Virus record (IMG/VR): IMGVR_UViG_3300044837_000112
Coordinates: 1 to 64,000 of that record
Source: a virus
Reading direction: 5' to 3' (one strand)
DNA: 64,000 nucleotides
A program made the position numbers and the translations under genes. The notes under the pieces were generated by a model, which was given only the letters and a program-made list of their open reading frames with translations, ran no database searches and was not told where the DNA came from. Positions within the stretch are counted from its first letter, which is position 1; each line of letters starts with the position of its first letter. This document shows positions 1 through 64,000 of the stretch, one piece after another.

Positions 1-1
1 C

Positions 2-40
2 GGGCGGTGCGCTGTCGAGGTCATCTACAGCGCACCGCCC
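2..40 (+). terminator. GC-rich hairpin, probable intrinsic terminator of a gene upstream of the window
   Basis: GGGCGGTGCGCTGT (2-15) pairs perfectly with ACAGCGCACCGCCC (27-40); no U-tract. Confidence 0.5.
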
Positions 41-65
41 ACCCTAACTTCGGGAGCCACTCATC

Positions 66-581
66 ATGGAACCAGAGACCATAGAGTTTCCTCGCCCTAT
101 CTTTCCGAGGCAGCGACGGCTAATGCTGTCCCCAGGCGTCGGACGTATAGCCTTGCGTGCGGCCTTGGGACTGGCATTCTACTTCATCGGCGCGTCGGTC
201 GGAAGTACGCACAGCGTGACAACCTACCCGGTAACAAAGACCGTGACCGTCACAGTCACGCAGCCCCCGCTGCCTGTTCCAACGCCAGTGAGCATCGCGA
301 CCATCCCTCAGTCGTGCCTGGGTGCCATCATGCTGCTAAACAAGCTAGCCCCGGCTGTGCACGACATCATCAACGTCTCTACGTCAGCCATGGACGCACT
401 TAGTGCTGGCGAGCTTGCCTTGATTCAGGGTGATCAAAAAGGGATAATTGCTGCCACCAACAAGTTGCAGCAGCTCGACAATGGACTGTCGGGACCGGCC
501 GACAGGTACATGAGCCTGCTGACAAACTTCACCACGGCCAGCACGTCCTGTACAAAGGACTTAGAGCCCACACCGAGATAG
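66..581 (+). CDS. membrane-anchored/exported hypothetical protein
   Basis: GGGAG RBS; hydrophobic segment ALRAALGLAFYFIGASV, T/P-rich linker, helical domain bounded by two Cys. Confidence 0.6.
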   Translation: MEPETIEFPRPIFPRQRRLMLSPGVGRIALRAALGLAFYFIGASVGSTHSVTTYPVTKTVTVTVTQPPLPVPTPVSIATIPQSCLGAIMLLNKLAPAVHDIINVSTSAMDALSAGELALIQGDQKGIIAATNKLQQLDNGLSGPADRYMSLLTNFTTASTSCTKDLEPTPR

Positions 582-590
582 GCGAGCCAC

Positions 591-1091
591 ATGGTATTCA
601 GTCCGTCAGCCAACAAGCAGGTCAAGCTTTACTCTCGGGACTACGGCTTCCGCCTCTCCAAGGCACACACGATCAACGACGTCGATCCGAACCAGATGGA
701 ACGATTCCTTCAGGCTCGCAGAATCATGTGCGAGCGAGAAGGTTGCACCAAGCTGGCGGTCGGCATGTCGGCTACTCGCCTCGTCGCCTACCTATGCGAC
801 GATGACCTGAACCGGGCTGGCGAGATTCAGCAGGAACTGGTCATGCCAATCATCAAGATACTGGCGTTCTGGACTGAGTGGTATATGCACCATGAGTACC
901 GCGAGAAGCCTGGCTCATCACCAGGCGTCGTCGTGATAGCGCCTGATCCTAGTACTCCAATCCTGGAGACAGGCATCATCGCGGCGTCAGGCGCTGACCT
1001 GACCGGCAGGATGAACCTGCTGCCGACCGTGAAGCTGCCGACACGGGCACCGAGTGGTGGCGTGACGCTGCCGCCGTTTATGGTGTTCTGA
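591..1091 (+). CDS. hypothetical protein with Cys cluster
   Basis: 166-aa ORF in operon position; CxxxxC...C. Confidence 0.5.
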   Translation: MVFSPSANKQVKLYSRDYGFRLSKAHTINDVDPNQMERFLQARRIMCEREGCTKLAVGMSATRLVAYLCDDDLNRAGEIQQELVMPIIKILAFWTEWYMHHEYREKPGSSPGVVVIAPDPSTPILETGIIAASGADLTGRMNLLPTVKLPTRAPSGGVTLPPFMVF

Positions 1092-1177
1092 CGGTATGTG
1101 AAAGGTTCTAGATTATAACGATTCCGTAACGGTCGCCGCGTGACGCGTCGTGCCGTTAGCTTCGTGTGTGTAGTGCA

Positions 1178-1186
1178 TGCTACAAT
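1178..1186 (+). promoter_or_regulatory. extended -10 promoter element (TGcTACAAT) upstream of AAA+ gene
   Basis: TGCTACAAT about 33 nt upstream of the 1219 ATG, followed by GAGG RBS. Confidence 0.45.
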
Positions 1187-1218
1187 GAACGCGAAGCGAC
1201 AGATAACGAGAGGTCATC

Positions 1219-2838
1219 ATGGCTACGACTGCAACCCCAAGCTCCGCAGGCGCGACCGGCCGTACCTGCCTGAACTGCCCTTCGATGATCAAGCCGGAGA
1301 ATCAGACGCCCGTGTTTGGTGAGGTAATTGGCGGCCCCGTCTGTGGTCGGAAGTTGCTACCGCTCGTTATGCCTCTGCAGCCCACCGAGGCAGCGAGTGC
1401 GTCGATGCGTGACACGGCCAAGAAGTGTGACAAGTACGGCCTGCCGGTTGAGGCGTTCAAGTCGTTCGGATTTGCTGATACCGTCTCACTGGCTGACGTC
1501 GGCTTCGATGCCGACCCGACGGCCCCCGACGCTGGCACCACTCCTCCGACCATTCGCGGCTGCGGCACCTGCGTACACTACGTCCGCCCCGAAGTGGTCA
1601 AGCGGGCGACCGGTTGGAATCTCGGTCTGTGCCGCGCCAGTGGCAATCTGCTGCTCGGCGGCCTTGCCCGCCGCTACGATCTCGAGTGTGGACGCTTCGC
1701 CACCGATAACTCGAAGACTGCAGCAACAATGAACGCGTTCCAGCTAAACCCGATCTACTTGTCCACCTTCGGCAAGGTTGACCTCGCGAAAGAATACCTA
1801 GACGGAATGGTCAACCTGGTTGATCCCAGGGTCTGGCCGAACGAGCGTGGCGATAGCATCGGCTCGAAGGCGGCAGCGCGAGGAATCCGGGCGTGGCGAC
1901 GGATCGTCGATCCGTCCGGATATGCCGATGACCTGTTCCTGCCAATCTACGACTGGGACGCGAAAGGCAGTGACGGCAGCTTCATCATGCCGCAGCAACT
2001 GCGCCACCTGGTACCGCAGACTGGAGACAAGGAACACCCGGAGGAGTACGCCGACCACGGTGCCAACCTCTTCACGATGGCTGTGATGATGATGAAGGTG
2101 GACGCGACTCCTGCGTTCTGGGGAGCTGGCGGTACTGGCAAGACAGAGTTCGCGCGACACCTCGCCTGGATGATGCAACTGCCGTTTCACCGGCTGTCAA
2201 TCACAGCTCGCACTGACGTGGACGAGCTGGCGGGTACCACGCACTTCGAGAAGGGCGAGACGAAGTTCCACTATGGTCAGATGCCGACCGCCTTCATGAA
2301 TCCTGGCATCATTCTGCTGGACGAGCCAAACACTGGCCCACCCGAGGTGTGGCAGTTCCTCCGGCCACTGACGGACAATGGCAAGCGACTCATCATGACG
2401 ATGCATAAAGGCGAGTACCTCGATCGTCACCTTGACTGCTGGCTGATGATGGCCATGAACCCGGTCTGGGACCCGAGAAACGTGGGAACGACCACGATCG
2501 GTGACGCAGATATGCGGCGTCTCGCACACATGGCCTTCGACTATCCGCCGCCGGAGATCGAGCGAGCCATCATCCAGCAGCGGTGCATCTCTGAGGGCTG
2601 GCCCATTAAGCCGAAGCAGCTTGATGGCATCATGGGCGCCACTAAGGAACTGCGAAAACTGTCCGAGGATGGATCGATCAGTACCACCTGGGGGCCGGCG
2701 CATAACATCAAGGTCGCCGGCATGCTCTGCTACTTCGAGCCGACCAAGGCGTACCGGCACGCACTGACCGATGCGCTCGACCCGTCCGAGCTGGACGCTG
2801 TGTCCGGCGTCATTTCCTCTCACTTTGAGGTGGCGTAA
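1219..2838 (+). CDS. MoxR/CbbQ/CobS-type AAA+ ATPase with Cys-rich N-terminal extension
   Basis: Walker A GAGGTGKT, Walker B ILLDEPN, sensor AMNP, Arg finger DMRRL; N-terminal CLNC/CGTC motifs. Confidence 0.88.
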   Translation: MATTATPSSAGATGRTCLNCPSMIKPENQTPVFGEVIGGPVCGRKLLPLVMPLQPTEAASASMRDTAKKCDKYGLPVEAFKSFGFADTVSLADVGFDADPTAPDAGTTPPTIRGCGTCVHYVRPEVVKRATGWNLGLCRASGNLLLGGLARRYDLECGRFATDNSKTAATMNAFQLNPIYLSTFGKVDLAKEYLDGMVNLVDPRVWPNERGDSIGSKAAARGIRAWRRIVDPSGYADDLFLPIYDWDAKGSDGSFIMPQQLRHLVPQTGDKEHPEEYADHGANLFTMAVMMMKVDATPAFWGAGGTGKTEFARHLAWMMQLPFHRLSITARTDVDELAGTTHFEKGETKFHYGQMPTAFMNPGIILLDEPNTGPPEVWQFLRPLTDNGKRLIMTMHKGEYLDRHLDCWLMMAMNPVWDPRNVGTTTIGDADMRRLAHMAFDYPPPEIERAIIQQRCISEGWPIKPKQLDGIMGATKELRKLSEDGSISTTWGPAHNIKVAGMLCYFEPTKAYRHALTDALDPSELDAVSGVISSHFEVA

Positions 2839-3143
2839 TGCCCAGGTTCCCGATGCCAAAGGCGCAGATCCTCGACCAGTTCTTCAACGACCTGACGGCC
2901 GACGAGATCGACGGCCTGATTGCGATCGTGGCTGGGTTGGACCCGTACGAGATGCGCCCCAATGCCGGAGTTTTCTGGGGCACATCTGGCGCTGACGAGC
3001 CCGTGTTCCCGCCCGCGCACCAGTTCGTGATCGAGCGGTTCATCGACCTGAAGCAGCGCCTGGACGCGTCGGCAGCGGAGCTGATGGACAAGCAACTGGC
3101 AGCCCAGTTCGGCCTAGAAGAAACCGTGATCGATACCGTCTGA
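2838..3143 (+). CDS. small acidic hypothetical protein between AAA+ and VWA genes
   Basis: TAATG overlap with AAA+ stop; GAGGTG RBS. Confidence 0.65.
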   Translation: MPRFPMPKAQILDQFFNDLTADEIDGLIAIVAGLDPYEMRPNAGVFWGTSGADEPVFPPAHQFVIERFIDLKQRLDASAAELMDKQLAAQFGLEETVIDTV

Positions 3144-3156
3144 AAGGAGGTGCCAG

Positions 3157-6102
3157 ATGGCCCGGACCAGAGTTAAGATCGACACCAAGGACGCCTGGAA
3201 TGCTGTCCAGGCGTTCGAGCACATGATCCCGCAGCTACGCACGTATGCTCGCGCCATGACGGGCAACGCCCGCCTCCAGGTACAGGTGACGGCCGGTCCT
3301 ACCCGGACAGACGGTAACACGATCTTCATCACACCGCCGCTGGCCCTCGCCAGCAAGGAGGTCCACTCGAAGCGGTCCGAGTGTGGAAAGCGCGCTGCTA
3401 ATGGCAAGCTGACCTGCAAGGCGTGCAATCTCCGAGAGGTCATCAACTTCTACCTGTTCCACGAGGTGTCGCACATCCTCTGGGGCACGCTTGCTGATTA
3501 CAACGAGTACTCGCTGGCTCTGTGGCACCGCATCTTTGAAGAGTGGCACCACGAAGACTGCGAACATTACGCGCCGATGCTGACGAAGTTGGACAGCAAC
3601 AGGGCCACCATGGGCCTGGCAAACCTGCTGACGCCGTTCACCGGCATGATGCTCAACGCCCTCGAGGATGCTCGGGTAAACGAGCGGACATTCGAGGTAC
3701 GCCCCGGCCTGCGAAAAATCTTTGCGATCAACATGGACCGCATGCTGATCGATGGCTCCGAGAGCCTGATGACTGGCGAGATGTGCCACTGGCGCGATCA
3801 GCCGCTCGATGCACAATTCATGGTCGGCCTGTACTTCGAAGCCAGTGGCTACGACGCGTCAGCGTTCCTGGCCGACGAGGCGATGGAGATGCTGCGGCAC
3901 CCCGAGATCGTCGCGCTGACTGGGTCGGTTCGCACGGCGGCGAACGTTGACGAAACCTTCGAGATCGTGATCAAGATCTGGCTCGTCGCACAAAAGTATG
4001 GCTTCTGCATCGTCGAGAAGTGCGTCAAGCCGGAACTTTCCAAGGAAGATGGAGACGACCCTGATGATGGGGATGCTGCGGAAGATGCTGCGGGGGATGA
4101 AGACGACTCTGCTGGCGACGATGGAGCCGACGGTACCGGAGAAGAGCCCGACGATTCAGGCGCTGGAAGCGGACCTCCTGAATCTGGAGGATCAGCTGGC
4201 GGCGGTGCGGGGACGGGTGCTGCAACTCCAGCGGAGAGCGACGACGGATCAACGACTAAGCCTGATCCGGGAGGAGAACCGCCTGCTGGGGGAAGTTCGG
4301 GAAGTGCGTCGGATTCTGACGTACCAGATAGAGAAGATGGAGATGTAGATGACCGAGCTACCGGGCGTGAAAGTGAAGCCGGACCTGACGGGATATCTGA
4401 GGGCACCGGAGCCGAGACTCCTGACGATGACGGAACTCCAGGAGAACCTGAACCAGGTGACGGTGATACTGATTCGGGAGATGGAGAATCCGCCGGACCC
4501 GGGAGCGCATCCGCCAAAGAGTCGGAAGAGCCTGATGGCGTGGCACCAGTTATACCTTCAGCAGCTGAAGGATCAGATGAAGTGGATCATCGCGGTCCAG
4601 AAGCAGATCCTGACGAATCCGGAGATGGACCTGACGACCGAGGCGATCCTGGCGACGAGATCCTGGGGAACTCAGACGCGGATGAGGACTCCGACGCTGA
4701 CGGAACTGCTGAATCACTACCGGGCGAAGCCGACGAGGGCGATAGAGTCCGTGGCGGCTGGATTGACGCAGGCCCAGCACGGTACGAAGAAAGCACGCCA
4801 CTCGACGACGCACCTGCTGGGAGTGACCCCGCCTGGGCTGAACGGTCGTCGGAGGAAGATCTCGATGTGGCGGACGCGGACCCTACGTCCGAGCGGAGAC
4901 GTGACGACTTCAGTCCAGACGACGGAGTACCCGATAGCGAAGAGCGCCCGGCCGCGTCGGACGGGCCCGACCCCGATGCGGACGATGCGCCCGACGGGCC
5001 CGTAGACGGCCCTAGCGGGCCCGTAGGGACGTCGGACGGCCCGACCCTAGGTCACGGCACCCCCGACGACGCAGCGACGGCCCTAGGACGCGTCATCATC
5101 CACAAACTACTGGAGGATATGGCTGGCGAGGACCTCTACGGCGTCATGGGTGGCGGCGAAGATGGTCACCCACTAGGCGGGGATGCCCTCGATGCCCTGA
5201 CGTTGGCCATCGCGCAGCGGATTCATTTCGACGAGGCTGCCTACGGCGTGTTGGGCCTCAATAAGCTCCCCTACCCATGCACGGACGTCGGCTGGCAATC
5301 AAGTCCTTACAGGAGCATCGAGCGCTACATGCCGTCGCCTGCATTGCTGGCACGGCCGACGTTGCTGGCTCGTCGGTTCTTCGAAGCCAACGCCATGACG
5401 AAGATCGACTCCAATCGAAAGTCGGGCCGTGTCAATGCCCGTGTCCTGGGTAGGCGAGCACCAACCGGTGACCCTCGCCTGTTTGGCAAGAAGGCTTTGC
5501 CGAAGAAGCACTCGTACGCCGTGACCATCGTCGTTGACTGCTCTGGCAGCATGGGCGATGAGAACATGGAAAAGATCAAAAGATATACAATGGCAATGGC
5601 TGAGATTCTGCATCGCCTGGGTATCCCGTTCTCAGTGTTCGGCCACTCCGCCTCGTCGACAAACCTGGACGATAACGCTCCCAGGTCAAGGTTCGAGGAG
5701 TATGGCAAGTACTGGATGTATATCATGCCGGTCAAAGAGATGCACGAGCCGTGGAACGACAAGGGCCGCGAAAAGCTGGTCGGCCTATCGTCGCTTCAGG
5801 CGAACCTGGACGGGCATGCACTTGAGTACGCACGCAAGTCTGTGATGCAGGCGGACGCTACCGATCGGATCATCTTCTATTTCAGTGACGGTGGCCTGCC
5901 AGCCGAGAACAGCACCGAGGAGAAGGAGATCATCACCCGGGAGATCACCTGGTGTCGCAAGAACAAGGTAACCCTCCTTGGCGGCGGCATCGACAGTAAC
6001 GCCACCGCCAAGGTAGGCATGGACACCGTGATCCTGCGCAGGCAGGAAGACATCACGAAGCTCATCGAATTCCTTCAGAAGAACCTGACCCGATCGGAGT
6101 AA
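3157..6102 (+). CDS. CobT-like protein: HExxH zincin-like N-domain, long acidic linker, C-terminal VWA domain
   Basis: AAGGAGG RBS; HEVSH...NALEDARVN; about 340-aa D/E/G/P/S-rich linker; MIDAS DCSGS and FSDG. Confidence 0.85.
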   Translation: MARTRVKIDTKDAWNAVQAFEHMIPQLRTYARAMTGNARLQVQVTAGPTRTDGNTIFITPPLALASKEVHSKRSECGKRAANGKLTCKACNLREVINFYLFHEVSHILWGTLADYNEYSLALWHRIFEEWHHEDCEHYAPMLTKLDSNRATMGLANLLTPFTGMMLNALEDARVNERTFEVRPGLRKIFAINMDRMLIDGSESLMTGEMCHWRDQPLDAQFMVGLYFEASGYDASAFLADEAMEMLRHPEIVALTGSVRTAANVDETFEIVIKIWLVAQKYGFCIVEKCVKPELSKEDGDDPDDGDAAEDAAGDEDDSAGDDGADGTGEEPDDSGAGSGPPESGGSAGGGAGTGAATPAESDDGSTTKPDPGGEPPAGGSSGSASDSDVPDREDGDVDDRATGRESEAGPDGISEGTGAETPDDDGTPGEPEPGDGDTDSGDGESAGPGSASAKESEEPDGVAPVIPSAAEGSDEVDHRGPEADPDESGDGPDDRGDPGDEILGNSDADEDSDADGTAESLPGEADEGDRVRGGWIDAGPARYEESTPLDDAPAGSDPAWAERSSEEDLDVADADPTSERRRDDFSPDDGVPDSEERPAASDGPDPDADDAPDGPVDGPSGPVGTSDGPTLGHGTPDDAATALGRVIIHKLLEDMAGEDLYGVMGGGEDGHPLGGDALDALTLAIAQRIHFDEAAYGVLGLNKLPYPCTDVGWQSSPYRSIERYMPSPALLARPTLLARRFFEANAMTKIDSNRKSGRVNARVLGRRAPTGDPRLFGKKALPKKHSYAVTIVVDCSGSMGDENMEKIKRYTMAMAEILHRLGIPFSVFGHSASSTNLDDNAPRSRFEEYGKYWMYIMPVKEMHEPWNDKGREKLVGLSSLQANLDGHALEYARKSVMQADATDRIIFYFSDGGLPAENSTEEKEIITREITWCRKNKVTLLGGGIDSNATAKVGMDTVILRRQEDITKLIEFLQKNLTRSE

Positions 6103-6103
6103 C

Positions 6104-6520
6104 ATGACAAATGACCGCTTCAAGGCGAACGGCACCACCCTCGCACCCTTCTTCAAGAAGGTGGTGGCGATCAATGTCATGCGGGAAGACGGTGATGATC
6201 ACGAGGTGGTACAGGGCCGCGTAGAAGCAATTAGCGACCTGGCGATCATCATTCGGACTCGTGGGGGCAGCGAGGTAATCACCAACTCGTGGATTCTCGA
6301 CGCACCATCGATCGTGCCGCCACGCAAAAACAGCCGCGTCATCGTTCGCAAGCTGCGACCGCTGGAGACGACAGTGCGTCAACACCTGGTTGACCGACAT
6401 GGTCTGGCTGTCGACCTGACTAACTCGTTGACCGAGGGTCAGGCGATCACGTATCACGATCGGATCGACCACTCGAACCTGGGGCATCGTCATATCGCGG
6501 CAGATCCGGAAGAGGTGTAA
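6104..6520 (+). CDS. hypothetical protein (beta-rich N-terminus, His-rich C-terminus)
   Basis: GGAG RBS, abuts VWA stop; HLVDRH...YHDRIDH..LGHRH. Confidence 0.65.
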   Translation: MTNDRFKANGTTLAPFFKKVVAINVMREDGDDHEVVQGRVEAISDLAIIIRTRGGSEVITNSWILDAPSIVPPRKNSRVIVRKLRPLETTVRQHLVDRHGLAVDLTNSLTEGQAITYHDRIDHSNLGHRHIAADPEEV

Positions 6521-6808
6521 ATGGACCTGGATGACTATGCCCGGCGACGGGCCGCCAGAGGGTTACCCGTGCCTCCTGCAGATGACCTACTCGATAGGTC
6601 ATGGATGTCGCCAGAGGCACGGGCGATAATGGGCAACTCGGCCAACTACATTGAGGTAAGGAGAGACCATGCCGAAGCCACCGGCCCATCCGTCGCTGAC
6701 GGACCTGAGCCCGTTCATGCCAGGCGTAATCTTCTCGTTTCGGGTAAACGCCTTCTTGGACGGATCGCTTCCGCACTGGGTTATCACCGGCTTCCGGCTC
6801 GAGACTGA
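6521..6808 (+). CDS. hypothetical protein
   Basis: GAGGT RBS; starts directly after the previous stop. Confidence 0.55.
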   Translation: MDLDDYARRRAARGLPVPPADDLLDRSWMSPEARAIMGNSANYIEVRRDHAEATGPSVADGPEPVHARRNLLVSGKRLLGRIASALGYHRLPARD

Positions 6809-6815
6809 CAGCTCA

Positions 6816-7082
6816 GTGCTGCGTACTCTCAATGGCAAGGTGGACGTGATGATGCGCGTCTGTACGATGACGGCCAGCTGCCTGCCAGTCCGGCCAGATT
6901 CCATCGCCGACGTCGCCTACGAGATCGGCAACGATGGTGACTCGATACACCAGATGAGCAGCGGTGACTTCTGGGGCATGCGGCACCACGATAAGTGCGA
7001 TGCTGGCATCGATATCGTTTACGACTGGGTGCCGCCGAAAGAGTGGCCACGCTGGAAGAAGACAGTGGTGATCTACAGATGA
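6816..7082 (+). CDS. hypothetical protein (start uncertain; open from 6669)
   Basis: ATGA overlap with next gene; Cys/His residues. Confidence 0.4.
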   Translation: MLRTLNGKVDVMMRVCTMTASCLPVRPDSIADVAYEIGNDGDSIHQMSSGDFWGMRHHDKCDAGIDIVYDWVPPKEWPRWKKTVVIYR

Positions 7083-7366
7083 GTAAGCGCATAATCCTGG
7101 ACAAGTTCAGCAACTGCTCAACGTCGGCGTGCCCTGGCCAGACGATCGATCGGGTGCCATCACTCGGGGGCCCGCGCGTTGTCTTCGTGCCAGCTCCTGG
7201 TCGGTGGCGCCTATATGGGAACCTGAACGACGACGCTAAGGTGGTTGGTGACTACTGTGACACTTGCCACGATATCATCTCCGATCGCAGCACGTCGATC
7301 TGGGTACGGCTCTACGTCTGGGTCCAAGACCCACTACCCCTCTCGGAATTCAAGGAGGCGGCATGA
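7079..7366 (+). CDS. small Zn-finger-like protein
   Basis: CxxxxC...CDTC; ATGA overlaps at both ends. Confidence 0.55.
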   Translation: MSKRIILDKFSNCSTSACPGQTIDRVPSLGGPRVVFVPAPGRWRLYGNLNDDAKVVGDYCDTCHDIISDRSTSIWVRLYVWVQDPLPLSEFKEAA

Positions 7367-8091
7367 CCGCGTTCCCCGGCATCGTCGCTGACATCATCCC
7401 GCTGCCGCCGCGCGGCATCACGGTAAGCTATTGCCGCATCGGCGAGCGGGTGATCACGCAGTGGATGTACCTGTGCACCGAGCGAGATGACTGCTACGCG
7501 CTGGCCACTTCTGAGGTTTCTGAAGAGGCAGCGCGTAATGCTGTTGCTCGTCACACCTGCCCGGCACCGTACCTTCGGTCTCGCGTACCGTCCGGGAAAT
7601 CGGGCAGCGAGAAGATGTGGGACACCCTGGACGACGCGATCGATGCACTGCATGCCGGAAAGATGTTCTGGACCTACGAAGGCGATGCGGTCCGGGCCAT
7701 ATGTGTGACGATGGCTGAATGCATCAGCATCTGGAACCACTGTGTCCCGAGGATGCAGCAGCAGGACGTGCTACGCGAGGCGCAGCGACGGTGGAGGATG
7801 CGACAGGGCGAGATCCCCTACGCGCCGACGCCAGGCTATCGGATGCTACAGCCGCACCTGCTGAACGATGACAGCCGAGATCTGCTGCCCGGCGCCGTCG
7901 AGCCGAAGCCGGTCAAGGCCACACCGGCGAAGCGGACCACGCGTCCCTCTTCGCTGGGCACGCCGATCCCGCGAGTCTGGTCGGCCAAGGAGGTCGGCGC
8001 CATCAAGTACGCGATGACGATGATGGATGTTGGCGAGGTGGCGGGAATGTTCAACGCCACCGAAGATGAGATCAGAAAGGTGATCGCATGA
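7363..8091 (+). CDS. hypothetical protein with C-terminal HTH-like segment
   Basis: AAGGAGG RBS before MTAFPG; C-terminal VGEVAGMFNATEDEIRKV. Confidence 0.6.
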   Translation: MTAFPGIVADIIPLPPRGITVSYCRIGERVITQWMYLCTERDDCYALATSEVSEEAARNAVARHTCPAPYLRSRVPSGKSGSEKMWDTLDDAIDALHAGKMFWTYEGDAVRAICVTMAECISIWNHCVPRMQQQDVLREAQRRWRMRQGEIPYAPTPGYRMLQPHLLNDDSRDLLPGAVEPKPVKATPAKRTTRPSSLGTPIPRVWSAKEVGAIKYAMTMMDVGEVAGMFNATEDEIRKVIA

Positions 8092-8507
8092 CAATCAAGC
8101 AGCCGATCGTCTTCGAAGAGAGTAGCCGCGACTGGTACCATGAGCCGCGCACCTTTCTGGACGTCATCCGCTGTCGACTCGGGTGGCACCAGCGGATCAC
8201 GCGCGCCCAGGATGGCAAGAACTTTGTCTCTCGCTGCTCCTGTGGTGGTCTCGAATTCGACCGGGACGGCTACTGGATGGACGTCAAAAAGGTCGGCCGC
8301 CGGAAGGGGAAGGAAAAGCCGGAAGGTCTGACGTGGAGATGCATGGTCTGTAATGGAATGCGTCCCGACGCAAAGATATCAGTCGCGCACAAGTCGCACC
8401 CCCTCATCGAGGACCCCTTCATCAAGACAACCCTCAATGTGAGGTACTGCAACGACCGGCCTGACTGCATCAACCGCGCCCTGGCGCCTGGTCCCTGGAA
8501 AGGGTAA
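8088..8507 (+). CDS. Cys-rich hypothetical protein
   Basis: ATGA overlap; CRLGWH, CSCG, CMVC, YCNDRPDC. Confidence 0.6.
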   Translation: MTIKQPIVFEESSRDWYHEPRTFLDVIRCRLGWHQRITRAQDGKNFVSRCSCGGLEFDRDGYWMDVKKVGRRKGKEKPEGLTWRCMVCNGMRPDAKISVAHKSHPLIEDPFIKTTLNVRYCNDRPDCINRALAPGPWKG

Positions 8508-8511
8508 CCGA

Positions 8512-8700
8512 ATGGAGAAACCAGAGCCGCTGCTGACGCCTGCCGAGGTGGCGTCGATGTTCCGCGTCGACCCCAAGACAGTCACTCGGTGGGCGAAGGC
8601 AGGCAAGCTCAGCGCCATTCGCACGCTCGGCGGTCACCGCCGTTACCGCGAGTCGGAGGTTCGAGAGCTGCTTTATGGGAAGGAGGTACTACCGTCATGA
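8512..8700 (+). CDS. bldC: BldC-family MerR/Xis-like wHTH developmental regulator
   Basis: EPLLTPAEVASMFRVDPKTVTRWAKAGKLSAIRTLGGHRRYRESEVRELL matches Streptomyces BldC (as recalled) almost residue for residue. Confidence 0.92.
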   Translation: MEKPEPLLTPAEVASMFRVDPKTVTRWAKAGKLSAIRTLGGHRRYRESEVRELLYGKEVLPS

Positions 8701-9035
8701 TCTTCGAAATACTTATCGGTGCCTGGCTCGTCGGTGACAAGGTGGTCGATTTCATCCATGACCGCCGCGAGAGCAAGAAAGCACCCGAGCCGATCTGTGG
8801 CTGTGGCCACCACCTGGCTAATCACGATCCTGCGACGGGCATCTGCCATGATATCGATCTCGAGAGTGTCTACTCGTCCAAGAAGGGTGACTACATCGAG
8901 AAGATCCCATGCACCTGTCGTCAGTATGTTGGACCGATGCCGATCGCTCACTTTTGGACGCCAGGGGTGATCGATAGCAGTCGCCATGCTACACCACACG
9001 AGATTACTCCTAAAGACGATATGGGTATGGGTTAG
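8697..9035 (+). CDS. membrane-anchored Cys/His-rich protein
   Basis: AAGGAGG RBS; hydrophobic N-terminus; CGCGHH...H...C...CTC. Confidence 0.6.
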   Translation: MIFEILIGAWLVGDKVVDFIHDRRESKKAPEPICGCGHHLANHDPATGICHDIDLESVYSSKKGDYIEKIPCTCRQYVGPMPIAHFWTPGVIDSSRHATPHEITPKDDMGMG

Positions 9036-9064
9036 CCTAGAGGTAGTCATGAAGCAGATGCTAG

Positions 9065-9093
9065 TTGACACGGCCCATAGTACCCGCTAGGAT
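9065..9093 (+). promoter_or_regulatory. sigma70/HrdB-type promoter, probably leaderless
   Basis: TTGACA-17 nt-TAGGAT, then 6 nt to the ATG at 9100; no SD. Confidence 0.75.
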
Positions 9094-9099
9094 GGCCCC

Positions 9100-9531
9100 A
9101 TGCCCCGCGTAGCCCCCGACATGGCCTGCTTCATCTGCGGGCTGGCGCCGTGCGAATGCGGCAAACCCCCAAAGAAACCTGTGCCAAAAAAAGCCGCACC
9201 GAAGCCAGTGCCCGAACCAGTCGTGGTTGCGGTGCCGGTAGACGAGCGGCCTACGCGTGCCCCGCTTTCGGCTGTACCCGTGATCCAGCATGTGATCCCT
9301 GCGCCACGAGTACAGCCGAAAGCGCGAGGCGAGCTGGTCGACCTGCCAGTGGACAAAGGCCGCCAAGAAGCTGAAGACGATGAACGACGAGCCATCACCG
9401 TGCTGTTCACTTCCGGACTCATCGCCTGGGAGGACATGGTGGAGCACCGAGACAAACTTCTCATGACGCCGCTTGAAGCGTCTGCATTGATTTGGAGGGC
9501 GCGACGTGATCAGCGGAATGTCAGCACTTGA
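9100..9531 (+). CDS. hypothetical protein (N-terminal CxxC..CxC, K/P-rich linker)
   Basis: ATG at the predicted +1 of the promoter. Confidence 0.65.
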   Translation: MPRVAPDMACFICGLAPCECGKPPKKPVPKKAAPKPVPEPVVVAVPVDERPTRAPLSAVPVIQHVIPAPRVQPKARGELVDLPVDKGRQEAEDDERRAITVLFTSGLIAWEDMVEHRDKLLMTPLEASALIWRARRDQRNVST

Positions 9532-10723
9532 GGGTGAGATATCGCGCCTCAAGATGGTCATCCTGTCGCAGCGTAGTCTTCTGGATAGCATGCGTCCAAA
9601 GTTGGATAAGATGTACGTCGAGGGCAAGAAGGAATCTCCCGAGTACAAGGCACTCCTGAAGCGCGCCGATACCGTCGGCATGCAGGTCGCTGGTTTCGCG
9701 CTAATGCTGAAGACTCTTGGCTACCGCATCGACGAGGACGGCGTCATGCGAGTAGTTAGACCTGATCCTCTGGATATCGATCCGGCTGATCGCGAGATGG
9801 AGATGCACCCGGTAGACGATCCCTGGGCAAAAGATCCCCCCGCTTCTGCTTCAATGCGGATCCCGACTGAAATTGAGCATAAGCTGGCCGAGCGGCATCA
9901 CGTGAAAGATCTCAAGGAAAAGAACTACAAGGAGATGGGCGCGGCCTACGAGAAGGAGGACACACTTCTCGGCGATGCCCTGAAGGCTAAGATAGTTGAA
10001 CTAGACAAGAAGCTACTGAAGCTTGATAGGGAGATAGAGCGCCTCGTGGAAAGTCCAGTGAAACTGCCACGCCCAGCACGACCTGTCAGGCCTGGTCGTG
10101 CTGTTCATCGCTTCACGTTCGAAGAACTCATCGGTTACAGCGTGCCAGTGTATGGCGTGAAGTGTGCGTGTACTAAGGGACTCCTGTGTGAAGAATGGAC
10201 TGTGGCGCTTGGCCAGCGTACTTTGATCACGCAGTACTATGCTTGCTTTAATACCAGAAGCAAACCACTGAATGTTATGGTGCCCATCTTTGGTCAGATT
10301 CTAGAAGGGATCAAGGACAGCACGATAAAGTTTCCAGAAGCAGTGGATCGCTATAACGACTACTCTTTCAAGGTTACACCTTGGAGATCGATCGAGATAG
10401 CCACGATGCCGGGTGCGATTCTCTTCCTGCCTGAAGTCACCGACGTGTCGCACCTTCAGATAGTTCAGAACCAGGCACAGTTAATCATCAGTACACTACC
10501 TGCGTCTGTGGAAGCGAAGATTCGTTCAAGGCCAGATAAGTGTATATCATCTAATCACAACTATGGCGACACGGATAAGATGACGCGATTAATCGCGACA
10601 GGTGATCGCGAGAGCAACGCGTACAAGGCGATGCTGTACCTGCGTGCTACGCGGGACACCTGTCTGTTCTGTTATACCAAGGAAGAGCCTGCATTCATGG
10701 GCGAACACATCCCCGTCGTCTGA
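9506..10723 (+). CDS. hypothetical protein with coiled coil and Cys motifs
   Basis: 405-aa ORF; CAC..LLC and CLFC. Confidence 0.6.
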   Translation: MISGMSALEGEISRLKMVILSQRSLLDSMRPKLDKMYVEGKKESPEYKALLKRADTVGMQVAGFALMLKTLGYRIDEDGVMRVVRPDPLDIDPADREMEMHPVDDPWAKDPPASASMRIPTEIEHKLAERHHVKDLKEKNYKEMGAAYEKEDTLLGDALKAKIVELDKKLLKLDREIERLVESPVKLPRPARPVRPGRAVHRFTFEELIGYSVPVYGVKCACTKGLLCEEWTVALGQRTLITQYYACFNTRSKPLNVMVPIFGQILEGIKDSTIKFPEAVDRYNDYSFKVTPWRSIEIATMPGAILFLPEVTDVSHLQIVQNQAQLIISTLPASVEAKIRSRPDKCISSNHNYGDTDKMTRLIATGDRESNAYKAMLYLRATRDTCLFCYTKEEPAFMGEHIPVV

Positions 10724-10752
10724 GATATCCAGAACACCAGGGGAGTAACGAG

Positions 10753-11013
10753 ATGCCCAGCTATACAGACTACAAATGCGGCAAGTGCCACAAGCCGACA
10801 GAGCGTGAACTGCTCATAGTCAAGAGGGCAGTCTTCGTACCGATCGGCCGGGGTGCGAAGATCGTCAAGAACAGGACAATAATGTGGCTGTGTGACGATT
10901 GCCTCAAGTTGGACCCCGACTGGAACCGCGAGAGCCACGATGCACCTGGTCTCAAGTCTGTCACTCGCGAGAACGTCCGCGAGCTACGACGCCAGATGAG
11001 CGAGGATATCTGA
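10753..11013 (+). CDS. Zn-ribbon protein
   Basis: GGGGAG RBS; YKCGKC...LCDDC. Confidence 0.65.
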   Translation: MPSYTDYKCGKCHKPTERELLIVKRAVFVPIGRGAKIVKNRTIMWLCDDCLKLDPDWNRESHDAPGLKSVTRENVRELRRQMSEDI

Positions 11014-11582
11014 TGCCAGTTCGTCGACCTAAGGTAACCGACAGTGTCTTCAGCCGTCTGAACCGACTTCTGTGGGTGCGGACGGAGAATCAGTCCATCA
11101 CTGTCTTTACGCCACCACCAGAGGGCGAGTGGCCCACCTCGTCGGTACTGGTGATGTTCCAGTCGATGAAAAACTCTACGAAGCAGTACACCATAAACCT
11201 GTCGGACATGACCGTGGAAGAGTTAGCAGTGTTCCGACAGGCAATTATCCTGGCACTCGATCTGGCTGAACCCCAGTCGCGTGAAAATGATCGCTTAACG
11301 AAGGATGGGATTCTCGAAGATGGAAACCCTGGACTCAGATTCTATCGACATGCTCCGACGGTGGTGTTTGGAAAGGGGGCGCTCGAACGACACGATCCGA
11401 GCATATACGGGGGACATGCGGAGTTTCTTTCGCGAAACGGGGCTGACATCCCTACCGCTGAAGGACTTCCCGAGCGAAGCAGCAGCGTGGCTGATCTCGA
11501 AGCGGATGACACTGGAACCCAAGACATTGCTCCGTCGCTTGTCATCCGCTCGTCTGATGGGGAAAGTGATGGGGTGTGGTGA
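11013..11582 (+). CDS. hypothetical protein overlapping the recombinase 5' end
   Basis: TGATG coupling and GAGG RBS; last 263 nt overlap 11320-12141 in another frame. Confidence 0.5.
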   Translation: MPVRRPKVTDSVFSRLNRLLWVRTENQSITVFTPPPEGEWPTSSVLVMFQSMKNSTKQYTINLSDMTVEELAVFRQAIILALDLAEPQSRENDRLTKDGILEDGNPGLRFYRHAPTVVFGKGALERHDPSIYGGHAEFLSRNGADIPTAEGLPERSSSVADLEADDTGTQDIAPSLVIRSSDGESDGVW

Positions 11583-12141
11583 TATCCTCCAGGACATCAC
11601 ACTTCCGGTGCCGGCGAAGGCAATCCCACATCCTCTCCCTGGAGGAATTCGAGATCTTCGTGCACTTCTTGGCGTCTGCAAGAGCGATCAACACCGGGCG
11701 CTTGTTGGTTGCCTTGGCTTTGAGGGAATGCGGATGTGCGAAGTACTTACGCTTCGTCCGCGCGACATCGACATGCACGACAAAACGCTGCGCATCTGGG
11801 GTAAAGGCTCCAAGGTTCGTGTCGTCCCGTTCACCAAAAAGGCACAAGAACTGATCCTGCCTGTCTATCTGGACAAGATCTTCATCGATCCCAAGGCTCC
11901 GATGATCGAGTACTCGGATCGACACGCGAGAGCCATCATCACTCAGATGGGCGTAGCTGCCGGAATCTCGCGACCGATCGCATCGCACGATCTTCGTGCC
12001 ACATTCGCTACCCTCGCCTACGCCAAGACGCGGGACGCGAAAGCAGTCCAGAACTGGCTCGGTCACGCGAGCGGGGACACCACGGCTATCTATATCGAAG
12101 TGCCGATGGATACGCTTCGCATCGTCGGCGAGATAGACTAG
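11320..12141 (+). CDS. XerC/XerD-like tyrosine recombinase (no arm-binding domain)
   Basis: core-binding GRSNDTIRAY; catalytic GMRMCE, GKGSKVR, HDLR, LGH..TTAIY. Confidence 0.9.
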   Translation: METLDSDSIDMLRRWCLERGRSNDTIRAYTGDMRSFFRETGLTSLPLKDFPSEAAAWLISKRMTLEPKTLLRRLSSARLMGKVMGCGDILQDITLPVPAKAIPHPLPGGIRDLRALLGVCKSDQHRALVGCLGFEGMRMCEVLTLRPRDIDMHDKTLRIWGKGSKVRVVPFTKKAQELILPVYLDKIFIDPKAPMIEYSDRHARAIITQMGVAAGISRPIASHDLRATFATLAYAKTRDAKAVQNWLGHASGDTTAIYIEVPMDTLRIVGEID

Positions 12142-12149
12142 GAGAAGAT

Positions 12150-12965
12150 ATGACAACTGATGTAAAGGTGCCAAAGGTAAGCACGTACACCACCGGGCTC
12201 TGTCAGGTGGGCGGTCACGAAGGAGCGCCACAGCTCTCGCCGGGAGGTGCGCTACGCAAACCATGCCTGGGCGAGTACGACTTCCAGCGTGGCACCAAGG
12301 TGCGCTGTATGTGCTGGTGTCACGAGATGTTCCGGGAGGTGCGCGCCATGAAGGCGTCCCTGGAGCCGCAGGAGGTGGACGCGGCCGGGAACGCCCTGGT
12401 GCTGGATGACACTGGCTGGGAGACCATAACGCCTGCCACCGTTGTTCAGGAGATCGGCCCGGCGATCGAGGCGGCTACCGGACGGCAGCTGTTGCGGCTG
12501 CCACCAGCGTCGTTCATCTTCCACGACGGGGGACCGGTCGTGGAACTGTGGGCTGGTGGATATGCAATCCTAGAGGAGCTGGCCAGCTCGGAGCACCTCA
12601 CCGACTACCTTGATCTCTTCATGCGCAAGCACGACCTGGTCAAGGGACCGAAGGTCCCGCACAAGCGGTACGCCAGCAACGACACTGAACGGCGAGCGAG
12701 AGGGAGTCTCGATATAAATGTCGAGGCCGTCTGTCGACTCGCCTCGCTTGGCTTCTGCCCGTGGGACGATGCGACACCGACGAATATCTCCCTGATGGTC
12801 GATCCGCTCGACCAGCCATCGGCCGGCGCAGTTCGCGAGGTACTGATCCGCTGGGGCAAGGCCGGCGTCGCCGAGGTAACCGACAAGCCGGTGCTGTTCG
12901 TCAAGTTCATCGGCCTCGCACAGAACCGCTCGATCGCTGGCGCGACAGCTCCTAGGTTCGTATGA
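12150..12965 (+). CDS. hypothetical protein, Cys/His N-terminus and possible C-terminal wHTH
   Basis: AGGAG RBS; C...H...C...CMCWCH. Confidence 0.6.
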   Translation: MTTDVKVPKVSTYTTGLCQVGGHEGAPQLSPGGALRKPCLGEYDFQRGTKVRCMCWCHEMFREVRAMKASLEPQEVDAAGNALVLDDTGWETITPATVVQEIGPAIEAATGRQLLRLPPASFIFHDGGPVVELWAGGYAILEELASSEHLTDYLDLFMRKHDLVKGPKVPHKRYASNDTERRARGSLDINVEAVCRLASLGFCPWDDATPTNISLMVDPLDQPSAGAVREVLIRWGKAGVAEVTDKPVLFVKFIGLAQNRSIAGATAPRFV

Positions 12966-12966
12966 A

Positions 12967-13257
12967 ATGGCATCACTTGACAGCGACGAGGAGCGTGGTA
13001 GGATAGGACTGCCACCGTTACTGTTCCTGTTCACCCTGGAGCAGATCTGTTCGATGATCCAGGTGGACATGACTTCGCTCATGCGGAACCATCTCTGGTA
13101 CACAGGAGTTACGCCTGGGATGCCGATGCGCCGACAGATGCGAGCGGTGAACGTAGGCGAGCACAAGGAGCCGATCTGGCGGGTATCGCAGCGCGACTTC
13201 GTATCGTGGGCGAAGCGACAAGGATTCAAGGTGTCCGACTATGCGAATTACTCTTGA
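12967..13257 (+). CDS. Xis/HTH_17-like DNA-binding protein
   Basis: LFTLEQICSMIQV...WRVSQRDFVSW pattern. Confidence 0.5.
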   Translation: MASLDSDEERGRIGLPPLLFLFTLEQICSMIQVDMTSLMRNHLWYTGVTPGMPMRRQMRAVNVGEHKEPIWRVSQRDFVSWAKRQGFKVSDYANYS

Positions 13258-13894
13258 CAACGTCTACCTTCTAGCGGGCCATAAGCCCATCGACTGGATG
13301 ATGGAGCTGTCAGTCCCGATCGAGGGGGACTATGAGGAGAAGTCGGAAGCTCCTGAGACGTTCACTGAATTTCTCGACAGCTTCGCCAAGGCTGGCTCAG
13401 ACTTCTACACTGCGCTCAAGGCTAGTTTTCCCATAGTTCCTGGCTTCAAGAAGACATTCGAGGACGTAGCCGATGCGGAAATGCGAGCCAGCCTACTGAG
13501 AGCAGAATTCGTCTCACCACACGCACGCATCGAGTGGTCGAGTGAGGCCGGGAGTCCGCTAGATGATATGATTAAGTATGCAGAAAGTCTGAGGGGTGGA
13601 AAGATGGCTCCATGGGGTCCAATTGATGCGACGACCCCTCGCGAGAGTCACGTCCACATCTCTGCTAAAGGATGGGAGGGTGCGAGTCCCAGTCGCGGCG
13701 TCATCGACGAGCCTTACTGGTACGAGTACGCTAAGCGTACCGAAGTCAGAGAACAGAAGGAACGCGATGAAAGTGAGATCGCTGATCAGATAGCCGAAGA
13801 GAACGGTACCAGTATTCTTCGATCGGCGAAGAAGGACATCGCCCTGCCGCCGATAAAGAAGAACTCCGGTCCGCCAAAGAAGAGGATGCGATGA
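13241..13894 (+). CDS. hypothetical protein
   Basis: 217-aa ORF with overlaps at both ends. Confidence 0.55.
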   Translation: MRITLDNVYLLAGHKPIDWMMELSVPIEGDYEEKSEAPETFTEFLDSFAKAGSDFYTALKASFPIVPGFKKTFEDVADAEMRASLLRAEFVSPHARIEWSSEAGSPLDDMIKYAESLRGGKMAPWGPIDATTPRESHVHISAKGWEGASPSRGVIDEPYWYEYAKRTEVREQKERDESEIADQIAEENGTSILRSAKKDIALPPIKKNSGPPKKRMR

Positions 13895-14301
13895 CTATCA
13901 AGTGGGAGAAGGCAGACTACTCGGTCGGCAGTAGTGAATGTATCCAGGTAGGCAGGGATACGTCTGTGCCGGACTGGATACATCCACTCATCTTCATGAA
14001 GACGCAGGGTGGCATGTTCGTCGCCACCAACAGAGAATTCGCCAACTTCGTCGCGCAGTGTGCGCGTGGAGACTGGAACCACCTCATCGAAGGATACGAG
14101 ATGACCACACCAGCCGAGCCGTCTGCAGATCCAGACATCGCCGTCATCGAGGCAATGAAGGGCATCGTCGTCAGCGATGCAGTTGTCACTCGTGCAGCCC
14201 TGATGGGGCTGTCACGTGACGACGTCTATTCGCTGAAGCACAAGGCGATGGAGCTGATCGGCTTCGTCGAGGAGCGCTTCGAAGAGCTGCCGGAAGAGTG
14301 A
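13891..14301 (+). CDS. DUF397 (BldB-family) domain protein with C-terminal extension
   Basis: WEKADYSVGSSECIQV...EFANFVAQCARGDWNHL fits the DUF397 pattern WxKSxYS..CVEV...W..FV....GEFD. Confidence 0.65.
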   Translation: MTIKWEKADYSVGSSECIQVGRDTSVPDWIHPLIFMKTQGGMFVATNREFANFVAQCARGDWNHLIEGYEMTTPAEPSADPDIAVIEAMKGIVVSDAVVTRAALMGLSRDDVYSLKHKAMELIGFVEERFEELPEE

Positions 14302-14540
14302 CACTCTACATGGCGACGGCCACAACGTATATCGGTACTCATCCAGCAGAGAGGCCAGAGGTGGAGGCTGCGCCAGGTGTCGCCGAACTTGACCGTGGCC
14401 CGATCGAAGGCGATGACCTCGATGAACTGTACTGGCGCAACGACCACGGAGTAAACAAGCTTCGCTGTACAAGTACTGATCGTGATCTAGCGCTGGATCT
14501 CGTCGAGACGAAGTACTATCAGATCAAGAATAACCGATAA
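14298..14540 (+). CDS. hypothetical protein
   Basis: GTGA overlap. Confidence 0.45.
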   Translation: MTLYMATATTYIGTHPAERPEVEAAPGVAELDRGPIEGDDLDELYWRNDHGVNKLRCTSTDRDLALDLVETKYYQIKNNR

Positions 14541-14560
14541 CAATTGATAGCCGTTCACGT

Positions 14561-14590
14561 TTGACGTGGGTACCTAGGGCCGACTAGGAT
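14561..14590 (+). promoter_or_regulatory. sigma70/HrdB-type promoter, probably leaderless
   Basis: TTGACG-18 nt-TAGGAT, then 6 nt to the ATG at 14597. Confidence 0.7.
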
Positions 14591-14596
14591 GGACAC

Positions 14597-15067
14597 ATGA
14601 CGAACATGTATCAGTCACTCGCCTACGCCGACCAGTTCGGCGCCGAGAAGACGCACGCAGACGCGCTCAACCTGAACATCGAGATCGCCAACACGGAGAT
14701 CGAGATCGCCGGGGCGGCCAGCCGTCTTCGTCGAAACAGGGCCCTCCTCGTGTGGCGCGAGGAAGAGATCGCCGTGCTGGTTACGGTCGATGCGACCAAG
14801 GTCGACGAGAAGGTGTCGCAGGCAGCGATCGATCGGAAGGTGAAGGCGGCTGTCGCTGTCGACCCGCAGGTACGAGAGTTAAACGAGTTCATCCTTGGCG
14901 TCCAGGAGGAACTCGACCGACACGTGGCCGTCCTATCCGGGCATAAGGTGGCACATAAGACGGCCATCGCGCGAATCGAGAGCCTCGGTGGCTGGTTCCA
15001 TTTCCTTGGAGCCGTCAAGGACGCAAACACCCAGCATGAGGTGGCCGTGGCTGCGACGCCTTTCTAG
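14597..15067 (+). CDS. coiled-coil protein, possibly a UvsY-like recombination mediator
   Basis: all-helical 156 aa upstream of SSB-like gene; the UvsY resemblance is weak. Confidence 0.45.
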   Translation: MTNMYQSLAYADQFGAEKTHADALNLNIEIANTEIEIAGAASRLRRNRALLVWREEEIAVLVTVDATKVDEKVSQAAIDRKVKAAVAVDPQVRELNEFILGVQEELDRHVAVLSGHKVAHKTAIARIESLGGWFHFLGAVKDANTQHEVAVAATPF

Positions 15068-15159
15068 GCCAACCGCTGGCCTTGTGCACGATCCCGTAAC
15101 ATGCAACACTGCAACACACGCAAATCCGGCAAATCTGTAAAACTGAGGGGAACCACAGA

Positions 15160-16140
15160 ATGACGAGTACTGAAATCGAAGCGGCTGGCGCGTACGGCGA
15201 CCTCTACGGTGGCCTGGAAGACTTCACCGTCAGCGATATGAAGCTGGCGCGGGTCACGATCGAGCACGCGGATGGCGTCTTCAAGGACTCGCTGACCGGC
15301 GAGACATTCAAGGAGATCTTCTTCATCCCGCTGGCACTGATCAAGCAGCGAGTGCTGTGGCACCCGACCGTAACGGACGATTCGCAGCCGCTGTGCAAGG
15401 CGACAAACTTCGAACTCGGCTTCCCGACCGTCGGCCAGCCGAAGGACGTCCAGAACTTCCCCTGGGGCGCAGCCAAACTGAACCCCGCTGACTTCCCGGC
15501 CTCGCCAGAGTTCGGACGGCCGGTGGTCCCGTGCTCCTCCTGCGTTCTCAAGGACTGGGGCAGCGACCCGGTCGGCGGCAAGAAGCCGTGGTGCACCGAG
15601 CAGCACTCGATCCCGGTCCTGTACGGCGCGACGTCGGACGACTGCATCAACATGGCAGTCATGACATTCCAGCGGTCGTCGATGCAGGCCTCGAAGGCGT
15701 TCTTCGCCAGCATCATGCGGGCCAGGAAGCCGGCCTTCTCGGTGATCGGCAAGGCGACCTTGCTCGCACAGAAGCGTGGCACGAACACCTTCCACGTCCC
15801 GGTGCTCGCGAAGTTCACGGACACCGAGATGTCGACCTGGGGTGCCTTCTCGGAGCAGGCGAAGACGATCGCCGACTACCTGCGCGAACCGCCGCTGCTC
15901 AAGATGGACGGTGCTCCGGACGTTTCTGGCATCGCGGCGGCAACCACCTGGACGCCGGGTGTCGCTGCTCCCGTTGCTGTAACTCCGACCGTCGTGACGG
16001 CCCCGCCGGGCGCCACGATCGCCGGAGCAGTCGTTACAACGGCCCCCGTGGCCGTCCCCGCGACACCAGCACCGGCGATGATGGCGCCAATCGCGACGCC
16101 TGCTGGCGGTCGCGACGGCAACGACGACCTGCCTTTCTAG
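15160..16140 (+). CDS. phage single-stranded DNA-binding-like protein
   Basis: Cys cluster (C..CSSC..C), A/P/T linker, acidic SSB-type tail NDDLPF. Confidence 0.65.
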   Translation: MTSTEIEAAGAYGDLYGGLEDFTVSDMKLARVTIEHADGVFKDSLTGETFKEIFFIPLALIKQRVLWHPTVTDDSQPLCKATNFELGFPTVGQPKDVQNFPWGAAKLNPADFPASPEFGRPVVPCSSCVLKDWGSDPVGGKKPWCTEQHSIPVLYGATSDDCINMAVMTFQRSSMQASKAFFASIMRARKPAFSVIGKATLLAQKRGTNTFHVPVLAKFTDTEMSTWGAFSEQAKTIADYLREPPLLKMDGAPDVSGIAAATTWTPGVAAPVAVTPTVVTAPPGATIAGAVVTTAPVAVPATPAPAMMAPIATPAGGRDGNDDLPF

Positions 16141-16152
16141 GCAGCCGATACT

Positions 16153-16190
16153 GGGCGACCCGACCCTATCTCTAGGGGGCCGGGTCGCCC
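16153..16190 (+). terminator. hairpin terminator after SSB-like gene
   Basis: GGGCGACCCG...CGGGTCGCCC. Confidence 0.65.
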
Positions 16191-16208
16191 TCTCTAAGGA
16201 GACAAATC

Positions 16209-16763
16209 ATGTCCGATGAGGACAACGAGCTGCCAGAGCCGCCACCGGGCTTCCGGTTCATCACGCCCGAGATACAGGCGGAGATGCAGCAGCGTGCGAT
16301 GGCACAGGCCACCGAAATGGGTTTATCGGTACACAGCCTGTTCGAGAGTCTGAAGCCGGAGCAGATGCATACGCTGATGCGTATGTTCAACATCTGCGTC
16401 GGCAACAAGAAGCTGATGCTGCCAACCTATTGGGCTGGACAACTGCACGCGGTACTCCGCTACAAGCACGGCATCTGTTCCTGCTGCGGCAACCCACTGC
16501 ACGACGAGCTGGATATCTCCAAGTTCGTCGGCAGCGAAGAGGCTGCGACCGAGGAAGTTGCAAAGGTGGAGGGTCCGGAGATCGAGGAGTCGTCGGTGGA
16601 GCAGATGCTGCGATACAACGTCTCCTCCATCCAGCCGGGTGATCCGTCCGTGGAGTGCAACAAGTGCAGCACGTACTTCCCTAGCCTGGAAGCTCGGATG
16701 GAATCGGGGCTCAAGTGCCCGGTCTGCCTCTTGGGGGAGCGCTTTGGGAAAGCTGACTCCTAG
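16209..16763 (+). CDS. Zn-finger hypothetical protein
   Basis: AAGGAG RBS; CSCC..H, CNKC, CPVC. Confidence 0.6.
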   Translation: MSDEDNELPEPPPGFRFITPEIQAEMQQRAMAQATEMGLSVHSLFESLKPEQMHTLMRMFNICVGNKKLMLPTYWAGQLHAVLRYKHGICSCCGNPLHDELDISKFVGSEEAATEEVAKVEGPEIEESSVEQMLRYNVSSIQPGDPSVECNKCSTYFPSLEARMESGLKCPVCLLGERFGKADS

Positions 16764-17182
16764 ACAGAAGGCGTTCGACATTACTGAACACCTGCCAGCC
16801 GACATGTCGAGTGGCGAGAAGATAAACCAGACACGCGACCCGTTCACGGGAGACGTATATGGCCCTGGCTTGAAGATAAGCGCAGACGGTGAAATCACCA
16901 GGATTGAACTAACTGAAGAGCTTCCCGACTGAGCTTTCCCTAGCCCGCCGGTAGGGGAGAGTAATGCGAAGAACCTGGAAGATGAAAATATGGGTAATGA
17001 TCCTGCACCACATGCGGGACCACCCTGCTGCTATCAGGAGTACGTCGACATCCTGGCCTCCAAGAAAGACTGGAGCGCAGTCAGACGTAAAGGTTACACC
17101 GACGCCATCAATAATACTGTTGCCACTATTCCAGATGGCAGCAGCCAAGACGAAATAGCTGATTACTACCGGGGGTACAACG

Positions 17183-17527
17183 ATGGAGCCAAATCGAACG
17201 AAGTCTGGATTGATTGTCCCCGCCGGTGTTCCATCCAGCGCATCCACGCCCGCCGTTGGCTTGCCAACCACTGAGCCGACGAAGGTACCAGTCATCGACG
17301 GCTTCCCGCTCGCGAGCCAGTTCATCCTGGCTCGCGAGGTGCACGTGATCGCCAGACTTCTCGAGGGTAACAAAACGGCGACTGTTATTTTCTCGCTAGT
17401 GGGTGCGACGGCGCAGGATATGGACGCAAACCTCTGTGCCACGTTTATCTCTGACTATCACGGATCGATGGCACTGGGGCGTGAACTCATCAAGCACGCG
17501 ACTGATATACCGCTCGTACAGCGATGA
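17183..17527 (+). CDS. hypothetical protein
   Basis: ATGA overlap with next gene. Confidence 0.5.
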   Translation: MEPNRTKSGLIVPAGVPSSASTPAVGLPTTEPTKVPVIDGFPLASQFILAREVHVIARLLEGNKTATVIFSLVGATAQDMDANLCATFISDYHGSMALGRELIKHATDIPLVQR

Positions 17528-17805
17528 AGTACCTCCTGATTCCGCATAATGCCAGATATTCACGGGACGAGGATGGCAAGTTTCACACCTGGAAAGTTAT
17601 AATGGCGAACTGGGACGATTCGCCAGGATTTCGAGCTGACGGCAGGACGCGTACCTGGGCAACCGAGGAAGAGGCGCGCGCCGATATCGCAAAGCGGAAG
17701 CGTAACTGGCCAGCACTACTGCAGCACATCGTCACCGAAAACGTGGAGGAGTTCACTGATGACCCCAGCGCCTCGGAAATCGATGGCTCCGGAGTTGCTG
17801 GATGA
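17524..17805 (+). CDS. hypothetical protein
   Basis: coupled ORF. Confidence 0.45.
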   Translation: MKYLLIPHNARYSRDEDGKFHTWKVIMANWDDSPGFRADGRTRTWATEEEARADIAKRKRNWPALLQHIVTENVEEFTDDPSASEIDGSGVAG

Positions 17806-19234
17806 TGTCGACTTCTACGACCACCAGATTGACGGCGTACGAGAGATGTGTCGGATGCGAAGTATCATCCTCGCAGACGACATGGGGCTCGGAAAGTCTC
17901 TACAGGCGCTAGCGGCCTTCATTGCCGATATTAAGATGTCCGGGGCGCCGTCGACGGCGGTAGTCATCTGTCCGACGTCACTGCGGGACAACTGGGCTGA
18001 CGAGATCGACAAGTTTACAACCTTGCCGTACATGCTTCTCGGTCAGGACATCAACCCGAAAACCGGAAAGCTACGAACGCTGACTGGCGCTGGTCGATCG
18101 TTGCAGATAGCCGAGTTCGCGTCGTGGATCGGCACGAAGATCCTGATCATGAACTACGAGCAGGTAAAGCCACACCTGGTCGAGCTGAACTCGCTCGCCA
18201 TCCGAGTTGGCATCTTCGACGAGGCGCACTACATCAAGAACCACTCGTCACAGCGAACGAAGGCATGCCTTAGCCTGAAGGACGAGCGGTCCTTCCTGCT
18301 GACTGGCACACCACTGCTGAACCACGTCGGCGAGTTGTGGCCGCTGCTGAACAAGGTGGCACCATCTAGCTTCAAGTCGTACCACGCCTTTATGAACCGC
18401 TACTGCGTATTCGGCGGCTGGAATAACCGACAGGTAATGTCGGTGAAGAATCAAAAGGAACTACAGGCCATCCTCGACAAGGTGATGATTCGTCGACTCA
18501 AAAAGGATGTCCTAGATCTGCCCGAGGTACAGTACATCCAGGTGAAGGTGGACCTGCATCCTAAGCAGCGCTACCTGTATGACCAGATAGAAGAAGAACT
18601 TCGGCTCGAGTCTGTAGATCCGGGCGGCATCGATACTGAAGTCAGTAATGCACTCACGCAGTTCCTGCGGCTGAAGCAGATCTGCGGAACGCCGTTCACC
18701 CTCGGCTTCGGTGATGACAGTTACAAGCTAGATGCGGTCGTCGCCCGGCTACTGGAGAAGGTTGACGCTGGCGAGAAGGTAGTTCTGTTCTCCCAGTTCC
18801 GAGGCGTCCTCGAAGCACTGCGACTGCGCTGCATGGAAGTCAGCATCCTGTCGCTTTCGCTGAATGGAGATGTGCCGGTGGGCGAGCGGCAAGCACTAGT
18901 CAAACGCTGGGCCGCAATACCAGGCGGTGCGGTAATCCTGTGCCAGTCATCCGTGGCTGGCGTGGGTCTCAATATGACCGCAGCAAAGGTAGGCTTCTTC
19001 GTAGACAAGCTGTTCGTCCCGGGCCTGAATCAGCAGTGTGTTGACCGCATGCACCGGATCGGCGCCTCGACTACCCAACCCGTCCAGATCTTCGAGTTCA
19101 TTGCCAAGGGGACCGTCGAGTCTCGAGTCGAGGCGATCCTGCGATCGAAGAAGATAACGTTCGACAAGGTGATCGGCGGCACCGCGCTGATGCGAAAGTT
19201 GTTGGCCGCGCTGAGGGAGAAGGAGGAAGTGTGA
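17759..19234 (+). CDS. SNF2-family (SF2) helicase/ATPase
   Basis: LADDMGLGKS, FDEAH, LTGTP, GVGLNMT, QCVDRMHRIG. Confidence 0.93.
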   Translation: MTPAPRKSMAPELLDDVDFYDHQIDGVREMCRMRSIILADDMGLGKSLQALAAFIADIKMSGAPSTAVVICPTSLRDNWADEIDKFTTLPYMLLGQDINPKTGKLRTLTGAGRSLQIAEFASWIGTKILIMNYEQVKPHLVELNSLAIRVGIFDEAHYIKNHSSQRTKACLSLKDERSFLLTGTPLLNHVGELWPLLNKVAPSSFKSYHAFMNRYCVFGGWNNRQVMSVKNQKELQAILDKVMIRRLKKDVLDLPEVQYIQVKVDLHPKQRYLYDQIEEELRLESVDPGGIDTEVSNALTQFLRLKQICGTPFTLGFGDDSYKLDAVVARLLEKVDAGEKVVLFSQFRGVLEALRLRCMEVSILSLSLNGDVPVGERQALVKRWAAIPGGAVILCQSSVAGVGLNMTAAKVGFFVDKLFVPGLNQQCVDRMHRIGASTTQPVQIFEFIAKGTVESRVEAILRSKKITFDKVIGGTALMRKLLAALREKEEV

Positions 19235-19413
19235 TCTGGCAGATCGGCGCATTAGCAGTAATGATAATCACCCTGTGCTACGCACTCGACTGGCCATCCG
19301 TGACCACCGGCAAGAAAATCAACGCCCTCGAGGAAGACATAAAGGAGCTTCAGGACGCCATCGCGCGAATCGAGGCGTACATTCAACTTCCGACGACATG
19401 GAGAGCCAAGTGA
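19231..19413 (+). CDS. small membrane protein with coiled coil
   Basis: N-terminal TM; AAGGAGG RBS. Confidence 0.55.
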   Translation: MIWQIGALAVMIITLCYALDWPSVTTGKKINALEEDIKELQDAIARIEAYIQLPTTWRAK

Positions 19414-19598
19414 TCTGCAAGCCGTGCCGCGAGGCTGGAGATACAAGGGTAATCATCGAGGCAGGCGAACCTATGGGCATCTCGCCTATGGGCTACGCGA
19501 ACCTGGTCAACATGCACAAGAACTGCAATATTCCAGGCAGAGGTTGCGCCTGTCAACATAAAGTTCCGAAGGTAGGTATACAATGGGGGAAGAGCTAG
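19410..19598 (+). CDS. small Cys/His-rich protein
   Basis: ICKPC...H..C...CACQH; GTGA overlap. Confidence 0.55.
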   Translation: MICKPCREAGDTRVIIEAGEPMGISPMGYANLVNMHKNCNIPGRGCACQHKVPKVGIQWGKS

Positions 19599-19816
19599 CA
19601 GGTGATGACAAGCCGATCGAGCGACAGTACGTCGTCGCCGAGATCGCGCTGATCCTCAGCCTCAACGAGGAGACGGTTCGCGTAAAACTGCGGGCCGGTA
19701 ATCTTCGCGGCAAGAACGTGGACGGCATCTGGCGCGTGCCGAAGTCAGAGATCGCTCGCTACCTCGAAGAAGGTAGCTACAAACCGGAGGCCAGCAATGG
19801 AACCAGTAGTAAGTAG
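19583..19816 (+). CDS. Xis/HTH_17 (MerR-like) DNA-binding protein
   Basis: YVVAEIALILSLNEETVRVKLRAGNLRG...WRVPKSEIARYL. Confidence 0.8.
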   Translation: MGEELAGDDKPIERQYVVAEIALILSLNEETVRVKLRAGNLRGKNVDGIWRVPKSEIARYLEEGSYKPEASNGTSSK

Positions 19817-20492
19817 TATCACGCGTCGCCTGCTGCCCGGCGAGACGCCGCTATTCTGGATCGACATCGAGACGACCGGCCTCGATCCGGACGATGACAT
19901 CATCCTGGAAGTCGGCATCCGGATCACCAACCAGAACCTGTTGGAGCTGGCGCGGTACACGACGCTCGTCATGTGCGTGCTGCCGAATACCCTGTCTGCG
20001 ATTGGCCGAGCGAGCCAGTTCGTCAAGGACATGCACTACAAGTCAGGCCTGACGGAGGATATCAAGCAGCTCGGCCTCTCGGAAGCCTCGCATAACTTCT
20101 GGCCGGAGCACTGCGAGCAGGCGATCCTCGGCTTCATCAACGAATTCCTCGGCCGCGTCGACTGGGCGTGGCCGAGGAAGCCGCCGATGTGTGGAAGCTC
20201 GGTCCAGTTCGATCGATCGTTCCTGGCCAAGCACATGCCGATCCTGCACGACTTCTTCGACTACCGGCAGCGCGACGTCTCCTCGGTCAAGGAGTGGTGC
20301 GTCGTTCTCAACCCGAAGATCGCCGCACACCTGAAGGAAGAGGAGGCCGCCTGGGTGAAGGTGCACCGTCCGCAGGCGGACCTCGACGCCAGCATCCGTG
20401 AGATGAAGTTCTACATCGAGGAGTTCCTGCTGGTCGATTCGGTGATCGATATCTACGAGGACCACGACCCGGCGCAACAGCCCCTGTTCTAG
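19797..20492 (+). CDS. orn: oligoribonuclease (DEDDh 3'-5' exonuclease)
   Basis: WIDIETTGLD, MHYKSGL, GSSVQFDRSFL, YRQRDVSSVKE, HRPQADLDASIRE. Confidence 0.88.
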   Translation: MEPVVSSITRRLLPGETPLFWIDIETTGLDPDDDIILEVGIRITNQNLLELARYTTLVMCVLPNTLSAIGRASQFVKDMHYKSGLTEDIKQLGLSEASHNFWPEHCEQAILGFINEFLGRVDWAWPRKPPMCGSSVQFDRSFLAKHMPILHDFFDYRQRDVSSVKEWCVVLNPKIAAHLKEEEAAWVKVHRPQADLDASIREMKFYIEEFLLVDSVIDIYEDHDPAQQPLF

Positions 20493-20506
20493 GTAGGAGA
20501 GCCCCT

Positions 20507-21640
20507 GTGCCAACCCGAGTTGTTTTTGAAACAGGTACCATCGGAGATGTCATCCGAAAAGCCACCCAAGTGGCACCAGCGAAGGTTGGCGCAGCGTTCG
20601 ACTCGGCGGCGGGTCTCGTGTTTGACATCGATCCCGCCGCCGAGGCGAAGTGCGTAGTCCGCGCCACCGACACCTCCCTCTTCTACCTGGAGGTCGTCGA
20701 TGTACTGGAGTGCACCGGCGATGCAGTCCGCTGGCGTCTGCCCTCGCAGTTGCTAGCAGCAGTGGTCGGCGGCATGTCGACAAAGACATCGAAGAACATC
20801 ACCTTCCAGCAGGACGGCAAGAAGGTAGAGATCCTCTCCGGCCGCATGAAGGGCGACCTGATCCCGATCACTGGGATGTCGTATCCTGACTGGAACGTCA
20901 GCGCCGATATCGACCTGGTTACCGCGCCCGACTTCGGTGCCCGCCTGCAGCGAGTCGAGTGGGCTTCGGCTAGCAGTGGCGACAAGAACGAACTGGCACC
21001 GATGGCGGGCGTGCTGGTGAACGGCACCCACCTAGTTGCCACCGACCGCTACAGGGTCGCTCGTGTCCCGTGTGAGATACCACTCGGGGAACCAGTTCTT
21101 ATCCCGGCCAAGACACTCGCATCCCTCACGTCCAGAATGGGTAATGTAAAGGTCGGCTTCGATGGACATCTGTTCGTCGTGATGCCGGACTCATACACCC
21201 AGATAAAGACAGTTGTCATCACGACCGCCTTCCCGAACCTCGCTCCAGTATTCGCCAAGGAATTCACGACCGAGGTCGTCTTTCCAAAGTCGGAACTGAT
21301 CGAGCGGGTTCAGCGGACTGGCGCATTCACCGGCTCCGAGCGGAACCCTATTGTCCAACTGTACCTCGGCCGCGAAGAGATCGCCGTCTACGTGACGAAC
21401 CATGAGATCGGCTCGCTCGGCGATGTCCTCGAAGTGCCCGGCCAAATTGAACACGAGCGGTGCATCATCCGCTTCACGCCCAAGTTTTTGCTGGATGCGC
21501 TGACAAACGCACCGTCCGAGATGGTTACGATAAGGTATGATAACGACCGCGTCCGAGCCACCTCGCCAGTGAAGTTCGAGGCGCCAGGTGGTTACGAGGT
21601 ATGGGTTTCCCCTCGTGCTGAAACTACACCTGCTGCTTAG
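20507..21640 (+). CDS. dnaN: DNA polymerase III beta sliding clamp
   Basis: 377 aa; RATD, LVATDRYRVA, FP, IRFTPKFLLDAL clamp signatures. Confidence 0.85.
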   Translation: MPTRVVFETGTIGDVIRKATQVAPAKVGAAFDSAAGLVFDIDPAAEAKCVVRATDTSLFYLEVVDVLECTGDAVRWRLPSQLLAAVVGGMSTKTSKNITFQQDGKKVEILSGRMKGDLIPITGMSYPDWNVSADIDLVTAPDFGARLQRVEWASASSGDKNELAPMAGVLVNGTHLVATDRYRVARVPCEIPLGEPVLIPAKTLASLTSRMGNVKVGFDGHLFVVMPDSYTQIKTVVITTAFPNLAPVFAKEFTTEVVFPKSELIERVQRTGAFTGSERNPIVQLYLGREEIAVYVTNHEIGSLGDVLEVPGQIEHERCIIRFTPKFLLDALTNAPSEMVTIRYDNDRVRATSPVKFEAPGGYEVWVSPRAETTPAA

Positions 21641-21641
21641 G

Positions 21642-21671
21642 TTGTGCTTTCCGTCCGTTTCACCCTAAGCT
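21642..21671 (+). promoter_or_regulatory. possible promoter for the 21693 gene
   Basis: TTGTGC-18 nt-TAAGCT, then AGGGGG RBS. Confidence 0.35.
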
Positions 21672-21692
21672 GGCGATCACAAAGGGGGCGAG

Positions 21693-22046
21693 ATGGCTAC
21701 GAAATACGATTTCATCCTGAGCAACTCAATCGATGAGGGTTCGGTTTTCAAGTACAGTCTGCCGTTGCCGGTAGCCTATACGAGTGTTAACCTGGCACTC
21801 TACACTGTTGAGATGAAGGTAAAGAATAAGCGTGAGCCGGATGGCGTAATACTGATCGATCTGAGTCCTTATGTCTCGATCGATCCTACTGCGAAAACAG
21901 TGAACATCGTCGTACCATCTAATGTCTTATCGCTTTTGTCTTGGACAAAGGGTGAGTACGACATAACGATCCGGCTGACTGCCGATGCAACCACGCGTAC
22001 GCGTTTGCAGCAAGGCAGTATCACAATAAGCCGTGCTGTCTTCTAA
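21693..22046 (+). CDS. beta-sandwich protein resembling BppU/LtfC-like virion baseplate domains
   Basis: YDF..IDEGS.F...L..YTVEMKVK...W.KGEYDI.I...RL.QG.ITI pattern. Confidence 0.5.
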   Translation: MATKYDFILSNSIDEGSVFKYSLPLPVAYTSVNLALYTVEMKVKNKREPDGVILIDLSPYVSIDPTAKTVNIVVPSNVLSLLSWTKGEYDITIRLTADATTRTRLQQGSITISRAVF

Positions 22047-22052
22047 GGGAGG

Positions 22053-22556
22053 GTGATGGAGTTCAAGGAACTGGACCCGGCCGAGCTTGCCCGCGCCGGG
22101 TTCAACGTCTTTCGACGTAGCACGCAAGGATACTGGCGGGGAGTAGAACTTCCGCCCTGGGAAGACCTCGGCGACGTGACGCGAAATCCCTGGATCGCCT
22201 TCGTCGAGAAGCTGCAGATGCGGATAGCGGATAGTGAAAGCTTCCGTTGGACACTGCTGCGCGCAAAGAGTGAGTTGCGACGCCGCAATGCGCTCGAAGT
22301 TCTCGATCAGATAGACCTGCTGCACGTTCAGGGTACACTCGGAATGGGAGTTGTAAGTGGCTACTGCATCGGATGCGACCTCGTCTGGCCGTGTGAAACT
22401 AAAAGGCTCATCCGAGCGTTTAAAAACCAAGCTACCGTGGCTGCCACAGCCGTGGACGGCGAAGCAGGGGCCAGTGTTCTACCTGGCGGGACGGATGACC
22501 GGCCTGCCGGAGTACAACTACCCTACGTTCAGGAAGGCAAGCGCCCGCCTGCGTGA
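22053..22556 (+). CDS. hypothetical protein with H...CxxC...WPC motif
   Basis: GGGAGG RBS; LHV...YCIGCDLVWPCET. Confidence 0.55.
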   Translation: MMEFKELDPAELARAGFNVFRRSTQGYWRGVELPPWEDLGDVTRNPWIAFVEKLQMRIADSESFRWTLLRAKSELRRRNALEVLDQIDLLHVQGTLGMGVVSGYCIGCDLVWPCETKRLIRAFKNQATVAATAVDGEAGASVLPGGTDDRPAGVQLPYVQEGKRPPA

Positions 22557-22821
22557 ACGCGGTCTGACGGTAGTATCGCCCCATGAGATCGAACTCATCG
22601 GCATCCCACTGGAAAAGCAACACGAGCTAGACCCCGAGCAACTATGGCGGACGATGATGACGGCCGCCATGATTTGCTTGACGCGGTGTAACCAGATTAT
22701 TCTTATGACCGGCTGGAGCGAATCGCGCGGTGCGAGACGCGAACTAGAGTCCGCGTTGACATGCGGGCATGGGTTGTGGTACTATGATCCCGATACCGAC
22801 AATCTGATTGAGGTAAAATAG
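22357..22821 (+). CDS. DUF4406 / nucleoside 2-deoxyribosyltransferase-like protein
   Basis: FYLAGRMTGLPEYNYPTF...VVSP...CNQIILMTGWSESRGARRE. Confidence 0.8.
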   Translation: MATASDATSSGRVKLKGSSERLKTKLPWLPQPWTAKQGPVFYLAGRMTGLPEYNYPTFRKASARLRERGLTVVSPHEIELIGIPLEKQHELDPEQLWRTMMTAAMICLTRCNQIILMTGWSESRGARRELESALTCGHGLWYYDPDTDNLIEVK

Positions 22822-23018
22822 TGCCCAGCGAAGATGACCCGAAGGTCAAGAAGTACGCGGAACTGCCCTGGTCTCCGTTCCACCCGGACATTAAGCCGTC
22901 GGTGACTGGCCAGAAATTTGGCCTCGGTATCGGCATCATTCTCGGTGGAACGGTCAGTATCGTACTACTGCTGCTGGTGCTTAAGCTGATCATCATCGTC
23001 GCCACCTGGGTCTTCTGA
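22821..23018 (+). CDS. small membrane protein
   Basis: long C-terminal hydrophobic stretch. Confidence 0.55.
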   Translation: MPSEDDPKVKKYAELPWSPFHPDIKPSVTGQKFGLGIGIILGGTVSIVLLLLVLKLIIIVATWVF

Positions 23019-23019
23019 A

Positions 23020-23571
23020 ATGCTGATAAAAGACGAAAACTTTATCAAGTGGTACGCGTTAAACCTCAACCCCGAGCCGTGGCGCATTGGCCCGATTGGC
23101 TGGAAGGTCGTCAACGGGCGAAAGATTCCCTTCGTTGCGCCCGATCCTGACCTCAAGAACTACCAAGAAGCAGTCCGCGAACAGTTGGGCTTCCAGCTGG
23201 AACATGGCGGAATTCTGCCGTACGGTGGCTTGGTAAGTCTGCACTTCTTCTTCTGGAGACAGCTCGACTCCTACGAGACCGACGAGAAGAAATCGCAACG
23301 GCATATCGCCGACGCAACGAACATGCAGAAGGCACTCGAGGATGCCCTGCAGGGCACGCTGATCACGAACGACCGGAACGTCCGGCGCATCAGATCTGAC
23401 CTCATCGAACAGACACCGACGACGGTTCCGGCTATCATCATCAAGTTCTCAAGCTATCAGGAACCGTCAATGGGCGAGCTGTGGCGGGAGGCTGACTTCC
23501 CTGCATATGTAACCAAGGTGCTTGCGGAGTTCGCCGAGACGCCGGGCCTGGCATTCGACAACTCACTGTAG
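23020..23571 (+). CDS. rusA: RusA-family Holliday junction resolvase
   Basis: ADATNMQKALEDALQGTLITNDRNV. Confidence 0.8.
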   Translation: MLIKDENFIKWYALNLNPEPWRIGPIGWKVVNGRKIPFVAPDPDLKNYQEAVREQLGFQLEHGGILPYGGLVSLHFFFWRQLDSYETDEKKSQRHIADATNMQKALEDALQGTLITNDRNVRRIRSDLIEQTPTTVPAIIIKFSSYQEPSMGELWREADFPAYVTKVLAEFAETPGLAFDNSL

Positions 23572-23581
23572 GGGAGTAGCA

Positions 23582-24046
23582 ATGCACATTCTGATAATGG
23601 ACAGCGACGAGCACATCCTCGGCAGCAAGAAGTGCTGTGGTGGTGTCTCTGGCAACTGTTCCGAGGAGGGTTGCATCGCCTGGGTGCACTACCAAGCGAT
23701 GTACGGCGGCTACGACGAGGCCTGCGAAGTACACGACATCGCTCGATTCGAAGCTCGACCGGCAAAGCTGCCAGAAGCTGTTAGCGAAACCTTCAGCTTC
23801 GAAGAGTTCCGCGACAAGGGAGTGCTATTCCTGCTCAACACGGCTGTCTTCCATCCTCGCGGTATGGCCGTCGAGTGGGTCTACGACAAGGATGACCGGA
23901 CCGTCCTCGTCGGCTGGCGCGTACGCGGCGACGGCACTGAGGTCTGGAGCTTCATGAAGTCCGATGAACTCGACGACGTCTTCGCGCGGTCGCAGGCGTT
24001 CCTGGAATCACTGATCCGCAAGGTGGAGGTCACCAATGGGAACTGA
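23582..24046 (+). CDS. hypothetical protein
   Basis: GGGGAG RBS; Cys-rich N-part plus EFRDKGVLFLLN..FHPRG. Confidence 0.55.
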   Translation: MHILIMDSDEHILGSKKCCGGVSGNCSEEGCIAWVHYQAMYGGYDEACEVHDIARFEARPAKLPEAVSETFSFEEFRDKGVLFLLNTAVFHPRGMAVEWVYDKDDRTVLVGWRVRGDGTEVWSFMKSDELDDVFARSQAFLESLIRKVEVTNGN

Positions 24047-24497
24047 ACCCGACTTCGAACACGGCGAGCCCGCACCAAAGCCAGGAACTGGTCCATCGAT
24101 GCATGACCTGATCCTGGAAAATATCAAGATGCAACGCTTCATGTCCGAGCAGCATCTTGCAAACGGAGTCGCGCCGATCAACTCGCTGGCGACGCTCGAT
24201 GCTGCAGCGGAGCGTATCAAGCGTCGCAAGGAATACGGCGCGGAGAAGTACAAAACAATCCTCCAGGCAAACAACGGTCGCGACTCCCTCAACGATCTCC
24301 TCGACGAGATGGAAGACGTGCTCGCCTACAGCCGACAGCACGCCGAGGAGTTCGCCCAGTCGGAGATCGTGGATCTGGATGTCTTCAACATGATGCTGGC
24401 GCAGAAGCGTAACGTCTTCCTCCGGCTCCTTGACATCTACCTCGACCTGATAGAGATGAAGATCCTGCAGGAGCCGGCGGTCGATAGTGCCATATGA
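24036..24497 (+). CDS. hypothetical phage protein
   Basis: GGAGG RBS; RRKEYGAEKY..LQANNGRDSL.DL..E..D...Y. Confidence 0.6.
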   Translation: MGTEPDFEHGEPAPKPGTGPSMHDLILENIKMQRFMSEQHLANGVAPINSLATLDAAAERIKRRKEYGAEKYKTILQANNGRDSLNDLLDEMEDVLAYSRQHAEEFAQSEIVDLDVFNMMLAQKRNVFLRLLDIYLDLIEMKILQEPAVDSAI

Positions 24498-25218
24498 CGA
24501 GAACGGCCGGTACCACGACATCTGGTTGGGCGACAGCGCAGAGCTGGCCACGAAGTTCAAGCCAGGAACGATCAACTGTGTCATCACAGATCCACCGTTC
24601 GGCGTCGACAACCAGAGCAACATGGCCGTCACTGCTGCCGGCAAGGCCAACGCACGGAAGATCGCGAACGACGAGTCGCCAGAAGTAGCTATCAAGGTCT
24701 TCAACCAGGTGATGGACGAACTGCTTCCGAGGACCGCCGATAACGCCGACCTCTACATATTCACCGCGCAGCAGGTCCTGAAGGATTGGCTCGGCGTGGC
24801 GGACGAACTAGGCCGTCACGGGTACGCCCGGTGTGCTACATTGGTCTGGGTCAAGGACGGTCCGGGCATGGGCGACCTAGAAACGTGGGGCCAGGGGTAC
24901 GAATTCATCCTGTTCCTCAAGAAGGGCCGACGCCCAAGATCGGACGGAGTCAACCGTCGATCCGGGATTCTGACGTTCCCACAGTTGCGACCTAGCGATC
25001 TCATTCACCCTCACGAGAAGCCAGTGCCGCTTCTTACTGAACTGATCCGATGGTCCACCAATCCTGGTGACTGGATCGTCGATCCTTTTAGTGGGTCCGG
25101 GTCGACGGTACGTGCAGCAAAAGCAAACGGTCGGAACTCGATCGGCATGGAGCTTGATCCCCATAATCATGCCAGGGCACACGAAAAGCTCACGACAGGT
25201 GAGTCAGAACTCTTTTAA
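24487..25218 (+). CDS. beta-class N6-adenine/N4-cytosine DNA methyltransferase
   Basis: ITDPPF (motif IV) precedes HPHEKP and VDPFSGSGST (motif I). Confidence 0.9.
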   Translation: MPYDENGRYHDIWLGDSAELATKFKPGTINCVITDPPFGVDNQSNMAVTAAGKANARKIANDESPEVAIKVFNQVMDELLPRTADNADLYIFTAQQVLKDWLGVADELGRHGYARCATLVWVKDGPGMGDLETWGQGYEFILFLKKGRRPRSDGVNRRSGILTFPQLRPSDLIHPHEKPVPLLTELIRWSTNPGDWIVDPFSGSGSTVRAAKANGRNSIGMELDPHNHARAHEKLTTGESELF

Positions 25219-25230
25219 GGGGACCAGCGC

Positions 25231-25737
25231 ATGGCCGAGCCGCGCAACATTGAACGGAAGCCCTTCGTGATCGTAAGGCCGGTTGATCAGTTCCAAAGGG
25301 CAGGCGAGTTGGATGCTCCAGATCTCACGAAGGCGCGGAAGGTGCATGCCTTCTCTGTGAAGGCGCCCCTCGCGTCCAACGGAAGCACTGTTGATCTGCG
25401 CCCGCAGTCGGTACCGACCGACGTGGATCTGACCGTCCCAAAAGCGACGGAGGTGACGACGCCGACTGTGGACTCGTCTGCGACCGTCAGTGCCTCCTCC
25501 TCCGAGACCGACTCGTCAGAGACTGGGTCCACTCCGGAGCCGAAGGAAGTAGCCCCCCCGAGTTCGCCGTCGGAAAGCCCGGAGACGCCTGCAGTTGTGG
25601 AGAAGGATACTCCCGAGATGGACATGGTGGAACTGCCGGTCTACCCTGTCCTCGAACCGAAGGTGCAGCCAGGGATGGCATTTCCTTCGCTTCCAGCGGT
25701 TCTCACGCTTCCGCCAAAGTCGACAACCCCTTCGTAG
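25231..25737 (+). CDS. low-complexity S/T/P/E-rich protein
   Basis: AGGGG RBS; 168 aa. Confidence 0.5.
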   Translation: MAEPRNIERKPFVIVRPVDQFQRAGELDAPDLTKARKVHAFSVKAPLASNGSTVDLRPQSVPTDVDLTVPKATEVTTPTVDSSATVSASSSETDSSETGSTPEPKEVAPPSSPSESPETPAVVEKDTPEMDMVELPVYPVLEPKVQPGMAFPSLPAVLTLPPKSTTPS

Positions 25738-25751
25738 TTCGCGAACCCTGG

Positions 25752-25979
25752 ATGCTCGAAGCCGCCTGTCCAGGCAAGGCCCTAGTGACAGATGCGAACG
25801 GTAATGTACGTGATATCTTCTTCCCTCGCAAGGGAGAAAGCGCCGACGACGGCATAGCAGTTTGCTTCGTCTGCACAAAGATACCAGAGTGTGACAGTTG
25901 GGCCACCAGGTCCAATGCTCGCCACGGGATCTGGGGTGGTCGGCGTAGGGGAGGTTTAAATGATTCCAAGAACCATTAG
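25752..25979 (+). CDS. whiB: WhiB-family Fe-S transcription regulator
   Basis: AAC...FFP...VCFVC....EC...GIWGG: four Cys plus G[IV]WGG turn. Confidence 0.85.
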   Translation: MLEAACPGKALVTDANGNVRDIFFPRKGESADDGIAVCFVCTKIPECDSWATRSNARHGIWGGRRRGGLNDSKNH

Positions 25980-27120
25980 CGCTACTTCGCTGCAAACCTT
26001 CGTGGAATGTCCGGCGAAGTTCCAGGCGATGATGATTGACCGCGCGGGCACCTTCAGTGGCGACGCTGCGACGCTAGGTAGCTGTCTGCACTCTGTGCTG
26101 GAAGAGTTCGTCAATCCAGTCGACATGGCTGTTGGTAACTGGGACTGGGATAAGATGGAGTTCCTGTGGTTCTCCGCTTGGCTGAAGTTCTTTCCGGGCC
26201 AGCCGCCGCGTGGTGATATCTGGGACGACGGCCTAAAGATTCTGCAAGGTTGGTTTAATCGGACTGGCATGCTACAGGACATCCAAGAGGGCGTCGTCGT
26301 CTCTCGAGAGATTAAGCACTTCTTTCCGGTGCCGTATCTGTACGAAGGCGAGAAAGGCGAAGTCAACTTCAACTACATCATCGACCGGCTCGATCAGATC
26401 GATGACACTACCTGGCGCGTTGTGGACTACAAGTCGCAGCGGATTCCGTGGTCGGCTGAGGAGATGCGGAAGAAGCTGCAGGTCCTCCTCTACGCGTTAG
26501 CCGTCAAGATAGCGCACCCGGAGGCGACGAAGATCTGGGTGCAGTTCGACTTCCTGCGCTCCGGTACCGTCTCGGTGTTGTTCGAGTACGATGACCTGGT
26601 CGACGCCTGGAGACTGGTAAAGACTCTGCTGCAGCAGGTAGTCGACACGGACGTGGACGCTACGCCCGAGCGGCTGAACGAGAACTGTGGCTACTGCGTG
26701 CGCAAGCTGCGCTGTATAACCCTGCTGAAGCACCGGGTCCACGGCATCCTCGGCATGTCGGAGGATGACCTCGCAGCCGCATACCTGGATCTCAAGGATT
26801 CCATCAAGGCCCTCGGTATCCTGAAGGAGGAGATCGAGAATTCCTTCCTAGTAAAGGCGGCGGCGGAGGATATCCTCGACTGGTATACCGAAGAGGGTAT
26901 GCTGATCAAGGTAACGGCGCCGTCGCGGCGCAGCATTAACCGTGACAGGATGTCCGACATCCTCGGCAAAGAACTAATGACAAAGTACGGCCGGATCAAC
27001 GTCGGAGATCTTGATACCCTCCGTGCCGATCCGGCCCTTACCTTTGAACAGAAATCCTTGCTGAACTCTGCAATCGAGATGAAGCAGGGTGAACTGGGAA
27101 TCTCAATCAAGAGGAAGTAG
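25960..27120 (+). CDS. PD-(D/E)xK RecB/Cas4-like exonuclease
   Basis: ISATSL..F.ECP, G..LH, IIDRLD, VDYKS, Q...YA, CGYC....C. Confidence 0.85.
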   Translation: MIPRTISATSLQTFVECPAKFQAMMIDRAGTFSGDAATLGSCLHSVLEEFVNPVDMAVGNWDWDKMEFLWFSAWLKFFPGQPPRGDIWDDGLKILQGWFNRTGMLQDIQEGVVVSREIKHFFPVPYLYEGEKGEVNFNYIIDRLDQIDDTTWRVVDYKSQRIPWSAEEMRKKLQVLLYALAVKIAHPEATKIWVQFDFLRSGTVSVLFEYDDLVDAWRLVKTLLQQVVDTDVDATPERLNENCGYCVRKLRCITLLKHRVHGILGMSEDDLAAAYLDLKDSIKALGILKEEIENSFLVKAAAEDILDWYTEEGMLIKVTAPSRRSINRDRMSDILGKELMTKYGRINVGDLDTLRADPALTFEQKSLLNSAIEMKQGELGISIKRK

Positions 27121-27125
27121 AGTCC

Positions 27126-27554
27126 TCAATAATTCAGCAGTATCGTGAACGTCATGGGAAAGTCGTTCACGGTGATGGTGAACCAGTGATTGGTCCCACC
27201 GGTCACGTAGCCGAGTCGTTGCCAGCCACCTGCACCGGGCACAAGCCAGCCGGACGCGATCACAGACCCAGTGCCACCGGTCGCCGACGTGTACTGGATC
27301 AGCTTGAACGTTGCAGGCTGGTTATCACTTGGCGTGTAGTCCTTGTAGTTGACCTCGCCACAGCTGGGCGACTCCTTGACGCGCGAGTAGAGACCGTTGC
27401 CGGTACCTCCACGCGTGGCCGTGGCGCAGCCTTCCGGCGGTATAACCGTGTGGGGGCTGATAACTCCGACATGGGGCGCAGCCGCCTGGGCGGCGGACAC
27501 TGGCACTGCGATGAGGCCAGCTGCCAGCACGAGTGCAACGAAGAACTTGCGCAT
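27126..27554 (-). CDS. secreted protein
   Basis: Sec signal MRKFFVALVLAAGLIAVPVSAAQA; two Cys; last gene of the late operon. Confidence 0.65.
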   Translation of the reverse strand: MRKFFVALVLAAGLIAVPVSAAQAAAPHVGVISPHTVIPPEGCATATRGGTGNGLYSRVKESPSCGEVNYKDYTPSDNQPATFKLIQYTSATGGTGSVIASGWLVPGAGGWQRLGYVTGGTNHWFTITVNDFPMTFTILLNY

Positions 27555-27566
27555 GCAATTACCTTT

Positions 27567-28061
27567 CTATCGGTGCTTCTTTGACGGACTCGTGGAGGGA
27601 GTAGGACTCGGAATGCGTACTGGCGCGAAGTTGCCGGTGCAGCGGAGGGCCGTACGACCTGCTAGGATTGCCTGGTAGCTCTGGATGTACTGGTCGCGAA
27701 GTGGGCCAGCGGGACGAAGCTCCGGGTGGTAGCCGGTCAGTATTAGATTCCAGACCGGACACAGTACGATGCTCGAAGTGATATCCTGCTGGTGTCGTAC
27801 CTGTTGTTCGACGTTAAACAGGTAGCCGGTCAGTACAACATCGAAAAGGAAACTGATAATCAGCGCAACAGTTGAGTACCAGTTAATCTTACTGCGCTTC
27901 GTCGTGGTCGCTAGCTGGGCCGACATTGCACCCGCCAGCGTTGTCACGATTCCAGTGAGTTGCGCAAGCTCTTGTTTGATGCCACCCGCTTCCTGGGCAA
28001 GCGTCTCGGCCGCCTGGGAGTCATGTACTTCTATAGGCTCGGTCATCTCAACTCCCCCCAT
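27567..28061 (-). CDS. single-TM membrane protein of the lysis cassette
   Basis: TM WYSTVALIISFLFDVVLTGYLF; Cys pair. Confidence 0.6.
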   Translation of the reverse strand: MGGVEMTEPIEVHDSQAAETLAQEAGGIKQELAQLTGIVTTLAGAMSAQLATTTKRSKINWYSTVALIISFLFDVVLTGYLFNVEQQVRHQQDITSSIVLCPVWNLILTGYHPELRPAGPLRDQYIQSYQAILAGRTALRCTGNFAPVRIPSPTPSTSPSKKHR

Positions 28062-28233
28062 GCTTCTTTCGTCTCTCTACCTTGCGTTCTTCTTGTGCCG
28101 CTATCTCTTCTAGCTTGTCTGTGAAGTCGCCGAGACGCCCAGTGAGGTGATCGAGGAGCGCCTTCGTCTCCCGCGAATGGATGACGATCGGATCGTCCTC
28201 TACCGCCAGTGCTGGTCCACGACGCCATGCCAC
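28048..28233 (-). CDS. small coiled-coil protein
   Basis: GTG just after the upstream stop; helical. Confidence 0.4.
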   Translation of the reverse strand: MAWRRGPALAVEDDPIVIHSRETKALLDHLTGRLGDFTDKLEEIAAQEERKVERRKKHGGS

Positions 28234-28234
28234 T

Positions 28235-28510
28235 TCAGGGCCTTCTCTCGTCGAACAACGCCAGGACGCGAGCAGTTGCATCTGTTGCTCGCGTCAACTG
28301 GGCGATGACGTTGTCGCGGAGGGTATCGTTCAGGAGTTTTAGTTCTGCCTCCGCGCGGTCGGCGCGCATCACCTCGCGCTCGTTGTTCTTCTGAAGCATG
28401 TTGAACAGCTTCACAAGACCGTAGAGCGCGAGGAGCGCGACGACACCGACGATGCCGTACTGAAGGAACGCACCTGTTGGGTCTGGAGCAGCCCCTTCAG
28501 CAGGCGTCAT
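28235..28510 (-). CDS. holin-like/lysis membrane protein
   Basis: AGGAGG RBS; TM LQYGIVGVVALLALYGL followed by coiled coil. Confidence 0.6.
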   Translation of the reverse strand: MTPAEGAAPDPTGAFLQYGIVGVVALLALYGLVKLFNMLQKNNEREVMRADRAEAELKLLNDTLRDNVIAQLTRATDATARVLALFDERRP

Positions 28511-28536
28511 CGGTGCCTCCTAGCTTTGCCTGCCGC

Positions 28537-29229
28537 CTATTCGCCGAGCTTCGACGTAGGCGAGTGGGGCGTCGCGACTGATGGGGTGGGCGGCGCGACC
28601 GGGGCGGTCTGCGCCGCGATCTTGTCGAGGTCCTTGATCATCTGCGGGTTCTGGATGTTGACCTCGGTGTTTGTCCGAGCGCGCAGCTGCACCAGCAACT
28701 GTGCGACCGTACCCTTGTCCGGCAGTGTGTACTCCATGATCGCCTTCGCGATCTCGTCAGCAGTAGGCATGTCGCCCTCCATGAAATCGATGAGTGAGAC
28801 GGGGGGAATGTACGCTTCGGCAACCAGGTCGTAACCAGTCCCGGTTGCCGCGTTCTTGCCTGTCGAGCCGTGCTTGCTGGACACGTGGATGTGATCCTTG
28901 TGCCGGTCGCGGTTCGGGTTGTTCGGCTGATAGGGCGCACCCTTCCAGCCGTTGGCCTCATTGCGGCCGTAGATCCGGTCGTCGTGAATCACGTACTGTA
29001 GGTCGGTGACGTCGCCGAGCAGCCACGCCAGGATGATCGGGGCGGCGGCAGCATAGGACGTGTCGGTCCTGGTCATGATGTCGAGCGCATGCCAGATACC
29101 ACGCGAATCAGCGTTGTGGTCCGACCTCTCGGACTGATGCTTGGGGTCTCCAAAGGAGAAGATCGTCATCGCCGGATAGACGGCGTGGACCATCGCCTGG
29201 CGAGCGGCGAGGTTCCTGGCGAGTGGCAT
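28537..29229 (-). CDS. endolysin, M15/LAS-type Zn peptidase-like
   Basis: GD..H...SDHN...HALDI...YVIHD.RI...HKDHIHVS; ATGA overlap with holin. Confidence 0.75.
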   Translation of the reverse strand: MPLARNLAARQAMVHAVYPAMTIFSFGDPKHQSERSDHNADSRGIWHALDIMTRTDTSYAAAAPIILAWLLGDVTDLQYVIHDDRIYGRNEANGWKGAPYQPNNPNRDRHKDHIHVSSKHGSTGKNAATGTGYDLVAEAYIPPVSLIDFMEGDMPTADEIAKAIMEYTLPDKGTVAQLLVQLRARTNTEVNIQNPQMIKDLDKIAAQTAPVAPPTPSVATPHSPTSKLGE

Positions 29230-29693
29230 CACTTGCCTCCGATGCTGGGGGGTGGTGGAAGATACAGGGGTAGGCCAGTTATCGGCCGAGGTGTAGCGGG
29301 AGTGTCCGCAGCAGTGTTTACCACCGCGACTGCATCGGTTGCAACAGCGAGCCCTGCGGCAACGTGACTCGGATCGTTGACGGGATCGGGCTTGTAGACA
29401 ACGACACGTTGATTTGCCGTGACTGCACCGCGAGTCCAGAACGCCTGGACGAGTCCCACGACTGCAGTAGCAAGAGCAATAACAGCTCCAGTACTCTGAT
29501 CTGAGACAACCAGTCCAGCCGCACCAGCAAGCGCAGCAACGGCAACCACTGCACCTCGATACATGGCCGGTTCGAGGTGCGTGAGGTGCCACCAGAATCC
29601 AACGTCCTCCGGGATGCCGTCGGCATGAAAGTCAACCGCCTCGTCCTTGAGAAGCTCCAGCCCCTTTACGAGCTGACTTACATTGAGCGCCAT
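29229..29693 (-). CDS. holin
   Basis: GGAGG RBS; EPAMYRG plus two TMs plus TRGAVT, typical actinophage holin pattern. Confidence 0.7.
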   Translation of the reverse strand: MALNVSQLVKGLELLKDEAVDFHADGIPEDVGFWWHLTHLEPAMYRGAVVAVAALAGAAGLVVSDQSTGAVIALATAVVGLVQAFWTRGAVTANQRVVVYKPDPVNDPSHVAAGLAVATDAVAVVNTAADTPATPRPITGLPLYLPPPPSIGGK

Positions 29694-29759
29694 ATGGGAA
29701 CCTCCGGGTCCTACGATGGCTTTGTGGTAGCTAGAATACACCCGTGGGCTGCCGTGGGT

Positions 29760-30083
29760 CTACTTCTTCTTGGGCCCGTGTTTAGCCGAGTCCCAATGCT
29801 CCAGTCGGACCGGACCGTCGTCGAACAGGCCGACAATATCGTGTATCTCCTGCTGGCAGTGACCACAGTGTGCCCGGAAAAGACCATCGACGTTGTCGGC
29901 GCATCTGCCCGGATTATGGACTCCGTCCATAATACAGCCTGACGTATGGCAGGTCATGTAGACATCGACAGTATGCCAGTCATCCCCTTCGGGGAAGTTT
30001 CCCTGACCTGCTGGCTTCTTGGATTCCACCAGCAGCAATGCACGATGCGCCTGTGACCTTGCTAGATGCTCGTGATGCTTCAC
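29760..30083 (-). CDS. small Zn-binding protein at the tail/lysis boundary
   Basis: AAGGAGG RBS; TCHTSGC...CGHC. Confidence 0.6.
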   Translation of the reverse strand: MKHHEHLARSQAHRALLLVESKKPAGQGNFPEGDDWHTVDVYMTCHTSGCIMDGVHNPGRCADNVDGLFRAHCGHCQQEIHDIVGLFDDGPVRLEHWDSAKHGPKKK

Positions 30084-30094
30084 GGTTCACCTCC

Positions 30095-32509
30095 TTACGG
30101 GGCTCGGTAAATCCTATACGAAATAAGTGTTCCACCTGTAGTTGTCCTCATGAGCCACACCAGTGCACTGGTAGATCCGAGACCATTCCAGCCGGTAGCT
30201 ACACCCATGAGATTAGTATTAGGAGACGTTAGCATATTTTCTGTGCCAGTACCAGTAATCGTAAAAGACAGTGTTGAACTTATTGGAGTATTGGCAACAG
30301 CCGTGGTAACAGTAACGTTACCAATAACCTCATTACCGACCGATAAGGCGCCCGGAACAGTCGTCGTCGTCCCAGAATCACCGAGGACAACAGTTCCACC
30401 GACGAACTGCCCATTAACCTTGGCCGTCGATCCACTGGAGTCGACGATTGCAATGAGGACAGCCCACTCTGGCGGCGACCAGTAGCCAGCACAAGCCAAG
30501 TTGTCGACGATGAACAGACCACCGACCAGGCGGGCGTCGGCGTTCTGATATGTCTTCTGCGGCACACTCTGTGCCAGTACTCCTGGTGGGATTCCCCACC
30601 AGAGCGACTGATTCGCGGCGAGTGGCACGCCCGACGCGGTACAGGTAACGAATGGCGAGCCCGTGAAGATATTAGCAGGGTAAACATTGATCGTGCCTGA
30701 CGTCGGACATGGGAGTATTGCCTTGCCAACATTGAGGCCACGCCGCGATCGGCCGATGCCAGCGATCTCAAACTGTGAACTCCACTTTAGGAACCCACTA
30801 ATATAACTTGTGGTGCTTCCAGTTGAAGAGTGCGACAGAACCGCAGCACCGCGTTGTCCGATCAACAGATCTGGATTACGCCACGGACCCGTACTGGCTG
30901 CCGAAGTCGGGAACTGATAACTGGTCCCAGTAGTACTCCAGGGGTTGTTACCGTCGCTGTAGCCGAGGATGCCATTGTTCAGCGGCGGTGCTGTGTCATA
31001 CTCGAAAACGACGAGACCTGTCTTCGTACTCTTGGGATAATTCCAGGAGTTAAGATTTTTGAAGCGAACAACGAAAGGAACGTTATTCGAGTTGTTGTTA
31101 AACTGAAGAAAATCAAGGTAGATACGAATCCAGATCTCACCAGGTGAGGTCGTAACGTCTACACCGGGCGCACCGTGAATCGTCTGGCGCATGCCAATCT
31201 CGAGCGAGTAGTCACTCTGTGAACTCATATCGTTAGGAGAGAACTGGAAGATACCACAGTAGAAGATAGTAGTCGTTGCCGGAGTACCAGCAATCTGAAT
31301 GTAAGGATTACAGTATGCAGCATTCACAGGCGCAGAGAAGGTAGCAAAAACACTGGTCCATGTAGTCGCTACCAGGTTAGTCGGCAATGGCGACGCAACA
31401 GTACTAATAAGTGTGTTAGCGCTGTCATACCAGTCAATGCCGATGCGGGAGTCAGCTGTCGTCACAGTCGCGTACAGTCTAGTACTCACCAGATAGCTAG
31501 CGTTTGGAACGACCGAGTAACGCGTCGTCGCTCCCTCTGCCACCTTGAGCACCGCATGCGAGACGTTCGATTGCATCTTCATCGATGCCACAGCAAACGA
31601 GGCGGTATCGATCGGCGTTGATACCGCAGTAACTGTCACCTGCGTATCGGCGCTGTTATTCCAATCGTACAGGTTTGGCACGCCAGCCAGATCGAAGTAT
31701 TGATGCGCATTCAGAACCGAACCGACCGGTGCGTTCTCGTACTGGTAATAGTCTGCCAGTAACTTGTACCAAGTATCCTGAGAGCCACCATAGCCGTTTG
31801 GTGGGCCATTGAAACAGTTACCACCAGACATGAATGCCTGATCAAAAAGACTAGTGCCAAAACGATATCTGTTTGTACCAATCGGCGACGCTACCTCTAC
31901 TTCAAACAGTCCATCCCAGATGTCATTTTGATCGCTAAATCCTGCGCGCTGGTCAACTGCGAAGTTACGAGTGAAGGGGCCGATGTTGATCGCGTACGGC
32001 CCACCAGACTTCGGAAGAGTTCCATCACCGGTCCACATCGTCCGAAACGTATAGTCTGCACCACGGACGTACTCTGGGGCGCCGGTTGCACCGAGGGCAA
32101 TTGTCTGATTACCAGAAGTCGCCCAGTCGCTGGCAAATTGGCCGCCAGTGAGGATTTCGGTAACGTAGAGAGAACCAAAGAATGATTGGACAAGGACCTG
32201 CGAACCGATGCCCTGCGTAGACGTAGAGACAGAGCCAGAAAACTTTGTGTCCCAAATTCCGGGCAGGGTAGACGGGAACAGATTAACTGTGATTGACTGC
32301 GTATCACTCGGAAACCAGACCTGAGCACGGTAATTAGTGAAGTCAACGGAAACGACCCTACCCTTCTTGGCTGGTGGATTGAGACTGTTGCCAACCTTCT
32401 CGATGTGCCTTGTAAGGATGTCTCGGATGGCAGCAGCCGTGGAAGGATGATCAAATCCCTTGGTGTCGGGCGGCGCAGGCATCCCCTGAACATCTACTGG
32501 GCTTGTCAT
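30095..32509 (-). CDS. minor tail / receptor-binding protein with carbohydrate-binding-like module
   Basis: 804 aa, beta-rich; RIGIDWYDS...TWT...F.APVNAAY. Confidence 0.7.
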   Translation of the reverse strand: MTSPVDVQGMPAPPDTKGFDHPSTAAAIRDILTRHIEKVGNSLNPPAKKGRVVSVDFTNYRAQVWFPSDTQSITVNLFPSTLPGIWDTKFSGSVSTSTQGIGSQVLVQSFFGSLYVTEILTGGQFASDWATSGNQTIALGATGAPEYVRGADYTFRTMWTGDGTLPKSGGPYAINIGPFTRNFAVDQRAGFSDQNDIWDGLFEVEVASPIGTNRYRFGTSLFDQAFMSGGNCFNGPPNGYGGSQDTWYKLLADYYQYENAPVGSVLNAHQYFDLAGVPNLYDWNNSADTQVTVTAVSTPIDTASFAVASMKMQSNVSHAVLKVAEGATTRYSVVPNASYLVSTRLYATVTTADSRIGIDWYDSANTLISTVASPLPTNLVATTWTSVFATFSAPVNAAYCNPYIQIAGTPATTTIFYCGIFQFSPNDMSSQSDYSLEIGMRQTIHGAPGVDVTTSPGEIWIRIYLDFLQFNNNSNNVPFVVRFKNLNSWNYPKSTKTGLVVFEYDTAPPLNNGILGYSDGNNPWSTTGTSYQFPTSAASTGPWRNPDLLIGQRGAAVLSHSSTGSTTSYISGFLKWSSQFEIAGIGRSRRGLNVGKAILPCPTSGTINVYPANIFTGSPFVTCTASGVPLAANQSLWWGIPPGVLAQSVPQKTYQNADARLVGGLFIVDNLACAGYWSPPEWAVLIAIVDSSGSTAKVNGQFVGGTVVLGDSGTTTTVPGALSVGNEVIGNVTVTTAVANTPISSTLSFTITGTGTENMLTSPNTNLMGVATGWNGLGSTSALVWLMRTTTGGTLISYRIYRAP

Positions 32510-34281
32510 GCCGCCACTCCCGTCACTGCAGGCGTTCCAACGATTGTAACGCGCTTCGCCGTGCCAGTCATCGCGCCAAGGTTCATCGGCAGCGTATAAG
32601 AACTCAGCAGGAATCGCGTCGGAATATAGGTATTACCACTCGGATCAATGACCTCGATGATGTCGTTCGCATCGATCCATGGCAGAATGAGGGTCGAGAA
32701 GTCGATCGAAAACTCTTCGAGGCCATTCACGCGCAGCAGTGTATCTGCTAGCGCTTGACAGTCAGCAGTGGTTGTCAGCAGGTCTGAGGTGAACGGCAGA
32801 ACTCGGTCACTCATGCGGAAGATGTTGGTAGGGGAGGACAGATCCGTGTTAACTGCCTCGCCATATGCCGTCGTACTCAGACCCGCATCATCCGTGACAG
32901 TGGCACCAGTCACGATGATGTGGTTCTTCAGGAGTGAGTCATCGCCGGTCTTCTTATAACTGACCATCGTTCCGCCGGAGCCACTGTGAATGCTGTACAC
33001 CATCGGCGACAAAACTGGGTCCTGGAAAGGCCGCATCGTCAGGTATCCGTCTGGTGTGAAGTAAATCTCGTAACCAATTGCCGTAGCGATCGTCTTCATA
33101 ACAGCCCAGCGCGCAGTACCGACTGGGAATACAGTAGCATCTTCGAAGAAGAGACCGGTTGCAGGCAGTCGGAACTTTCGCACACCTGCGTTGCCGGCCA
33201 GACCCTGAATGATCTGGTCAGCCGAAAAGGTAGTACCATACTCCAGCGAAGTAGTAAGATCAGAATTCAGGCACTGCTTCGCGTAATCACGTCCCGTGAT
33301 ATGGATCGTGTTCGGAAAGCGATCCTGGTCAATCGTGTCAACCATGAACTCGCCTACCTGCACCTCCCAGCGTCGGAGCGTAGGTCGCGCCTGCATCGCT
33401 GCCAGGGGCGAGTTGAAGTAGCCAAATGCGAACTGATCCAGATATAGTGCCGTGCCCGCGACAGGGCTGCCAGTAATGGACGGACCGCCTCGCGCGTACG
33501 AAGACCCAGCCGGTACCGTAAAGTTGGCCGTGATATATGTCCAGGTGTTTGCTGCCACCGTAATGGCAGGCGTACTACTTGTCGACTGATAATTCAGGTA
33601 TCTGTCGTACCAGTCAATCGCGAGCCTTGCATTCGGAGTGCTCGAAGTCGCGAAGACCCAGCCAGCTATGTTGATGACCTGATTCTTTATGACTGTCGAG
33701 AAGCCAGGACGAGCAGTCGTCTGCGTGGGGGTTCCGACCGTCGTCATGACGCCAGAGAAATTGCCGGAGTATGCGAAGGCGTTCGTCTGGGCAAAGGTGC
33801 CACCACCGATGGAATCCCAGCCAATTATACCTGTCTCGAACGTTCCATCCACTGACAACAGCGAGACGGGAGCATTAGTGGAAGCATTCGTAGACGATCT
33901 CTCGGTATGATAGTACTCAATTCCCCAGAATGCCTTGATGATGTTGTCGTACCAGAAGCCACCGTATGGGTCTTCATTCAGTGCGAAGTCAGTATTGTCT
34001 AGAGTAAAGTCCATCGCACGGCGCTCATCACGAGTGCCATCTACAGTTACGCTTCCACTAATGAGGCGTGCATTCCAGTCGGTGATCGCCATCGGCGTCA
34101 CACCATCGTTCTGGTAGATCTCCACACGCCGTCGAATCTGGACAACGCCACCCGTCAGTGCGGCGATCACCTCATCAGAGGGAATGCCGACTGTCGGAAT
34201 TATTGGAGGGTAGCTGTAGACGTTGGATGGAGGTAACCCAAGTCCACCGATAATCGCTACGCTCGTGTCCGTATTTGTCAC
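32506..34281 (-). CDS. minor tail (baseplate hub-like) protein with inserted CBM-like domain
   Basis: GSVTVDGTRDERR, GRDYAK, YFTPDG; insert DGTFETG..GW...AIDWYD. Confidence 0.72.
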   Translation of the reverse strand: MTNTDTSVAIIGGLGLPPSNVYSYPPIIPTVGIPSDEVIAALTGGVVQIRRRVEIYQNDGVTPMAITDWNARLISGSVTVDGTRDERRAMDFTLDNTDFALNEDPYGGFWYDNIIKAFWGIEYYHTERSSTNASTNAPVSLLSVDGTFETGIIGWDSIGGGTFAQTNAFAYSGNFSGVMTTVGTPTQTTARPGFSTVIKNQVINIAGWVFATSSTPNARLAIDWYDRYLNYQSTSSTPAITVAANTWTYITANFTVPAGSSYARGGPSITGSPVAGTALYLDQFAFGYFNSPLAAMQARPTLRRWEVQVGEFMVDTIDQDRFPNTIHITGRDYAKQCLNSDLTTSLEYGTTFSADQIIQGLAGNAGVRKFRLPATGLFFEDATVFPVGTARWAVMKTIATAIGYEIYFTPDGYLTMRPFQDPVLSPMVYSIHSGSGGTMVSYKKTGDDSLLKNHIIVTGATVTDDAGLSTTAYGEAVNTDLSSPTNIFRMSDRVLPFTSDLLTTTADCQALADTLLRVNGLEEFSIDFSTLILPWIDANDIIEVIDPSGNTYIPTRFLLSSYTLPMNLGAMTGTAKRVTIVGTPAVTGVAA

Positions 34282-34284
34282 CGG

Positions 34285-34474
34285 ACTCCTAGCTGGTCGT
34301 TAGAACGATGCCGCCCTCGCGGAGCATGGCAACCTGATGTCCAGGGTGAGACTTGCCCAGTTCGGCCCAGCCGCAGATGCAGCCACTGAAGTCGCGCCGC
34401 TGGTGGTCAATGAGAATCTTCTCGGCTGCCCTGTCTACTTCATCAGCAGTCATACCGGATAACTCCTAGCTGGT
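34285..34474. repeat. 13-bp direct repeat ACTCCTAGCTGGT flanking a small gene
   Basis: copies at 34285-34297 and 34462-34474; on the - strand it reads ACCAGC-TAG-GAGT (stop plus RBS). Confidence 0.8.
34289..34453 (-). CDS. 54-aa His/Cys protein (not in the ORF track)
   Basis: MTADEVDRAAEKILIDHQRRDFSGCICGWAELGKSHPGHQVAMLREGGIVLTTS; AGGAG RBS. Confidence 0.65.
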   Translation of the reverse strand: MTADEVDRAAEKILIDHQRRDFSGCICGWAELGKSHPGHQVAMLREGGIVLTTS

Positions 34475-37400
34475 GCGAGTAGTAAGGGTGATGCTTGTAT
34501 TGTATACCTGAGTATATGCCATTGTCAAGTCGGAGAGATCCGCCGGTCCAACACCAGAAATACGTGTTACTGCCGGCGGCGCGAACTTGACGTATAGGAC
34601 ATCTCCGAATGGAGTCTTCATGTAGCAACCCACTCGATTCTTCGCCAGGTAGATGAAGAACTGCTTGTCACCAGGCGCCGAGACGGTATCACGCAACTGA
34701 ATATTCAGACTGCCGACGATTCCAGTCGCCGAGCCTAACTGCATCTGATTACCACGATCGACCACCAGCAGCGTGGCCTGCTCAATACCGTCGGTGTACC
34801 CATCAGCCGTTACGTTCTTCGCCTCGAATGAAGCAATCGAGCCGATGGCAACGTCAGGCACGAAGACATATCGATCTCCAGGCATCACTACCGTCGTGAA
34901 GCTACCGATAGCAGAGTCAATAAGCGAACCGAACCGCTCTACTGTCTGCGTGACCACATAGTCGATATTCTTCCCCTGTGGAGCAAGGTAGTCATTGTAG
35001 GTAAAGTTGGTCGACGTACCGTCCTGCGTCTCGAACAGCAGAACCCAGGTACTACGGGTATTCTGCGTATCCATGTCAGCATTCGCTGCGACGTTGTAGC
35101 GTCGCCATACTCGCCAGCTGTTAAAGTCGGTATCCTGAGCCGAGTTGGTCCAGGTAATCTGTGCGTACAACTCAGTTGGCAAGATCGAGTAAGCAGCTAT
35201 AGCTCCAGGCGTCCAAGCCGCGACGTCCAGCGCCTTGGCGTTACCGAGGAGCCCAGTCGTATCCTGGATCTCGACTCGGAAGACATACCACAGATTCTGA
35301 GTCATCACGTTCGCGCTGAACTGATACTGCTGCAGGGCGCTGGTGATCCAACCGCTGGTAACCCGCGTTGCCGGGTCGGCATCGGTAACAGACAGATTCG
35401 TCATCCGGATTACAGTAGTCGTATTCGTCACGCCAGTATTTTGGAGCGCAAATAGGCCCATCTGTCCAGCAGCAACCATCACAAGTGACTGCACGCCCGT
35501 ATCAAGATTCCAGTTGGCGGGCTCGTTCGCGGTCAGCGCCCATGTTTTGCACTGGATTCGTTGGCCAGTTACCCTGAATCGGAAGTTGATGTCCGTTCCA
35601 GCTGTGTAAGTATTAGGTGCCCCAGAACTACCACCATCATTCAGCGCGTAGACGAAGGCGCCACCGCTAAGGACCTGGATATTCATGGCGAAGGTGCCAT
35701 CGGCATTGAAGTTCGGTCCGATAAGTATATAGTTGTTGATGTCGACGTAGCGCATCATGAGCTTGCCAGCGATCGGTGCGCCAACTGCCGTAACATTGAT
35801 ACCGAGACGGCAACTGATATCCGAGTCAGCGACTACATCACCATCCAAGATGGCACGGAAGGAGCCAACCACGTCACCGATGAGCAGATTGCCCCAGGTT
35901 CCATCAGTACTGAACTTGCTAGCAGCTCCAGCGAGGATATTGTAAGAGCCACCGCTAGAGGACGTACCCCAACCGTTTGCTGTCACGCGAGCGTAGATGT
36001 CCGCGAACCGCGCCGGGTCGATGCTCACCTTGTAAGCATTCTGCGCACGGCCGGTCACTGACGAATAGTTCCAGGTAACGGTGGGCGCCGCCGACGTCAC
36101 CGTTCCGGCATCCACCGGCGACGTTAGCGTCGCAGTAGGCGGATCGGATAGGGTGAATGACACCGGATTACAGTAGGGCCCTTGAGTATTATCGGTATCC
36201 CAAACCGACACCTGCCAATATAGAGGGATATCCTTGTAGGTCGACGCAATCACGATCTGTGTCGAGGTAACAGGCGATGTTATCTTAGTTGTGTCGTAGA
36301 TGAGACTATTGGTGTCGTAGCGGTATACCTGGACCTGGTACGCGGTTTGCGTGTCAGTTGTCTCGGTGTCGCTAAACTTCCAAGTGAACGCAACGCCAGG
36401 AAGGTAGAAAGCTGCAACGGAGCCGGCAAGTGGAGACGTCGGAATCGCTGTCGGCTGATGTAGTACACTGAATGTCGTCGTAAGAGACCAGGCACCAATC
36501 GATCCAAGGTCACTCAAGACACGGGAACGAATGTACCAAGTGCCAGTAAACAGTTTCTCAACGCCAATGCCAGATAGCTGGTGCTTGGTTGTCAGTAGCG
36601 GCGCAGCGGCAGCCGTGCTGCTGCCCATATACCTGTAGGCAGAGTCCAACTCAGTGATGACGTGTACGCTCGTCGTAAATCCAGCATCCGCCGCGATGTT
36701 CCACTCCAACTTGCCATTGGCAAGTGGATAGGCCACCGGCGCCTGAGATGTCACCTGCAGTAGTGGAGTATCTTTCGCCTGCACTCCATTCGGTGACGCA
36801 TTAGTTGGCGCATTGAATGAGACATCAGTGATGGCTCGAACGATTGGCGCCGTCGGCAGGTAGACGCTGCTGGCTTGGCCAATATATGTCATGAAGTTAA
36901 ACTGGTGAAGACCGCCGGTGTTAATGTTGTTGCCAGTGCCCCAGATAGCAATCGGGTAGTATGCTGACTGATAGACGAAGTTATTATCGAGAGTGCGGGA
37001 CGATATGTCCTTGCGAGACACATGCGGATCGGTGTTTAGCTTGTAGGTAAACGTGACTGCATTCAGAACCGAGTTGTGCGCACCCGATACATAGCTTGGT
37101 ACATTACTTGTGATAAAAGCGATCACTACCTGGTTATCTACAAACGCGCTACAGACGTAGTTATAAGGCGTCGAAGCAGTGTAGATCGCCGAGTTCGCAA
37201 CGGCACTTCGAGGACCTATCGACTGGATGATGTCAATAGGCACATTGGTGTACGTGCCGGAAGTGAGTCGCGCGACCGAGAACTGTGGCTGCGACGCGCC
37301 AGCAACGAAAGCCGCCTGATACATGCCGCCAGCCATCCGATACAGCCAGATGCGACGGTATGGGGAGCCGACCCCCTTGTTAAACTGACTCCAAATGCCG

Positions 37401-38176
37401 AGGGTAGTCGCGGCAGCTCCAGTGCTGATATTGAATGTCAGCTCACGGATATTGTCTCCGTAGTCGATGGTCGTCGTCATCCGCGTGTAACTCATGACCA
37501 ACTGAACTACGTTGGCGACGACGCCAACACTGTTAAACGTGATCGATGTATCTTCCGAACCAGGCTTGATCGTCAGAGCGCCGCCCGACAGACCTGCCTG
37601 GTCCTCAGTAAAAGCGTTCACCCAGGTTACGTTATCGTTCTTGCGACAGAATAGACGTGTAAAGGCCGAAAGGCTCGCAGTCGTCTTCGCCTCGAAAGCA
37701 GTGATTGCAATGGTAGCGGTCGTACCAGAAGTACCGGCAGCAACGTCGATATCAACCGCACGCCAGCGCCGAACTACAGCGTTGCTAGCTGAGACGATCT
37801 GCTTTGTCCCAGCCGTCCACACACCAGCGCTGTAAGTATTCACTACGTAGTTGAGACTGTTATCCGTGCCAGCCCAGACGACGTGCATGTTGTTACCCGA
37901 GTCCAGAACCATCGACATTACTGCCTGGAACGTCGTCGACGCAAAGACAGTAGCAGGTGTCCAGGTCATATTCAGTGTCCAGGTAGTCCGAGCCACGTTG
38001 GACTTGTAAACACGAACCTTCGCCACGCCAGTCGTATCAACGCTTGCCGCTGTTGCACTGTTCGTGTCAGGTACGATCATCACAGCGGAGCCGTCAGAAA
38101 GCGTGGCTGTCGCCTTCTTTATGACAGGCGACAAGGTCGAATTAAATCCGACCGTGCTCAGGTTAGCGCTTGTCAT
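34466..38176 (-). CDS. large minor tail protein (FN3/Ig-like and lectin-like segments)
   Basis: 1236 aa directly after tape measure; QTAYQVQV, YWQVSVWD FN3-like motifs. Confidence 0.75.
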   Translation of the reverse strand: MTSANLSTVGFNSTLSPVIKKATATLSDGSAVMIVPDTNSATAASVDTTGVAKVRVYKSNVARTTWTLNMTWTPATVFASTTFQAVMSMVLDSGNNMHVVWAGTDNSLNYVVNTYSAGVWTAGTKQIVSASNAVVRRWRAVDIDVAAGTSGTTATIAITAFEAKTTASLSAFTRLFCRKNDNVTWVNAFTEDQAGLSGGALTIKPGSEDTSITFNSVGVVANVVQLVMSYTRMTTTIDYGDNIRELTFNISTGAAATTLGIWSQFNKGVGSPYRRIWLYRMAGGMYQAAFVAGASQPQFSVARLTSGTYTNVPIDIIQSIGPRSAVANSAIYTASTPYNYVCSAFVDNQVVIAFITSNVPSYVSGAHNSVLNAVTFTYKLNTDPHVSRKDISSRTLDNNFVYQSAYYPIAIWGTGNNINTGGLHQFNFMTYIGQASSVYLPTAPIVRAITDVSFNAPTNASPNGVQAKDTPLLQVTSQAPVAYPLANGKLEWNIAADAGFTTSVHVITELDSAYRYMGSSTAAAAPLLTTKHQLSGIGVEKLFTGTWYIRSRVLSDLGSIGAWSLTTTFSVLHQPTAIPTSPLAGSVAAFYLPGVAFTWKFSDTETTDTQTAYQVQVYRYDTNSLIYDTTKITSPVTSTQIVIASTYKDIPLYWQVSVWDTDNTQGPYCNPVSFTLSDPPTATLTSPVDAGTVTSAAPTVTWNYSSVTGRAQNAYKVSIDPARFADIYARVTANGWGTSSSGGSYNILAGAASKFSTDGTWGNLLIGDVVGSFRAILDGDVVADSDISCRLGINVTAVGAPIAGKLMMRYVDINNYILIGPNFNADGTFAMNIQVLSGGAFVYALNDGGSSGAPNTYTAGTDINFRFRVTGQRIQCKTWALTANEPANWNLDTGVQSLVMVAAGQMGLFALQNTGVTNTTTVIRMTNLSVTDADPATRVTSGWITSALQQYQFSANVMTQNLWYVFRVEIQDTTGLLGNAKALDVAAWTPGAIAAYSILPTELYAQITWTNSAQDTDFNSWRVWRRYNVAANADMDTQNTRSTWVLLFETQDGTSTNFTYNDYLAPQGKNIDYVVTQTVERFGSLIDSAIGSFTTVVMPGDRYVFVPDVAIGSIASFEAKNVTADGYTDGIEQATLLVVDRGNQMQLGSATGIVGSLNIQLRDTVSAPGDKQFFIYLAKNRVGCYMKTPFGDVLYVKFAPPAVTRISGVGPADLSDLTMAYTQVYNTSITLTTRTS

Positions 38177-38179
38177 GCC

Positions 38180-41100
38180 TCAACTCCCGACACTAACTTG
38201 CAGGTTGCGAATGAACGCCTCGGCGTCGCCACCGTTCTTGACATTCGGGAATGAAAGGTCTCCGTGGAAATGGTAAACGTTATGCGTAATCGTCGACTGG
38301 AGACGAACGCCGGTCGGCGTCTTCGTCATCGACATCGAGCCGACGCCATTGAACATTCCACCAGCTTGGTAATACTTGACACCCGTAGCACTGAATGGTG
38401 TCGTAATATCAATGCCGAGTTGCTTGCCAAGTTGGTCGAACAACAGGCGAGCGTTATCACGATAAATCGGGTCAGTCGGAATCACGAACTCCGGGAAACC
38501 GCGACGCCCCTCTCCTACTATCGCAGTCGCCTCGTTGACAATCCGACCACCCTGGGCAAACTTCGGCATCTGTGGAAAACTGAACGAGTCACCACCGATG
38601 CCGGGAATCCAACTTGGAATCTTGAAGTTTACCTTGCCAAGTGTCTTATTCCAGATATCAGCAATGCTGTTGAACACACTCTTGGCGGCATTCTTCATAC
38701 CGTCCCACATCGTTGATGCCGCCGCCTTGATGCGACCAGGGATGCCCGTTACCGCACTGACTAGCTTGTCAACCCAGCCCTTAACGGTATTGTATGCCGT
38801 CTTGAAGCCTCCGGCAATGTTTCCGATCACACCGGCGATGATGCCGATAGCCGCTTTGAACTTGTCGCGGGCCGACTGAACCAGTGTGATAAACTGGTTC
38901 CAGTGACCCTTTACGGCAGCAACTGTCGCCTTGAAGATGTCAACGATACCAGAGATAATCAGGCCAATGGCCTCGAACAGTGGCTTGAGTACCTTATTCC
39001 AGATCGCCTTCAGGCCGGTGATAAACGCGTTCCAGATGGCGATCGCAACGTCTTTTAGCATGGTAAAGAAGCCGATGATGCCGTTCACCATGTCGGGGAT
39101 GATACTGTGGCCGATAAGTTCGTCGTACAGCCAGACGAAGAAGTTCCAGATGCCCAGGACGATACCCTTGAACAGGCCCCAAACAATCAGTCCGAAGTTC
39201 TTGAAGAACGAGACGATACCCCAGAAGAGGCCAAAGACTAGATCCTTGAGACCATGTAGTGCAAGTCCAATATCACCAGTTAACAGACCGACAATTATCT
39301 CGACAATGCCACGGATGACTCGAATTACCATCTTGATCATGTCGATGATGAATCCGAGAACAGGACTCAATACATCCTTAAGTACCTCGGCTAGGATACT
39401 AAAGGCACCGAGAAGGAGGCCGCCGATGATCTCTGCCAGTGGCTTAATTGCCTGCCACAGATCGCTCAGCAGAGTACCAATGGGGCCGATGAGGTCCTTG
39501 AACTGTTTTATCTGTGGAAGGATTGTCTTCCATGCATCCTTGAAAGCTGTACCAATTACCTGAATGATTCCAGAGATGGGTGGCCAAAGCAGCTTCCAGG
39601 CCCGGCTAGCAAAGAGGGCGATAGATCCGAAAAGGTCCTTGACCGTATCGATGTATCCACCGAAGTCGACACCCTTGAACGGATTGCCGATACCCTTGAA
39701 CATCGACGAGAAGCCCTTGCCAACAGCTCCAAGCGATGGACCGACCTCTTTACCCAGCCAACTCATAGCAGAATTCCAGCCACGCTTGACCGGACTCAAG
39801 AAGTCAAGACTGAAGCCGCCGAACATGCCTCCCATCTTCTTTGACAGATCTTGGGTGAACTGATCAATCATAGCCGACTGATCTGGAATACCAGGCAACT
39901 CGCGACCTAGCTTGCCACCACCCGTGACACTCGGGAAGTTAGCGCCCGCTCCAGCAGCAAACTGATCGACGCCACCGGCTGACGTCTTCTTGGCTGCGTT
40001 AGATGCCAATTTCTGTGCGGCCGAGTCGAAATCGGAAATAGCCTGCGTAATGGCATCGATCTGCGTCTTGATTTGATCGTACTGTGCTTGAATCTTGTCG
40101 AGAGAGGCGTTTTCTGAATCATAAGTTAGCTGAAGTGCATCACGAGAAACAGTCAATGAATCAACGAGCGCCTTCTGTGTTGTGTATGCCGCAGTGGCAG
40201 CTGCTAGTTGGTCATTGATCCCCTTCTTCTGGCCTTGTAGCGCGTTGAGTTGAGCATCGTAAGCACCGAGAATATCTGAACCTGCGCCTGCCTCGCGAAG
40301 CGACTTCTGGATACCACTAAGCGTCTCAATGTCACCATTGATCATGGCAACCTTGTTCGAGAAGCCGTCCATGGCATTCTTCATGCCATCGAGGATATCC
40401 TTCTGGAGAGTCAGTGAATCGTTTGCTGCATCAAGCTCCGTCTTGAGAGCATTGACTATCGCCTGCTGTGCCTGTAGGCGAGTATTTACAGCATCAAGCT
40501 CGGCGTTAAGGGGTTTTAGATCCTTTATGAGCGCGTCGAACGCCGGAACTGCATCCTTGGCGATGGACAGCAACTCTTTGCGGATCGCTGCGTAATCGGC
40601 TGCCTGTGCAGCTGCTTCTACCTCGCGTACCGCTGCGGCGAACGCTTTTAGGTCTCCGCCCGCCTTCTGGAAAGTAGAGCCGACGTCATGCAGTTCTTCG
40701 TACTGAGTCTTGATTGCAGCGACACCTGTTGTCACGTTGTCCACGTGCGAAGGCGAGTGCCGCTGCCAAGGGTTGATGTGCTGGAACCAGCCGTAAATCG
40801 CATGCGCTGCTGCCGCGATCGTGTCGACCACTGCGATCATCGCACTCTGAATACCCTTAGGAAGAGCATTGAATGCGCTGAGCACGAAGTTGACAACAGC
40901 GTTAGCTGCATCTGCTAGCGGCTTGAAAATGGTACTCAGATCGAAGTATTTCTGCAGCCACTGGACAAAGTTCTGCCAGCCTTGCTTGATGTCATTCCAG
41001 AAAACAACGAATACAGCAATTACGGCTGCGACGATCAATCCAGGCCAGCCGACAAGAAATGTACCGACCGCTATTAATGCATCAACGATACCTCCGGCTA

Positions 41101-42499
41101 TAGACACAATCCCCAGCACAAGCCAGCGACCAAGACCGAAAAGCCAAAGGAATCCCTTCGCCACCTCGGCAATCAGAATCTCGAGTGCGCCGAAGATACG
41201 AAGCACCGGACCAATGCCTGCCAGAATTAGCAGACCGAACAGGATGAATTTCTGTACAGCCGGGTTCAGATTGGCAAACCAAGTAGCCAACCGTGCGACC
41301 GACTGGGCCAGATACAGAATCGTCGGGATCATCGGCTGAATGATGTCCGCCATCGCATTCTGTAGGGTTACCCAGATCTCTTTCAGTCGCTGTGGATTCG
41401 AGTTGAGGACCTGGTTAAGTTCCTTCTGTGCCTGCGCATACACCTTCGTCTTGTCTGCCGTACTGGCCAGCGCCTTAGCGTAGTAGCCAGTGGACGAATT
41501 CAGCTCCACCATCAGCTGATTGAACCGTGTCACCTGGTAAATGCCGGCTATCTGCTTTCCGACGAAGCCCTTCTGTGCGTCGCTCAGCGTGCTATACGCC
41601 TTTGCAACGGTGAGGAGCCGCTGCTGGGCGTTCAATTGCTCAAATGACATGGCGTTCGTGTTGATGCCCATGTCTTTAAGTGCCGAACTCACCGATGCAG
41701 TAGGCGACATTAGACGCGTCAAGATTGTCTTGAGGGCGTTACCTGCCTGGGATGCTGTTGCAGCAGTAGGGACGAGTGCAGCTATATCAGCAGCAAGATA
41801 GCGAGCGCTAATTCCATACGTGGCTGCCGTAGAAGCCGATCGCTGGAAACCTTCGATCAAACCCTGCATAGAGACGCCGGTCTGATTCTCTACCATATTC
41901 AAGATGTCAATTGTTGTCGCGAGTTCTGTAATACTCTGGCCGTACTGTGCCTGGATTGAGATCAATGACTGAGTTGCCTCAGCGGCCGTCTGCTCGCCAA
42001 GGATCATCGTCTGCAGTGTCAACTGTACCGACTTGGCAAGCGCAATACCAGAAACTCCGGCTGCTGCCCAGTCGGCGGCGATGTTAAGCACGTCCGCCTG
42101 TGACACGCCAAACTCATCAGACAGCAGCACGAACGCCTTCCTCAAGGCGTTAATCTCGTTTGTCATTTGTGCAACTGTCTGGGTGCCGTCGCCGTACACC
42201 TTCTGGATCCGAACGAGGGCCGTCTCGTTAGCGAGTTCAAACTTCATCGCCGCCGCTGCAGCTGCCACAATAGGCAAAGTGAAGTTGTACTCTAACTGGC
42301 GACCGAGCCACTGCGTGCGACTGCCGAAGCTGGTCATGCGATTCAGCGTATTACCGAGGGCGACACCGAAACCATCGGTCTGCATGGTAGCGCCAGTCAT
42401 CCGGCCACCGAGAGCAGTCAGTTGAGCACGAATCGCCGCGAGGGCCGCCTGCGCCTGTGCGGTAGTAATTCGGATCTGAATGTTCAAGATGGAGTTCAC
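38180..42499 (-). CDS. tape measure protein
   Basis: AAGGAG + GTG at 42499; TP901-type N-domain (AGNALKTILTRL), W-periodic amphipathic repeats, FAQGG...VGE. Confidence 0.92.
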   Translation of the reverse strand: MNSILNIQIRITTAQAQAALAAIRAQLTALGGRMTGATMQTDGFGVALGNTLNRMTSFGSRTQWLGRQLEYNFTLPIVAAAAAAMKFELANETALVRIQKVYGDGTQTVAQMTNEINALRKAFVLLSDEFGVSQADVLNIAADWAAAGVSGIALAKSVQLTLQTMILGEQTAAEATQSLISIQAQYGQSITELATTIDILNMVENQTGVSMQGLIEGFQRSASTAATYGISARYLAADIAALVPTAATASQAGNALKTILTRLMSPTASVSSALKDMGINTNAMSFEQLNAQQRLLTVAKAYSTLSDAQKGFVGKQIAGIYQVTRFNQLMVELNSSTGYYAKALASTADKTKVYAQAQKELNQVLNSNPQRLKEIWVTLQNAMADIIQPMIPTILYLAQSVARLATWFANLNPAVQKFILFGLLILAGIGPVLRIFGALEILIAEVAKGFLWLFGLGRWLVLGIVSIAGGIVDALIAVGTFLVGWPGLIVAAVIAVFVVFWNDIKQGWQNFVQWLQKYFDLSTIFKPLADAANAVVNFVLSAFNALPKGIQSAMIAVVDTIAAAAHAIYGWFQHINPWQRHSPSHVDNVTTGVAAIKTQYEELHDVGSTFQKAGGDLKAFAAAVREVEAAAQAADYAAIRKELLSIAKDAVPAFDALIKDLKPLNAELDAVNTRLQAQQAIVNALKTELDAANDSLTLQKDILDGMKNAMDGFSNKVAMINGDIETLSGIQKSLREAGAGSDILGAYDAQLNALQGQKKGINDQLAAATAAYTTQKALVDSLTVSRDALQLTYDSENASLDKIQAQYDQIKTQIDAITQAISDFDSAAQKLASNAAKKTSAGGVDQFAAGAGANFPSVTGGGKLGRELPGIPDQSAMIDQFTQDLSKKMGGMFGGFSLDFLSPVKRGWNSAMSWLGKEVGPSLGAVGKGFSSMFKGIGNPFKGVDFGGYIDTVKDLFGSIALFASRAWKLLWPPISGIIQVIGTAFKDAWKTILPQIKQFKDLIGPIGTLLSDLWQAIKPLAEIIGGLLLGAFSILAEVLKDVLSPVLGFIIDMIKMVIRVIRGIVEIIVGLLTGDIGLALHGLKDLVFGLFWGIVSFFKNFGLIVWGLFKGIVLGIWNFFVWLYDELIGHSIIPDMVNGIIGFFTMLKDVAIAIWNAFITGLKAIWNKVLKPLFEAIGLIISGIVDIFKATVAAVKGHWNQFITLVQSARDKFKAAIGIIAGVIGNIAGGFKTAYNTVKGWVDKLVSAVTGIPGRIKAAASTMWDGMKNAAKSVFNSIADIWNKTLGKVNFKIPSWIPGIGGDSFSFPQMPKFAQGGRIVNEATAIVGEGRRGFPEFVIPTDPIYRDNARLLFDQLGKQLGIDITTPFSATGVKYYQAGGMFNGVGSMSMTKTPTGVRLQSTITHNVYHFHGDLSFPNVKNGGDAEAFIRNLQVSVGS

Positions 42500-42561
42500 T
42501 GAAGCTCCTTGGTCTTTTCCCGACCTACACTGGACCTCATGTGTCCTACATGACAGAGAAT

Positions 42562-42607
42562 AACGGAACGCGGCCACCCCCGTCTATCAAAGTGGCCGCG
42601 TTCCGTT
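42562..42607 (-). terminator. 16-bp stem hairpin between tail chaperone and tape measure
   Basis: AACGGAACGCGGCCAC / GTGGCCGCGTTCCGTT. Confidence 0.7.
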
Positions 42608-43482
42608 TCACATTTTAACTCGCGATGGATGCCCAAGTAGTCCCTTGTTTGCACCACGCTTATTCTTTTCCGCTTGATCTTTTTGCGCTTCCAGCTTCTC
42701 GTTCTGCGCTATGCCAACCTGCTGGAGGATATAGAACATGTCTGACACGAACTGAGGGTCCTGGTCGTACATGCCACCTGCCTCCGGCAGGTGTGCCCAC
42801 TTCATCCCAGCGAGCAGGGCGAACATCCGAATCGCGCCACAGGGATTTGATATTTCCTCGTCATGCGCGAAGGCTTCGACCTGGGCTAGGAAGAGGGTTT
42901 TCCCGCTTCGCGCTCCTCGGCCTTAATGAGTGCCTCCTGCAGCTTAGCGATTTCCTCGCGGATCATGTCCGGCGTCGCGTTCGCCGTCATGAAGGGGTTC
43001 GCCTCGACAATTGCAGCGTGCAGATCGCTGACGTGCTTCGGGTTGGCTTCCTTGAGCCACTTCTCCAGTTCGGCATGCTGGCTGCCCTTAGAGAAGGGAA
43101 TCGGCACGATTTCGATGCTGCCATCTTCAGCGTACCGCTTTGTAACGAGGTGCCAGCCGGTGACGCTACCAAGGATCAACTCGTGTCGTTCCTTGGCCGT
43201 ATCGACAGCGAGGGAGGCTTCGTCCGTCGACCGACTCATCTTCAGTGACTTTGACGTCGCTCGCTCGAACTTGGCTCGATCGCCTTCGTTCAGTTTCTTG
43301 AACTCGATCTTCTGCTTGCCATCCGGGAAGAACCACTCCCCGAACTCCTTGAAGCCGTAGTAATCACCATAGCCGGTACTGTCGTCGATCTCGGCGTTGA
43401 TGGTCGACGCCTGGCCGCCATTGCCGCCCGAAAGCGGCATGTTTCCAAGCTGCATGACGTTCGCTTGATCGTGTACGGTCAT
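42608..43482 (-). CDS. tail assembly chaperone GT (-1 frameshift product)
   Basis: -1 shift at GGGAAAA reads open (TLFLAQVEAFAHDEEISNPCGAIR) into MFALLAGMKWAHLPEAGGMYDQDP. Confidence 0.85.
42886..43482 (-). CDS. tail assembly chaperone G
   Basis: between tail tube and tape measure; ends EAGKPSS. Confidence 0.85.
   Translation of the reverse strand: MTVHDQANVMQLGNMPLSGGNGGQASTINAEIDDSTGYGDYYGFKEFGEWFFPDGKQKIEFKKLNEGDRAKFERATSKSLKMSRSTDEASLAVDTAKERHELILGSVTGWHLVTKRYAEDGSIEIVPIPFSKGSQHAELEKWLKEANPKHVSDLHAAIVEANPFMTANATPDMIREEIAKLQEALIKAEEREAGKPSS
42898..42904 (-). other. programmed -1 ribosomal frameshift slippery site G GGA AAA
   Basis: X XXY YYZ heptamer in the correct frame, three codons before the stop. 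Confidence 0.88.
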
Positions 43483-43521
43483 TCTAGGTCCTCCTGAACC
43501 TTTTGGACTTCACTGAACAAC

Positions 43522-43555
43522 GCCGGGCGCCAGTCTGTCTGCACTGGCGCCCGGC
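43522..43555 (-). terminator. hairpin terminator after major tail gene
   Basis: GCCGGGCGCCAGT / ACTGGCGCCCGGC, followed by GTTGTT on the - strand. Confidence 0.7.
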
Positions 43556-43582
43556 ACTCCTAGATATCTTGTCACGGGAAAA

Positions 43583-44929
43583 TTACGCCGGGTTACCACC
43601 AGTCGCGATGATGACGTAGACTCGCATGATCGGAGTCGTCGTGACTGGCCGAAGTGGCTGGAAGACGATATCCGAGTCAATGATGTCGTCGCCGGACACC
43701 TTCAACGCGTACGGTTGCAAGGCCGCCAATGGGAAGACAAACTTGATCGTGTTGGAAAGCAGTGGAGACGAACCCGCGATCGTGCTGTACGTCTGGCAAG
43801 TGATCACGATCGGTGACTTTGTCACCACGCCACCGGGCGACGTCGCTGCCGAGCTGCCGTAGACCGCCTGGCGCCACAGCGTCTTGTCCTGCTCGCGGAT
43901 CGTCACGCCGACGGTGATGTTGCGCCGCTTGGCCGTGAGGTCACCGAGAACGAAGCTGCCGAGGCGGAAGTCGTCCGCCGCGAACTGATTGTCCAGGTCG
44001 AACTTGAACGACTTCGCCGCCAGGCTGACGCCACCGTAAGTGATGGTGATATTCGTGCCGGTAATCAAGTCACCGTTGTCGTACAGCGCTGGGTTAGTGA
44101 TCGGGCTGGCGACCGCATTCTGAATACGAGCGATCATGCCCGCAGTGCCCATGAAGTAGCCAGCTGAGGCCGCTTCGAAATGCAAGGTGTTCACGACGGC
44201 GTCGGTGTACTGCCAGACGTCGAAGACGGGACCGCCGGAGATCTGCTCTTCGATCGACAGGAAGTTGAGCTGCCCATCGATCGGAACGAACAGGTGCTGG
44301 AAGCCCGCCGCGTTGCTGACACCGGTCGTGGTATGCGTGACGGTGACGATGGGCGACGAGCCAACCAAGCCAGCGCTGGTTGCCGTGATGGCTGTCGTTG
44401 TACCGTTGAGCGCGCCGTCGAAGGTAACGACGACAGTGGCCGCACCCTGGAACAGCGGGCCGCCAGTACAGATGACATCGTTATCGCCGATATTACTCAG
44501 CAACGCAAGGGCCGCCTGAATCTGGCCAGCTGTTGCGTTGTACGGAATAGCCGCTGTCGTCTGCGCACCGTACGTAAGCGTGAAAGTACCACTTGCGGCC
44601 GTGCCGGTATAGCCGAGCGTCTGGACGTCCTGAGTACCGGCCGGGCCGACGTAGTGCAGCCCCATCGCCGCCTGCAGCAGCGTCATGATGGACTGAAGGC
44701 GACCGTAGAACTCGTAGTCACCGGCGTACGATACGGGACCAAGGAAGGCGTCCGTGACGTCACGGCCGCCACCGATCTCCGGGTCCGGGATCATCAGCGT
44801 ACGAGACGGCGCCAGCGCGCCGGTCTTCGTCTTCATCGCGACGCCTGCGGTCGTGATATCAGCTTGGAAGGTACCCGCCACCGCCTGCGTACGGAGAATG
44901 ACGTGCCCTGGCTGGGATGAGAAACCCAT
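43583..44929 (-). CDS. major tail tube protein with an inserted about 100-aa surface domain
   Basis: 448 aa upstream of chaperones; insert DVQTL..GTFTLTYG.QTT..IPYNA. Confidence 0.8.
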   Translation of the reverse strand: MGFSSQPGHVILRTQAVAGTFQADITTAGVAMKTKTGALAPSRTLMIPDPEIGGGRDVTDAFLGPVSYAGDYEFYGRLQSIMTLLQAAMGLHYVGPAGTQDVQTLGYTGTAASGTFTLTYGAQTTAAIPYNATAGQIQAALALLSNIGDNDVICTGGPLFQGAATVVVTFDGALNGTTTAITATSAGLVGSSPIVTVTHTTTGVSNAAGFQHLFVPIDGQLNFLSIEEQISGGPVFDVWQYTDAVVNTLHFEAASAGYFMGTAGMIARIQNAVASPITNPALYDNGDLITGTNITITYGGVSLAAKSFKFDLDNQFAADDFRLGSFVLGDLTAKRRNITVGVTIREQDKTLWRQAVYGSSAATSPGGVVTKSPIVITCQTYSTIAGSSPLLSNTIKFVFPLAALQPYALKVSGDDIIDSDIVFQPLRPVTTTPIMRVYVIIATGGNPA

Positions 44930-44932
44930 GGG

Positions 44933-45352
44933 TTACTTCTCCTCTCCGGTAGCGGGGATGAAGATGGAAGCCATCGGCGACGGCATAGCCACCGGGGTGG
45001 CTTCGGTCGGTCCGGTAGGCCCTGTCGGCTCCGTAACGCCAGTCTTCTCGACGGGCAGGTCGACGGGCAGGTCGACGGGCAGGTCGACGGGCGCCGGATC
45101 GATTCCGGCAGCAGCCAGCAGCATCGCCGCCTTGGCCTCAGAAACCGTGCCACTGCTTACTGCGCGATCGACCTCTTGCTTAAACTCCGTCTGCGCGAGC
45201 AGGTGATCCTCGTCCAACTTCTTGGCCTGGATCTCATCGTGCGACAGCTGAAGCGTATGCTCCGTGTGAGTCTTGAGAGTACGCGTCAGATCGCGAACGG
45301 CGTCGTTGCGACGAATCCGCTCCTCGATCGACAACTGCTCCGGTTCGGTCAT
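44933..45352 (-). CDS. hypothetical virion-operon protein
   Basis: coupled ORF with PVDL repeats. Confidence 0.55.
   Translation of the reverse strand: MTEPEQLSIEERIRRNDAVRDLTRTLKTHTEHTLQLSHDEIQAKKLDEDHLLAQTEFKQEVDRAVSSGTVSEAKAAMLLAAAGIDPAPVDLPVDLPVDLPVEKTGVTEPTGPTGPTEATPVAMPSPMASIFIPATGEEK
45048..45091. repeat. 12-nt tandem repeat TCGACGGGCAGG (about 3.5 copies; encodes PVDL)
   Basis: visible in the sequence. Confidence 0.8.
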
Positions 45353-45361
45353 CTGACGTCC

Positions 45362-45850
45362 CTACTGTGTCTGCGTCTCAAGCCAATATTCGATGGTCGA
45401 CAGGTGCATGAAATTACCCTTTACTTCGTTACTCAGGTAACGCGTCCGGGCAACTCCGCGCCGCTGGATCTTCTCCGTCTTCCCGAACATGGTGATCTGG
45501 AGTTGGTCCAATCCTATGCGGAGCGGCGCGTCGTTGTAAAGCAAAGACCGCATCACTTTCGACAACACAGAATGCACCCGGATACCCTTCACTGGGTCCG
45601 CGTCGATCACCCAGGCCTGTACGCCAATCGTGTATTTCTGAAGCGTCGGCTCTTCGTAGCCACCAGTCTCGAAGCTGGCCTCGTTCGGTGCCCAGCTAAG
45701 CGGATAGATACCCACACTCTGGGTTGGATCTCCAGTATTCAGCATCCGCTGGATTACGAAAAGATCTGGGTAAAGCATCTCTGTCCGAGTACTAATCAGT
45801 TCGATCGCGTTGCTTGGGAAGACCTCTGTGGTCTCGTCGAAAAGTGTCAT
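45362..45850 (-). CDS. tail terminator / tail completion protein
   Basis: position and size. Confidence 0.55.
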   Translation of the reverse strand: MTLFDETTEVFPSNAIELISTRTEMLYPDLFVIQRMLNTGDPTQSVGIYPLSWAPNEASFETGGYEEPTLQKYTIGVQAWVIDADPVKGIRVHSVLSKVMRSLLYNDAPLRIGLDQLQITMFGKTEKIQRRGVARTRYLSNEVKGNFMHLSTIEYWLETQTQ

Positions 45851-46371
45851 CAGATGCCAATCAATCCACCGATAAGGTACCTGGACAGATCATCGGTAAG
45901 GTCAACCGCATCAATCTGGTTGATACCAAGTACTGGACGCTTTGGCGTCTTGGGCGTGTCACGACCGAACTGCGCAGTCATCAACTTCTGCTGAACCTCG
46001 ACGGACATACTGCCACCCGGATAGGTGACGCGGATATCACCAGGTGCTGCACTGATCTCGCCCTGGTTCGTGTCGAGGTAGTCGAGCATCTCGCCAGTTC
46101 GCTGATTGATCGGATGGTCGCCCGGATAGCCAAGAGACTGACGAATAGAGATCGTCGCGCCAGCTAGATCCTTCCATTGACCAACGACGTCGTCGCCCTC
46201 GTTGGCGAAGCGCTGATCAACCCTATCTTGCAGATAAGGGACCGCAACATTCGAGAGAAAGTTCTCCAGAGAGGACTCACTGATCATCAGCTCAATACTA
46301 TCGAGCTGTTCCATGACGCGACTGTCGTCGAGCGTGATGGTGAACATACCATTAACAACAGCCCTGGCCAT
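45850..46371 (-). CDS. Mu gpG-like virion morphogenesis protein
   Basis: RFANEG...WKDLAGATI..R...PINQRTG...Q.G...PKRPVLGI. Confidence 0.7.
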   Translation of the reverse strand: MARAVVNGMFTITLDDSRVMEQLDSIELMISESSLENFLSNVAVPYLQDRVDQRFANEGDDVVGQWKDLAGATISIRQSLGYPGDHPINQRTGEMLDYLDTNQGEISAAPGDIRVTYPGGSMSVEVQQKLMTAQFGRDTPKTPKRPVLGINQIDAVDLTDDLSRYLIGGLIGI

Positions 46372-46380
46372 AGGACTCGC

Positions 46381-46926
46381 CTACCCGCCGCCGATGAAGG
46401 GGTTACCCCAGCCGCCCTCCGGCGGACCCCAGGGGGCGCCGCCAGCCGGGAAGATGGGGTTCGGATTTGGGTACAGGTAAGGCGCCCGCTGTGTGAAGAT
46501 ATAGAAGCTGTCGACACCGGAAGCGAGATCCTGCTGACCGATAACCGGTCCCTGAACGCCTAGATCATCTGTGTTAATGAACGGGGCGCCCGGGAGAACG
46601 ATATCTCCATTGGTCACCTTATAAAGCGCAGACTGCGCCTCTTTGAGGAGTTGGGCTGCATAAGCGTTGACATGGTCGGCTTCCGCACCCGCCTGCACAG
46701 CCATGAGCCAGCGCGCCGATGCGATAAAGTTGTTGATCCGCTGCAGCCAGCTGACTGTGATCCTGTTTGCGGCCACAGCCTCGTCGACGACGATCGGAGT
46801 GACATAACGGAGACCCAGCGCGATATCTATCTCGTTCGCAGCGTCATCGACGTACTGTCGTCCCATCTCCTCGGAGGGAGTCGGAATGACACCAAGCAGC
46901 ATGTCGCTCACAGCCGAGTAGGCCAT
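46381..46926 (-). CDS. head-tail adaptor (Mu gp36/DUF1320-like)
   Basis: MAYSAVSD...DAANEID..L..RYVTP...L..V.NG.I.L. Confidence 0.72.
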   Translation of the reverse strand: MAYSAVSDMLLGVIPTPSEEMGRQYVDDAANEIDIALGLRYVTPIVVDEAVAANRITVSWLQRINNFIASARWLMAVQAGAEADHVNAYAAQLLKEAQSALYKVTNGDIVLPGAPFINTDDLGVQGPVIGQQDLASGVDSFYIFTQRAPYLYPNPNPIFPAGGAPWGPPEGGWGNPFIGGG

Positions 46927-46966
46927 TCCGCACTCCCTTCGAGTTGTTACTGCCTAACGGGAATTA

Positions 46967-47443
46967 CTACTTCTTGAAGCCAAGCGAACTGGCCTCGGGG
47001 GCCTTGGCTTCCTTCTCGTCGTCGGCCTTCTTGGCAGCCAGGGCCGCCTCGATTTCCTCCGGCGAGGAGTTCTCGTCGACCTCGTCGTCGTCGCTGCCTT
47101 CGGCCGGCTCGTCGACGCTGTGGTGCAGCAACTCCGGGTCGTCGTCGGCGTTGCCGATCAGGTGATCGTACTGATCGGTGTGCTTGAGCCGGTCGGCGTC
47201 GGTCAGCAGCGGCTTGCCGCCGATGTCTGCGTAGTTCATGTACTCGGGATCGACGCCGATGAAGTCACGAACGTCGTTGCCCTCGACGCGGAAGTCGCGA
47301 GCGTTGGGGTCGTCGCGTAGGTACTTTGGGACATAATCCGCGCCGTCGCCGCGCACGGGCAGCGAGCTGTTCTCGCTGGCGTCGGAATCGGTCTCGGAAA
47401 CGACAACCTCGGCATCGTCGTCCTTCTTTGTGGCGTCATCCAC
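46967..47443 (-). CDS. acidic hypothetical protein
   Basis: GGGAG RBS; FIGVDPEYMNYA. Confidence 0.6.
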   Translation of the reverse strand: MDDATKKDDDAEVVVSETDSDASENSSLPVRGDGADYVPKYLRDDPNARDFRVEGNDVRDFIGVDPEYMNYADIGGKPLLTDADRLKHTDQYDHLIGNADDDPELLHHSVDEPAEGSDDDEVDENSSPEEIEAALAAKKADDEKEAKAPEASSLGFKK

Positions 47444-47569
47444 CGGAAGCTCCCTGTCGTGATGTGCTCTGAGGCCGACGGGCGAGACAGGGCTTTACAG
47501 ACCCGCCCCGCCCATCGCTGGTATCCGACTCGAGCATTTAACGTCCGCAGGTCGGCTTGGACGGTGTGT

Positions 47570-47767
47570 CTAGAAGCCGTTCTTGGAGACTGCGCCGCGA
47601 CCCGGCTGACGTGAAGTAACGCCAACTCGGCCGTTCTTGTTGCCACCGCCACCAGGACCGACTGCTACTGCTGGACTCCGCTTGCCAGGCCGACCGCCGG
47701 ACGGGATCGCCCGCTGACCGGAAGGCTGCATGACGACCGAGCCGTCAGGCAGACGTGTTGCCGCCAT
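47570..47767 (-). CDS. small basic G/R-rich protein
   Basis: GGAGG RBS. Confidence 0.45.
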   Translation of the reverse strand: MAATRLPDGSVVMQPSGQRAIPSGGRPGKRSPAVAVGPGGGGNKNGRVGVTSRQPGRGAVSKNGF

Positions 47768-48020
47768 CGGTGGTCACCTCCTCTTCCTTCTCGTCGAGCA
47801 TGAACGTAACCGTGAACTCGTCGCCCATGGTGAGCTGGTCGGCGAGTTCGTTCTTCATCGACATCTGAAGCTGGAGACCGGGAGTGGAAGACGCCCACTC
47901 CTTGTTGACCTCGCGGCCATTCGACCCGTAGTTCGGACCGAAGCTGAATGCCGTGACGTTCTCGCCGTTCGGCTGCTTGTAGCCGAGCTTGAGCTTGGCC
48001 GTGAAGGACTTCAGAGCCAT
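47745..48020 (-). CDS. hypothetical protein
   Basis: follows capsid; FGPNY...NKEWASSTP...M.M. Confidence 0.6.
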   Translation of the reverse strand: MALKSFTAKLKLGYKQPNGENVTAFSFGPNYGSNGREVNKEWASSTPGLQLQMSMKNELADQLTMGDEFTVTFMLDEKEEEVTTDGGNTSA

Positions 48021-48023
48021 GCG

Positions 48024-49331
48024 TTAGACGCTCCCGTCGAGTACAGAGATGGTGTAGGTAGCGGTGAGGTCCATGTGGAGGAAGACCGGGAACGCCTTGA
48101 TTCCCGTGCCGACGTCCATACCCCAGGGGTCGACGCCGAAATCCTTCTCCCACTCGTAATAGCCGGACGTCCAGTTACCGGCCGGGTGCGGCGAGGTCAG
48201 CGTCTTCGCGAAGCCGATCTGGGTGTCGTCGAACTGGGCAATGTCATCCTCGGATGGGAGGAAGATCACCTTGTTCTGCGGCAGGAAGCGGTTGTTGGTA
48301 GTAACGGTCGCTCCGACCGACCGAGTACGGTAGACCGCGTCGTACTCGATGAACGTGAGGCCGGTCGCGTTCTCAATGATTGCCTGAGCCGCCGACGGCG
48401 ACCAGCCATCGAGCAGGTACTTCGGGTCGATCGGCGAGGATAGCGGACTGCCAGCCGCCACAAGGCCGGTACGCGCCGTGAACTTCGCCGAGTTCCAGAT
48501 CTGGCTCAGCAGACGACGCGAGGCGATGGCTCGGTTGAGTCGGATGCCGTACGTGTCGTAGAACCAGTTCTGGAGGTTGATGATGTCGCCGATGGGGTCA
48601 CCGGTACCATCACTCTTGATCCAGGAGCTGCTGTTAAGCGTGATGTTCGCGGCGTTACCAGCCGGGTCGATCAGCGTACTGCCCATCACCATGTTCTGCT
48701 GGGCTGGACGCTGGAAGTCAACGGTGAAGTTGATTCGACCATCGTTGTAAGCGATGGCGCCGGTGGAGAGCGCATTCATGATGAGCCACTCCATCCGGTT
48801 GTCGATCTTGCGCCGACGCCGGAGGGTATCACGGGCAAGCCGCGCCTGCCAGTCCTCGGTGGCCGACTGTGCCGTGAGGGGCAGGTTGCTGGTGTCCCGG
48901 AGTTGCTGCTGGATCAGCAGCCATTCCCGGTATCGACTGACATCGGATGCGCTGTAGTGGTCCTTGACTGCCCAGTCAATGACGGACGCGCGACCCTCCA
49001 GCTCGAAGATGTCGTCCTTCTGACTCAGTTCCGATTCCGCGTCTTCTGCGCGGGCCGGAACCAGGCCATCGGACATGCCGAGGGCGTACTGGAAGATCAC
49101 GTCGTCCGTCGGGACCTCGAGGAACGGCGCGATAAGGCTCAGACCGATGTGGTTCTGCGGCAGAACGATCTCGCGAATGACACCAAGCGAGACCTCCTTC
49201 CGGACCAGTCGGTCCTGAGGGATAGGAGTTGCGAACTGGCTTCCACCAGCCACGCCGTGACCGAGACCGAACTGAGGACCAGTCGTCGTCGACGGCGCGG
49301 CCGGGAAGGCAAGCCCAGCACCAGTTGTCAT
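48024..49331 (-). CDS. major capsid protein (lambda gpE-like HK97 fold)
   Basis: GAGG RBS before MTTGAG; RMEWLIMNALSTG, VDF, W...GDPIGDI, DPW. Confidence 0.85.
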   Translation of the reverse strand: MTTGAGLAFPAAPSTTTGPQFGLGHGVAGGSQFATPIPQDRLVRKEVSLGVIREIVLPQNHIGLSLIAPFLEVPTDDVIFQYALGMSDGLVPARAEDAESELSQKDDIFELEGRASVIDWAVKDHYSASDVSRYREWLLIQQQLRDTSNLPLTAQSATEDWQARLARDTLRRRRKIDNRMEWLIMNALSTGAIAYNDGRINFTVDFQRPAQQNMVMGSTLIDPAGNAANITLNSSSWIKSDGTGDPIGDIINLQNWFYDTYGIRLNRAIASRRLLSQIWNSAKFTARTGLVAAGSPLSSPIDPKYLLDGWSPSAAQAIIENATGLTFIEYDAVYRTRSVGATVTTNNRFLPQNKVIFLPSEDDIAQFDDTQIGFAKTLTSPHPAGNWTSGYYEWEKDFGVDPWGMDVGTGIKAFPVFLHMDLTATYTISVLDGSV

Positions 49332-49389
49332 GGAAACATCCTCTGTGTTCGGATCGGGATCGACTGCTTGGCTGTTATTGGGCCGTCGA

Positions 49390-50160
49390 CTACTGGAAAG
49401 TGAGCGACAGAGTCTTTTGGGCAACCGTCGCCGTTGCAGTCGCATTCTGCATCGCCTGCGCGATGCCAGCTGCGGTAAGTTCGATGCACCAAGCCTGGAC
49501 ACAGGTAGCGTCGTATGTGACGGCGATCTCCCGGTCCGACTCCAGCAGTTGCCAGGGCAGGAAGGTGTCGTTGACGCCGACGATACCCGCCGTGCTGCTG
49601 CGGCCATCGAGGGCACCGGCGATACCAGTCGTAGTGTGCACCGGCGTGATCGTCGGGCTAGAGCCGGTGACTGAGGCGATGCTCATAGAGAGCGTCACCG
49701 GACCGGCGAGGTTGCCAGCCGCCGTGTAGACGGTGGCGGTCGTCAGCTGCGGACCGCCGGTGACGAGCAGGTTACCCGCACCAACGCTGGAAAGTGCCTG
49801 GACGGCCGTCTGGATCGTCGCGATCGAGGCGTTGAACGCCAGTGCTGGGGTCGTCTGACCATTGACGGTAATCGTGAACGTACCCGCCGACCAGGTACCA
49901 CCCGGAGTCAGCGTCCAGACGTCAGCGGTACCGGCCGCCTGGAACGGGCCGATCTTGCCAGAGTCGGGACCGGAGGTGATCTTGGCCATCACCGTACCGG
50001 GCTGAAGGATCTTCTGGGTAGAGCCGTCAATGATGACGACGCCGGGAACGGAGTTCTTCGCGACTGTGTACGACGTCTTCTTGACACCAACCGTGGACCG
50101 GAGATACCGGTTGACACCGAACGGAGTCTGGAGCGCGCCGCCCTTGGAAAAGCCGGGCAT
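49390..50160 (-). CDS. head decoration protein with inserted surface domain
   Basis: ILQPGTVMAKITSG..SGKIGPF...DGR....GI; directly upstream of capsid. Confidence 0.75.
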   Translation of the reverse strand: MPGFSKGGALQTPFGVNRYLRSTVGVKKTSYTVAKNSVPGVVIIDGSTQKILQPGTVMAKITSGPDSGKIGPFQAAGTADVWTLTPGGTWSAGTFTITVNGQTTPALAFNASIATIQTAVQALSSVGAGNLLVTGGPQLTTATVYTAAGNLAGPVTLSMSIASVTGSSPTITPVHTTTGIAGALDGRSSTAGIVGVNDTFLPWQLLESDREIAVTYDATCVQAWCIELTAAGIAQAMQNATATATVAQKTLSLTFQ

Positions 50161-50215
50161 ATCTGGTCCTCTCGGTCTTTACTTGCTAGAAGAACATCGT
50201 AGCTGGCCTGACTGT

Positions 50216-51508
50216 TTAGACCTTGATGGCCGGGCGTTCGCCCGCAGAGACCAACTTCTGGTAGGACGGCGTGTTGCAGTACATCGTCGGGATCTGACCG
50301 GACCGTTCGTGGATGCGGACGATCTGACGAGCCGTTTCCAGCTCGGTGCTTGCGGCCGTCGGCTGCGCGCCGTTCGCCGGGTTGGTGACACCGCCGCCGT
50401 GGTTGGCGAGCAGCGGGTTAGGCAGGCCGAACTGCTGCGTCCAGGCCGCGTACTGCGCATCGTCGAGGGCGAGGGCAAATGCCTCGTACTCAGGCTGCTG
50501 TGGCGCGAGGATCTTGTTGTTGATCACGAGGCCCTTGACGAACTCCTTGCGGTTCGTGTCACGCAGTTCACGCTGCGCCGACTCGAACGCGTTGATGTAC
50601 GCCTGAACCTGGCCGAAGTCGGTGACCTGCTGACCGGCACAGGTGAAGATGATCTGCTGCGGGGCCGACGGCTGTGCGAATGGCATCGACTGCTGCGGCG
50701 CTGGCTGCATAGCCGGCTGCTGCATCGGCTGCACCTGCGGCTGCGCGAACTGTGGGAACGTCGGCTGTCCGAGCTGCGGCTGCGCCAGTGGCTGCATCTG
50801 CGGCAGAACGGGCAAAGCAAGAAGGCCGGCAGGCTGACCCTGCTGAACCCCTGCGGCCTGCGGAGTTGGCTGCACGTTAATCTCCCTGAGAGAAGCGCCG
50901 AGATCGAAGATTACCCGAGTACCTGGGGCAACCGCACTATCGGCTTGATGTAATCCGAAGTTTAGACCCTCGACTGCGGGCATGTCGACGTATGCATAGC
51001 CCCCGAAAACGGGCCACAGTTCAGTTTCATTATTGGTTGTGTACTGGATGATCTCCGAAGACCTATTGCGCCAAGTGCCATTGGCTAGATTCTCCGCAGC
51101 GTATAGCTGCGTGATCTCAACGTCGGCCAGCAGATAGCTGTACTCCTGCTTATCAACTGGCGACTGCATCGGCCTTGTCTTCAGATCCTGAGTCCAGCCG
51201 ACGACGTTACCGCGTCCCTGTATGTTGCCAATGAGCCACGTTTTATGGCCATCGCGCACCGGCGCCGCAGGCAAAATGCTCTTCTGGGCGAGGAAGCTGT
51301 TGTTCGAGATCATCTGATCAAGGTGAAACTGTTCCCACGTCGACTGCATTCCGGAACTGTCACGGAATGTACCAGTCCGAAAGACCGGAATGTCAGTGAA
51401 GACAGTACCACCCTTACTGCCAGAATACTGCTTGCCAAAACTGGTCGCAAGTCCATCCATCACGTAGAGGAGGGACCGCGCCGCAGCCGGAAAAGCAGTA
51501 ACTGTCAT
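50216..51508 (-). CDS. capsid maturation protease/scaffold (Mu gpI-like)
   Basis: FRTGTF, DGH, GW, RSSEI, PAVEGL; Q/P-rich linker and scaffold C-terminus. Confidence 0.75.
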   Translation of the reverse strand: MTVTAFPAAARSLLYVMDGLATSFGKQYSGSKGGTVFTDIPVFRTGTFRDSSGMQSTWEQFHLDQMISNNSFLAQKSILPAAPVRDGHKTWLIGNIQGRGNVVGWTQDLKTRPMQSPVDKQEYSYLLADVEITQLYAAENLANGTWRNRSSEIIQYTTNNETELWPVFGGYAYVDMPAVEGLNFGLHQADSAVAPGTRVIFDLGASLREINVQPTPQAAGVQQGQPAGLLALPVLPQMQPLAQPQLGQPTFPQFAQPQVQPMQQPAMQPAPQQSMPFAQPSAPQQIIFTCAGQQVTDFGQVQAYINAFESAQRELRDTNRKEFVKGLVINNKILAPQQPEYEAFALALDDAQYAAWTQQFGLPNPLLANHGGGVTNPANGAQPTAASTELETARQIVRIHERSGQIPTMYCNTPSYQKLVSAGERPAIKV

Positions 51509-51531
51509 GGGGCATACATTACGGCACGCCC

Positions 51532-51822
51532 TCACCTACCGGAAGCGGCGCTTGGTGCCCCAATTTCCAGTTCGTGTGGCGGATCTATCTCTTCCATGAC
51601 TGCGCGACCACCACTGATGACGATATCTTGCCATCGATAGCAGTCGCGACATTTGATACTGACTGAACCACCCTTGAACACAGACTCGGTTGTCGTACGA
51701 CCCGACCGCTCAATTTTGACATGGACGTAGAGGCGTCCGTCGACATCGACGCCATACATGGCCAGCAGTGGTCGGCGCGGACAGAAAGGGCACCGCCACT
51801 CCTTCGGCTTTCCAGTCAACAT
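51532..51822 (-). CDS. Com-like Zn-ribbon protein
   Basis: EWRCPFC..LLA...IKCRDC. Confidence 0.6.
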   Translation of the reverse strand: MLTGKPKEWRCPFCPRRPLLAMYGVDVDGRLYVHVKIERSGRTTTESVFKGGSVSIKCRDCYRWQDIVISGGRAVMEEIDPPHELEIGAPSAASGR

Positions 51823-53570
51823 CAGTCCTCTTCCAGCTGTTCAGCTAGGCAACTGGTCAGGATCTGCTCCAGGTAGATCTTGAGTTCGCCGGTCGAATCC
51901 ATGCCAATCAGGATCTCGTCCGACTCAAACAGGACAGCCTCGGCCAGGCCATACATGCCCAGTTTGATGCCCTGTTCGTTCTCGAAACCGTCTTTTGTCA
52001 GTGCCGCTTGGAGCTGACCATCGAAGCCGAACGAGAGAGTCGTGCCGATATTGGCGTGCCCTTCAGAGACTCGCTTACTGACCTGAGCAGCGACCCTGGT
52101 TGCGATATCGCTGATAACCAGGGAGGCGTTTGCTGTCTTCTTCTTCGTGCCAGTTCCGCCAGCACCGCCAGTCTTCTTCGGCGTTCCTCCGGCCTTGGCT
52201 TTCGCCTGCGGGTCGGCTGGCTTCGTTCCGGGGGCTCCTGTGTCATTGCCTGTTAGCACCTGCACCTCTTTGAAGGACAGGCCAGCGATATCACCCAGTT
52301 CCTGAAGGTCTGGCATCGCCCGACCGGTTGGGATGAGCGCCTGCAGGATCGCAGTTATCATCTGGATTTTATCGCTGCCCATCTTGCGGAAGCTGATGGT
52401 TGCGCGTGGGGCATTTGTTCCGAAGTTGAAGTCGACAAGCCGCGACAGGATGAAGGCATCGATATATGTCTTCATGTCGGCCGCAAGAGCGTTGAGCATA
52501 TTCTGATAGGTCACCCAGTGGGTTGACCCGAGGTTGTATGATCCTACATCTGCAGTTCTAAGAACCAACAGTGGCGTGAAGAGCGCGAGCGACATCTCTT
52601 CGTCAAGACGCATTAAGTAGCGCTCAAAATCAGCGCCACGCATCTGCGATTCGAGATATTCGATCTCGTAGTCGTATTCGACCGCCTTGCCGGCTGATCC
52701 CGTACCTATCTGGGTTCGGTCGTTCGGCAGCACGACGGCAGATCGGTTCCGCAGACTCTGCAGGACGTTCAGCATCAACTGAGCGCCGTTTATCTTTACT
52801 GCCTGGCCATCCGAGTTAACAGTGATCTGCTCATCGTACGGCGCCCGACCAACTGGTACCGGCTCTCCAAACCGCTCGAAGTATCGGTTAGAGAACATGT
52901 GGATCAGGAGAGAGAAGTACCAACTTGTAAAGGCAGCACGGAGCAACTTCCGTCCGTACATATCGCCATTCTCGGAAAGCAATGGATACCAGAAGGTGTT
53001 CGCGCTTGGAATCGGCCAGTCCTGACCCCAGACTCTGATGCCGTCGTAGATCGGAATCTTTGGAGGGATACGCCCGGCGGGAGCGTACCCATCCACCATC
53101 TTCCAGTGAACCAGCGAGGTCTCCGGGATTAGGTCTTTTATCTTGGTCAAGACCACGCGACCAGAGCCAGGATCGTTCTCAAACTGCAAAACACAGGGCG
53201 CATAGCCAGCCCAGTGCGCCTGCGAGCACGCCTTGATGATGTTCGTCCACATCGCATCCATGTTACCCTGGACAAACTTCTTAATCTTCGGATCGTCACA
53301 CTCGATCTTCCAATCGAGCTGATGCAGCATGAAGCTCATAACACTGAGGGCAGCATTGATCTGATAGTGGTCGCGCATCGTGCGGAAGTCCGCGAGCTGC
53401 AACTTACTCAGATCGAACTGCACAGCACCATAACCGGGTAGATTCCTGATGAGACGGTTGTCCCACTCATTTGCCCAACGAGGAGCAAACTTCTCGCCCA
53501 GTGCTGGCGGCTGCGCCTTCGCGAAGTTGGACGAACTAAGCGGGTTGCCATTTTTATCAACGAGTTGCAT
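51822..53570 (-). CDS. portal protein (DUF935 / Mu gp29-like)
   Basis: YGRKLLRAA, YFERFGEP, GSYNLGSTH, LVDFNFG. Confidence 0.85.
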   Translation of the reverse strand: MQLVDKNGNPLSSSNFAKAQPPALGEKFAPRWANEWDNRLIRNLPGYGAVQFDLSKLQLADFRTMRDHYQINAALSVMSFMLHQLDWKIECDDPKIKKFVQGNMDAMWTNIIKACSQAHWAGYAPCVLQFENDPGSGRVVLTKIKDLIPETSLVHWKMVDGYAPAGRIPPKIPIYDGIRVWGQDWPIPSANTFWYPLLSENGDMYGRKLLRAAFTSWYFSLLIHMFSNRYFERFGEPVPVGRAPYDEQITVNSDGQAVKINGAQLMLNVLQSLRNRSAVVLPNDRTQIGTGSAGKAVEYDYEIEYLESQMRGADFERYLMRLDEEMSLALFTPLLVLRTADVGSYNLGSTHWVTYQNMLNALAADMKTYIDAFILSRLVDFNFGTNAPRATISFRKMGSDKIQMITAILQALIPTGRAMPDLQELGDIAGLSFKEVQVLTGNDTGAPGTKPADPQAKAKAGGTPKKTGGAGGTGTKKKTANASLVISDIATRVAAQVSKRVSEGHANIGTTLSFGFDGQLQAALTKDGFENEQGIKLGMYGLAEAVLFESDEILIGMDSTGELKIYLEQILTSCLAEQLEED

Positions 53571-53576
53571 CAGTAC

Positions 53577-55472
53577 TTAACTCCCGGATCTTAGGTGCGG
53601 CGGAAGCGACATACCAGAACCCATCGAGCCGAAGCCAGGCATTGAGCCAAACCCAGGAATCTCGGGAAGTTCCAAACCAACGCCGCTTCCTTCGCGGGGG
53701 AGGTGTGGAAAAGGTATTGCCGAACCACCAGAGCTAACCGATGCTCCCGATTGTGCCAGACCTCGACGGTATTGTCTATCACCCATGAGGGTGCAAACAA
53801 CACCAGCCATCGCATCGGTGACGTCCTTACTGCCGCCCGGCGGGTGATCCACCTTCTTGCCGTCGCCAGCATGCATGAGTTCTAAGAGTTCTTTGGTGAT
53901 TATATCGATCAGCTTGGTGTCACCATTATGCCAGTAGGTCATCAAGCGTGGCCATTCGACCCGGTCCTCGTAGATTGCCTCACGCAAGTCATGATAAGGT
54001 AGTAACTCTTTGTCGACGGATAGGTAACCTGCATTCATTTTCTTTTTATTTAGTTGCTGCAGTGTATCTGTTGACTGAAAACCGTCTAGAGTTACCTGTT
54101 TAATTCTGAATCCACGTGCATCTCTCAATCGATACAGAATATCACGCATATCTGAGAGGATAATCTCCGTACCAGGTAGTGGCCTGATGCGGATAATGCA
54201 ATCAAACACGATAACTGGCTTGAGTTCATCGTCAACTTCTTTTAATTCGTGCACGTGTCCGACGGCCAACCCTAAAGCATCGCCGTTAGGGCTAATACCG
54301 ATGTCTACGTGGGCCACTCGCTTCAGTGAATCCGTAGCCATGAACCAATCGGCGAACTCGGGTCGATTGAGACGTGGCCCGACAGGACCTTCCGATATTC
54401 CATAACGCGTATGCCACTTTGTAAACGCTGCTTCCACCTTCTCTGGCATCGAGATGAAGGCGTCACCGACCATTGGCGGAATACCAGCATGGTCCCGGAG
54501 CGCTTGTTGCGGGTTACTCGTAAAGTCTTTACGGTATACATTTGGCACCTCCATCAACTGATCGGGCGTCATAAAGTCGCGCATCAGCTCATCAACGATT
54601 GTCTTTCGCGCCGGATCGAACCAGAAGCTATCCCGAGTGATGTTGTCTGGCTTTAGGAACTTGTCCCAGCCAAGACTATCCCAGATGGTCAACTTGGTGG
54701 CGTACGAACCGCCCTTGAAACCTTCCTCCATGAACTCTTTGTACATGTTCGCCGCAAATCCGACCGACTTCTTCATCTGACCAATCAGAATGAGAAGACC
54801 GCGGTTACCGAAGCGAGACGTAATACGGTTCCGGATCGTGTTGTAGCCATCCAGAGCGTAGTCTTTTTTCTCGGTAACGAGGTGCGAGTCCATTTCGTCG
54901 ATGATGCCGCCGAGAATGTTATAACCCTCAAACGTCGTATCCTTGGAGTCACCGGGCACGATCCAAATATCCTTTGGCAGCCGGATCTGCCTCTTGTACG
55001 AAGGATCGTGTGGGTGCTTACGGAACCACGGACTGTGATTGATACGTGCGAAGATGTCGCCAAAGAGAACCTCCCGAGCATTCGTTTCTGAAGTTGACAT
55101 CTGCATGAATGCGATGCGAGATCCCGGCAGCAGACCAAAGAATTCCTGCGGGTTCTTCAAGCACAGCACCCAGTGAGCCATGTAAGGGAGGGCTATCGAC
55201 GCGAACGTCGTCTTACCGACACCAATAGCCCCAGTAAACATAGCACGCTGAACATTAGCCAGATTATAAACGTTGGGTTCAGCACCGAAGATACTAACCA
55301 GTGCTTCACGGACCCCATCGCGAACACCCTTTTCGATGTCAAGGTAATCTTTACCAAGAAACTCTAACAGACCAGCTGGTCGTTCCGTGAAGTCAGTATT
55401 CTTCTTCAGCCAGTCCAGCTCACGAATAGCAATAAGCTCGGAATCAGAATCCACGTAAGTAGGAACTGTCAT
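53577..55472 (-). CDS. terminase large subunit
   Basis: GAIGVGKT, GIIDEMD, HVDIG..GD, VTLDGFQS, DHPPGGSKDVTDA. Confidence 0.92.
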   Translation of the reverse strand: MTVPTYVDSDSELIAIRELDWLKKNTDFTERPAGLLEFLGKDYLDIEKGVRDGVREALVSIFGAEPNVYNLANVQRAMFTGAIGVGKTTFASIALPYMAHWVLCLKNPQEFFGLLPGSRIAFMQMSTSETNAREVLFGDIFARINHSPWFRKHPHDPSYKRQIRLPKDIWIVPGDSKDTTFEGYNILGGIIDEMDSHLVTEKKDYALDGYNTIRNRITSRFGNRGLLILIGQMKKSVGFAANMYKEFMEEGFKGGSYATKLTIWDSLGWDKFLKPDNITRDSFWFDPARKTIVDELMRDFMTPDQLMEVPNVYRKDFTSNPQQALRDHAGIPPMVGDAFISMPEKVEAAFTKWHTRYGISEGPVGPRLNRPEFADWFMATDSLKRVAHVDIGISPNGDALGLAVGHVHELKEVDDELKPVIVFDCIIRIRPLPGTEIILSDMRDILYRLRDARGFRIKQVTLDGFQSTDTLQQLNKKKMNAGYLSVDKELLPYHDLREAIYEDRVEWPRLMTYWHNGDTKLIDIITKELLELMHAGDGKKVDHPPGGSKDVTDAMAGVVCTLMGDRQYRRGLAQSGASVSSGGSAIPFPHLPREGSGVGLELPEIPGFGSMPGFGSMGSGMSLPPHLRSGS

Positions 55473-55474
55473 GA

Positions 55475-56956
55475 CTAAAACACCCTGGTGGCGGGAACCT
55501 CTAGCACGACTGATCCCTCAATCTCCTTGCGTGTCGGAGGTGTCGGAGCCGCAGTCGCCGCATGGACCATCCGCTCGCCTACCGCAAGACCACCCAGGGT
55601 GCCACCAGCACCGAGTCCCTTCAGCATCCCCTTGATCATGTCGCCATCGATCTCGTTACGAGGGATGCCAGCCTCCTCCAGCGCGCGGACTGCTGCGGCA
55701 ACCAGCTCCTTGGGGTTTTGGCTGCTAACTATGCCTGCCGAGACGCCGACCCCGACGTTGACGTTGACGTTCGCCGCGCCCGACAGCTTCGGGTCCACCA
55801 GCTTGGCGAGTTTGACGCCATCAGCGAACAGTCCACCCATCTGCTTAGTAACCTCAGGATCAAGCTGGTCACTCTCGGACTCCTTCTCCATCGCGGTCTC
55901 GAGCCGCTCTGCCCGCATCCTGGTCAGCTCGGCGAGTCCCTCGACGATCCGACCCGCGTCGCGGTGCTGGAAGAACTTGGCAAGATCGGCCATCTCGGAC
56001 TCCTTTAGGCCGCAGATCTGACCGGCACGAAAGACTCTACAACCAGGAGCGATGCTACACTGGTCACAAAGTACCTTCTCGGCGGCGGCGGTGGTGTACT
56101 GTTTGCGCTGAATGACGATACTCTGGCCCTGATGCGGTAGCCCAGTCGCAGCGATGCGCTCCATAGCTCTGGTGGCGCCACGACCCGCGTACCTGAAGTT
56201 CGAGTTGTAGTGCTGCTGCGCCCACAGGATCGAGCGGATACGCAGCAGATAGCGAGCCTGCTGACCCAGCGAGCCTCCATCGAGAAAGTCTTTGACGGTG
56301 ATGCCGAACAGCTCGATCCAGTGACGCCAGTCATTTATATCGCGGTAGAAGTTACTCGAGTCCATATCAAGCGTCCGGCCCGGCGCCAGCCGAATCTTCC
56401 GGTTCTGGTCACCCAGATCCTCTAGGCCGACATCGACGCTGGCCAGATCATACGCGAACATGTACGCGAAGCTGATGAGGCCATTGACGTGCAGAGTCAC
56501 TCCTGGATTGTCGAGCTGCAGTTTGCCAACTCTTGCCAGCATGCTAGACGGCATGCCACCGAAGTTATAGAGCACAACCTTGTGCTCCTGGCCAAATACT
56601 GACCGCATCGTCCGGTCTATCGTCTCGTCCGCACATAGCCGGGCGTTATCACCAGCTGGGTTGGCGATCAGGAACTCCAGATCTTCCCAATCATCTGTTT
56701 TGGGAGACCAGGTGGGATACACAGCACTCGGCTCACCGAAGCAATCCTCGGGCCGGTACAACTGCGCGCCTTGCTTGCCCAAGATCATGATCTGCGGGTG
56801 GATCTGTGAGCTGGCGTAAATCTGCCGGATTAGGTTCAAGCCGTTGTGCTTCTGGCGACCCAATTCTGTCTGTGAAAAGACGATCCGCGAGATACCTTCA
56901 TCGCGGAATAGGGAGACATTAACGCGAGGGTTCCGAAACCACACCTCAGTCATCAT
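55475..56956 (-). CDS. TGT/DpdA-like degenerate barrel plus Cys-cluster/helical domain; occupies the terminase small subunit position
   Basis: LHVNGL.SF..M..Y...SVD; CDQC....C...C followed by amphipathic helices. Confidence 0.5.
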   Translation of the reverse strand: MMTEVWFRNPRVNVSLFRDEGISRIVFSQTELGRQKHNGLNLIRQIYASSQIHPQIMILGKQGAQLYRPEDCFGEPSAVYPTWSPKTDDWEDLEFLIANPAGDNARLCADETIDRTMRSVFGQEHKVVLYNFGGMPSSMLARVGKLQLDNPGVTLHVNGLISFAYMFAYDLASVDVGLEDLGDQNRKIRLAPGRTLDMDSSNFYRDINDWRHWIELFGITVKDFLDGGSLGQQARYLLRIRSILWAQQHYNSNFRYAGRGATRAMERIAATGLPHQGQSIVIQRKQYTTAAAEKVLCDQCSIAPGCRVFRAGQICGLKESEMADLAKFFQHRDAGRIVEGLAELTRMRAERLETAMEKESESDQLDPEVTKQMGGLFADGVKLAKLVDPKLSGAANVNVNVGVGVSAGIVSSQNPKELVAAAVRALEEAGIPRNEIDGDMIKGMLKGLGAGGTLGGLAVGERMVHAATAAPTPPTRKEIEGSVVLEVPATRVF

Positions 56957-57060
56957 GTCCCTTCCCTCGCCCTCTCGGAGCATTAGTAGATATCTGTACA
57001 CCATACAACCAGGACGCCCACGCGCGGGAGCAATGTAACGGTAGGGAATGTTGGATACAG

Positions 57061-57097
57061 TTCGGGCCAGCCCCCCGTGGAAGAAGGCTGGCCCGAA
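57061..57097. terminator. 12-bp stem hairpin in the late-operon leader
   Basis: TTCGGGCCAGCC / GGCTGGCCCGAA. Confidence 0.6.
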
Positions 57098-57118
57098 ACT
57101 ACTCTGTGTTAAGTCCTA

Positions 57119-57153
57119 CCCGTCACTCTCGCCCAACAGCCCGTCACTCTCGC
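57119..57153. repeat. 14-bp direct repeat CCCGTCACTCTCGC x2 (21-nt period)
   Basis: 57119-57132 and 57140-57153. Confidence 0.8.
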
Positions 57154-57226
57154 AACAGGGGGCCTCCGGGGGAGTCTCACAGATACTTGATTGTTTATCC
57201 TGGAAGATGATCGCTCAAGTAAGGTC

Positions 57227-57255
57227 ACTATACCATGACCCGTAAACCGTGTCAA
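57227..57255 (-). promoter_or_regulatory. consensus-like leftward promoter facing the virion operon
   Basis: TTGACA-17 nt-TATAGT with TGn extension on the - strand. Confidence 0.78.
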
Positions 57256-57423
57256 ATCATCTTAACAATCGCCGGTAATAAAGGTGAATAATGGACACAT
57301 GGGACGCCGCTAGACCGGCCACCACGTGCCGTGATACGGTCACGGGACCGCGATAGGCGGAAGTTCCAGCTAGGTTACCGGCGGAACTAGAGCAAACATC
57401 CTGGAAGATGAATCGGAGATGCC

Positions 57424-58329
57424 ATGAGCGTCCAAGAATACACTGACGATATGCTGAAGGATGTTGCCAAACTACTGGCGAAGCACTTCATTGCCAGGTC
57501 TGACGTGATGGCCCAGCAGCACCCCGACGGAGGCTACTCGCCTACCCGCGGGCCCCGTAACCCTGACGGTACACCTGGTGACCTGGCTGGCTTCTCCATG
57601 CCGGCCCTGATGAACCACCTCAAGGGTACGGCGACCCTGGGCCACTATCTGCTGAACAAAGATAACCAGTGCAAGCTGTTCGCCTTTGATATTGATATCG
57701 ACGGCATCAAGTCGGGTACGCCGAAAGAGGATTGGTGTCTGCTTCCAACCTCGTACATCGACGGCGAGTATCGCGAGTACTTCCACATCGATGGGAGGCT
57801 CGCCTGGAAGACTGATATGGCGGGATTCCAGCTAGACGGCGGGCCTACCTATACTCGGGATATGCAAATAGTGAGCCGCGACTTCCTGCGGTACCAGTTG
57901 CGCCGAGTGGCCGACGAACTGATGATCGCGATCCGAGAGAACTTGGAAATCCCGACCGTCTTCGCGTACACCGGCAACAAGGGTCTGCACGTGTACGGGT
58001 TTACTGGCCTGATGGACGCCAAAGATGTGCGTGAAGGGGCCGAAATCTGTGCGGAAGCCGCTAGAATGCGCCCGCATAAGGGGTCTAACTTCTGGAAACC
58101 GACCGATAACTTCGCTGAACCCTGCGCCCTAACGGTTGAGATCTTCCCCAAGCAGACGACCATCGGCGAGGACGGCTTCGGGAATCTGCTCCGTCTGCCC
58201 CTCGGAAAGAACCTGAAGAACCCGGAACACCCCACTTTCTTCTGTTCTGACGTGCCAGGTGGCGAAAGATCCTCTATCACCCCGGTCGATACTCTGCAGC
58301 TGTTTGAAACAGTCTTCCGAGGTCTGTAA
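57424..58329 (+). CDS. archaeo-eukaryotic primase (AEP/PrimPol) domain protein
   Basis: FAFDIDID, YTGNKGLHVY, EIFPKQ, GNLLRLPLG. Confidence 0.85.
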   Translation: MSVQEYTDDMLKDVAKLLAKHFIARSDVMAQQHPDGGYSPTRGPRNPDGTPGDLAGFSMPALMNHLKGTATLGHYLLNKDNQCKLFAFDIDIDGIKSGTPKEDWCLLPTSYIDGEYREYFHIDGRLAWKTDMAGFQLDGGPTYTRDMQIVSRDFLRYQLRRVADELMIAIRENLEIPTVFAYTGNKGLHVYGFTGLMDAKDVREGAEICAEAARMRPHKGSNFWKPTDNFAEPCALTVEIFPKQTTIGEDGFGNLLRLPLGKNLKNPEHPTFFCSDVPGGERSSITPVDTLQLFETVFRGL

Positions 58330-58449
58330 TCCAGTGTACCAAAATACCAGGGATTACTGTCTCGAAGTGCATAAAAAGCCCCATAAAAGGCGGGAAAACG
58401 CCGTGAAAGTGCCTAAAACTGAGCGGACGGCAACGGGGGGCAGAAGTAT

Positions 58450-60390
58450 ATGACAGATGTGAGTACGGCGGGGACTGTAGCGGTAGGTACTACAGTCCCC
58501 GCACCGCGATCTGGCAAGTTTGCGGAGGCTCTTGCAGCCCGCCGGGCGGCGAAGGCGGCAGAGTCTGGGGTAGAGAAGTCGCTACTAGAGGCAGTAGAAG
58601 ACTTCATCCCGGACATACCACCAGACCCGCTCACGGAGTATCAGTCGAAGGTGAACGCAGCCATCGAGGAGATCACCTTCCAGGAGGTCTTCGAGTTGAT
58701 GGTCTCGATGGGGATCATCTCCAGGTCGGCTAAGCCGATCAGCTCCTGGGTCGGCGACTCCAACAAGTTCTTCTGTCCGGACCCGTCCCACGACAACTCC
58801 GGCGGCACCATGAGTGCCTGGGGTTCCCGCGAGAAGGGGAAGTGGACCTGCTCCAAAGGCTGCGGCGATGGGGCAGGTGGTGGCGACAAGTTGTCGCTGG
58901 CTAAATATCTGTTCGGCGAAGAGTTCCACGACAGATGCAACAAATTAGCTGGCGCCCTGCGTGGTGTTAAGAAGCCTGAATTTTTGGTTGGTGGCCTCCC
59001 GCCGGAGTCACCAGTCGCCCTGGTGACACCTTCGACTTCAGTAGCTTCAGCTGAAGTAGCTGAAGTCGGTCCAGCCGGACCAGGGGAAACTACAGATCCG
59101 TTGCTACTGCGTTTCGATGGGAATGCAGTCCTTGCCTTCTCGTCAGTGAAGGATTCGTTCCTTCACAAATACGTTGCCGCAATGGCGCTCAGCTCATCCC
59201 CGGAAGAATTTAATCTGCCACTAGCCATGCTCGTGATTGCACTGGTCAGTGGCCGCCGCGTACAGTTGGACGACGAGTACCCCGTGATCCCGACGATGGG
59301 CATTGTCCTTGTTGGCACCTCGGGTGATGGAAAGACGAACAGCATAAAGCCAGCCAAGAAGCTAATGAGAACTGTTGATCCAGCCGGTCCCGAGAGGTTC
59401 GGCATCAACATCGACAAGAACGTAATCTCCGGACAGGAACTCGTCCACACCTTCCGGAAGGTTGAAAAGGATCTCGAAACCGGCGCCGTAACGGAGTACC
59501 CGATCCGGGCGCTACTCGAGTACCCAGAGTTCTCCGGCTTCTTTGGCAGTACGAAGATGACTGGGTCTTCACTCAAGACGTTCCTACACGAGATGCTCGA
59601 TGGGGACGAATACCTCGGCTACGGGAGCCGCTCCGCTGGAGGCAAGGTGATTGCCCGGAACGCTTTCGGATGCGTCATCTCGACAGTACAGACGGATATG
59701 CTGTCTTCCCTGTTTACGCGGGAAGACGCCGCGTCCGGCTTCATGAACCGCTTCATTATGATCAGCGGAACAGAGAAGGAGCAGGTTGGAATCAATCGAG
59801 CTGTCATCGACAGCGATGGGTATACCGCTGCCCTGCGAGAGGTGAAGTCCTTCTGCCACGGCACGGGGCGATCGAAGCCAATCCTCTGGAACCCTGACGC
59901 AGAAGCTCTGTATAACAAGATCTATAAAGAATATCTCAAACCGATCAAGGACGCTGACCGGCGTGCGCTACTAAAGCGTATCGACCTATACTTCAAAAAG
60001 TTCTGTCTCATCTTTGCAATCAACGAGCGTTCTGAGTATGTGCTGCCACACCATGTACAGATGGCCAGACAGATGACCACGTACATCGTGCCGACAAGTC
60101 AGACCATCTCCGAGAACGTCTTCGTCGCGGACGCGAACGACATGGACGAGTGGCTCGTCCGTCGGATCGGGGCGCTGGAGCTGCTGTCCAGAGAGAAGGA
60201 ACCGACCAAGGAGCACCACGGCCCAACCGTCGCCGCACTCGGACGCGAGTTTAAGAAGAAGAAATGGACCATTGAATCCGTCAACAAGGCACTCAAGGGT
60301 CTCGAGATCGCCGGCATCATCAAGGGGATCGACGGCGGCGGCAAGCGTGGCCAGCGAACTAAGTACTACTATCTTATCGAGCCAGACTAA
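58450..60390 (+). CDS. replication protein: Zn finger + DUF3987-like AAA+ helicase + C-terminal wHTH
   Basis: CPDPSH..WTCSKGC; GTSGDGKT; SGFMNRF; GKRGQRTKYY wing. Confidence 0.75.
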   Translation: MTDVSTAGTVAVGTTVPAPRSGKFAEALAARRAAKAAESGVEKSLLEAVEDFIPDIPPDPLTEYQSKVNAAIEEITFQEVFELMVSMGIISRSAKPISSWVGDSNKFFCPDPSHDNSGGTMSAWGSREKGKWTCSKGCGDGAGGGDKLSLAKYLFGEEFHDRCNKLAGALRGVKKPEFLVGGLPPESPVALVTPSTSVASAEVAEVGPAGPGETTDPLLLRFDGNAVLAFSSVKDSFLHKYVAAMALSSSPEEFNLPLAMLVIALVSGRRVQLDDEYPVIPTMGIVLVGTSGDGKTNSIKPAKKLMRTVDPAGPERFGINIDKNVISGQELVHTFRKVEKDLETGAVTEYPIRALLEYPEFSGFFGSTKMTGSSLKTFLHEMLDGDEYLGYGSRSAGGKVIARNAFGCVISTVQTDMLSSLFTREDAASGFMNRFIMISGTEKEQVGINRAVIDSDGYTAALREVKSFCHGTGRSKPILWNPDAEALYNKIYKEYLKPIKDADRRALLKRIDLYFKKFCLIFAINERSEYVLPHHVQMARQMTTYIVPTSQTISENVFVADANDMDEWLVRRIGALELLSREKEPTKEHHGPTVAALGREFKKKKWTIESVNKALKGLEIAGIIKGIDGGGKRGQRTKYYYLIEPD

Positions 60391-60404
60391 GCAGGGAGAA
60401 TGAC

Positions 60405-60746
60405 ATGCCCAAGAAGATCAGAACTGAACTGATCGAGGACGAAGAGAACGACATCAACGAGTTCGACATGCTGCACAAGGCGGCGGACGTGGCGACGGAT
60501 CTCTTCTTGAAGCAAGGCTGGCACATCCCGCACGGGGCCTACAAGGGTCCTCGGGTTCACCAGGAGCTGCTCCACGAGATCATCTTCGCGGCGTTGACCG
60601 AGACGTACCTCGCAGCCGTCAACTCGCCCGGCTGGGGACCGTTCCAGTGTCGAGGCACTGACAAGCGCCTGGCAATTCTGAAATGCCTAGAGCTGGACGG
60701 CCGGATTTCCTTCGAGACGATTTGCTACCTCGGCCCTGGGCGGTAG
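60405..60746 (+). CDS. hypothetical protein
   Basis: GGGAG RBS. Confidence 0.5.
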   Translation: MPKKIRTELIEDEENDINEFDMLHKAADVATDLFLKQGWHIPHGAYKGPRVHQELLHEIIFAALTETYLAAVNSPGWGPFQCRGTDKRLAILKCLELDGRISFETICYLGPGR

Positions 60747-60758
60747 ATCAACTAGCGG

Positions 60759-61223
60759 TAATGCGGAGCAAAATAATGCGGAGCACGAATCTTTTTCGTG
60801 CTCCGCATTACTCTCTGTCACGGGCAATAATGCGGAGTAAATCGGCTCCTACTTATTTACTACGAATTACTTTGGCTAGTTGATCTATAAATCGGTTATT
60901 CGGAGCGGCTCCCCAAAACATAAAGGAGCACGTTTGACCTGCGGTTATGCATAGAGGAGTGCGTAAAATGCGGAGCCGTACCGTCTATACCCGTAGGGCC
61001 ATACAGGTATCAAGAAACATCAAGTACTAAATTTCTCCCCTACGGTTACCGTGTGTAGTCATCCGAGTCCTTATACGAAGACTTTGATCACGGTATACGC
61101 CTAGCTCCTAATTCCCCTAATTCTCCTCATTGCGTTTTCGCAGGTCAAACGCCATATGATCATGCTCATACTACTACTACTACTAACTCCTACTTACTTA
61201 TATATATATATATTATAGATAAT
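60759..61223. other. putative replication origin: AATGCGGAG iterons, inverted repeats, AT-rich unwinding tract
   Basis: TAATGCGGAG at 60759, 60774, 60801(-), 60828; variants at 60896 and 60966; IR 60931-60943/61139-61151; (CTA)n/(TA)n at 61171-61223; downstream of primase/helicase. Confidence 0.6.
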
Positions 61224-61418
61224 GAACCATCTGAAGACCCTAAGATGGGGGGTGTAGGCGAGGGTCTATACAACTGGCTATATCTTTCTAGATGATCATG
61301 CTTTCAGAAAAACTTGGTGTGTGTTGCGCGAGGCAAGAGAGGCCCGATTTCGTGCCCGGTTTGTCATTTTTTGTCCGGTATGCCCCGATAATTTGTCCGT
61401 TTTGCCCCGATTCTAATG

Positions 61419-61620
61419 TGGACAAGTCCACATCGGACTGTCCGTTTTGCACCGATCTGTACCATTGGTCAGTCCGATATGGCACAGATGCCCGAGTCCA
61501 CATTGGACAGGTCTACATCGGACTGTCCGTTATACCCCGATCTGTACCATTGGCCAGTCCGATATGCACGAGATGACCCTGTTCCACATTGGACAGGTCT
61601 ACATCGGACTGTCCGTTATG
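61419..61620. repeat. 85-86-bp tandem repeat, about 2.4 copies
   Basis: units start with TGGACA at 61419, 61504 and 61590. Confidence 0.85.
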
Positions 61621-61630
61621 TCGTGATATC

Positions 61631-61658
61631 ATCACCGATAGTGTGCACTATCGGTGAT
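61631..61658. repeat. 13-bp-arm palindrome
   Basis: ATCACCGATAGTG-TG-CACTATCGGTGAT. Confidence 0.85.
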
Positions 61659-61730
61659 CTAGACCATCAGATGGTCCAAAGGTATGACCATTAGCATGAC
61701 CAGCCATCGTACAGGTGTGCTATGCGAGAC

Positions 61731-61744
61731 GTTTCACGTGAAAC
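61731..61744. promoter_or_regulatory. parS: chromosome-type parS site
   Basis: perfect GTTTCACGTGAAAC inside a 20-bp palindrome (61728-61747). Confidence 0.88.
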
Positions 61745-61865
61745 GTCAAAGATCATCTTCGTGTGGTCGCGTAGGGCTAGTTGATCTTGGTCTAGTCTTG
61801 GCGCGAGACTAGTTCACATCCACCATACCGTCTGGTGGTAAGACCTTTCCAACGGACCATCTGCA

Positions 61866-61906
61866 TGACTGTCTAATGGTCCTACCATTAGACCATTAGA
61901 CAGTCA
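61866..61906. repeat. 16-bp inverted repeat
   Basis: TGACTGTCTAATGGTC / GACCATTAGACAGTCA. Confidence 0.85.
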
Positions 61907-61962
61907 GACCATTGGCACAGCGGCCAGTCAAACCAGTAGTACGTGACACAAACTAAAAAGAA

Positions 61963-62275
61963 AGTTAACAGTCCGGTAAACAACCTTTACAATTGCCATC
62001 CAAGCAACTGTAAAGAAACCTAACCCAATGGTAAACAACCTTTACAGTTGCCCATACCCAACCATCCTAGGAAGCTAGGAGGCTAGGATGCCCACCACCA
62101 GCACTGTTAAGACTCTTTACAGTAACGCAAACCTTCTTTACAATTGCATCAGCAACTATCATCGCGGCAAACATCTAACTGTTAACAAACCTTCTTCAAT
62201 AGCAAACCTTGTTAACAGTCATCCATGATCACTGTTAACAAACCTTACCGTACAGCCAACCTTCCTAACAGTCGT
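61963..62275. repeat. A/C-skewed block of GTAAA/AAACCTT/TTTACA/TGTTAACA repeats
   Basis: GGTAAACAACCTTTACA(A/G)TTGCC at 61975 and 62030; ACTGTTAACAAACCTT at 62178 and 62231. Confidence 0.8.
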
Positions 62276-62888
62276 ACCACACCCACAACCTAGCCCATCT
62301 GTCAACCAGAAACGCCGGGCAATCCACCGAACGGTCTGACATCCAGCCCTAGCGGTTGGGTAGCCGAGCCGTTCGGTCATTCCGCTAGTTGATCTACGCC
62401 CGGCCGTCCGACGTCATCCGCCAATGGCCCATCTAGACCCCCTAGCGTCGCCACCGACGGGCGTTCTAGCGCCTGGTTATAACCACACCGACCTAGGCGA
62501 TTTCTCGCGGCACGATCGATCCTAGCGCGTTTCCGCTGGTCAACCGATGTGATCATTTGTCCGTATCGGTCCGCGTAGCGCCTACGGTGATCCAGTAGGC
62601 CACCGAATGTGGCCGAAAAACCCTTGACAATCACCCATCTGGCCGATACCTCATCGCCCGTAGGCGAGCTGTCCTAGCTTCCTAGGATGCGTCGCATCCC
62701 CCAAAGATCTAGGGCACCTGGGCATCCTAGGACACTAGGAAGGTGACCCGGCTGGGCATCCTAGGACACTAGGACGCTGGCCGAAAGGTTGATCCTCCGA
62801 ACGGTTGGCCAGGGCTGACCAGAAGTCTTTTTTGTCTAGCCGTTCGACAGCCGTTCTAGCGTGCATATGCGTGTCCTAGGCACTAGGA
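62063..62888. repeat. TCCTAGG-N2-3-CTAGGA motif family, five copies
   Basis: 18-bp IR 62063-62080/62672-62689; 23-bp DR 62718-62740/62752-62774; variant 62874-62888. Confidence 0.8.
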
Positions 62889-63205
62889 TTGGCGTAGCGC
62901 CAAAGACGGAACGAAAAACGGTACGGGGTAGGGGACGGGCCAGGGGCCAGGCGCAACCTAGCGCATGCGGGCCCCGGGCTAGTTGTTCGTTGACATCTGA
63001 ATGTGCCTGGTTACTAATGGGCACCACTCTGACCAACCATGGCGCTAGCTAGCGCCCGTTGCGTGATCTCGTAGACCTATGTGTCCGGGATATCCGACAT
63101 GCCTCAGCCATGGTTTAGCCCGTAGACGGGCTGGTCACCTGACGATGACTTTGGTTACGTCCTTATGACGGGCCGTTTTGATCCTCGTACGTTTCATGGT
63201 TTCTG

Positions 63206-63219
63206 GTTTCACGTGAAAC
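63206..63219. promoter_or_regulatory. parS: second chromosome-type parS site
   Basis: perfect GTTTCACGTGAAAC(A). Confidence 0.88.
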
Positions 63220-63246
63220 ATCGAGATCAACTAAAAGGCGGCTGTT

Positions 63247-63531
63247 ATGAGTGTTTTGGGCGTTATGACTCACCGTGATTTTCACGCGGAAACGCACGCG
63301 TTCCTCGCTAGTAAGGGCATCGACACGTCGTCGGACTCGTTCGACGAGATCGACGTCGATGACCTCCGCACCATGATCAGCCAGACGTTCGCCGACGAGG
63401 CGAACCTGGAGAAACTGTTTGCTATGCCGTATAACTCGGGCGCCCAGTTGGCGCTCGGTGGCGCGTTGTCCGTACTGCGGGCGTTGCGCAACGACTACGC
63501 CGACTTGATCAAGTACCTGATCGGAGCCTGA
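63247..63531 (+). CDS. small acidic hypothetical protein
   Basis: AAAGGCGG RBS; 94 aa. Confidence 0.6.
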   Translation: MSVLGVMTHRDFHAETHAFLASKGIDTSSDSFDEIDVDDLRTMISQTFADEANLEKLFAMPYNSGAQLALGGALSVLRALRNDYADLIKYLIGA

Positions 63532-63533
63532 TC

Positions 63534-63728
63534 ATGACGAAAACGGCTCGCACCATCGCTAGTCGGCTGGCCCGCGAATATGACGTTTGCGCTGGCAACT
63601 ACGAGCCAATCGGCGCGCAGATGGTCAACGATTGTGCACGCGCGCTCGACCTAGACTTTCCGGGCGTATGGGCCCACTACCGGGCGCTGGTAGCGGCGTC
63701 CGACTACGCCGCGCTGGTTCGGGCGTAG
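63534..63728 (+). CDS. small hypothetical protein
   Basis: GGAG RBS; 64 aa. Confidence 0.55.
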   Translation: MTKTARTIASRLAREYDVCAGNYEPIGAQMVNDCARALDLDFPGVWAHYRALVAASDYAALVRA

Positions 63729-63823
63729 GCAGGCGAGATCAAAACGGCCCGTGATATGGACGTAACCAAATGTGTCTGGTTTGAGTCATCTAGGCCGAAA
63801 GCTGACCTAAAGGCGGATTTACC

Positions 63824-64000
63824 ATGTTTGAGACAGACAAATTGAGCGATGCCGTGCGCGTCGGGACCTTTTCCGACATGCGCAAGACCGACTCGCTCCA
63901 GTGGATTCAGCGCGTTAGTGGTTTCGTGCTTGTCCGCTTCATGGAGGTTTCTTCGTTTTATCACTTTGAGGACTTTGTGTCCGTTATCGCGTACGGCTAT
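63824..64000 (+). CDS. hypothetical protein, truncated by the window end
   Basis: same CTAAAGGCGG RBS as 63247; MFETDKLSDAVRVG... is open to the end. Confidence 0.5.
   Translation, partial: MFETDKLSDAVRVGTFSDMRKTDSLQWIQRVSGFVLVRFMEVSSFYHFEDFVSVIAYGY

Follow-up and report, generated by a model that had tools for sequence, protein, structure and literature searches.

Six host-type parS sites clustered in the genome of an uncultivated actinobacterial siphovirus without recognisable ParA or ParB

INTRODUCTION

To our knowledge, viral use of a host centromere has been documented in detail only for the phi29-family phages of Bacillus. Phage phi29 has five parS sites of the host type, which serve its Spo0J-dependent segregation into the prespore (PMC2731898), and it also carries Spo0A boxes, sites for a host master regulator that silences the lytic cycle. 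Among actinophages, the extrachromosomal Cluster A mycobacteriophages (RedRock and others) maintain unintegrated DNA by parABS cassettes (PMC7157519). Regulators of the WhiB type are common among actinophages (PMC8612146), and gp36 of phage D29 is a structurally BldC-like, MerR-like protein that regulates phage genes (PMC12266134).

Here we describe IMGVR_UViG_3300044837_000112, an uncultivated siphovirus of actinobacteria (78,971 bp in full; CheckV completeness 99%), most of which lies in the window, the 64,000-nucleotide stretch that was analysed. A sequence-only reading of the window had proposed that the phage combines mimics of developmental regulators, a recombinase, and host parS sites into a kit for hijacking host development and chromosome segregation. 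Like phi29 and Nf, it has several copies of a host chromosomal parS and encodes neither ParA nor ParB, but it is a 79-kb siphovirus of Actinomycetota rather than a 19-kb protein-primed podovirus of a Bacillota host, and its sites form one tight array adjoining the replication and early region. With the Cluster A phages it shares centromere-like sites in an actinophage genome; in contrast to these phages, which encode both ParA and ParB and whose parS are arrays of 8-bp direct repeats unlike the chromosomal palindrome, it has the host site and neither protein.

RESULTS

The record holds six exact copies of parS, GTTTCACGTGAAAC, all inside 4.5 kb (61.7-66.3 kb), in a part of the genome that adjoins the primase and helicase genes, a non-coding region, and early genes (Table 1). 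Two perfect sites had been noted from the window, and both are indeed exact, while the count for the whole record is six. Each of the six agrees with the host consensus at 14/14 positions, three also match the full 16-mer palindromic consensus tGTTTCACGTGAAACa, and degenerate copies (one or two mismatches) are absent from the whole 79-kb record. From base composition, ~2e-4 exact copies would be expected by chance in 79 kb, and by our own arithmetic the chance of six sites landing within 4.5 kb is ~4e-6. Past the parS core, the palindromic symmetry continues for no more than 2-3 nt. The three intragenic sites are each translated as VSRET, and their position within unrelated ORFs argues for selection on the DNA itself and not on a promoter.

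Table 1. Features of the phage genome discussed in the text
Feature	Coordinates	Strand	Remarks
BldC-family regulator, 62 aa	8512..8700	+	HTH_17/MerR in Pfam; NCBIfam HTH_BldC
Short Xer-like tyrosine recombinase, 278 aa	11305..12141	+	Pfam Phage_integrase
Weak DUF397-like N-terminal domain plus 80-aa tail	13891..14301	+	Pfam DUF397, 17.7 bits (cut-off 24)
WhiB-like (Wbl) protein, 75 aa	25752..25979	+	Pfam Whib, 35.2 bits (cut-off 23.6)
DNA primase	57424..58329	+	phrog_5362, E=2e-58
Replicative helicase/primase-type protein	58450..60390	+	phrog_5311, E=9e-68
Non-coding repeat-rich region	60747..63246	.	2.5 kb; 85-bp tandem repeat, promoter-like blocks
parS 1	61731..61744	.	Exact; intergenic, within the non-coding region; L005 counterpart at 5548
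parS 2	63206..63219	.	Exact; intergenic, 41 nt upstream of ATG of first early gene (63247); L005 counterpart at 4360
Early small-gene region	63247..64000 in window, continuing to ~66637	+	Holds parS 3-6 past window end
parS 3	64200-64213		Intergenic, 48 nt upstream of likely start 64248; past window end
parS 4	64831-64844		Inside ORF 64729-65403; exact in L005 at 2881, flanks 68-77% identical
parS 5	65685-65698		Inside ORF 65547-65819; past window end
parS 6	66238-66251		Inside DUF6011 gene 66016-66570; past window end

The earlier statement that parA and parB are missing is borne out: ParB_N and HTH_ParB gave no match at E<=1, and the ParA-type ATPase profiles AAA_31 and CbiA gave none, in the whole 79-kb record, so that a phage ParB does not appear outside the window either. 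A self-contained ParABS partition cassette was rejected on these grounds, and no repressor gene was found in the record. Since the genome carries six host-type parS sites without ParA or ParB, the phage probably borrows host ParB. Because most early genes belong to no recognisable family, a very divergent phage-encoded parS-binding protein is conceivable.

Actinomycetes whose BldC is nearest to that of the phage have the same motif in clusters on their chromosomes. Four Micromonosporaceae genomes (Micromonospora, Actinoplanes, Salinispora, and Phytohabitans), taken as plausible hosts that may not include the true one, have 3-9 exact copies each within 3-6 kb, and the phage array thus equals a whole host centromere. 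Copy number and spacing of this 14-mer are similar in chromosomal cluster and phage array, whereas the latter lies on a virus, adjoins replication functions, and has no link to parAB or to a DnaA-box cluster.

The non-coding region, which has no credible ORF and blocks of which are conserved with L005, the close relative described below, may be a replication origin or a region of early control. An oriC mimic with a DnaA-box cluster was rejected, as just one DnaA box is present, and an Rfam search gave no family for this region, its sole results being three tRNAs outside it. In the early region, cassettes are each bracketed by inverted repeats of 29-44 nt, and the start at 64248 is favoured because of a shared ribosome-binding motif, AAAGGCGG. 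Apart from DUF6011, the early small genes gave no Pfam or PHROG function, and no HTH protein family was found adjoining the array. An excess of sigma-70-like promoters was also considered for this region and rejected, the count not being above that of shuffled controls.

The sole close relative found is L005, a 16.9-kb contig with 73% amino acid identity in the packaging protein (55475-57004); a longer contig of it, of 35.9 kb, is on record (P0006). L005 retains exact copies of three of the six parS sites at corresponding places, while their flanks have diverged, so the array is partly conserved in one close relative. Searches of IMG/VR and JGI metagenomes with the packaging protein, primase, portal, and two-sequence alignments gave no close relative beyond this contig, and nucleotide searches of the phage collection with positions 8-28 kb and 60.4-64 kb gave no match. 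Prophage relatives were absent from 185k species genomes queried with the packaging protein, and a high-GC3 gene (67678-68961) tried as a host marker was not found in 301 Actinomycetes genomes.

The broad group to which the phage belongs includes Gordonia Cluster CS and DF phages and the Rhodococcus phages ReqiDocB7 and Perlina. Among 50 primase-related records, three carry exact parS (about 0.01 expected by our own estimate), including the cultured phages Woes and MrWormie (Cluster CS3, Woesvirus), and ParB_N was absent from every parS-bearing record of this set that was tested. Distant relatives of our phage by primase and packaging protein, Woes and MrWormie likewise have exact host-type parS in an early small-gene region without ParB_N, but they have two sites and no BldC where our phage has six sites and BldC. 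Their pair of sites flanks one variable gene, and gene and sites are missing from the sister phages Charianelly and Lahirium. In Woes, each site forms the centre of a longer palindrome of ~32-36 bp in the intergenic DNA between small genes, which might reflect a function as RNA or terminator; the palindromes in our phage are shorter. A scan of part of IMG/VR brought up small phi29-like records as well, of low G+C and in two cases with inverted terminal repeats, that have 3-4 parS and no ParB, and its other multi-parS viral contigs were unrelated to our phage and without WhiB.

All five components named in the sequence-only reading exist in the genome, that of the DUF397 type by a weak match. 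The BldC is a true one, as had been claimed: it scores 107.7 bits against NF033787 HTH_BldC (cut-off 77) and is ~87% identical to S. coelicolor BldC (PDB 6AMA) and 91-96% identical to BldC of Micromonosporaceae and other actinomycetes, with the closest cellular copies in mycelial, sporulating families. It is a single-domain MerR-like protein (HTH at residues 7-54) without a coiled coil or effector domain, and passing the curated BldC model at 87-96% identity to cellular copies sets it apart from proteins of the D29 gp36 type. Similar copies occur in at least 69 IMG/VR stretches, and we conclude that it is a host-derived regulator present in many other phages. The WhiB is canonical, with cysteines at 6, 38, 41, and 47, a GIWGG motif at 59, and a Pfam score above the cut-off.

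The protein that had been called an orphan DUF397 protein is an orphan in that no WhiJ-like XRE partner was found beside it (neither neighbour, 13241-13894 or 14298-14540, has a PHROG match, and the former lacks a Pfam match too), while its family match lies below the cut-off. The DUF397 assignment is weak but plausible: a W-x-K-A...C-[VI]-[EQ]-V-G pattern is visible, and a library-wide search returns a genuine DUF397 protein (P0132) at E=6e-4. A protein atlas search gave no DUF397 cluster, and the predicted model was poor. The N-terminal start is backed by GC3 and a Shine-Dalgarno sequence, and an alternative gene call starts at M36.

For the recombinase, the arm-less architecture proposed earlier was confirmed and the catalytic residues are present, but the protein does not score as an equivalog of XerC or XerD. 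Alignment of the two-domain protein to the XerC model covers positions 9-283 of 295, and R143, H228, R231, H254, and Y263 fall in the conserved recombinase motifs (R..H-x-x-R..H..Y). XerA, XerC, and XerD models align across its full length with scores far under their cut-offs (101 and 89 bits for XerC and XerD; cut-offs 335 and 330). Its nearest relatives are phage recombinases of 31-37% identity, and ReqiDocB7, Perlina, Jumbo, and GordTnk2 encode homologues. An ORF that starts upstream (11013-11582) runs into its N terminus in another frame; the portion 11013-11303 was tried as an integrase arm-binding domain and rejected, having neither a Pfam nor a phage match.

DISCUSSION

The array may best be read as an actinophage counterpart of the way phi29 uses host ParB. 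The six sites would load host ParB clamps onto phage DNA, and the phage genome would then behave like a host centromere; the probable benefit would be that unintegrated DNA is retained and segregated with the host chromosome into daughter cells, hyphal compartments, or spores, in an infection that is delayed or of the carrier type, as with phi29. We place this reading just on the probable side. The sites are non-random, clustered, partly conserved, and identical to the host motif, and the phage has no ParA or ParB; together with the phi29 precedent, this supports the earlier proposal that host ParB is borrowed, while ParB binding at these sites and its consequence are what we infer from them. 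Inheritance is perhaps not the benefit, because the parS-bearing cultured relatives are regarded as lytic and their host, Gordonia, is non-sporulating.

Finding the same trick in actinophages would suggest a convergent, general strategy, with an array as large as the host's that is partly conserved in the sole close relative and recurs in distant ones. It would also matter for ParB/SMC biology and for understanding the persistence of non-integrating phages in mycelial or slow-growing actinobacteria, and actinobacterial vectors may gain from it compact stabilising elements that need no ParAB. The idea is directly testable by comparing parS-positive Woes and MrWormie with the naturally parS-negative Charianelly and Lahirium on Gordonia terrae 3612.

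Alternatively, the phage parS might act during lytic growth, soaking up ParB and through it SMC, which might disrupt host chromosome segregation and division or help to organise and resolve replicating phage DNA, with no role in inheritance. The array at least equals the number of exact sites on the host chromosome, so many phage copies would out-compete the host sites; moreover, the sites adjoin replication genes, no repressor or partition gene was found, and the cultured parS-bearing relatives belong to Cluster CS, which is without temperate features (PMC5559632). What a phage would gain from perturbing segregation within one lytic cycle is not obvious, however, and the sole documented precedent, phi29, uses parS for segregation. 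The sequence level does not separate this explanation from centromere use, and we consider it unlikely.

As the array overlies early genes, it could also serve as a developmental switch. In this more elaborate scheme, which strikes us as less likely again, the phage group would repeatedly gain exact host parS and use ParB-CTP and SMC without ParAB of its own, and in the six-site array a rise of ParB at sporulation or septation would silence early genes and segregate the dormant genome into spores or daughter compartments.

The sequence-only reading went further and joined BldC, DUF397, WhiB, recombinase, and parS into one kit that would keep a sporulating host vegetative, maintain the unintegrated phage, resolve multimers, and load spores. 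The five items do share a genome, the BldC is nearest to copies from mycelial, sporulating families, and in Streptomyces chromosomes are segregated into spores by ParB. A single co-adapted kit tied to sporulation nevertheless fails the co-occurrence checks. WhiB and the short recombinase occur in ReqiDocB7, Perlina, and Jumbo, phages of the non-sporulating Rhodococcus and Gordonia that all are without parS and BldC; a parS array is missing from all 50 further viral records with BldC, of which 25 are at least 90% complete; and parS itself is found in Gordonia phages. The genes are, furthermore, scattered across ~40 kb rather than forming one module, and a BldC that delays sporulation would oppose entrapment in spores. 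WhiB and the recombinase belong to the gene backbone of the phage group, these two together with BldC and the DUF397-like protein look like separate modules and seemingly unrelated passengers, and the tie of the array to sporulation is unproven. We therefore regard the integrated kit as distinctly improbable.

That the palindrome is a phage operator or an RNA hairpin or terminator, its parS identity being incidental or secondary, appears very unlikely. Three sites do lie 41-48 nt ahead of early genes or within non-coding DNA, long inverted repeats abound in the early region, and the Woes sites are centred in long palindromes between small genes. However, the copies match the host consensus without variants, three are within ORFs, the palindromes here barely exceed parS, and no HTH protein family lies next to the array.

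An explanation by chance, or by host DNA captured from near the origin and left as a passive remnant, has nothing but the motif identity in its favour and is effectively refuted by exact copies without variants, far above the number expected, that are spread over five phage genes and spacers without host homologues and are conserved at three positions in the diverged relative L005.

A host-type parS array without ParAB

The full virus record carries six exact copies of the host-type parS site, where about 2e-4 would be expected from base composition, and no copies with one or two mismatches. The sequence-only reading had counted two such sites; both are exact, but the count was too low. Three of the six are intergenic; of these, one stands 41 nt and another 48 nt upstream of the start codon of an early gene, both genes having a AAAGGCGG ribosome-binding motif. 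The other three fall within unrelated ORFs, where each translates as VSRET. In the close relative, a 16.9-kb contig, three exact sites occupy positions matching 61731, 63206 and 64831, with diverged flanks. Since four Micromonosporaceae chromosomes, picked for their closest BldC, carry only 3-9 exact sites each, all within 3-6 kb, the phage array equals a whole host centromere in number and spacing. The absence of parA and parB noted earlier extends to the whole record, which encodes no ParB_N, HTH_ParB, AAA_31 or CbiA domain.

The best reading of the array is a cluster of putative loading sites for host ParB, as in the strategy of the Bacillus phage phi29, which is the precedent for use of host ParB (PMC2731898). 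In contrast, known actinophage partition systems combine their own ParAB with 8-bp direct repeats (PMC7157519), whereas the present array consists of host-type parS sites with no ParAB, and our literature search turned up no actinophage described as carrying a host-type parS array. Several candidate benefits look alike at the level of sequence: the phage DNA may be inherited or retained, ParB titrated off the host chromosome, SMC recruited, or early genes silenced.

parS sites in other viruses

Two cultured Gordonia phages carry exact host-type parS sites, Woes (NC_030905.1) at 71020 and 71441 and MrWormie (ON970596.1) at 69511 and 69932; both belong to Cluster CS3, and neither encodes ParB_N. 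In each, the pair flanks one small gene and every site is central in a palindrome of about 32-36 bp, while the sister phages Charianelly and Lahirium are without both that gene and the sites. Gordonia is not known to sporulate, so a sporulating host is not needed for parS carriage. Cluster CS phages have been described as having no temperate features (PMC5559632).

Six low-G+C IMG/VR records of 8-18 kb (L014, L026, L037, L073, L102 and L113) have three or four exact parS sites each and no ParB_N; two have inverted terminal repeats, and the six are likely phi29-like phages. Two mid-G+C (51-54%) viral fragments, L039 and L097, hold five exact sites within 0.8-0.9 kb; neither fragment encodes ParB_N or WhiB, and neither is related to the phage studied here.

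Co-occurrence of the five items

BldC, the DUF397-like protein, WhiB, the recombinase and parS are all present, and had been proposed to form a single co-adapted, sporulation-linked kit. This proposal is not supported, because the items do not travel together in other phages. ReqiDocB7, Perlina and Jumbo, phages of Rhodococcus and Gordonia, have the recombinase and WhiB, and have no parS (up to one mismatch) and no BldC. At least 69 IMG/VR stretches (L211-L279) hold homologues of BldC with 47-90% identity to the phage copy, and phage-borne BldC is thus common in uncultivated actinophages. The search covered the full length of 50 of the parent records (25 at least 90% complete, 12 with direct terminal repeats, several of 100-166 kb); a lone parS site was present in three of them and an array in none. 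No parS site occurs in 46 of 50 primase-related records. Of the other four, G078 carries two exact sites and G117 one; a 73,752-bp record has two exact sites, positioned as in Woes, and the last has a single one-mismatch copy.

Regulator genes and recombinase

With 107.7 bits, the phage BldC clears the NCBIfam HTH_BldC cut-off (77 bits) and is a true family member. Its identity to Streptomyces coelicolor BldC (PDB 6AMA) is about 87%, and that to copies from Micromonosporaceae, Nocardioidaceae MAGs and Stackebrandtia is 91-96%, a closeness to mycelial families that hints at a mycelial host. WhiB is likewise borne out by its four cysteines and GIWGG motif. The DUF397 match is below threshold, and the assignment has some support despite this score from a reciprocal match to a genuine DUF397 protein and a visible motif.

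The recombinase, described as XerC/D-like, aligns end to end with Xer models and retains the conserved recombinase-motif residues, but scores far below the XerC and XerD cut-offs. Another ORF overlaps its first ~92 codons in a different frame; by GC3, coding passes into the frame of the recombinase near position 11305, and only the 5' part of the upstream ORF is supported as coding. In the annotations of ReqiDocB7 (gp060/gp059) and Perlina, too, the stretch matching the recombinase N-terminus is covered by an upstream ORF.

Genome organization and relatives

The whole record is 78,971 bp, 99% complete by CheckV, with about 57% G+C and no terminal repeats found. The gene map is of siphovirus type.

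Features of the phage record (positions above 64000 lie past the window)
Feature	Position	Strand	Remarks
CobS-like ATPase, CobT-like vWA protein, BldC, recombinase, DUF397-like protein	from window start onward		
Helicase, polymerase exonuclease subunit, sliding clamp, RusA, methyltransferase, WhiB, PD-(D/E)XK nuclease	continuation of the row above		
CobS-like AAA ATPase and CobT-like vWA protein	1219-6102		phrog_5424; phrog_5298 (981 aa)
ORF overlapping recombinase N-terminus	11013-11582		
Structural/packaging block	27-57 kb	minus	packaging protein, terminase large subunit, Mu-like portal, protease, major capsid, tail tube, tape measure (1465 aa), minor tail proteins
Packaging protein	55475-57004	minus	matches PHROG families annotated as small terminase subunit
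Primase	57424-58329	plus	
Helicase	58450-60390	plus	
Non-coding, repeat-rich region	60747-63246		2.5 kb, 3' of primase/helicase
85-bp tandem repeat (2.3 copies, 89% match) and 22-bp repeat	61370-61619		in non-coding region; candidate iterons
DnaA box	61417		single exact copy in non-coding region
TTAACA/TTTACA-17-TACAAT promoter-like blocks, repeated	61960-62275		oriented toward early genes; count not above shuffled controls
Early region	after non-coding region		~9 kb; small genes without assigned function, tRNAs
parS 1-6	61731, 63206, 64200, 64831, 65685, 66238		
Five adjoining early-gene cassettes	63150-66637		
427-aa gene	67678-68961		
tRNA-Met, tRNA-Gln, third tRNA-like gene	70391-72065		third with odd anticodon loop

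A nucleotide search of the phage collection with parts of the genome gave no match. The one close relative found, the 16.9-kb fragment, is syntenic across 50 to 68 kb at 73-92% amino-acid identity. Distant protein-level kinship connects the phage to phages of about 72-85 kb from Gordonia (Clusters CS and DF) and Rhodococcus (ReqiDocB7 and Perlina), through the packaging protein at 55475-57004, the primase, the CobT-to-recombinase gene order and WhiB. The CobT-like gene is also annotated in ReqiDocB7 and Perlina, and an ATPase gene in Woes.

The 427-aa gene has no match among the 301 Actinomycetes genomes searched, and its GC3 of 0.87, against the 0.65-0.75 usual for this genome, suggests that it was acquired recently from a source of high G+C. 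Each of the five early-gene cassettes is enclosed by its own inverted repeat of 29-44 nt (86-97% complementary), which may form long-range RNA stems or mark recombination borders; parS 2 and parS 3 lie 23 and 8 nt inside the left arms of such repeats.

Follow-up and report, generated by a model that had tools for sequence, protein, structure and literature searches.

A gene-free, repeat-packed 2.4-kb stretch as the probable cis-acting control hub of an actinophage, with host-type parS sites

Between its primase-helicase module and an array of small early genes, an actinophage with a genome of 79 kb carries about 2.4 kb of DNA (positions 60,880-63,246 of the window, by which we mean the whole analysed stretch of 64,000 nucleotides) that is free of genes, packed with repeats and conserved, and that most probably serves the phage as a cis-acting control hub rather than as a sponge for host proteins. 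The phage itself is a long-tailed actinophage of the ReqiDocB7/Gordonia CS-CX-DF supergroup. We favour, with a probability of roughly 60%, a multifunctional hub in which genome-end formation and packaging, a replication origin, early promoters and the loading of host ParB are brought together, each motif block being a separate array of binding sites that would act in cis on the phage's own DNA.

The initial annotation saw no credible open reading frame here, and this is borne out by several kinds of evidence. No coding signal is present across 60,880-63,246: the spread of third-position GC is 0.03-0.16 over most of 60,800-63,100, against 0.2-0.5 in the flanking genes, and in comparison with a 16.9-kb metagenomic relative, L132 (helicase 50% identical), mismatches are spread evenly over the three codon positions (0.27/0.26/0.28, vs 0.52/0.16/0.13 in the primase), with frequent indels of 1-2 nt. 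L132 is the single close relative found, helicase-based scans of IMG/VR and GTDB genomes having revealed no other, so phylogenetic footprinting here amounts to one pairwise comparison. A 243-codon frame (62269-63000) with 16 in-frame TAG codons and raised third-position GC was considered as a hidden gene translated by TAG read-through, and rejected: it is broken in L132, its substitutions show no codon pattern and its translation is arginine-rich nonsense. Likewise, a protein-coding test against L132 that took account of TAG read-through gave neither an excess of third-position substitutions nor indels in threes. A tRNA search of the window found none, the region had no match (megablast and blastn) among 50,697 phage records, and its only DNA similarity to 121 Micromonosporaceae genomes was parS itself. 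Cumulative GC skew is uninformative here, because the skew follows gene orientation. The borders first drawn for the region (61340-63000) do enclose gene-free DNA, but they are too narrow, the true extent being from about 60,880 to 63,246.

This is the most repeat-dense part of the genome. Repeated 9-mers occur 182 times in 61,340-63,000, against 12±4 in shuffled sequences and a median of 29 in genome windows of the same length, and 25 different 9-mers are present at least three times (0.05 in shuffles; median genome window, 0). The original description of a mosaic of separate operator-like motif arrays in non-coding DNA was well founded. Four of the five motif blocks then proposed are indeed confined to the stretch: all three genome copies of ATCGGACTGTCCG are in the block at 61,365-61,620; 4/6 copies of the GACCAT/ACCATTAG arrays are at 61,630-61,915; the block at 61,951-62,273 has 3/3 copies of TGTTAACA and 5/11 of CTTTACA; and the CCTAGG block holds 6/14 copies of CCTAGG and 4/4 of TCCTAGGA, with a CTAG density of 13.5/kb compared with 2.6/kb genome-wide. 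The words of the fifth block are, however, barely enriched (CCGAAC, 3/69 genome copies in the region; TGGCCGA, 3/28).

A gene-free region has been recorded as an unusual feature common to these phages, its function being left open (Liu et al., 2015; PMC4563357). In ReqiDocB7, GTE7, GordTnk2, Gmala1 and GordDuk1, which are related to the present phage (portal 43-49% identical), it also lies between the primase/helicase module and small early genes, and consists of 1.2-2.5 kb devoid of genes and rich in inverted and direct repeats. The gap after the helicase module is 2,484 bp in ReqiDocB7 and, when re-joined, 2,072 bp in Orchid, with the layout seen here in both; Woes and L132 share this layout, which persists even among relatives with a helicase just 22-28% identical to that of our phage. 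L132 is collinear with the stretch, at 62-78% nucleotide identity per segment. Could the stretch nevertheless be functionless debris, made up of decayed cassettes and of repeats expanding in a recombination hot spot? The tandem 85-bp block described below is expanded relative to L132, and some blocks are lineage-specific, but the nucleotide conservation equals that of the primase, helicase and TerS genes (68-75%), while the adjacent first early gene has been replaced and cannot be aligned; together with the persistence of the layout across such divergent helicases, this makes the idea highly improbable.

The words that fill this shared layout differ between phages. ReqiDocB7 and Orchid have other motif words in the same layout, those of ReqiDocB7 being GATC 8-mers and AATGAGTTGACATT, and ReqiDocB7 lacks both parS and a DnaA box. 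Lineage-specific words in a common layout fit phage proteins that co-evolve with their sites better than they fit conserved host regulators. Of the motifs other than parS, which the initial annotation likened to operator classes, a known host site is matched by a DnaA box in the TGTCCG/GTCCACA block, but most of the others are lineage-specific.

At the left, two terminator-like hairpins on the plus strand (60774..60859; a perfect 16-bp stem at 60774-60810 and a stem with a T-run at 60834-60859) close the primase/helicase module, and would end the replication operon. A long-range inverted repeat follows (60931..61151; core GACCTGCG/CGCAGGTC, arms 60931-60959 and 61123-61151), which L132 preserves through compensating changes in the flanks (TTT/AAA vs CGT/ACG), and of which Orchid also has one CGCAGGTCA arm. 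The sequence CCTAATTCC is repeated 2.8 times on the plus strand (61107..61131), giving 9-bp phased AATT direct repeats that are not conserved in L132. As a BldC operator (head-to-tail AATTxxxxC) these repeats were rejected: AATT recurs at 9-bp phase three times in 61107-61135, but position 9 is T rather than C, and the resemblance is only partial. Tracts of (TAC)8 and (TA)12 (61160..61225) form a candidate DNA-unwinding element, with equivalent TATATA-rich DNA in L132 and Orchid, and at window sizes of 60, 100 and 200 bp the maximum AT content of the 79-kb genome falls within 61,119-61,318, some 190 bp from a perfect DnaA box. Between 61289 and 61342 there is a conserved plus-strand island (TAGATGATCATGCTTT...GGTGTGTGTT), near-identical in L132.

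The DnaA box is located in an iteron block (61365..61620, plus strand; 22-bp x2 and 85-bp x2.3 tandem repeats, TRF score 316), where the palindrome ATGTGGACAAGTCCACAT contains TTGTCCACA on the minus strand at 61417-61425. This word is the high-affinity DnaA box of M. tuberculosis and S. coelicolor (PMC4285127, Table 1). It is present as a single perfect copy in the genome, and the iteron block adds three 7/9 copies; the densest 300-bp window in the genome has six matches at two or fewer mismatches, and a window with five matches occurs elsewhere. The homologous spot in L132 has three DnaA-box-like words (8/9, 7/9 and 8/9), and a search of more distant relatives found no such cluster. The AT-richest DNA and the adjacent iteron block may together make up an origin-like module. 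The iteron block may also double as, or may instead be, a terminase recognition and end-forming zone, because it is located where relatives have their direct terminal repeat (DTR), and it could serve packaging rather than replication. DTRs of end-mapped relatives are 184-1,182 bp long (PMC5559632), and those of Orchid, Woes and Jumbo fall inside the gene-free stretch. The order of islands in the Orchid gap is as here (CGCAGGTCA, then TATATA-rich DNA, then TTGATCATG), with TTGATCATGG, part of the island at 61289..61342, about 110 bp ahead of the Orchid DTR and the position of the iteron block corresponding to the DTR start. No terminal sequence common to the DTR relatives was found by which the ends could be placed in our phage, whose contig stops at assembly breaks, with poly-G at its 3' end. 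A terminal-repeat or pac region, which the initial annotation set against its own interpretation, is probably part of the truth.

Next come a perfect palindrome (ATCACCGATAGTG-TG-CACTATCGGTGAT, 13-bp arms; 61631..61658), the right half of which is conserved in L132, and lineage-specific inverted GACCAT/ACCATTAG arrays (61662..61905; arms 61662-61694 and 61873-61905) that bracket the first parS site. This part also has a conserved plus-strand island (TAGTTGATCTTGGTCTAGTCTTGGCGCGAGACTAG, 61778..61812; TAGTTGATCT is found again at 60877 and 62386). Beyond them, five plus-strand units of about 45 bp with promoter-like hexamers (61951..62273) form the DNA that ranks second in AT content, and their strands show a strong C/A bias. 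Two promoter-like sequences point rightward, TTAACA-17-TACAAT (61965-61993) and TTTACA-17-TACAAT (62116-62144), each matching at 10/12 positions, and one leftward, TTTACC-17-TACAGT (62035-62007). The number of such matches in the region is not in excess (4 vs 3.7 in shuffles); the hexamers and spacing at 62116-62144 are kept in L132 as TTTACT-17-TACTAT with a diverged spacer, in what is a single comparison. That the phage uses promoters of the SigA-like type is indicated by TTGACA-17-TATAGT elsewhere in its genome (57,227-57,255). Tandem SigA-type promoters at 61.96-62.15 kb would fire rightward, and the transcripts would traverse a conserved leader of about 1 kb with palindromic operators (TCCTAG-N4-CTAGGA and others) before entering the early cassettes.

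TCCTAG-N4-CTAGGA is found in an upstream copy (62065..62090) and in a cluster (62660..62889) with copies at 62672, 62725 and 62759 and an N3 variant at 62875; the three copies in L132 form a perfect hairpin of 27 bp. The leader also contains plus-strand islands conserved in L132, namely CCGAACGG...GTAGCCGAGCCGTTCGGTCATTCCGCTAGTTGATCTACG (62327..62412), ATTTCTCGC..GCGTTTCCGCTGGT, CCTACGGTGATCCAGTAGGC and TTGACAATCACCC (62500..62636; CCTACGGTGATCCAGTAGGC is 20/20 identical), and ACGGGGTAGGGGA, CGCAACCTAGCG and GTTCGTTGACATCTGAATGTG (62923..63005; GTTCGTTGACATCTGAATGTG contains TTGACA). The arms, but not the interior, of a CCGAACGG/CCGTTCG inverted pair (62797..62846) are conserved in L132; there are two such conserved inverted pairs, despite the weak enrichment of CCGAAC and TGGCCGA. 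Finally, the left arm of a 34-bp inverted repeat (63150..63183, plus strand; partner 63737-63770) clamps the first early-gene cassette.

So many stems raise the question of whether the stretch acts as RNA, either as a long structured leader or as non-coding RNAs, cut by RNase III at long stems like the downstream early cassettes, which are clamped by inverted repeats of 29-44 nt in L132 as well. Folding z-scores of -3 to -6 over 61.4-62.3 and 62.5-62.9 kb, the compensated pairing of 60931/61123 and the L132 hairpin at the CCTAGG block all accord with this idea, but the z-scores drop to the same extent on either strand, which is what palindromic DNA would give, and the phage's own CCTAGG stem has uncompensated mismatches. 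Conservation resides in short sequence islands and not in paired columns, and an Rfam search gave no family above noise (two chance matches at E 0.49). Long-range RNA clamps inside the gap (61662/61873 and 62063/62672) were rejected, since they reflect repeated palindromic motifs and are not conserved in L132, 60931/61123 being the only conserved pairing. We consider a principal role as RNA unlikely.

The hub has a parallel in coliphage T7, whose left end comprises a terminal repeat, repeat arrays, the tandem host-RNAP promoters A1-A3, RNase III sites and an origin. Both phages have a non-coding leading end, beside a direct terminal repeat in T7 and probably so in ours, tandem host-type promoters (putative here) into early genes, and stems between early genes; there is, however, no sequence or protein relationship, and the present hub is about three times as long and includes host replication and partition sites.

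Among the motifs, parS is a known host-protein site, as was recognized at the outset. When the 79-kb genome was scanned for the 16-bp parS palindrome TGTTTCACGTGAAACA with an exact 14-mer core, six exact cores were found, all within 4.5 kb (61,731-66,238) and none elsewhere. The first (61730..61745; exact 14-mer GTTTCACGTGAAAC, core at 61731, two outer mismatches in the 16-mer) has the same place and flanks (CAGGTGTGCTA..GAGA) in L132. The second (63205..63220; core at 63206, one outer mismatch) is 27 nt ahead of the start codon (ATG) of the first early gene, which has its RBS AAAGGCGG at 63234, and the L132 homologue of this site is 46 nt ahead of the corresponding ATG. Four further exact cores lie downstream, three of them in perfect 16-mers and one (64200) with one outer mismatch. 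Three of the sites fall inside unrelated ORFs, one being retained in the L132 homologue; the chance expectation for parS in L132 shuffles is 0.04 matches. No ParB_N, HTH_ParB or ParA was found in the phage, so host ParB is the predicted binder; the two hub sites would open a six-site array by which it would be loaded at the genome's leading, early end. Orchid, Woes and L132 also carry parS in the gene-free stretch, but seven other relatives lack it (ReqiDocB7, Perlina, Camerico, Jumbo, Eggsie, TIN4 and Mbo2), which makes parS an optional component of the hub.

Micromonosporaceae chromosomes have 4-9 parS sites in 2.7-5.4 kb, and the phage array matches the clusters of Micromonospora, Actinoplanes and Salinispora in number and density. 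The phage thus resembles an actinobacterial oriC/parS neighbourhood in its DnaA box word (PMC4285127), its parS palindrome (PMC2346475), the crowding of parS sites into a few kilobases and its AT-rich element, but differs in having one perfect DnaA box and no dnaA or dnaN genes. A BLAST survey yielded 281 phage records, which suggests that host-type parS on ParB-less phages is widespread. The virulent Bacillus phage phi29 carries host Spo0J (parS) sites and Spo0A boxes (PMC2731898): like our phage, it lacks ParB, has exact host-type parS sites (five, compared with six here) and carries sites for another host DNA-binding protein, but it is an 18-19-kb protein-primed podovirus of a firmicute with scattered sites, whereas ours is a 79-kb siphovirus with a 4.5-kb array at its early end.

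The parS site and the operator-like look of the other motifs were behind the earlier suggestion of a multi-factor sponge or sensor, in which many sites titrate ParB and other host DNA-binding proteins as copy number rises, and so disable or sense host regulation. Six parS sites per genome equal a whole chromosomal cluster in the candidate host families, so replicating phage DNA would outnumber the host sites; the perfect DnaA box, and the sites for two host proteins in phi29, are also in keeping with this. The matches to host sites stand, but nothing suggests that host regulators are drained. Known host sites are matched only by parS and one DnaA box, the remaining motifs vary between related phages of the same layout, and titration has no need of the ordered, collinear architecture conserved in L132. 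The position of the stretch, its collinear conservation, its peak of AT content, its promoter-like hexamers and the location of genome ends within it in relatives all point instead to cis functions of the phage itself, and we consider the sponge quite improbable.

The same sites might alternatively belong to a plasmid-type maintenance region, origin plus centromere, by which the phage would persist extrachromosomally, as a mini-chromosome or in a carrier state, via host DnaA and ParAB, possibly with entrapment in spores. The DnaA box adjoins the candidate DNA-unwinding element, the parS array is of chromosomal size, the phage has a tyrosine recombinase (11305-12141) and a BldC sharing 91-96% identity with its counterpart in sporulating actinomycetes, and phi29 offers a precedent. 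However, the clustering of DnaA boxes is weak, the phage proteins screened include no repressor and no partition protein, and relatives have defined DTR ends and were recovered from plaques on Gordonia or Rhodococcus, which are non-sporulating, the parS-bearing Orchid and Woes infecting Gordonia. It seems to us rather unlikely that maintenance of this kind is what the stretch is for.

Within the multifunctional hub that we prefer, it is possible, though doubtful, that the host's origin-proximal chromosome is being mimicked. In that case the DnaA box with its unwinding element and the full-size ParB centromere array would cause infecting DNA to be treated like a mini-chromosome, which host DnaA and ParAB would replicate and partition, and which would thereby reach daughter compartments or spores; such mimicry would operate alongside the BldC and WhiB-type developmental regulators of host origin that the phage carries. 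In this large group, whose members infect Gordonia, Rhodococcus and Tsukamurella, a gene-free stretch that had been described as odd in publications without being explained is now offered an anatomy: a candidate origin, a likely genome-end zone, early promoters and conserved operator islands. Some members of the group also carry a host-type centromere array without partition genes, of which no report for actinophages was found in the literature that we searched. Because Orchid and Woes can be grown on Gordonia terrae 3612 and engineered, the role of host ParB, and possibly of DnaA, during lytic infection by an actinophage is directly testable. If true, chromosome mimicry would be the actinomycete counterpart of phi29 spore entrapment, in cultured Gordonia phages.

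The phage contig in IMG/VR, of which the window is the first 64 kb, measures 78,971 bp (99% complete according to CheckV) and has a GC content of 57.8%. It terminates at 78,900-78,971 in a poly-G run that is an artefact of sequencing or assembly; because the 3' end is of this kind, the contig ends are not physical genome ends. By portal and helicase searches, the phage belongs, as a distant relation, to a group of long-tailed actinophages that includes Rhodococcus phage ReqiDocB7, the Gordonia clusters CS (Monty, Woes), CX (Orchid) and DF (Jumbo, GordTnk2), and Tsukamurella phages TIN3 and TIN4, with portals 43-49% identical and helicases 22-28% identical. From 57,004, structural genes (TerS, TerL and a Mu-type portal) run leftward, and an AEP primase (57,424-58,329), a helicase (58,450-60,390) and a 113-aa ORF run rightward. 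This module is followed by about 2.4 kb without a credible gene (60,880-63,246) and then, from 63,247 on, by a long series of small rightward ORFs. A tyrosine recombinase of the phage-integrase family (278 aa) is encoded at 11305-12141, and there was no repressor among the proteins screened.

The initial annotation had described the gene-free stretch as a non-coding mosaic of motif blocks. Its non-coding status is borne out: the GC spread at third position collapses to 0.03-0.16 across 60,800-63,100, against 0.2-0.5 in adjoining genes, and in the gap alignment with L132 (a 16.9-kb metagenomic contig, the only close relative found, with a 50% identical helicase) substitutions fall evenly across the three codon positions and 1-2-nt indels are frequent. 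A TAG-read-through gene at 62269-63000 (16 in-frame TAG, raised third-position GC) was rejected as coding; CTAG is skewed toward one frame within the same interval. Repeats are denser here than in any other part of the genome (182 repeated 9-mer occurrences, against 12±4 in shuffles and 29 in the median genome window). As for the mosaic, four of the five blocks are real and nearly exclusive to the region, but as words CCGAAC and TGGCCGA show no enrichment. The real blocks are 22-bp and 85-bp tandem repeats (61,365-61,620; the iteron block), a palindrome and inverted GACCAT arrays flanking an exact parS at 61,731, five CTTTACA/TGTTAACA units of ~45 bp (61,951-62,273) and a CCTAGG family; between 62 and 63 kb there are 24 copies of the CTAG tetramer per kb, compared with 2.6 per kb across the genome. 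A second gene-free, GC-rich stretch past the window end (genome 67,157-67,677, or L126:7157-7677) contains 20 CTAG in ~600 bp and has the word CGTAGGCGAGCT in common with the first stretch. The 16-bp palindrome TCCTAGCTTCCTAGGA (62672-62687), which also occurs in unrelated high-GC viral contigs (L159, L163, L164, L165 and L168; directly upstream of a gene start in L164 and L165), may represent an operator class common to actinophages.

L132 has a gap collinear with ours, whose segments are 62-78% identical in nucleotides, compared with 68-75% for primase, helicase and TerS; the first early gene could not be aligned at all. Conservation is concentrated in islands of 10-22 nt, including TAGTTGATC (three to four places), GTAG[GC]CGAGC (three places), CACTATCGGTGATC, CCTACGGTGATCCAGTAGGC, TTGACAATCA, TCCTAG-N4-CTAGGA, ACGGGGTAGGGGA and GTTCGTTGACAT, together with both gap parS sites, a pattern that fits DNA dense in protein-binding sites. 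The 85-bp tandem array has expanded in this phage only.

The feature as such is already known and has had no explanation so far: in ReqiDocB7 the equivalent place is taken up by an unannotated gap of 2,484 bp, with different repeat blocks of its own, and Liu et al. termed the stretch unusual and proposed no function (PMC4563357). The genomes of end-mapped relatives end in direct terminal repeats (184-1,182 bp; PMC5559632), which fall inside the counterpart of the gene-free stretch. When its two ends are re-joined, the Orchid gap (2,072 bp) consists, in order, of a terminator, the word CGCAGGTCA, TATATA/TAC-rich DNA, TTGATCATGG, the 249-bp terminal repeat with its own GAATTC array, further repeat blocks, three 39-bp units with TACAAT, palindromes, a perfect parS and the first early gene; the landmarks of the window follow the same order. 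Placed by position, the terminal repeat of our phage would begin at about 61.4-61.6 kb, inside the iteron block.

Whether measured in 60-, 100- or 200-bp windows, AT content peaks genome-wide at 61,119-61,318, over (TAC)8(TA)12. About 190 bp to the right is the palindrome ATGTGGACAAGTCCACAT, within which sits the genome's sole perfect TTGTCCACA, which in M. tuberculosis and S. coelicolor is the high-affinity DnaA box (PMC4285127). Three 7/9 copies come next, in repeats of the iteron block, and L132 has 8/9, 7/9 and 8/9 matches in the corresponding position; a DnaA-box cluster is absent from more distant relatives. A DnaA-assisted origin is plausible, and the iteron/DnaA-box block may equally be an end-forming or terminase zone.

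Two promoter-like sequences in the CTTTACA/TGTTAACA block face the early genes (TTAACA-17-TACAAT, 61,965-61,993; TTTACA-17-TACAAT, 62,116-62,144), and a third match faces leftward. The total of consensus matches in the region is no higher than in shuffles, so the promoter reading rests on conservation: in L132 the homologous place has TTTACT-17-TACTAT around a diverged spacer, and Orchid has three tandem TACAAT units. To judge from TTGACA-17-TATAGT at 57,227-57,255, such a promoter type is clearly used elsewhere by the phage.

In addition to its DNA-level sites, the stretch may have some function as RNA, for instance as a processed leader. Folding gives low z-scores on either strand, and pairing of the 60,931/61,123 repeat is retained in L132 through compensating changes; the other two long-range brackets in the gap are not conserved there, and no Rfam family fits the stretch. 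Each of five abutting early-gene cassettes (genome 63,150-66,637) has an inverted repeat of its own, 29-44 nt long, as a clamp (arms starting at 63150/63737, 63773/64124, 64159/64615, 64645/65438 and 65463/66596). The early cassettes of L132 have the same clamp design, with arm sequences altered on both sides, and these repeats look like stalks for RNA processing.

The suggestion that parS is a host-protein site holds: B. subtilis and mycobacteria have the identical palindrome, GTTTCACGTGAAAC, as chromosomal parS (PMC2346475), and the phage genome encodes no ParB N-domain, ParB HTH or ParA-type ATPase. All six exact sites of the genome lie inside 61,731-66,238, half of them perfect 16-mers. 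These three are inside unrelated ORFs, with codons VSRET (genome 64,831, 65,685 and 66,238; L126:4831, 5685 and 6238), a placement that speaks for a spaced nucleation array rather than a promoter or operator. L132 has exact parS at homologous places, namely mid-gap, 46 nt before the first early ATG, and inside its homologue (65% identical) of the ORF at 64,831, at the same codons. Perfect 18-mers occur in Orchid (two) and Woes (one), in or adjoining the gap directly upstream of early genes; both phages lack ParB. Seven other relatives have no parS. The 62-aa HTH_17/MerR protein encoded at 8512-8700 matches, at 91-96% identity, the chromosomal BldC of Micromonosporaceae, Nocardioidaceae and other actinomycetes; as a developmental regulator of host origin, it offers a clue to the host. 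Micromonospora, Actinoplanes and Salinispora, chosen through this identity as candidate hosts, carry 4-9 exact parS within 2.7-5.4 kb of their chromosomes; in size, the phage array equals a host centromere cluster. Phage phi29 provides a precedent on record, its five host parS sites and Spo0A boxes being used for spore entrapment (PMC2731898). BLAST with a doubled 18-mer query found perfect parS 18-mers in 281 deposited phage records, including 49 Microbacterium, 34 Listeria, 23 Gordonia and 13 Arthrobacter phages and the phi29-like B103 and Goe1. Clostridium perfringens podophages have 8-12 listed matches per record (~4-6 sites if palindromes are listed twice), and among the records listed most matches are outside any annotated feature.

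The proposal that the stretch is a sponge for host regulators is supported to the extent that two blocks match host-protein sites (parS and the DnaA box), but the whole reads as the phage's own control hub rather than a sponge. This hub would unite a probable genome end, a candidate origin, early promoters and their operators, and a zone where ParB is loaded. What is new is a host-type parS array in actinophages and a candidate DnaA-box/unwinding module.

Follow-up and report, generated by a model that had tools for sequence, protein, structure and literature searches.

Six chromosome-type parS sites cluster beside an origin-like region of an actinophage with no detectable ParA or ParB

What does a phage gain by carrying exact copies of a bacterial centromere word when no partition gene of its own can be found? 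The question is raised by an IMG/VR virus record of 78,971 bp (rated 99% complete), whose first 64,000 bases, here called the window, were the subject of an initial annotation; coordinates are identical in window and record. The annotation described two exact copies of the 14-bp palindrome GTTTCACGTGAAAC in non-coding DNA and took the word for chromosomal parS. We observed both copies where they had been placed, at 61731-61744 and 63206-63219. Two is the count for the window, and both are real; the record total is six, with four further sites just past the window end. Exact copies start at 61731, 63206, 64200, 64831, 65685 and 66238, at spacings of 1475, 994, 631, 854 and 553 bp, and the whole array spans at most 4.5 kb. 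The sites are as follows.

61731..61744, unstranded: parS-1, exact 14-mer at the centre of a 20-bp perfect palindrome (61728-61747), in non-coding DNA.
63206..63219, unstranded: parS-2, exact 14-mer with G..A flanks, ending 27 nt before the ATG at 63247, as initially described.
64200-64213: parS-3, 34 nt upstream of the ATG at 64248, beyond the window end.
64831-64844: parS-4, full 16-mer within the coding sequence 64729-65403 (codons 35-39), beyond the window.
65685-65698: parS-5, full 16-mer within the coding sequence 65547-65819 (codons 47-51), beyond the window.
66238-66251: parS-6, full 16-mer, either in the frame 66016-66570 or 34 nt before the ATG at 66286, beyond the window.

The six-site array is far beyond chance. 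Base composition predicts 0.00018 (~0.0002) exact copies of the 14-mer in the whole record compared to the six observed, which upholds the earlier judgement that the sites are unlikely to be accidental. We did not observe copies with one or two mismatches anywhere in the record, and the next best matches had three mismatches, as expected by chance. With 16-34% mutual identity, the 40-bp sequences flanking the six sites are unrelated. These data suggest that the 14-mer has been preserved on its own and not within a longer duplicated segment. Compared to the 16-bp consensus TGTTNCACGTGAAACA, the 14-bp core was exact at all six sites and the complete 16-mer at three. These three (sites 4, 5 and 6) are the full 16-bp TGTTTCACGTGAAACA, and two of them lie within 18-bp palindromes.

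The sites fall into different positional classes. A single site is non-coding, start codons follow two or three others at a distance of 27-34 nt, and coding frames contain at least two. The placement in non-coding DNA is correct for the two window copies, which lie in or at the edge of the region 60747-63246, but does not extend to the whole array. Sites 4-6 share one reading frame, V-S-R-E-T, with identical codons (GTT TCA CGT GAA ACA), although 1,152 codon combinations could encode this peptide. Around sites 4 and 5, codon statistics marked the sequence to either side clearly as coding. The frame 66016-66570 showed no codon bias upstream of site 6, so that site 6 may instead precede the start at 66286. 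The identical codons at the in-frame sites, at least two of which are truly coding, suggest selection on the DNA word and not on a peptide, a promoter or a leader.

We also assessed the surroundings of the array. By gene content the studied phage is a siphovirus-like actinophage, with a GC content of 57.8% overall and 57.1% in the parS region. The structural genes, among them those for a Mu-like portal, capsid, tail tube and tape measure, occupy the minus strand from 27.1 to 57.0 kb. The plus strand is used from 57.4 kb through the contig end on to 27.1 kb. In order, this plus arm carries the gene for an AEP primase, 2.5 kb of non-coding DNA, early genes that are small orphans, three tRNA genes and a series of enzyme genes. 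The latter comprise an AAA_5 ATPase, a CobT/vWA protein, a BldC-like HTH protein, an Xer-like recombinase, a SNF2 helicase, an exonuclease, a beta clamp, RusA, a DNA methylase, WhiB and a PD-(D/E)XK nuclease; a DUF397-like gene is also present. Three features frame the array.

57424..60390, plus strand: genes for an AEP-type primase and a 646-aa orphan protein, which immediately precede the non-coding region, in a replication-module context.
60747..63246, plus strand: non-coding region of 2.5 kb, GC 50.5%, with no convincing gene.
63150..64000, plus strand: early-gene cassettes, a block that continues to record position 66637 and contains sites 2-6.

Within the non-coding region, an AT-rich tract is accompanied by three 85-bp tandem units, by several families of short repeats and by a pair of strong sigma-70-like sites (61965-61993 and 62116-62144); the region is putatively an origin and early control region. 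Mimicry of host DnaA boxes was considered and rejected; one perfect box and three GTCCACA cores at 61417-61502 are too few. parS-1 lies between an iteron-like repeat block on one side and the two promoter-like sites on the other. The early block consists of five abutting cassettes, each surrounded by its own inverted repeat of 29-44 nt. parS-2 is located 23 nt past the left arm of the repeat that brackets the first cassette; sites 2 and 3 are found shortly inside the left arms of the first and third cassettes, ahead of their start codons. The proposed position beside a putative origin is thus consistent with what surrounds the array, namely non-coding DNA that is rich in repeats, resembles an origin and leads into the early genes. 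The genes adjoining the sites are small orphans. Captured host DNA was ruled out as the source of the array by GC content (57%, not host-like), the orphan phage genes and the unrelated flanks; gene content, GC and synteny with the Gordonia phage Woes indicate that the array DNA is of phage origin.

A six-frame search of the whole record with the profiles ParB_N, HTH_ParB, AAA_31 and CbiA (PF02195, PF17762, PF13614 and PF01656) gave no ParA or ParB match at E<=1, whereas control genomes matched. The absence of a phage ParAB, as initially reported, is therefore supported for the whole record at the Pfam level. Searches of Pfam, PHROGs and NCBIfam with ~90 of the 108 predicted proteins, including all of those near the sites, returned neither a partition protein nor a repressor. 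A plasmid replication gene (Rep) was not found in the studied phage, nor was the cassette of plasmids and prophages in which parA and parB adjoin their own parS.

We assessed the probable host of the phage and the centromeres of candidate hosts. The phage BldC-like protein showed 91-94% identity to BldC of Micromonosporaceae and some Nocardioidaceae, and its best match among 151 sampled Actinomycetota genomes was in a Micromonospora genome (93%); six unpublished genomes in that sample underlie none of the claims made here. The portal showed 40-50% identity to portals of Rhodococcus, Gordonia and Tsukamurella phages. The host signals diverge: the BldC-like protein points to Micromonosporaceae or Nocardioidaceae, whereas the portal points to phages of Gordonia and Rhodococcus. 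LysB/cutinase was uninformative as a host marker, since Woes itself has no match. From these similarities we infer an actinomycete host.

Five genomes of 5-10 Mb (Micromonospora, Salinispora, Actinoplanes, Phytohabitans and one metagenome-assembled genome) contain only 3-9 copies each of the exact 14-mer. In these five genomes every copy lies in a single cluster of 3-10 kb, and in all three genomes searched for ParB_N the cluster surrounds the only strong ParB_N gene. In the number, density and spacing of its sites, the phage array is thus the equal of an entire host centromere. The 16-mer TGTTTCACGTGAAACA is the parS of mycobacteria and B. subtilis (PMC2346475), and Streptomyces ParB binds many parS near oriC and organises chromosomes in sporogenic hyphae (PMC12207404). 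The exact core and the match to candidate-host centromere clusters both support the identification of the word as chromosomal parS. On these sequence matches, either a Micromonosporaceae-like or a Mycobacteriales-like host would supply a ParB of this specificity. Chromosomal clusters in Streptomyces, Mycobacterium, Corynebacterium and Micromonosporaceae resemble the phage array in having the same 14/16-bp word in several copies within a few kb, some copies within genes and an adjacent origin region. Unlike them, the array is on a phage, has no adjacent parAB operon and is flanked by phage orphans.

Host-type sites on a phage without ParB have a precedent in phi29, where the word reads TGTTTCACGTGGAACA, presumably the reverse complement of the B. 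subtilis parS. We observed four copies and one degenerate copy in its genome (NC_011048), most of them within genes. Five parS sites that work with host Spo0J are reported for phi29, and Spo0J takes part in moving its genome into the prespore (PMC2731898); the uniqueness implied by the initial annotation is therefore not supported. phi29 (with its relative Nf) and the studied phage are both virulent-type, carry several parS sites of the host-chromosome consensus, some of them within genes, and have no ParB or ParA (for the studied phage, at the Pfam level). They differ in that phi29 is a 19-kb protein-primed podovirus of a Firmicute with sites spread genome-wide and paired with Spo0A boxes, whereas the studied phage is a 79-kb siphovirus-like actinophage with six perfect sites in 4.5 kb at the head of its early genes, next to an origin-like region, and has BldC-like and WhiB genes instead. 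A literature search, with most subscription-journal papers outside its reach, found no report of host-type parS on actinophages. Within the literature searched, host-type parS on ParB-less phages is experimentally documented for the phi29 family only. What appears new here, as judged from sequence, is that an actinophage, too, probably exploits host parS in the manner of phi29, and does so with an array the size of a full centromere.

The phi29 case bears on an alternative, namely that the sites act as a sponge that drains host ParB and so pulls ParA and SMC control off the chromosome. A replicated phage would present hundreds of six-site copies against the 3-9 sites of the host, and segregation, septation or sporulation would be disturbed. 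The number of phage sites already equals that of the host chromosome and would exceed it after replication. The location of the sites in early DNA and the BldC-like HTH and WhiB regulators would also fit interference with host development. However, phi29, the one studied case, points to phage genome segregation and not to titration (PMC2731898). A sponge does not require clustering beside an origin-like region, and the two sites of Woes would make a weak one. We consider titration as the main function unlikely.

We then compared related phages. A count of parS in relatives, as the initial annotation had proposed, gave a divided result: Woes, Shelley and Jams carry two sites each, whereas most larger relatives and Montyvirus carry none. 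In Woes, two exact sites lie 421 bp apart, ~2.5 kb from the right end and between the first genes of the leftward early operon. The Woes array is syntenic with that of the studied phage, since both precede homologues of the 385-aa protein, DUF6011, the ATPase and CobT. Shelley and Jams have the same site pair as Woes, and ParB_N gave no match in any of the three. We did not observe an exact site in Monty, Hotorobo, Adgers, ReqiDocB7, Mbo2 or Reynauld; TIN2 has one copy with one mismatch. Among 16 large IMG/VR relatives (45-57% portal identity), 15 had no site and one had a single site. Closer relatives of the array region were not found, either by megablast of 60.5-64 kb against 50,697 phage records or by searches of the 646-aa protein against viral and metagenome contigs and of the 385-aa protein against metagenome contigs. 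A portal of 83% identity is on a 16.9-kb fragment that is without the early region.

Within Woesvirus, each of the two sites caps a highly stable intergenic hairpin (-28 and -31 kcal/mol; z -6 and -10). Both hairpins lie within a conserved intergenic module; their stems are wholly different in sequence, yet the same 16-mer stands at the apex of each. Bianmat has one site copy with a G-to-A change, and Anamika and Lahirium have an unrelated GC-rich hairpin at the position of the Woes sites and no site in the 5.8 kb of the right end examined. The palindrome seems to have lodged where a hairpin was already tolerated. The absence of sites from most relatives, together with the hairpin replacement within Woesvirus, indicates that the sites are dispensable for growth. 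By this comparison of sequences, the parS trait is accessory and fast-evolving.

The word also recurs in other viruses. We observed at least 119 IMG/VR loci with the 14-mer, 21 of them with 2-5 copies. Among the matches listed, T..A flanks were present at 110 of 157 sites, compared to ~6% expected by chance and although these flanks were outside the search pattern. The multi-copy loci among the matches listed form two groups; arrays of 3-5 sites occur in both, and no protein is common to the two groups or to either group and the studied phage. One group consists of 12-18 kb low-GC gut phages with a protein-primed polymerase, similar to phi29; the other has 50-54% GC and five sites in <1 kb. 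ParB_N gave no match in five array loci tested, which are fragments. On this sequence evidence, host ParB is the probable common factor of these unrelated array-bearing phages.

These comparisons also bear on the possibility that the sites are ParB-independent cis elements, such as operators or leader hairpins that stabilise or process mRNA, with parS identity incidental. Sites 2, 3 and possibly 6 do lie shortly before start codons and inside the arms of the cassette inverted repeats, and the Woes hairpins, replaced by an unrelated hairpin in sister phages, would fit such a role. In the studied phage, however, the sites fold into weak hairpins that do not stand out (-10 to -14 kcal/mol; z -0.5 to -2.7), none of the six overlaps a promoter-like site and at least two sites are within coding frames. 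An accidental match of an 8-base half-site to the host centromere would be expected about once in 65,000 and, in addition, the match recurs in unrelated phages across different phyla. No protein is common to the array-bearing phages as a shared binder. The 385-aa family, the only conserved protein family adjoining the sites, was rejected as a phage-encoded site binder because it is also present in ReqiDocB7, which has no parS. These data make an incidental cis element very unlikely.

Plasmid prophages, such as P1, N15 and the cluster A mycobacteriophages (e.g. RedRock), likewise have centromere sites that act in cis within the phage genome. In N15 the centromere sites are dispersed among phage genes. 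P1, N15 and RedRock have their own ParA and ParB (or SopAB) and private sites, whereas the studied phage has neither gene and uses the chromosomal consensus. SGI1 is reported to depend on the parABS of its IncC helper plasmid (PMC10954446); it is similar in being a mobile element that uses the partition system of another replicon, and differs in being an island that borrows from a helper plasmid and not, as proposed for the studied phage, from the host chromosome. The initial annotation had framed the phage as a phage-plasmid, and one gene is relevant here.

11320-12141: Xer-like tyrosine recombinase, full-length, without an arm-binding domain.

That the phage is a low-copy plasmid prophage, segregated by host ParAB through the array and resolved from dimers by this recombinase, is highly improbable and has the least support among the alternatives: the recombinase, the phage's own replication module and the parS cluster adjoining the origin-like region speak for it, but the repressor, Rep, ParA and ParB are all missing from the matches above, the recombinase is not linked to parS (it is present in ReqiDocB7 and Mbo2, which have no parS, and absent from Woes, which has parS), and a portal query of 185,579 species genomes returned no prophage or plasmid relative.

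That host ParB is borrowed or titrated, as first proposed, appears to be the best-supported reading of the array. Host ParB quite probably binds the phage sites. This is suggested by the exact centromere word including flanks, the centromere-like number and clustering beside an origin-like region, the retention of sites within coding sequence, the absence of a phage ParAB and the recurrence in unrelated phages. Beyond binding, we favour, with more reserve, the reading that the six sites are loading sites for host ParB through which phage DNA is carried or positioned with the chromosomes, by analogy with phi29. Each 16-bp palindrome would be a binding site at which host ParB dimers close into CTP-bound clamps, which would then slide along the adjoining DNA and cover the origin-like region together with the first of the early genes. 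Phage DNA coated in this way would resemble a chromosomal origin region to ParA and perhaps also to SMC. Such spreading might in addition silence early genes, as the initial annotation proposed; the sites lie clear of the promoter-like sequences. Phage DNA that is not yet lysing the cell could thereby be positioned and carried with the chromosomes into daughter compartments or spores, and not be lost. By the same analogy, the most likely gain for the phage would be DNA positioning and retention in dividing or sporulating cells during a delayed infection. We hold this downstream purpose with lower confidence than ParB binding itself.

The BldC-like, WhiB and DUF397-like genes hint at a host with a developmental cycle. 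A more specific version of ParB loading is an actinomycete counterpart of phi29 spore entrapment, which combines a full-size copy of the host centromere with the phage's own regulators of development (BldC-like, WhiB). BldC-like and WhiB proteins would keep hyphae vegetative while the phage multiplies; once sporulation wins, ParAB would line up the phage genomes, which would be sealed in exospores and resume at germination. We regard this version as speculative and rather doubtful. Gordonia does not sporulate, and therefore spore trapping cannot be the general purpose of such sites. In a bolder variant, a ParB coat would mark incoming DNA as "chromosome" and shield it from condensin-like defences that restrict plasmids and phages.

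The array is of host-centromere size and is kept even inside coding sequence, which argues for a real selective value. Members of Woesvirus offer a natural allelic series on Gordonia terrae 3612, with two sites in Woes, one degenerate site in Bianmat and none in 5.8 kb of Anamika and Lahirium. The Woesvirus pair and the studied phage extend the phi29 trick to actinophages. Overall, the unrelated array-bearing contigs suggest that the borrowing of host ParB is a widespread and under-studied phage strategy.

The non-coding region at 60747-63246, a putative origin and early control region, is assembled from repeat families. We observed only one perfect DnaA box in this region (61417), with two further GTCCACA cores close by.

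Repeats in the non-coding region
61403-61660, three 85-bp tandem units
within 60747-63246, four copies of the repeat family TTTGTCCG..GCCCCGAT
within 60747-63246, four ~45-nt units with CTTTACAATTGC, plus two strong sigma-70-like sites
within 60747-63246, four copies of the repeat family CATCCTAGGACACTAGGA
~61170-61235, AT-rich tract with (TA)n

Five abutting early-gene cassettes occupy 63150-66637, extending past the end of the window, and one long inverted repeat surrounds each of them. The arms measure 29-44 nt and show 86-97% complementarity. These inverted repeats look like candidate stems formed over long range, through which RNA would be processed or stabilised.

Inverted-repeat arms of the early-gene cassettes
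63150/63737, cassette 1
63773/64124, cassette 2
64159/64615, cassette 3
64645/65438, cassette 4
65463/66596, cassette 5

We counted 21 matches to the loose palindrome T.AC(N5)GT.A across the record, of which 9 fall inside the 6.4-kb early region (60808-67159). Three copies overlap at 66027-66059, where the DUF6011 frame begins. In outline the pattern is similar to a BldD box, but its fit to the published consensus is poor; a BldD-like box is only a weak lead.

We also assessed regulator and recombinase genes elsewhere in the phage. Its BldC-like MerR/HTH_17 protein shares 91-94% identity with the BldC encoded on the chromosomes of Micromonosporaceae and of some Nocardioidaceae, a very high value for a phage-encoded protein. 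A 273-aa tyrosine recombinase aligned end to end with the XerA, XerC and XerD models at scores under the cut-offs, and the arm-binding domain was absent from this protein. Homologues of the recombinase are present in the related phages ReqiDocB7 and Mbo2 and absent from Woes.

Regulator and recombinase genes
8512-8700, BldC-like MerR/HTH_17 protein
11320-12141, tyrosine recombinase
13891-14301, weak DUF397 match
25785-25979, WhiB gene

Beyond the window, in the stretch of the same record designated L124, a 385-aa protein (record 67804-68961; L124:7804-8961) and a 132-aa protein (record 69942-70340; L124:9942-10340) have in common a ~70-aa C-terminal domain (...YPEG...GR.GARK). This domain looks like a putative DNA-binding module, and its homologues include Woes gp88 as well as proteins of ReqiDocB7, Perlina, TIN3/4 and Kvothe-like phages. 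At record 70391-72065 (L124:10391-12065), ARAGORN identified tRNA-Met(CAT) and tRNA-Gln(CTG), together with a single odd tRNA-like gene whose anticodon loop is abnormal. At the contig end (record 78,890-78,971), a long poly-G run is followed by GC-only sequence. Because this end probably arose as an artefact of sequencing or assembly, the contig break is taken to be arbitrary, within the plus-strand arm.

Arrays of parS, the host-type centromere site, were also found on unrelated viral contigs in IMG/VR. Five perfect 16-bp sites lie within <1 kb on contigs of 50-54% GC (L095:10536-11461 and L037:2658-3443). Contigs of phi29-like gut phages with low GC (L012, L024, L035, L100, L110 and L111) have 3-4 parS each, some of them paired 26-34 bp apart.

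Woesvirus phages share a conserved intergenic module, ordered as a GAGTCGGATGACTC hairpin, a variable hairpin and GGTGGTACACCCGCTT (the Woes locus L133, and L343, L344 and L345). In Woes, the module spans 70959-71519 (L133:6960-7520). The apex of the middle hairpin is parS in Woes, Shelley and Jams, and the Bianmat hairpin carries parS with one mismatch. Anamika and Lahirium have an unrelated GC-rich stem at this position. The middle hairpin of the Woesvirus module is swappable.
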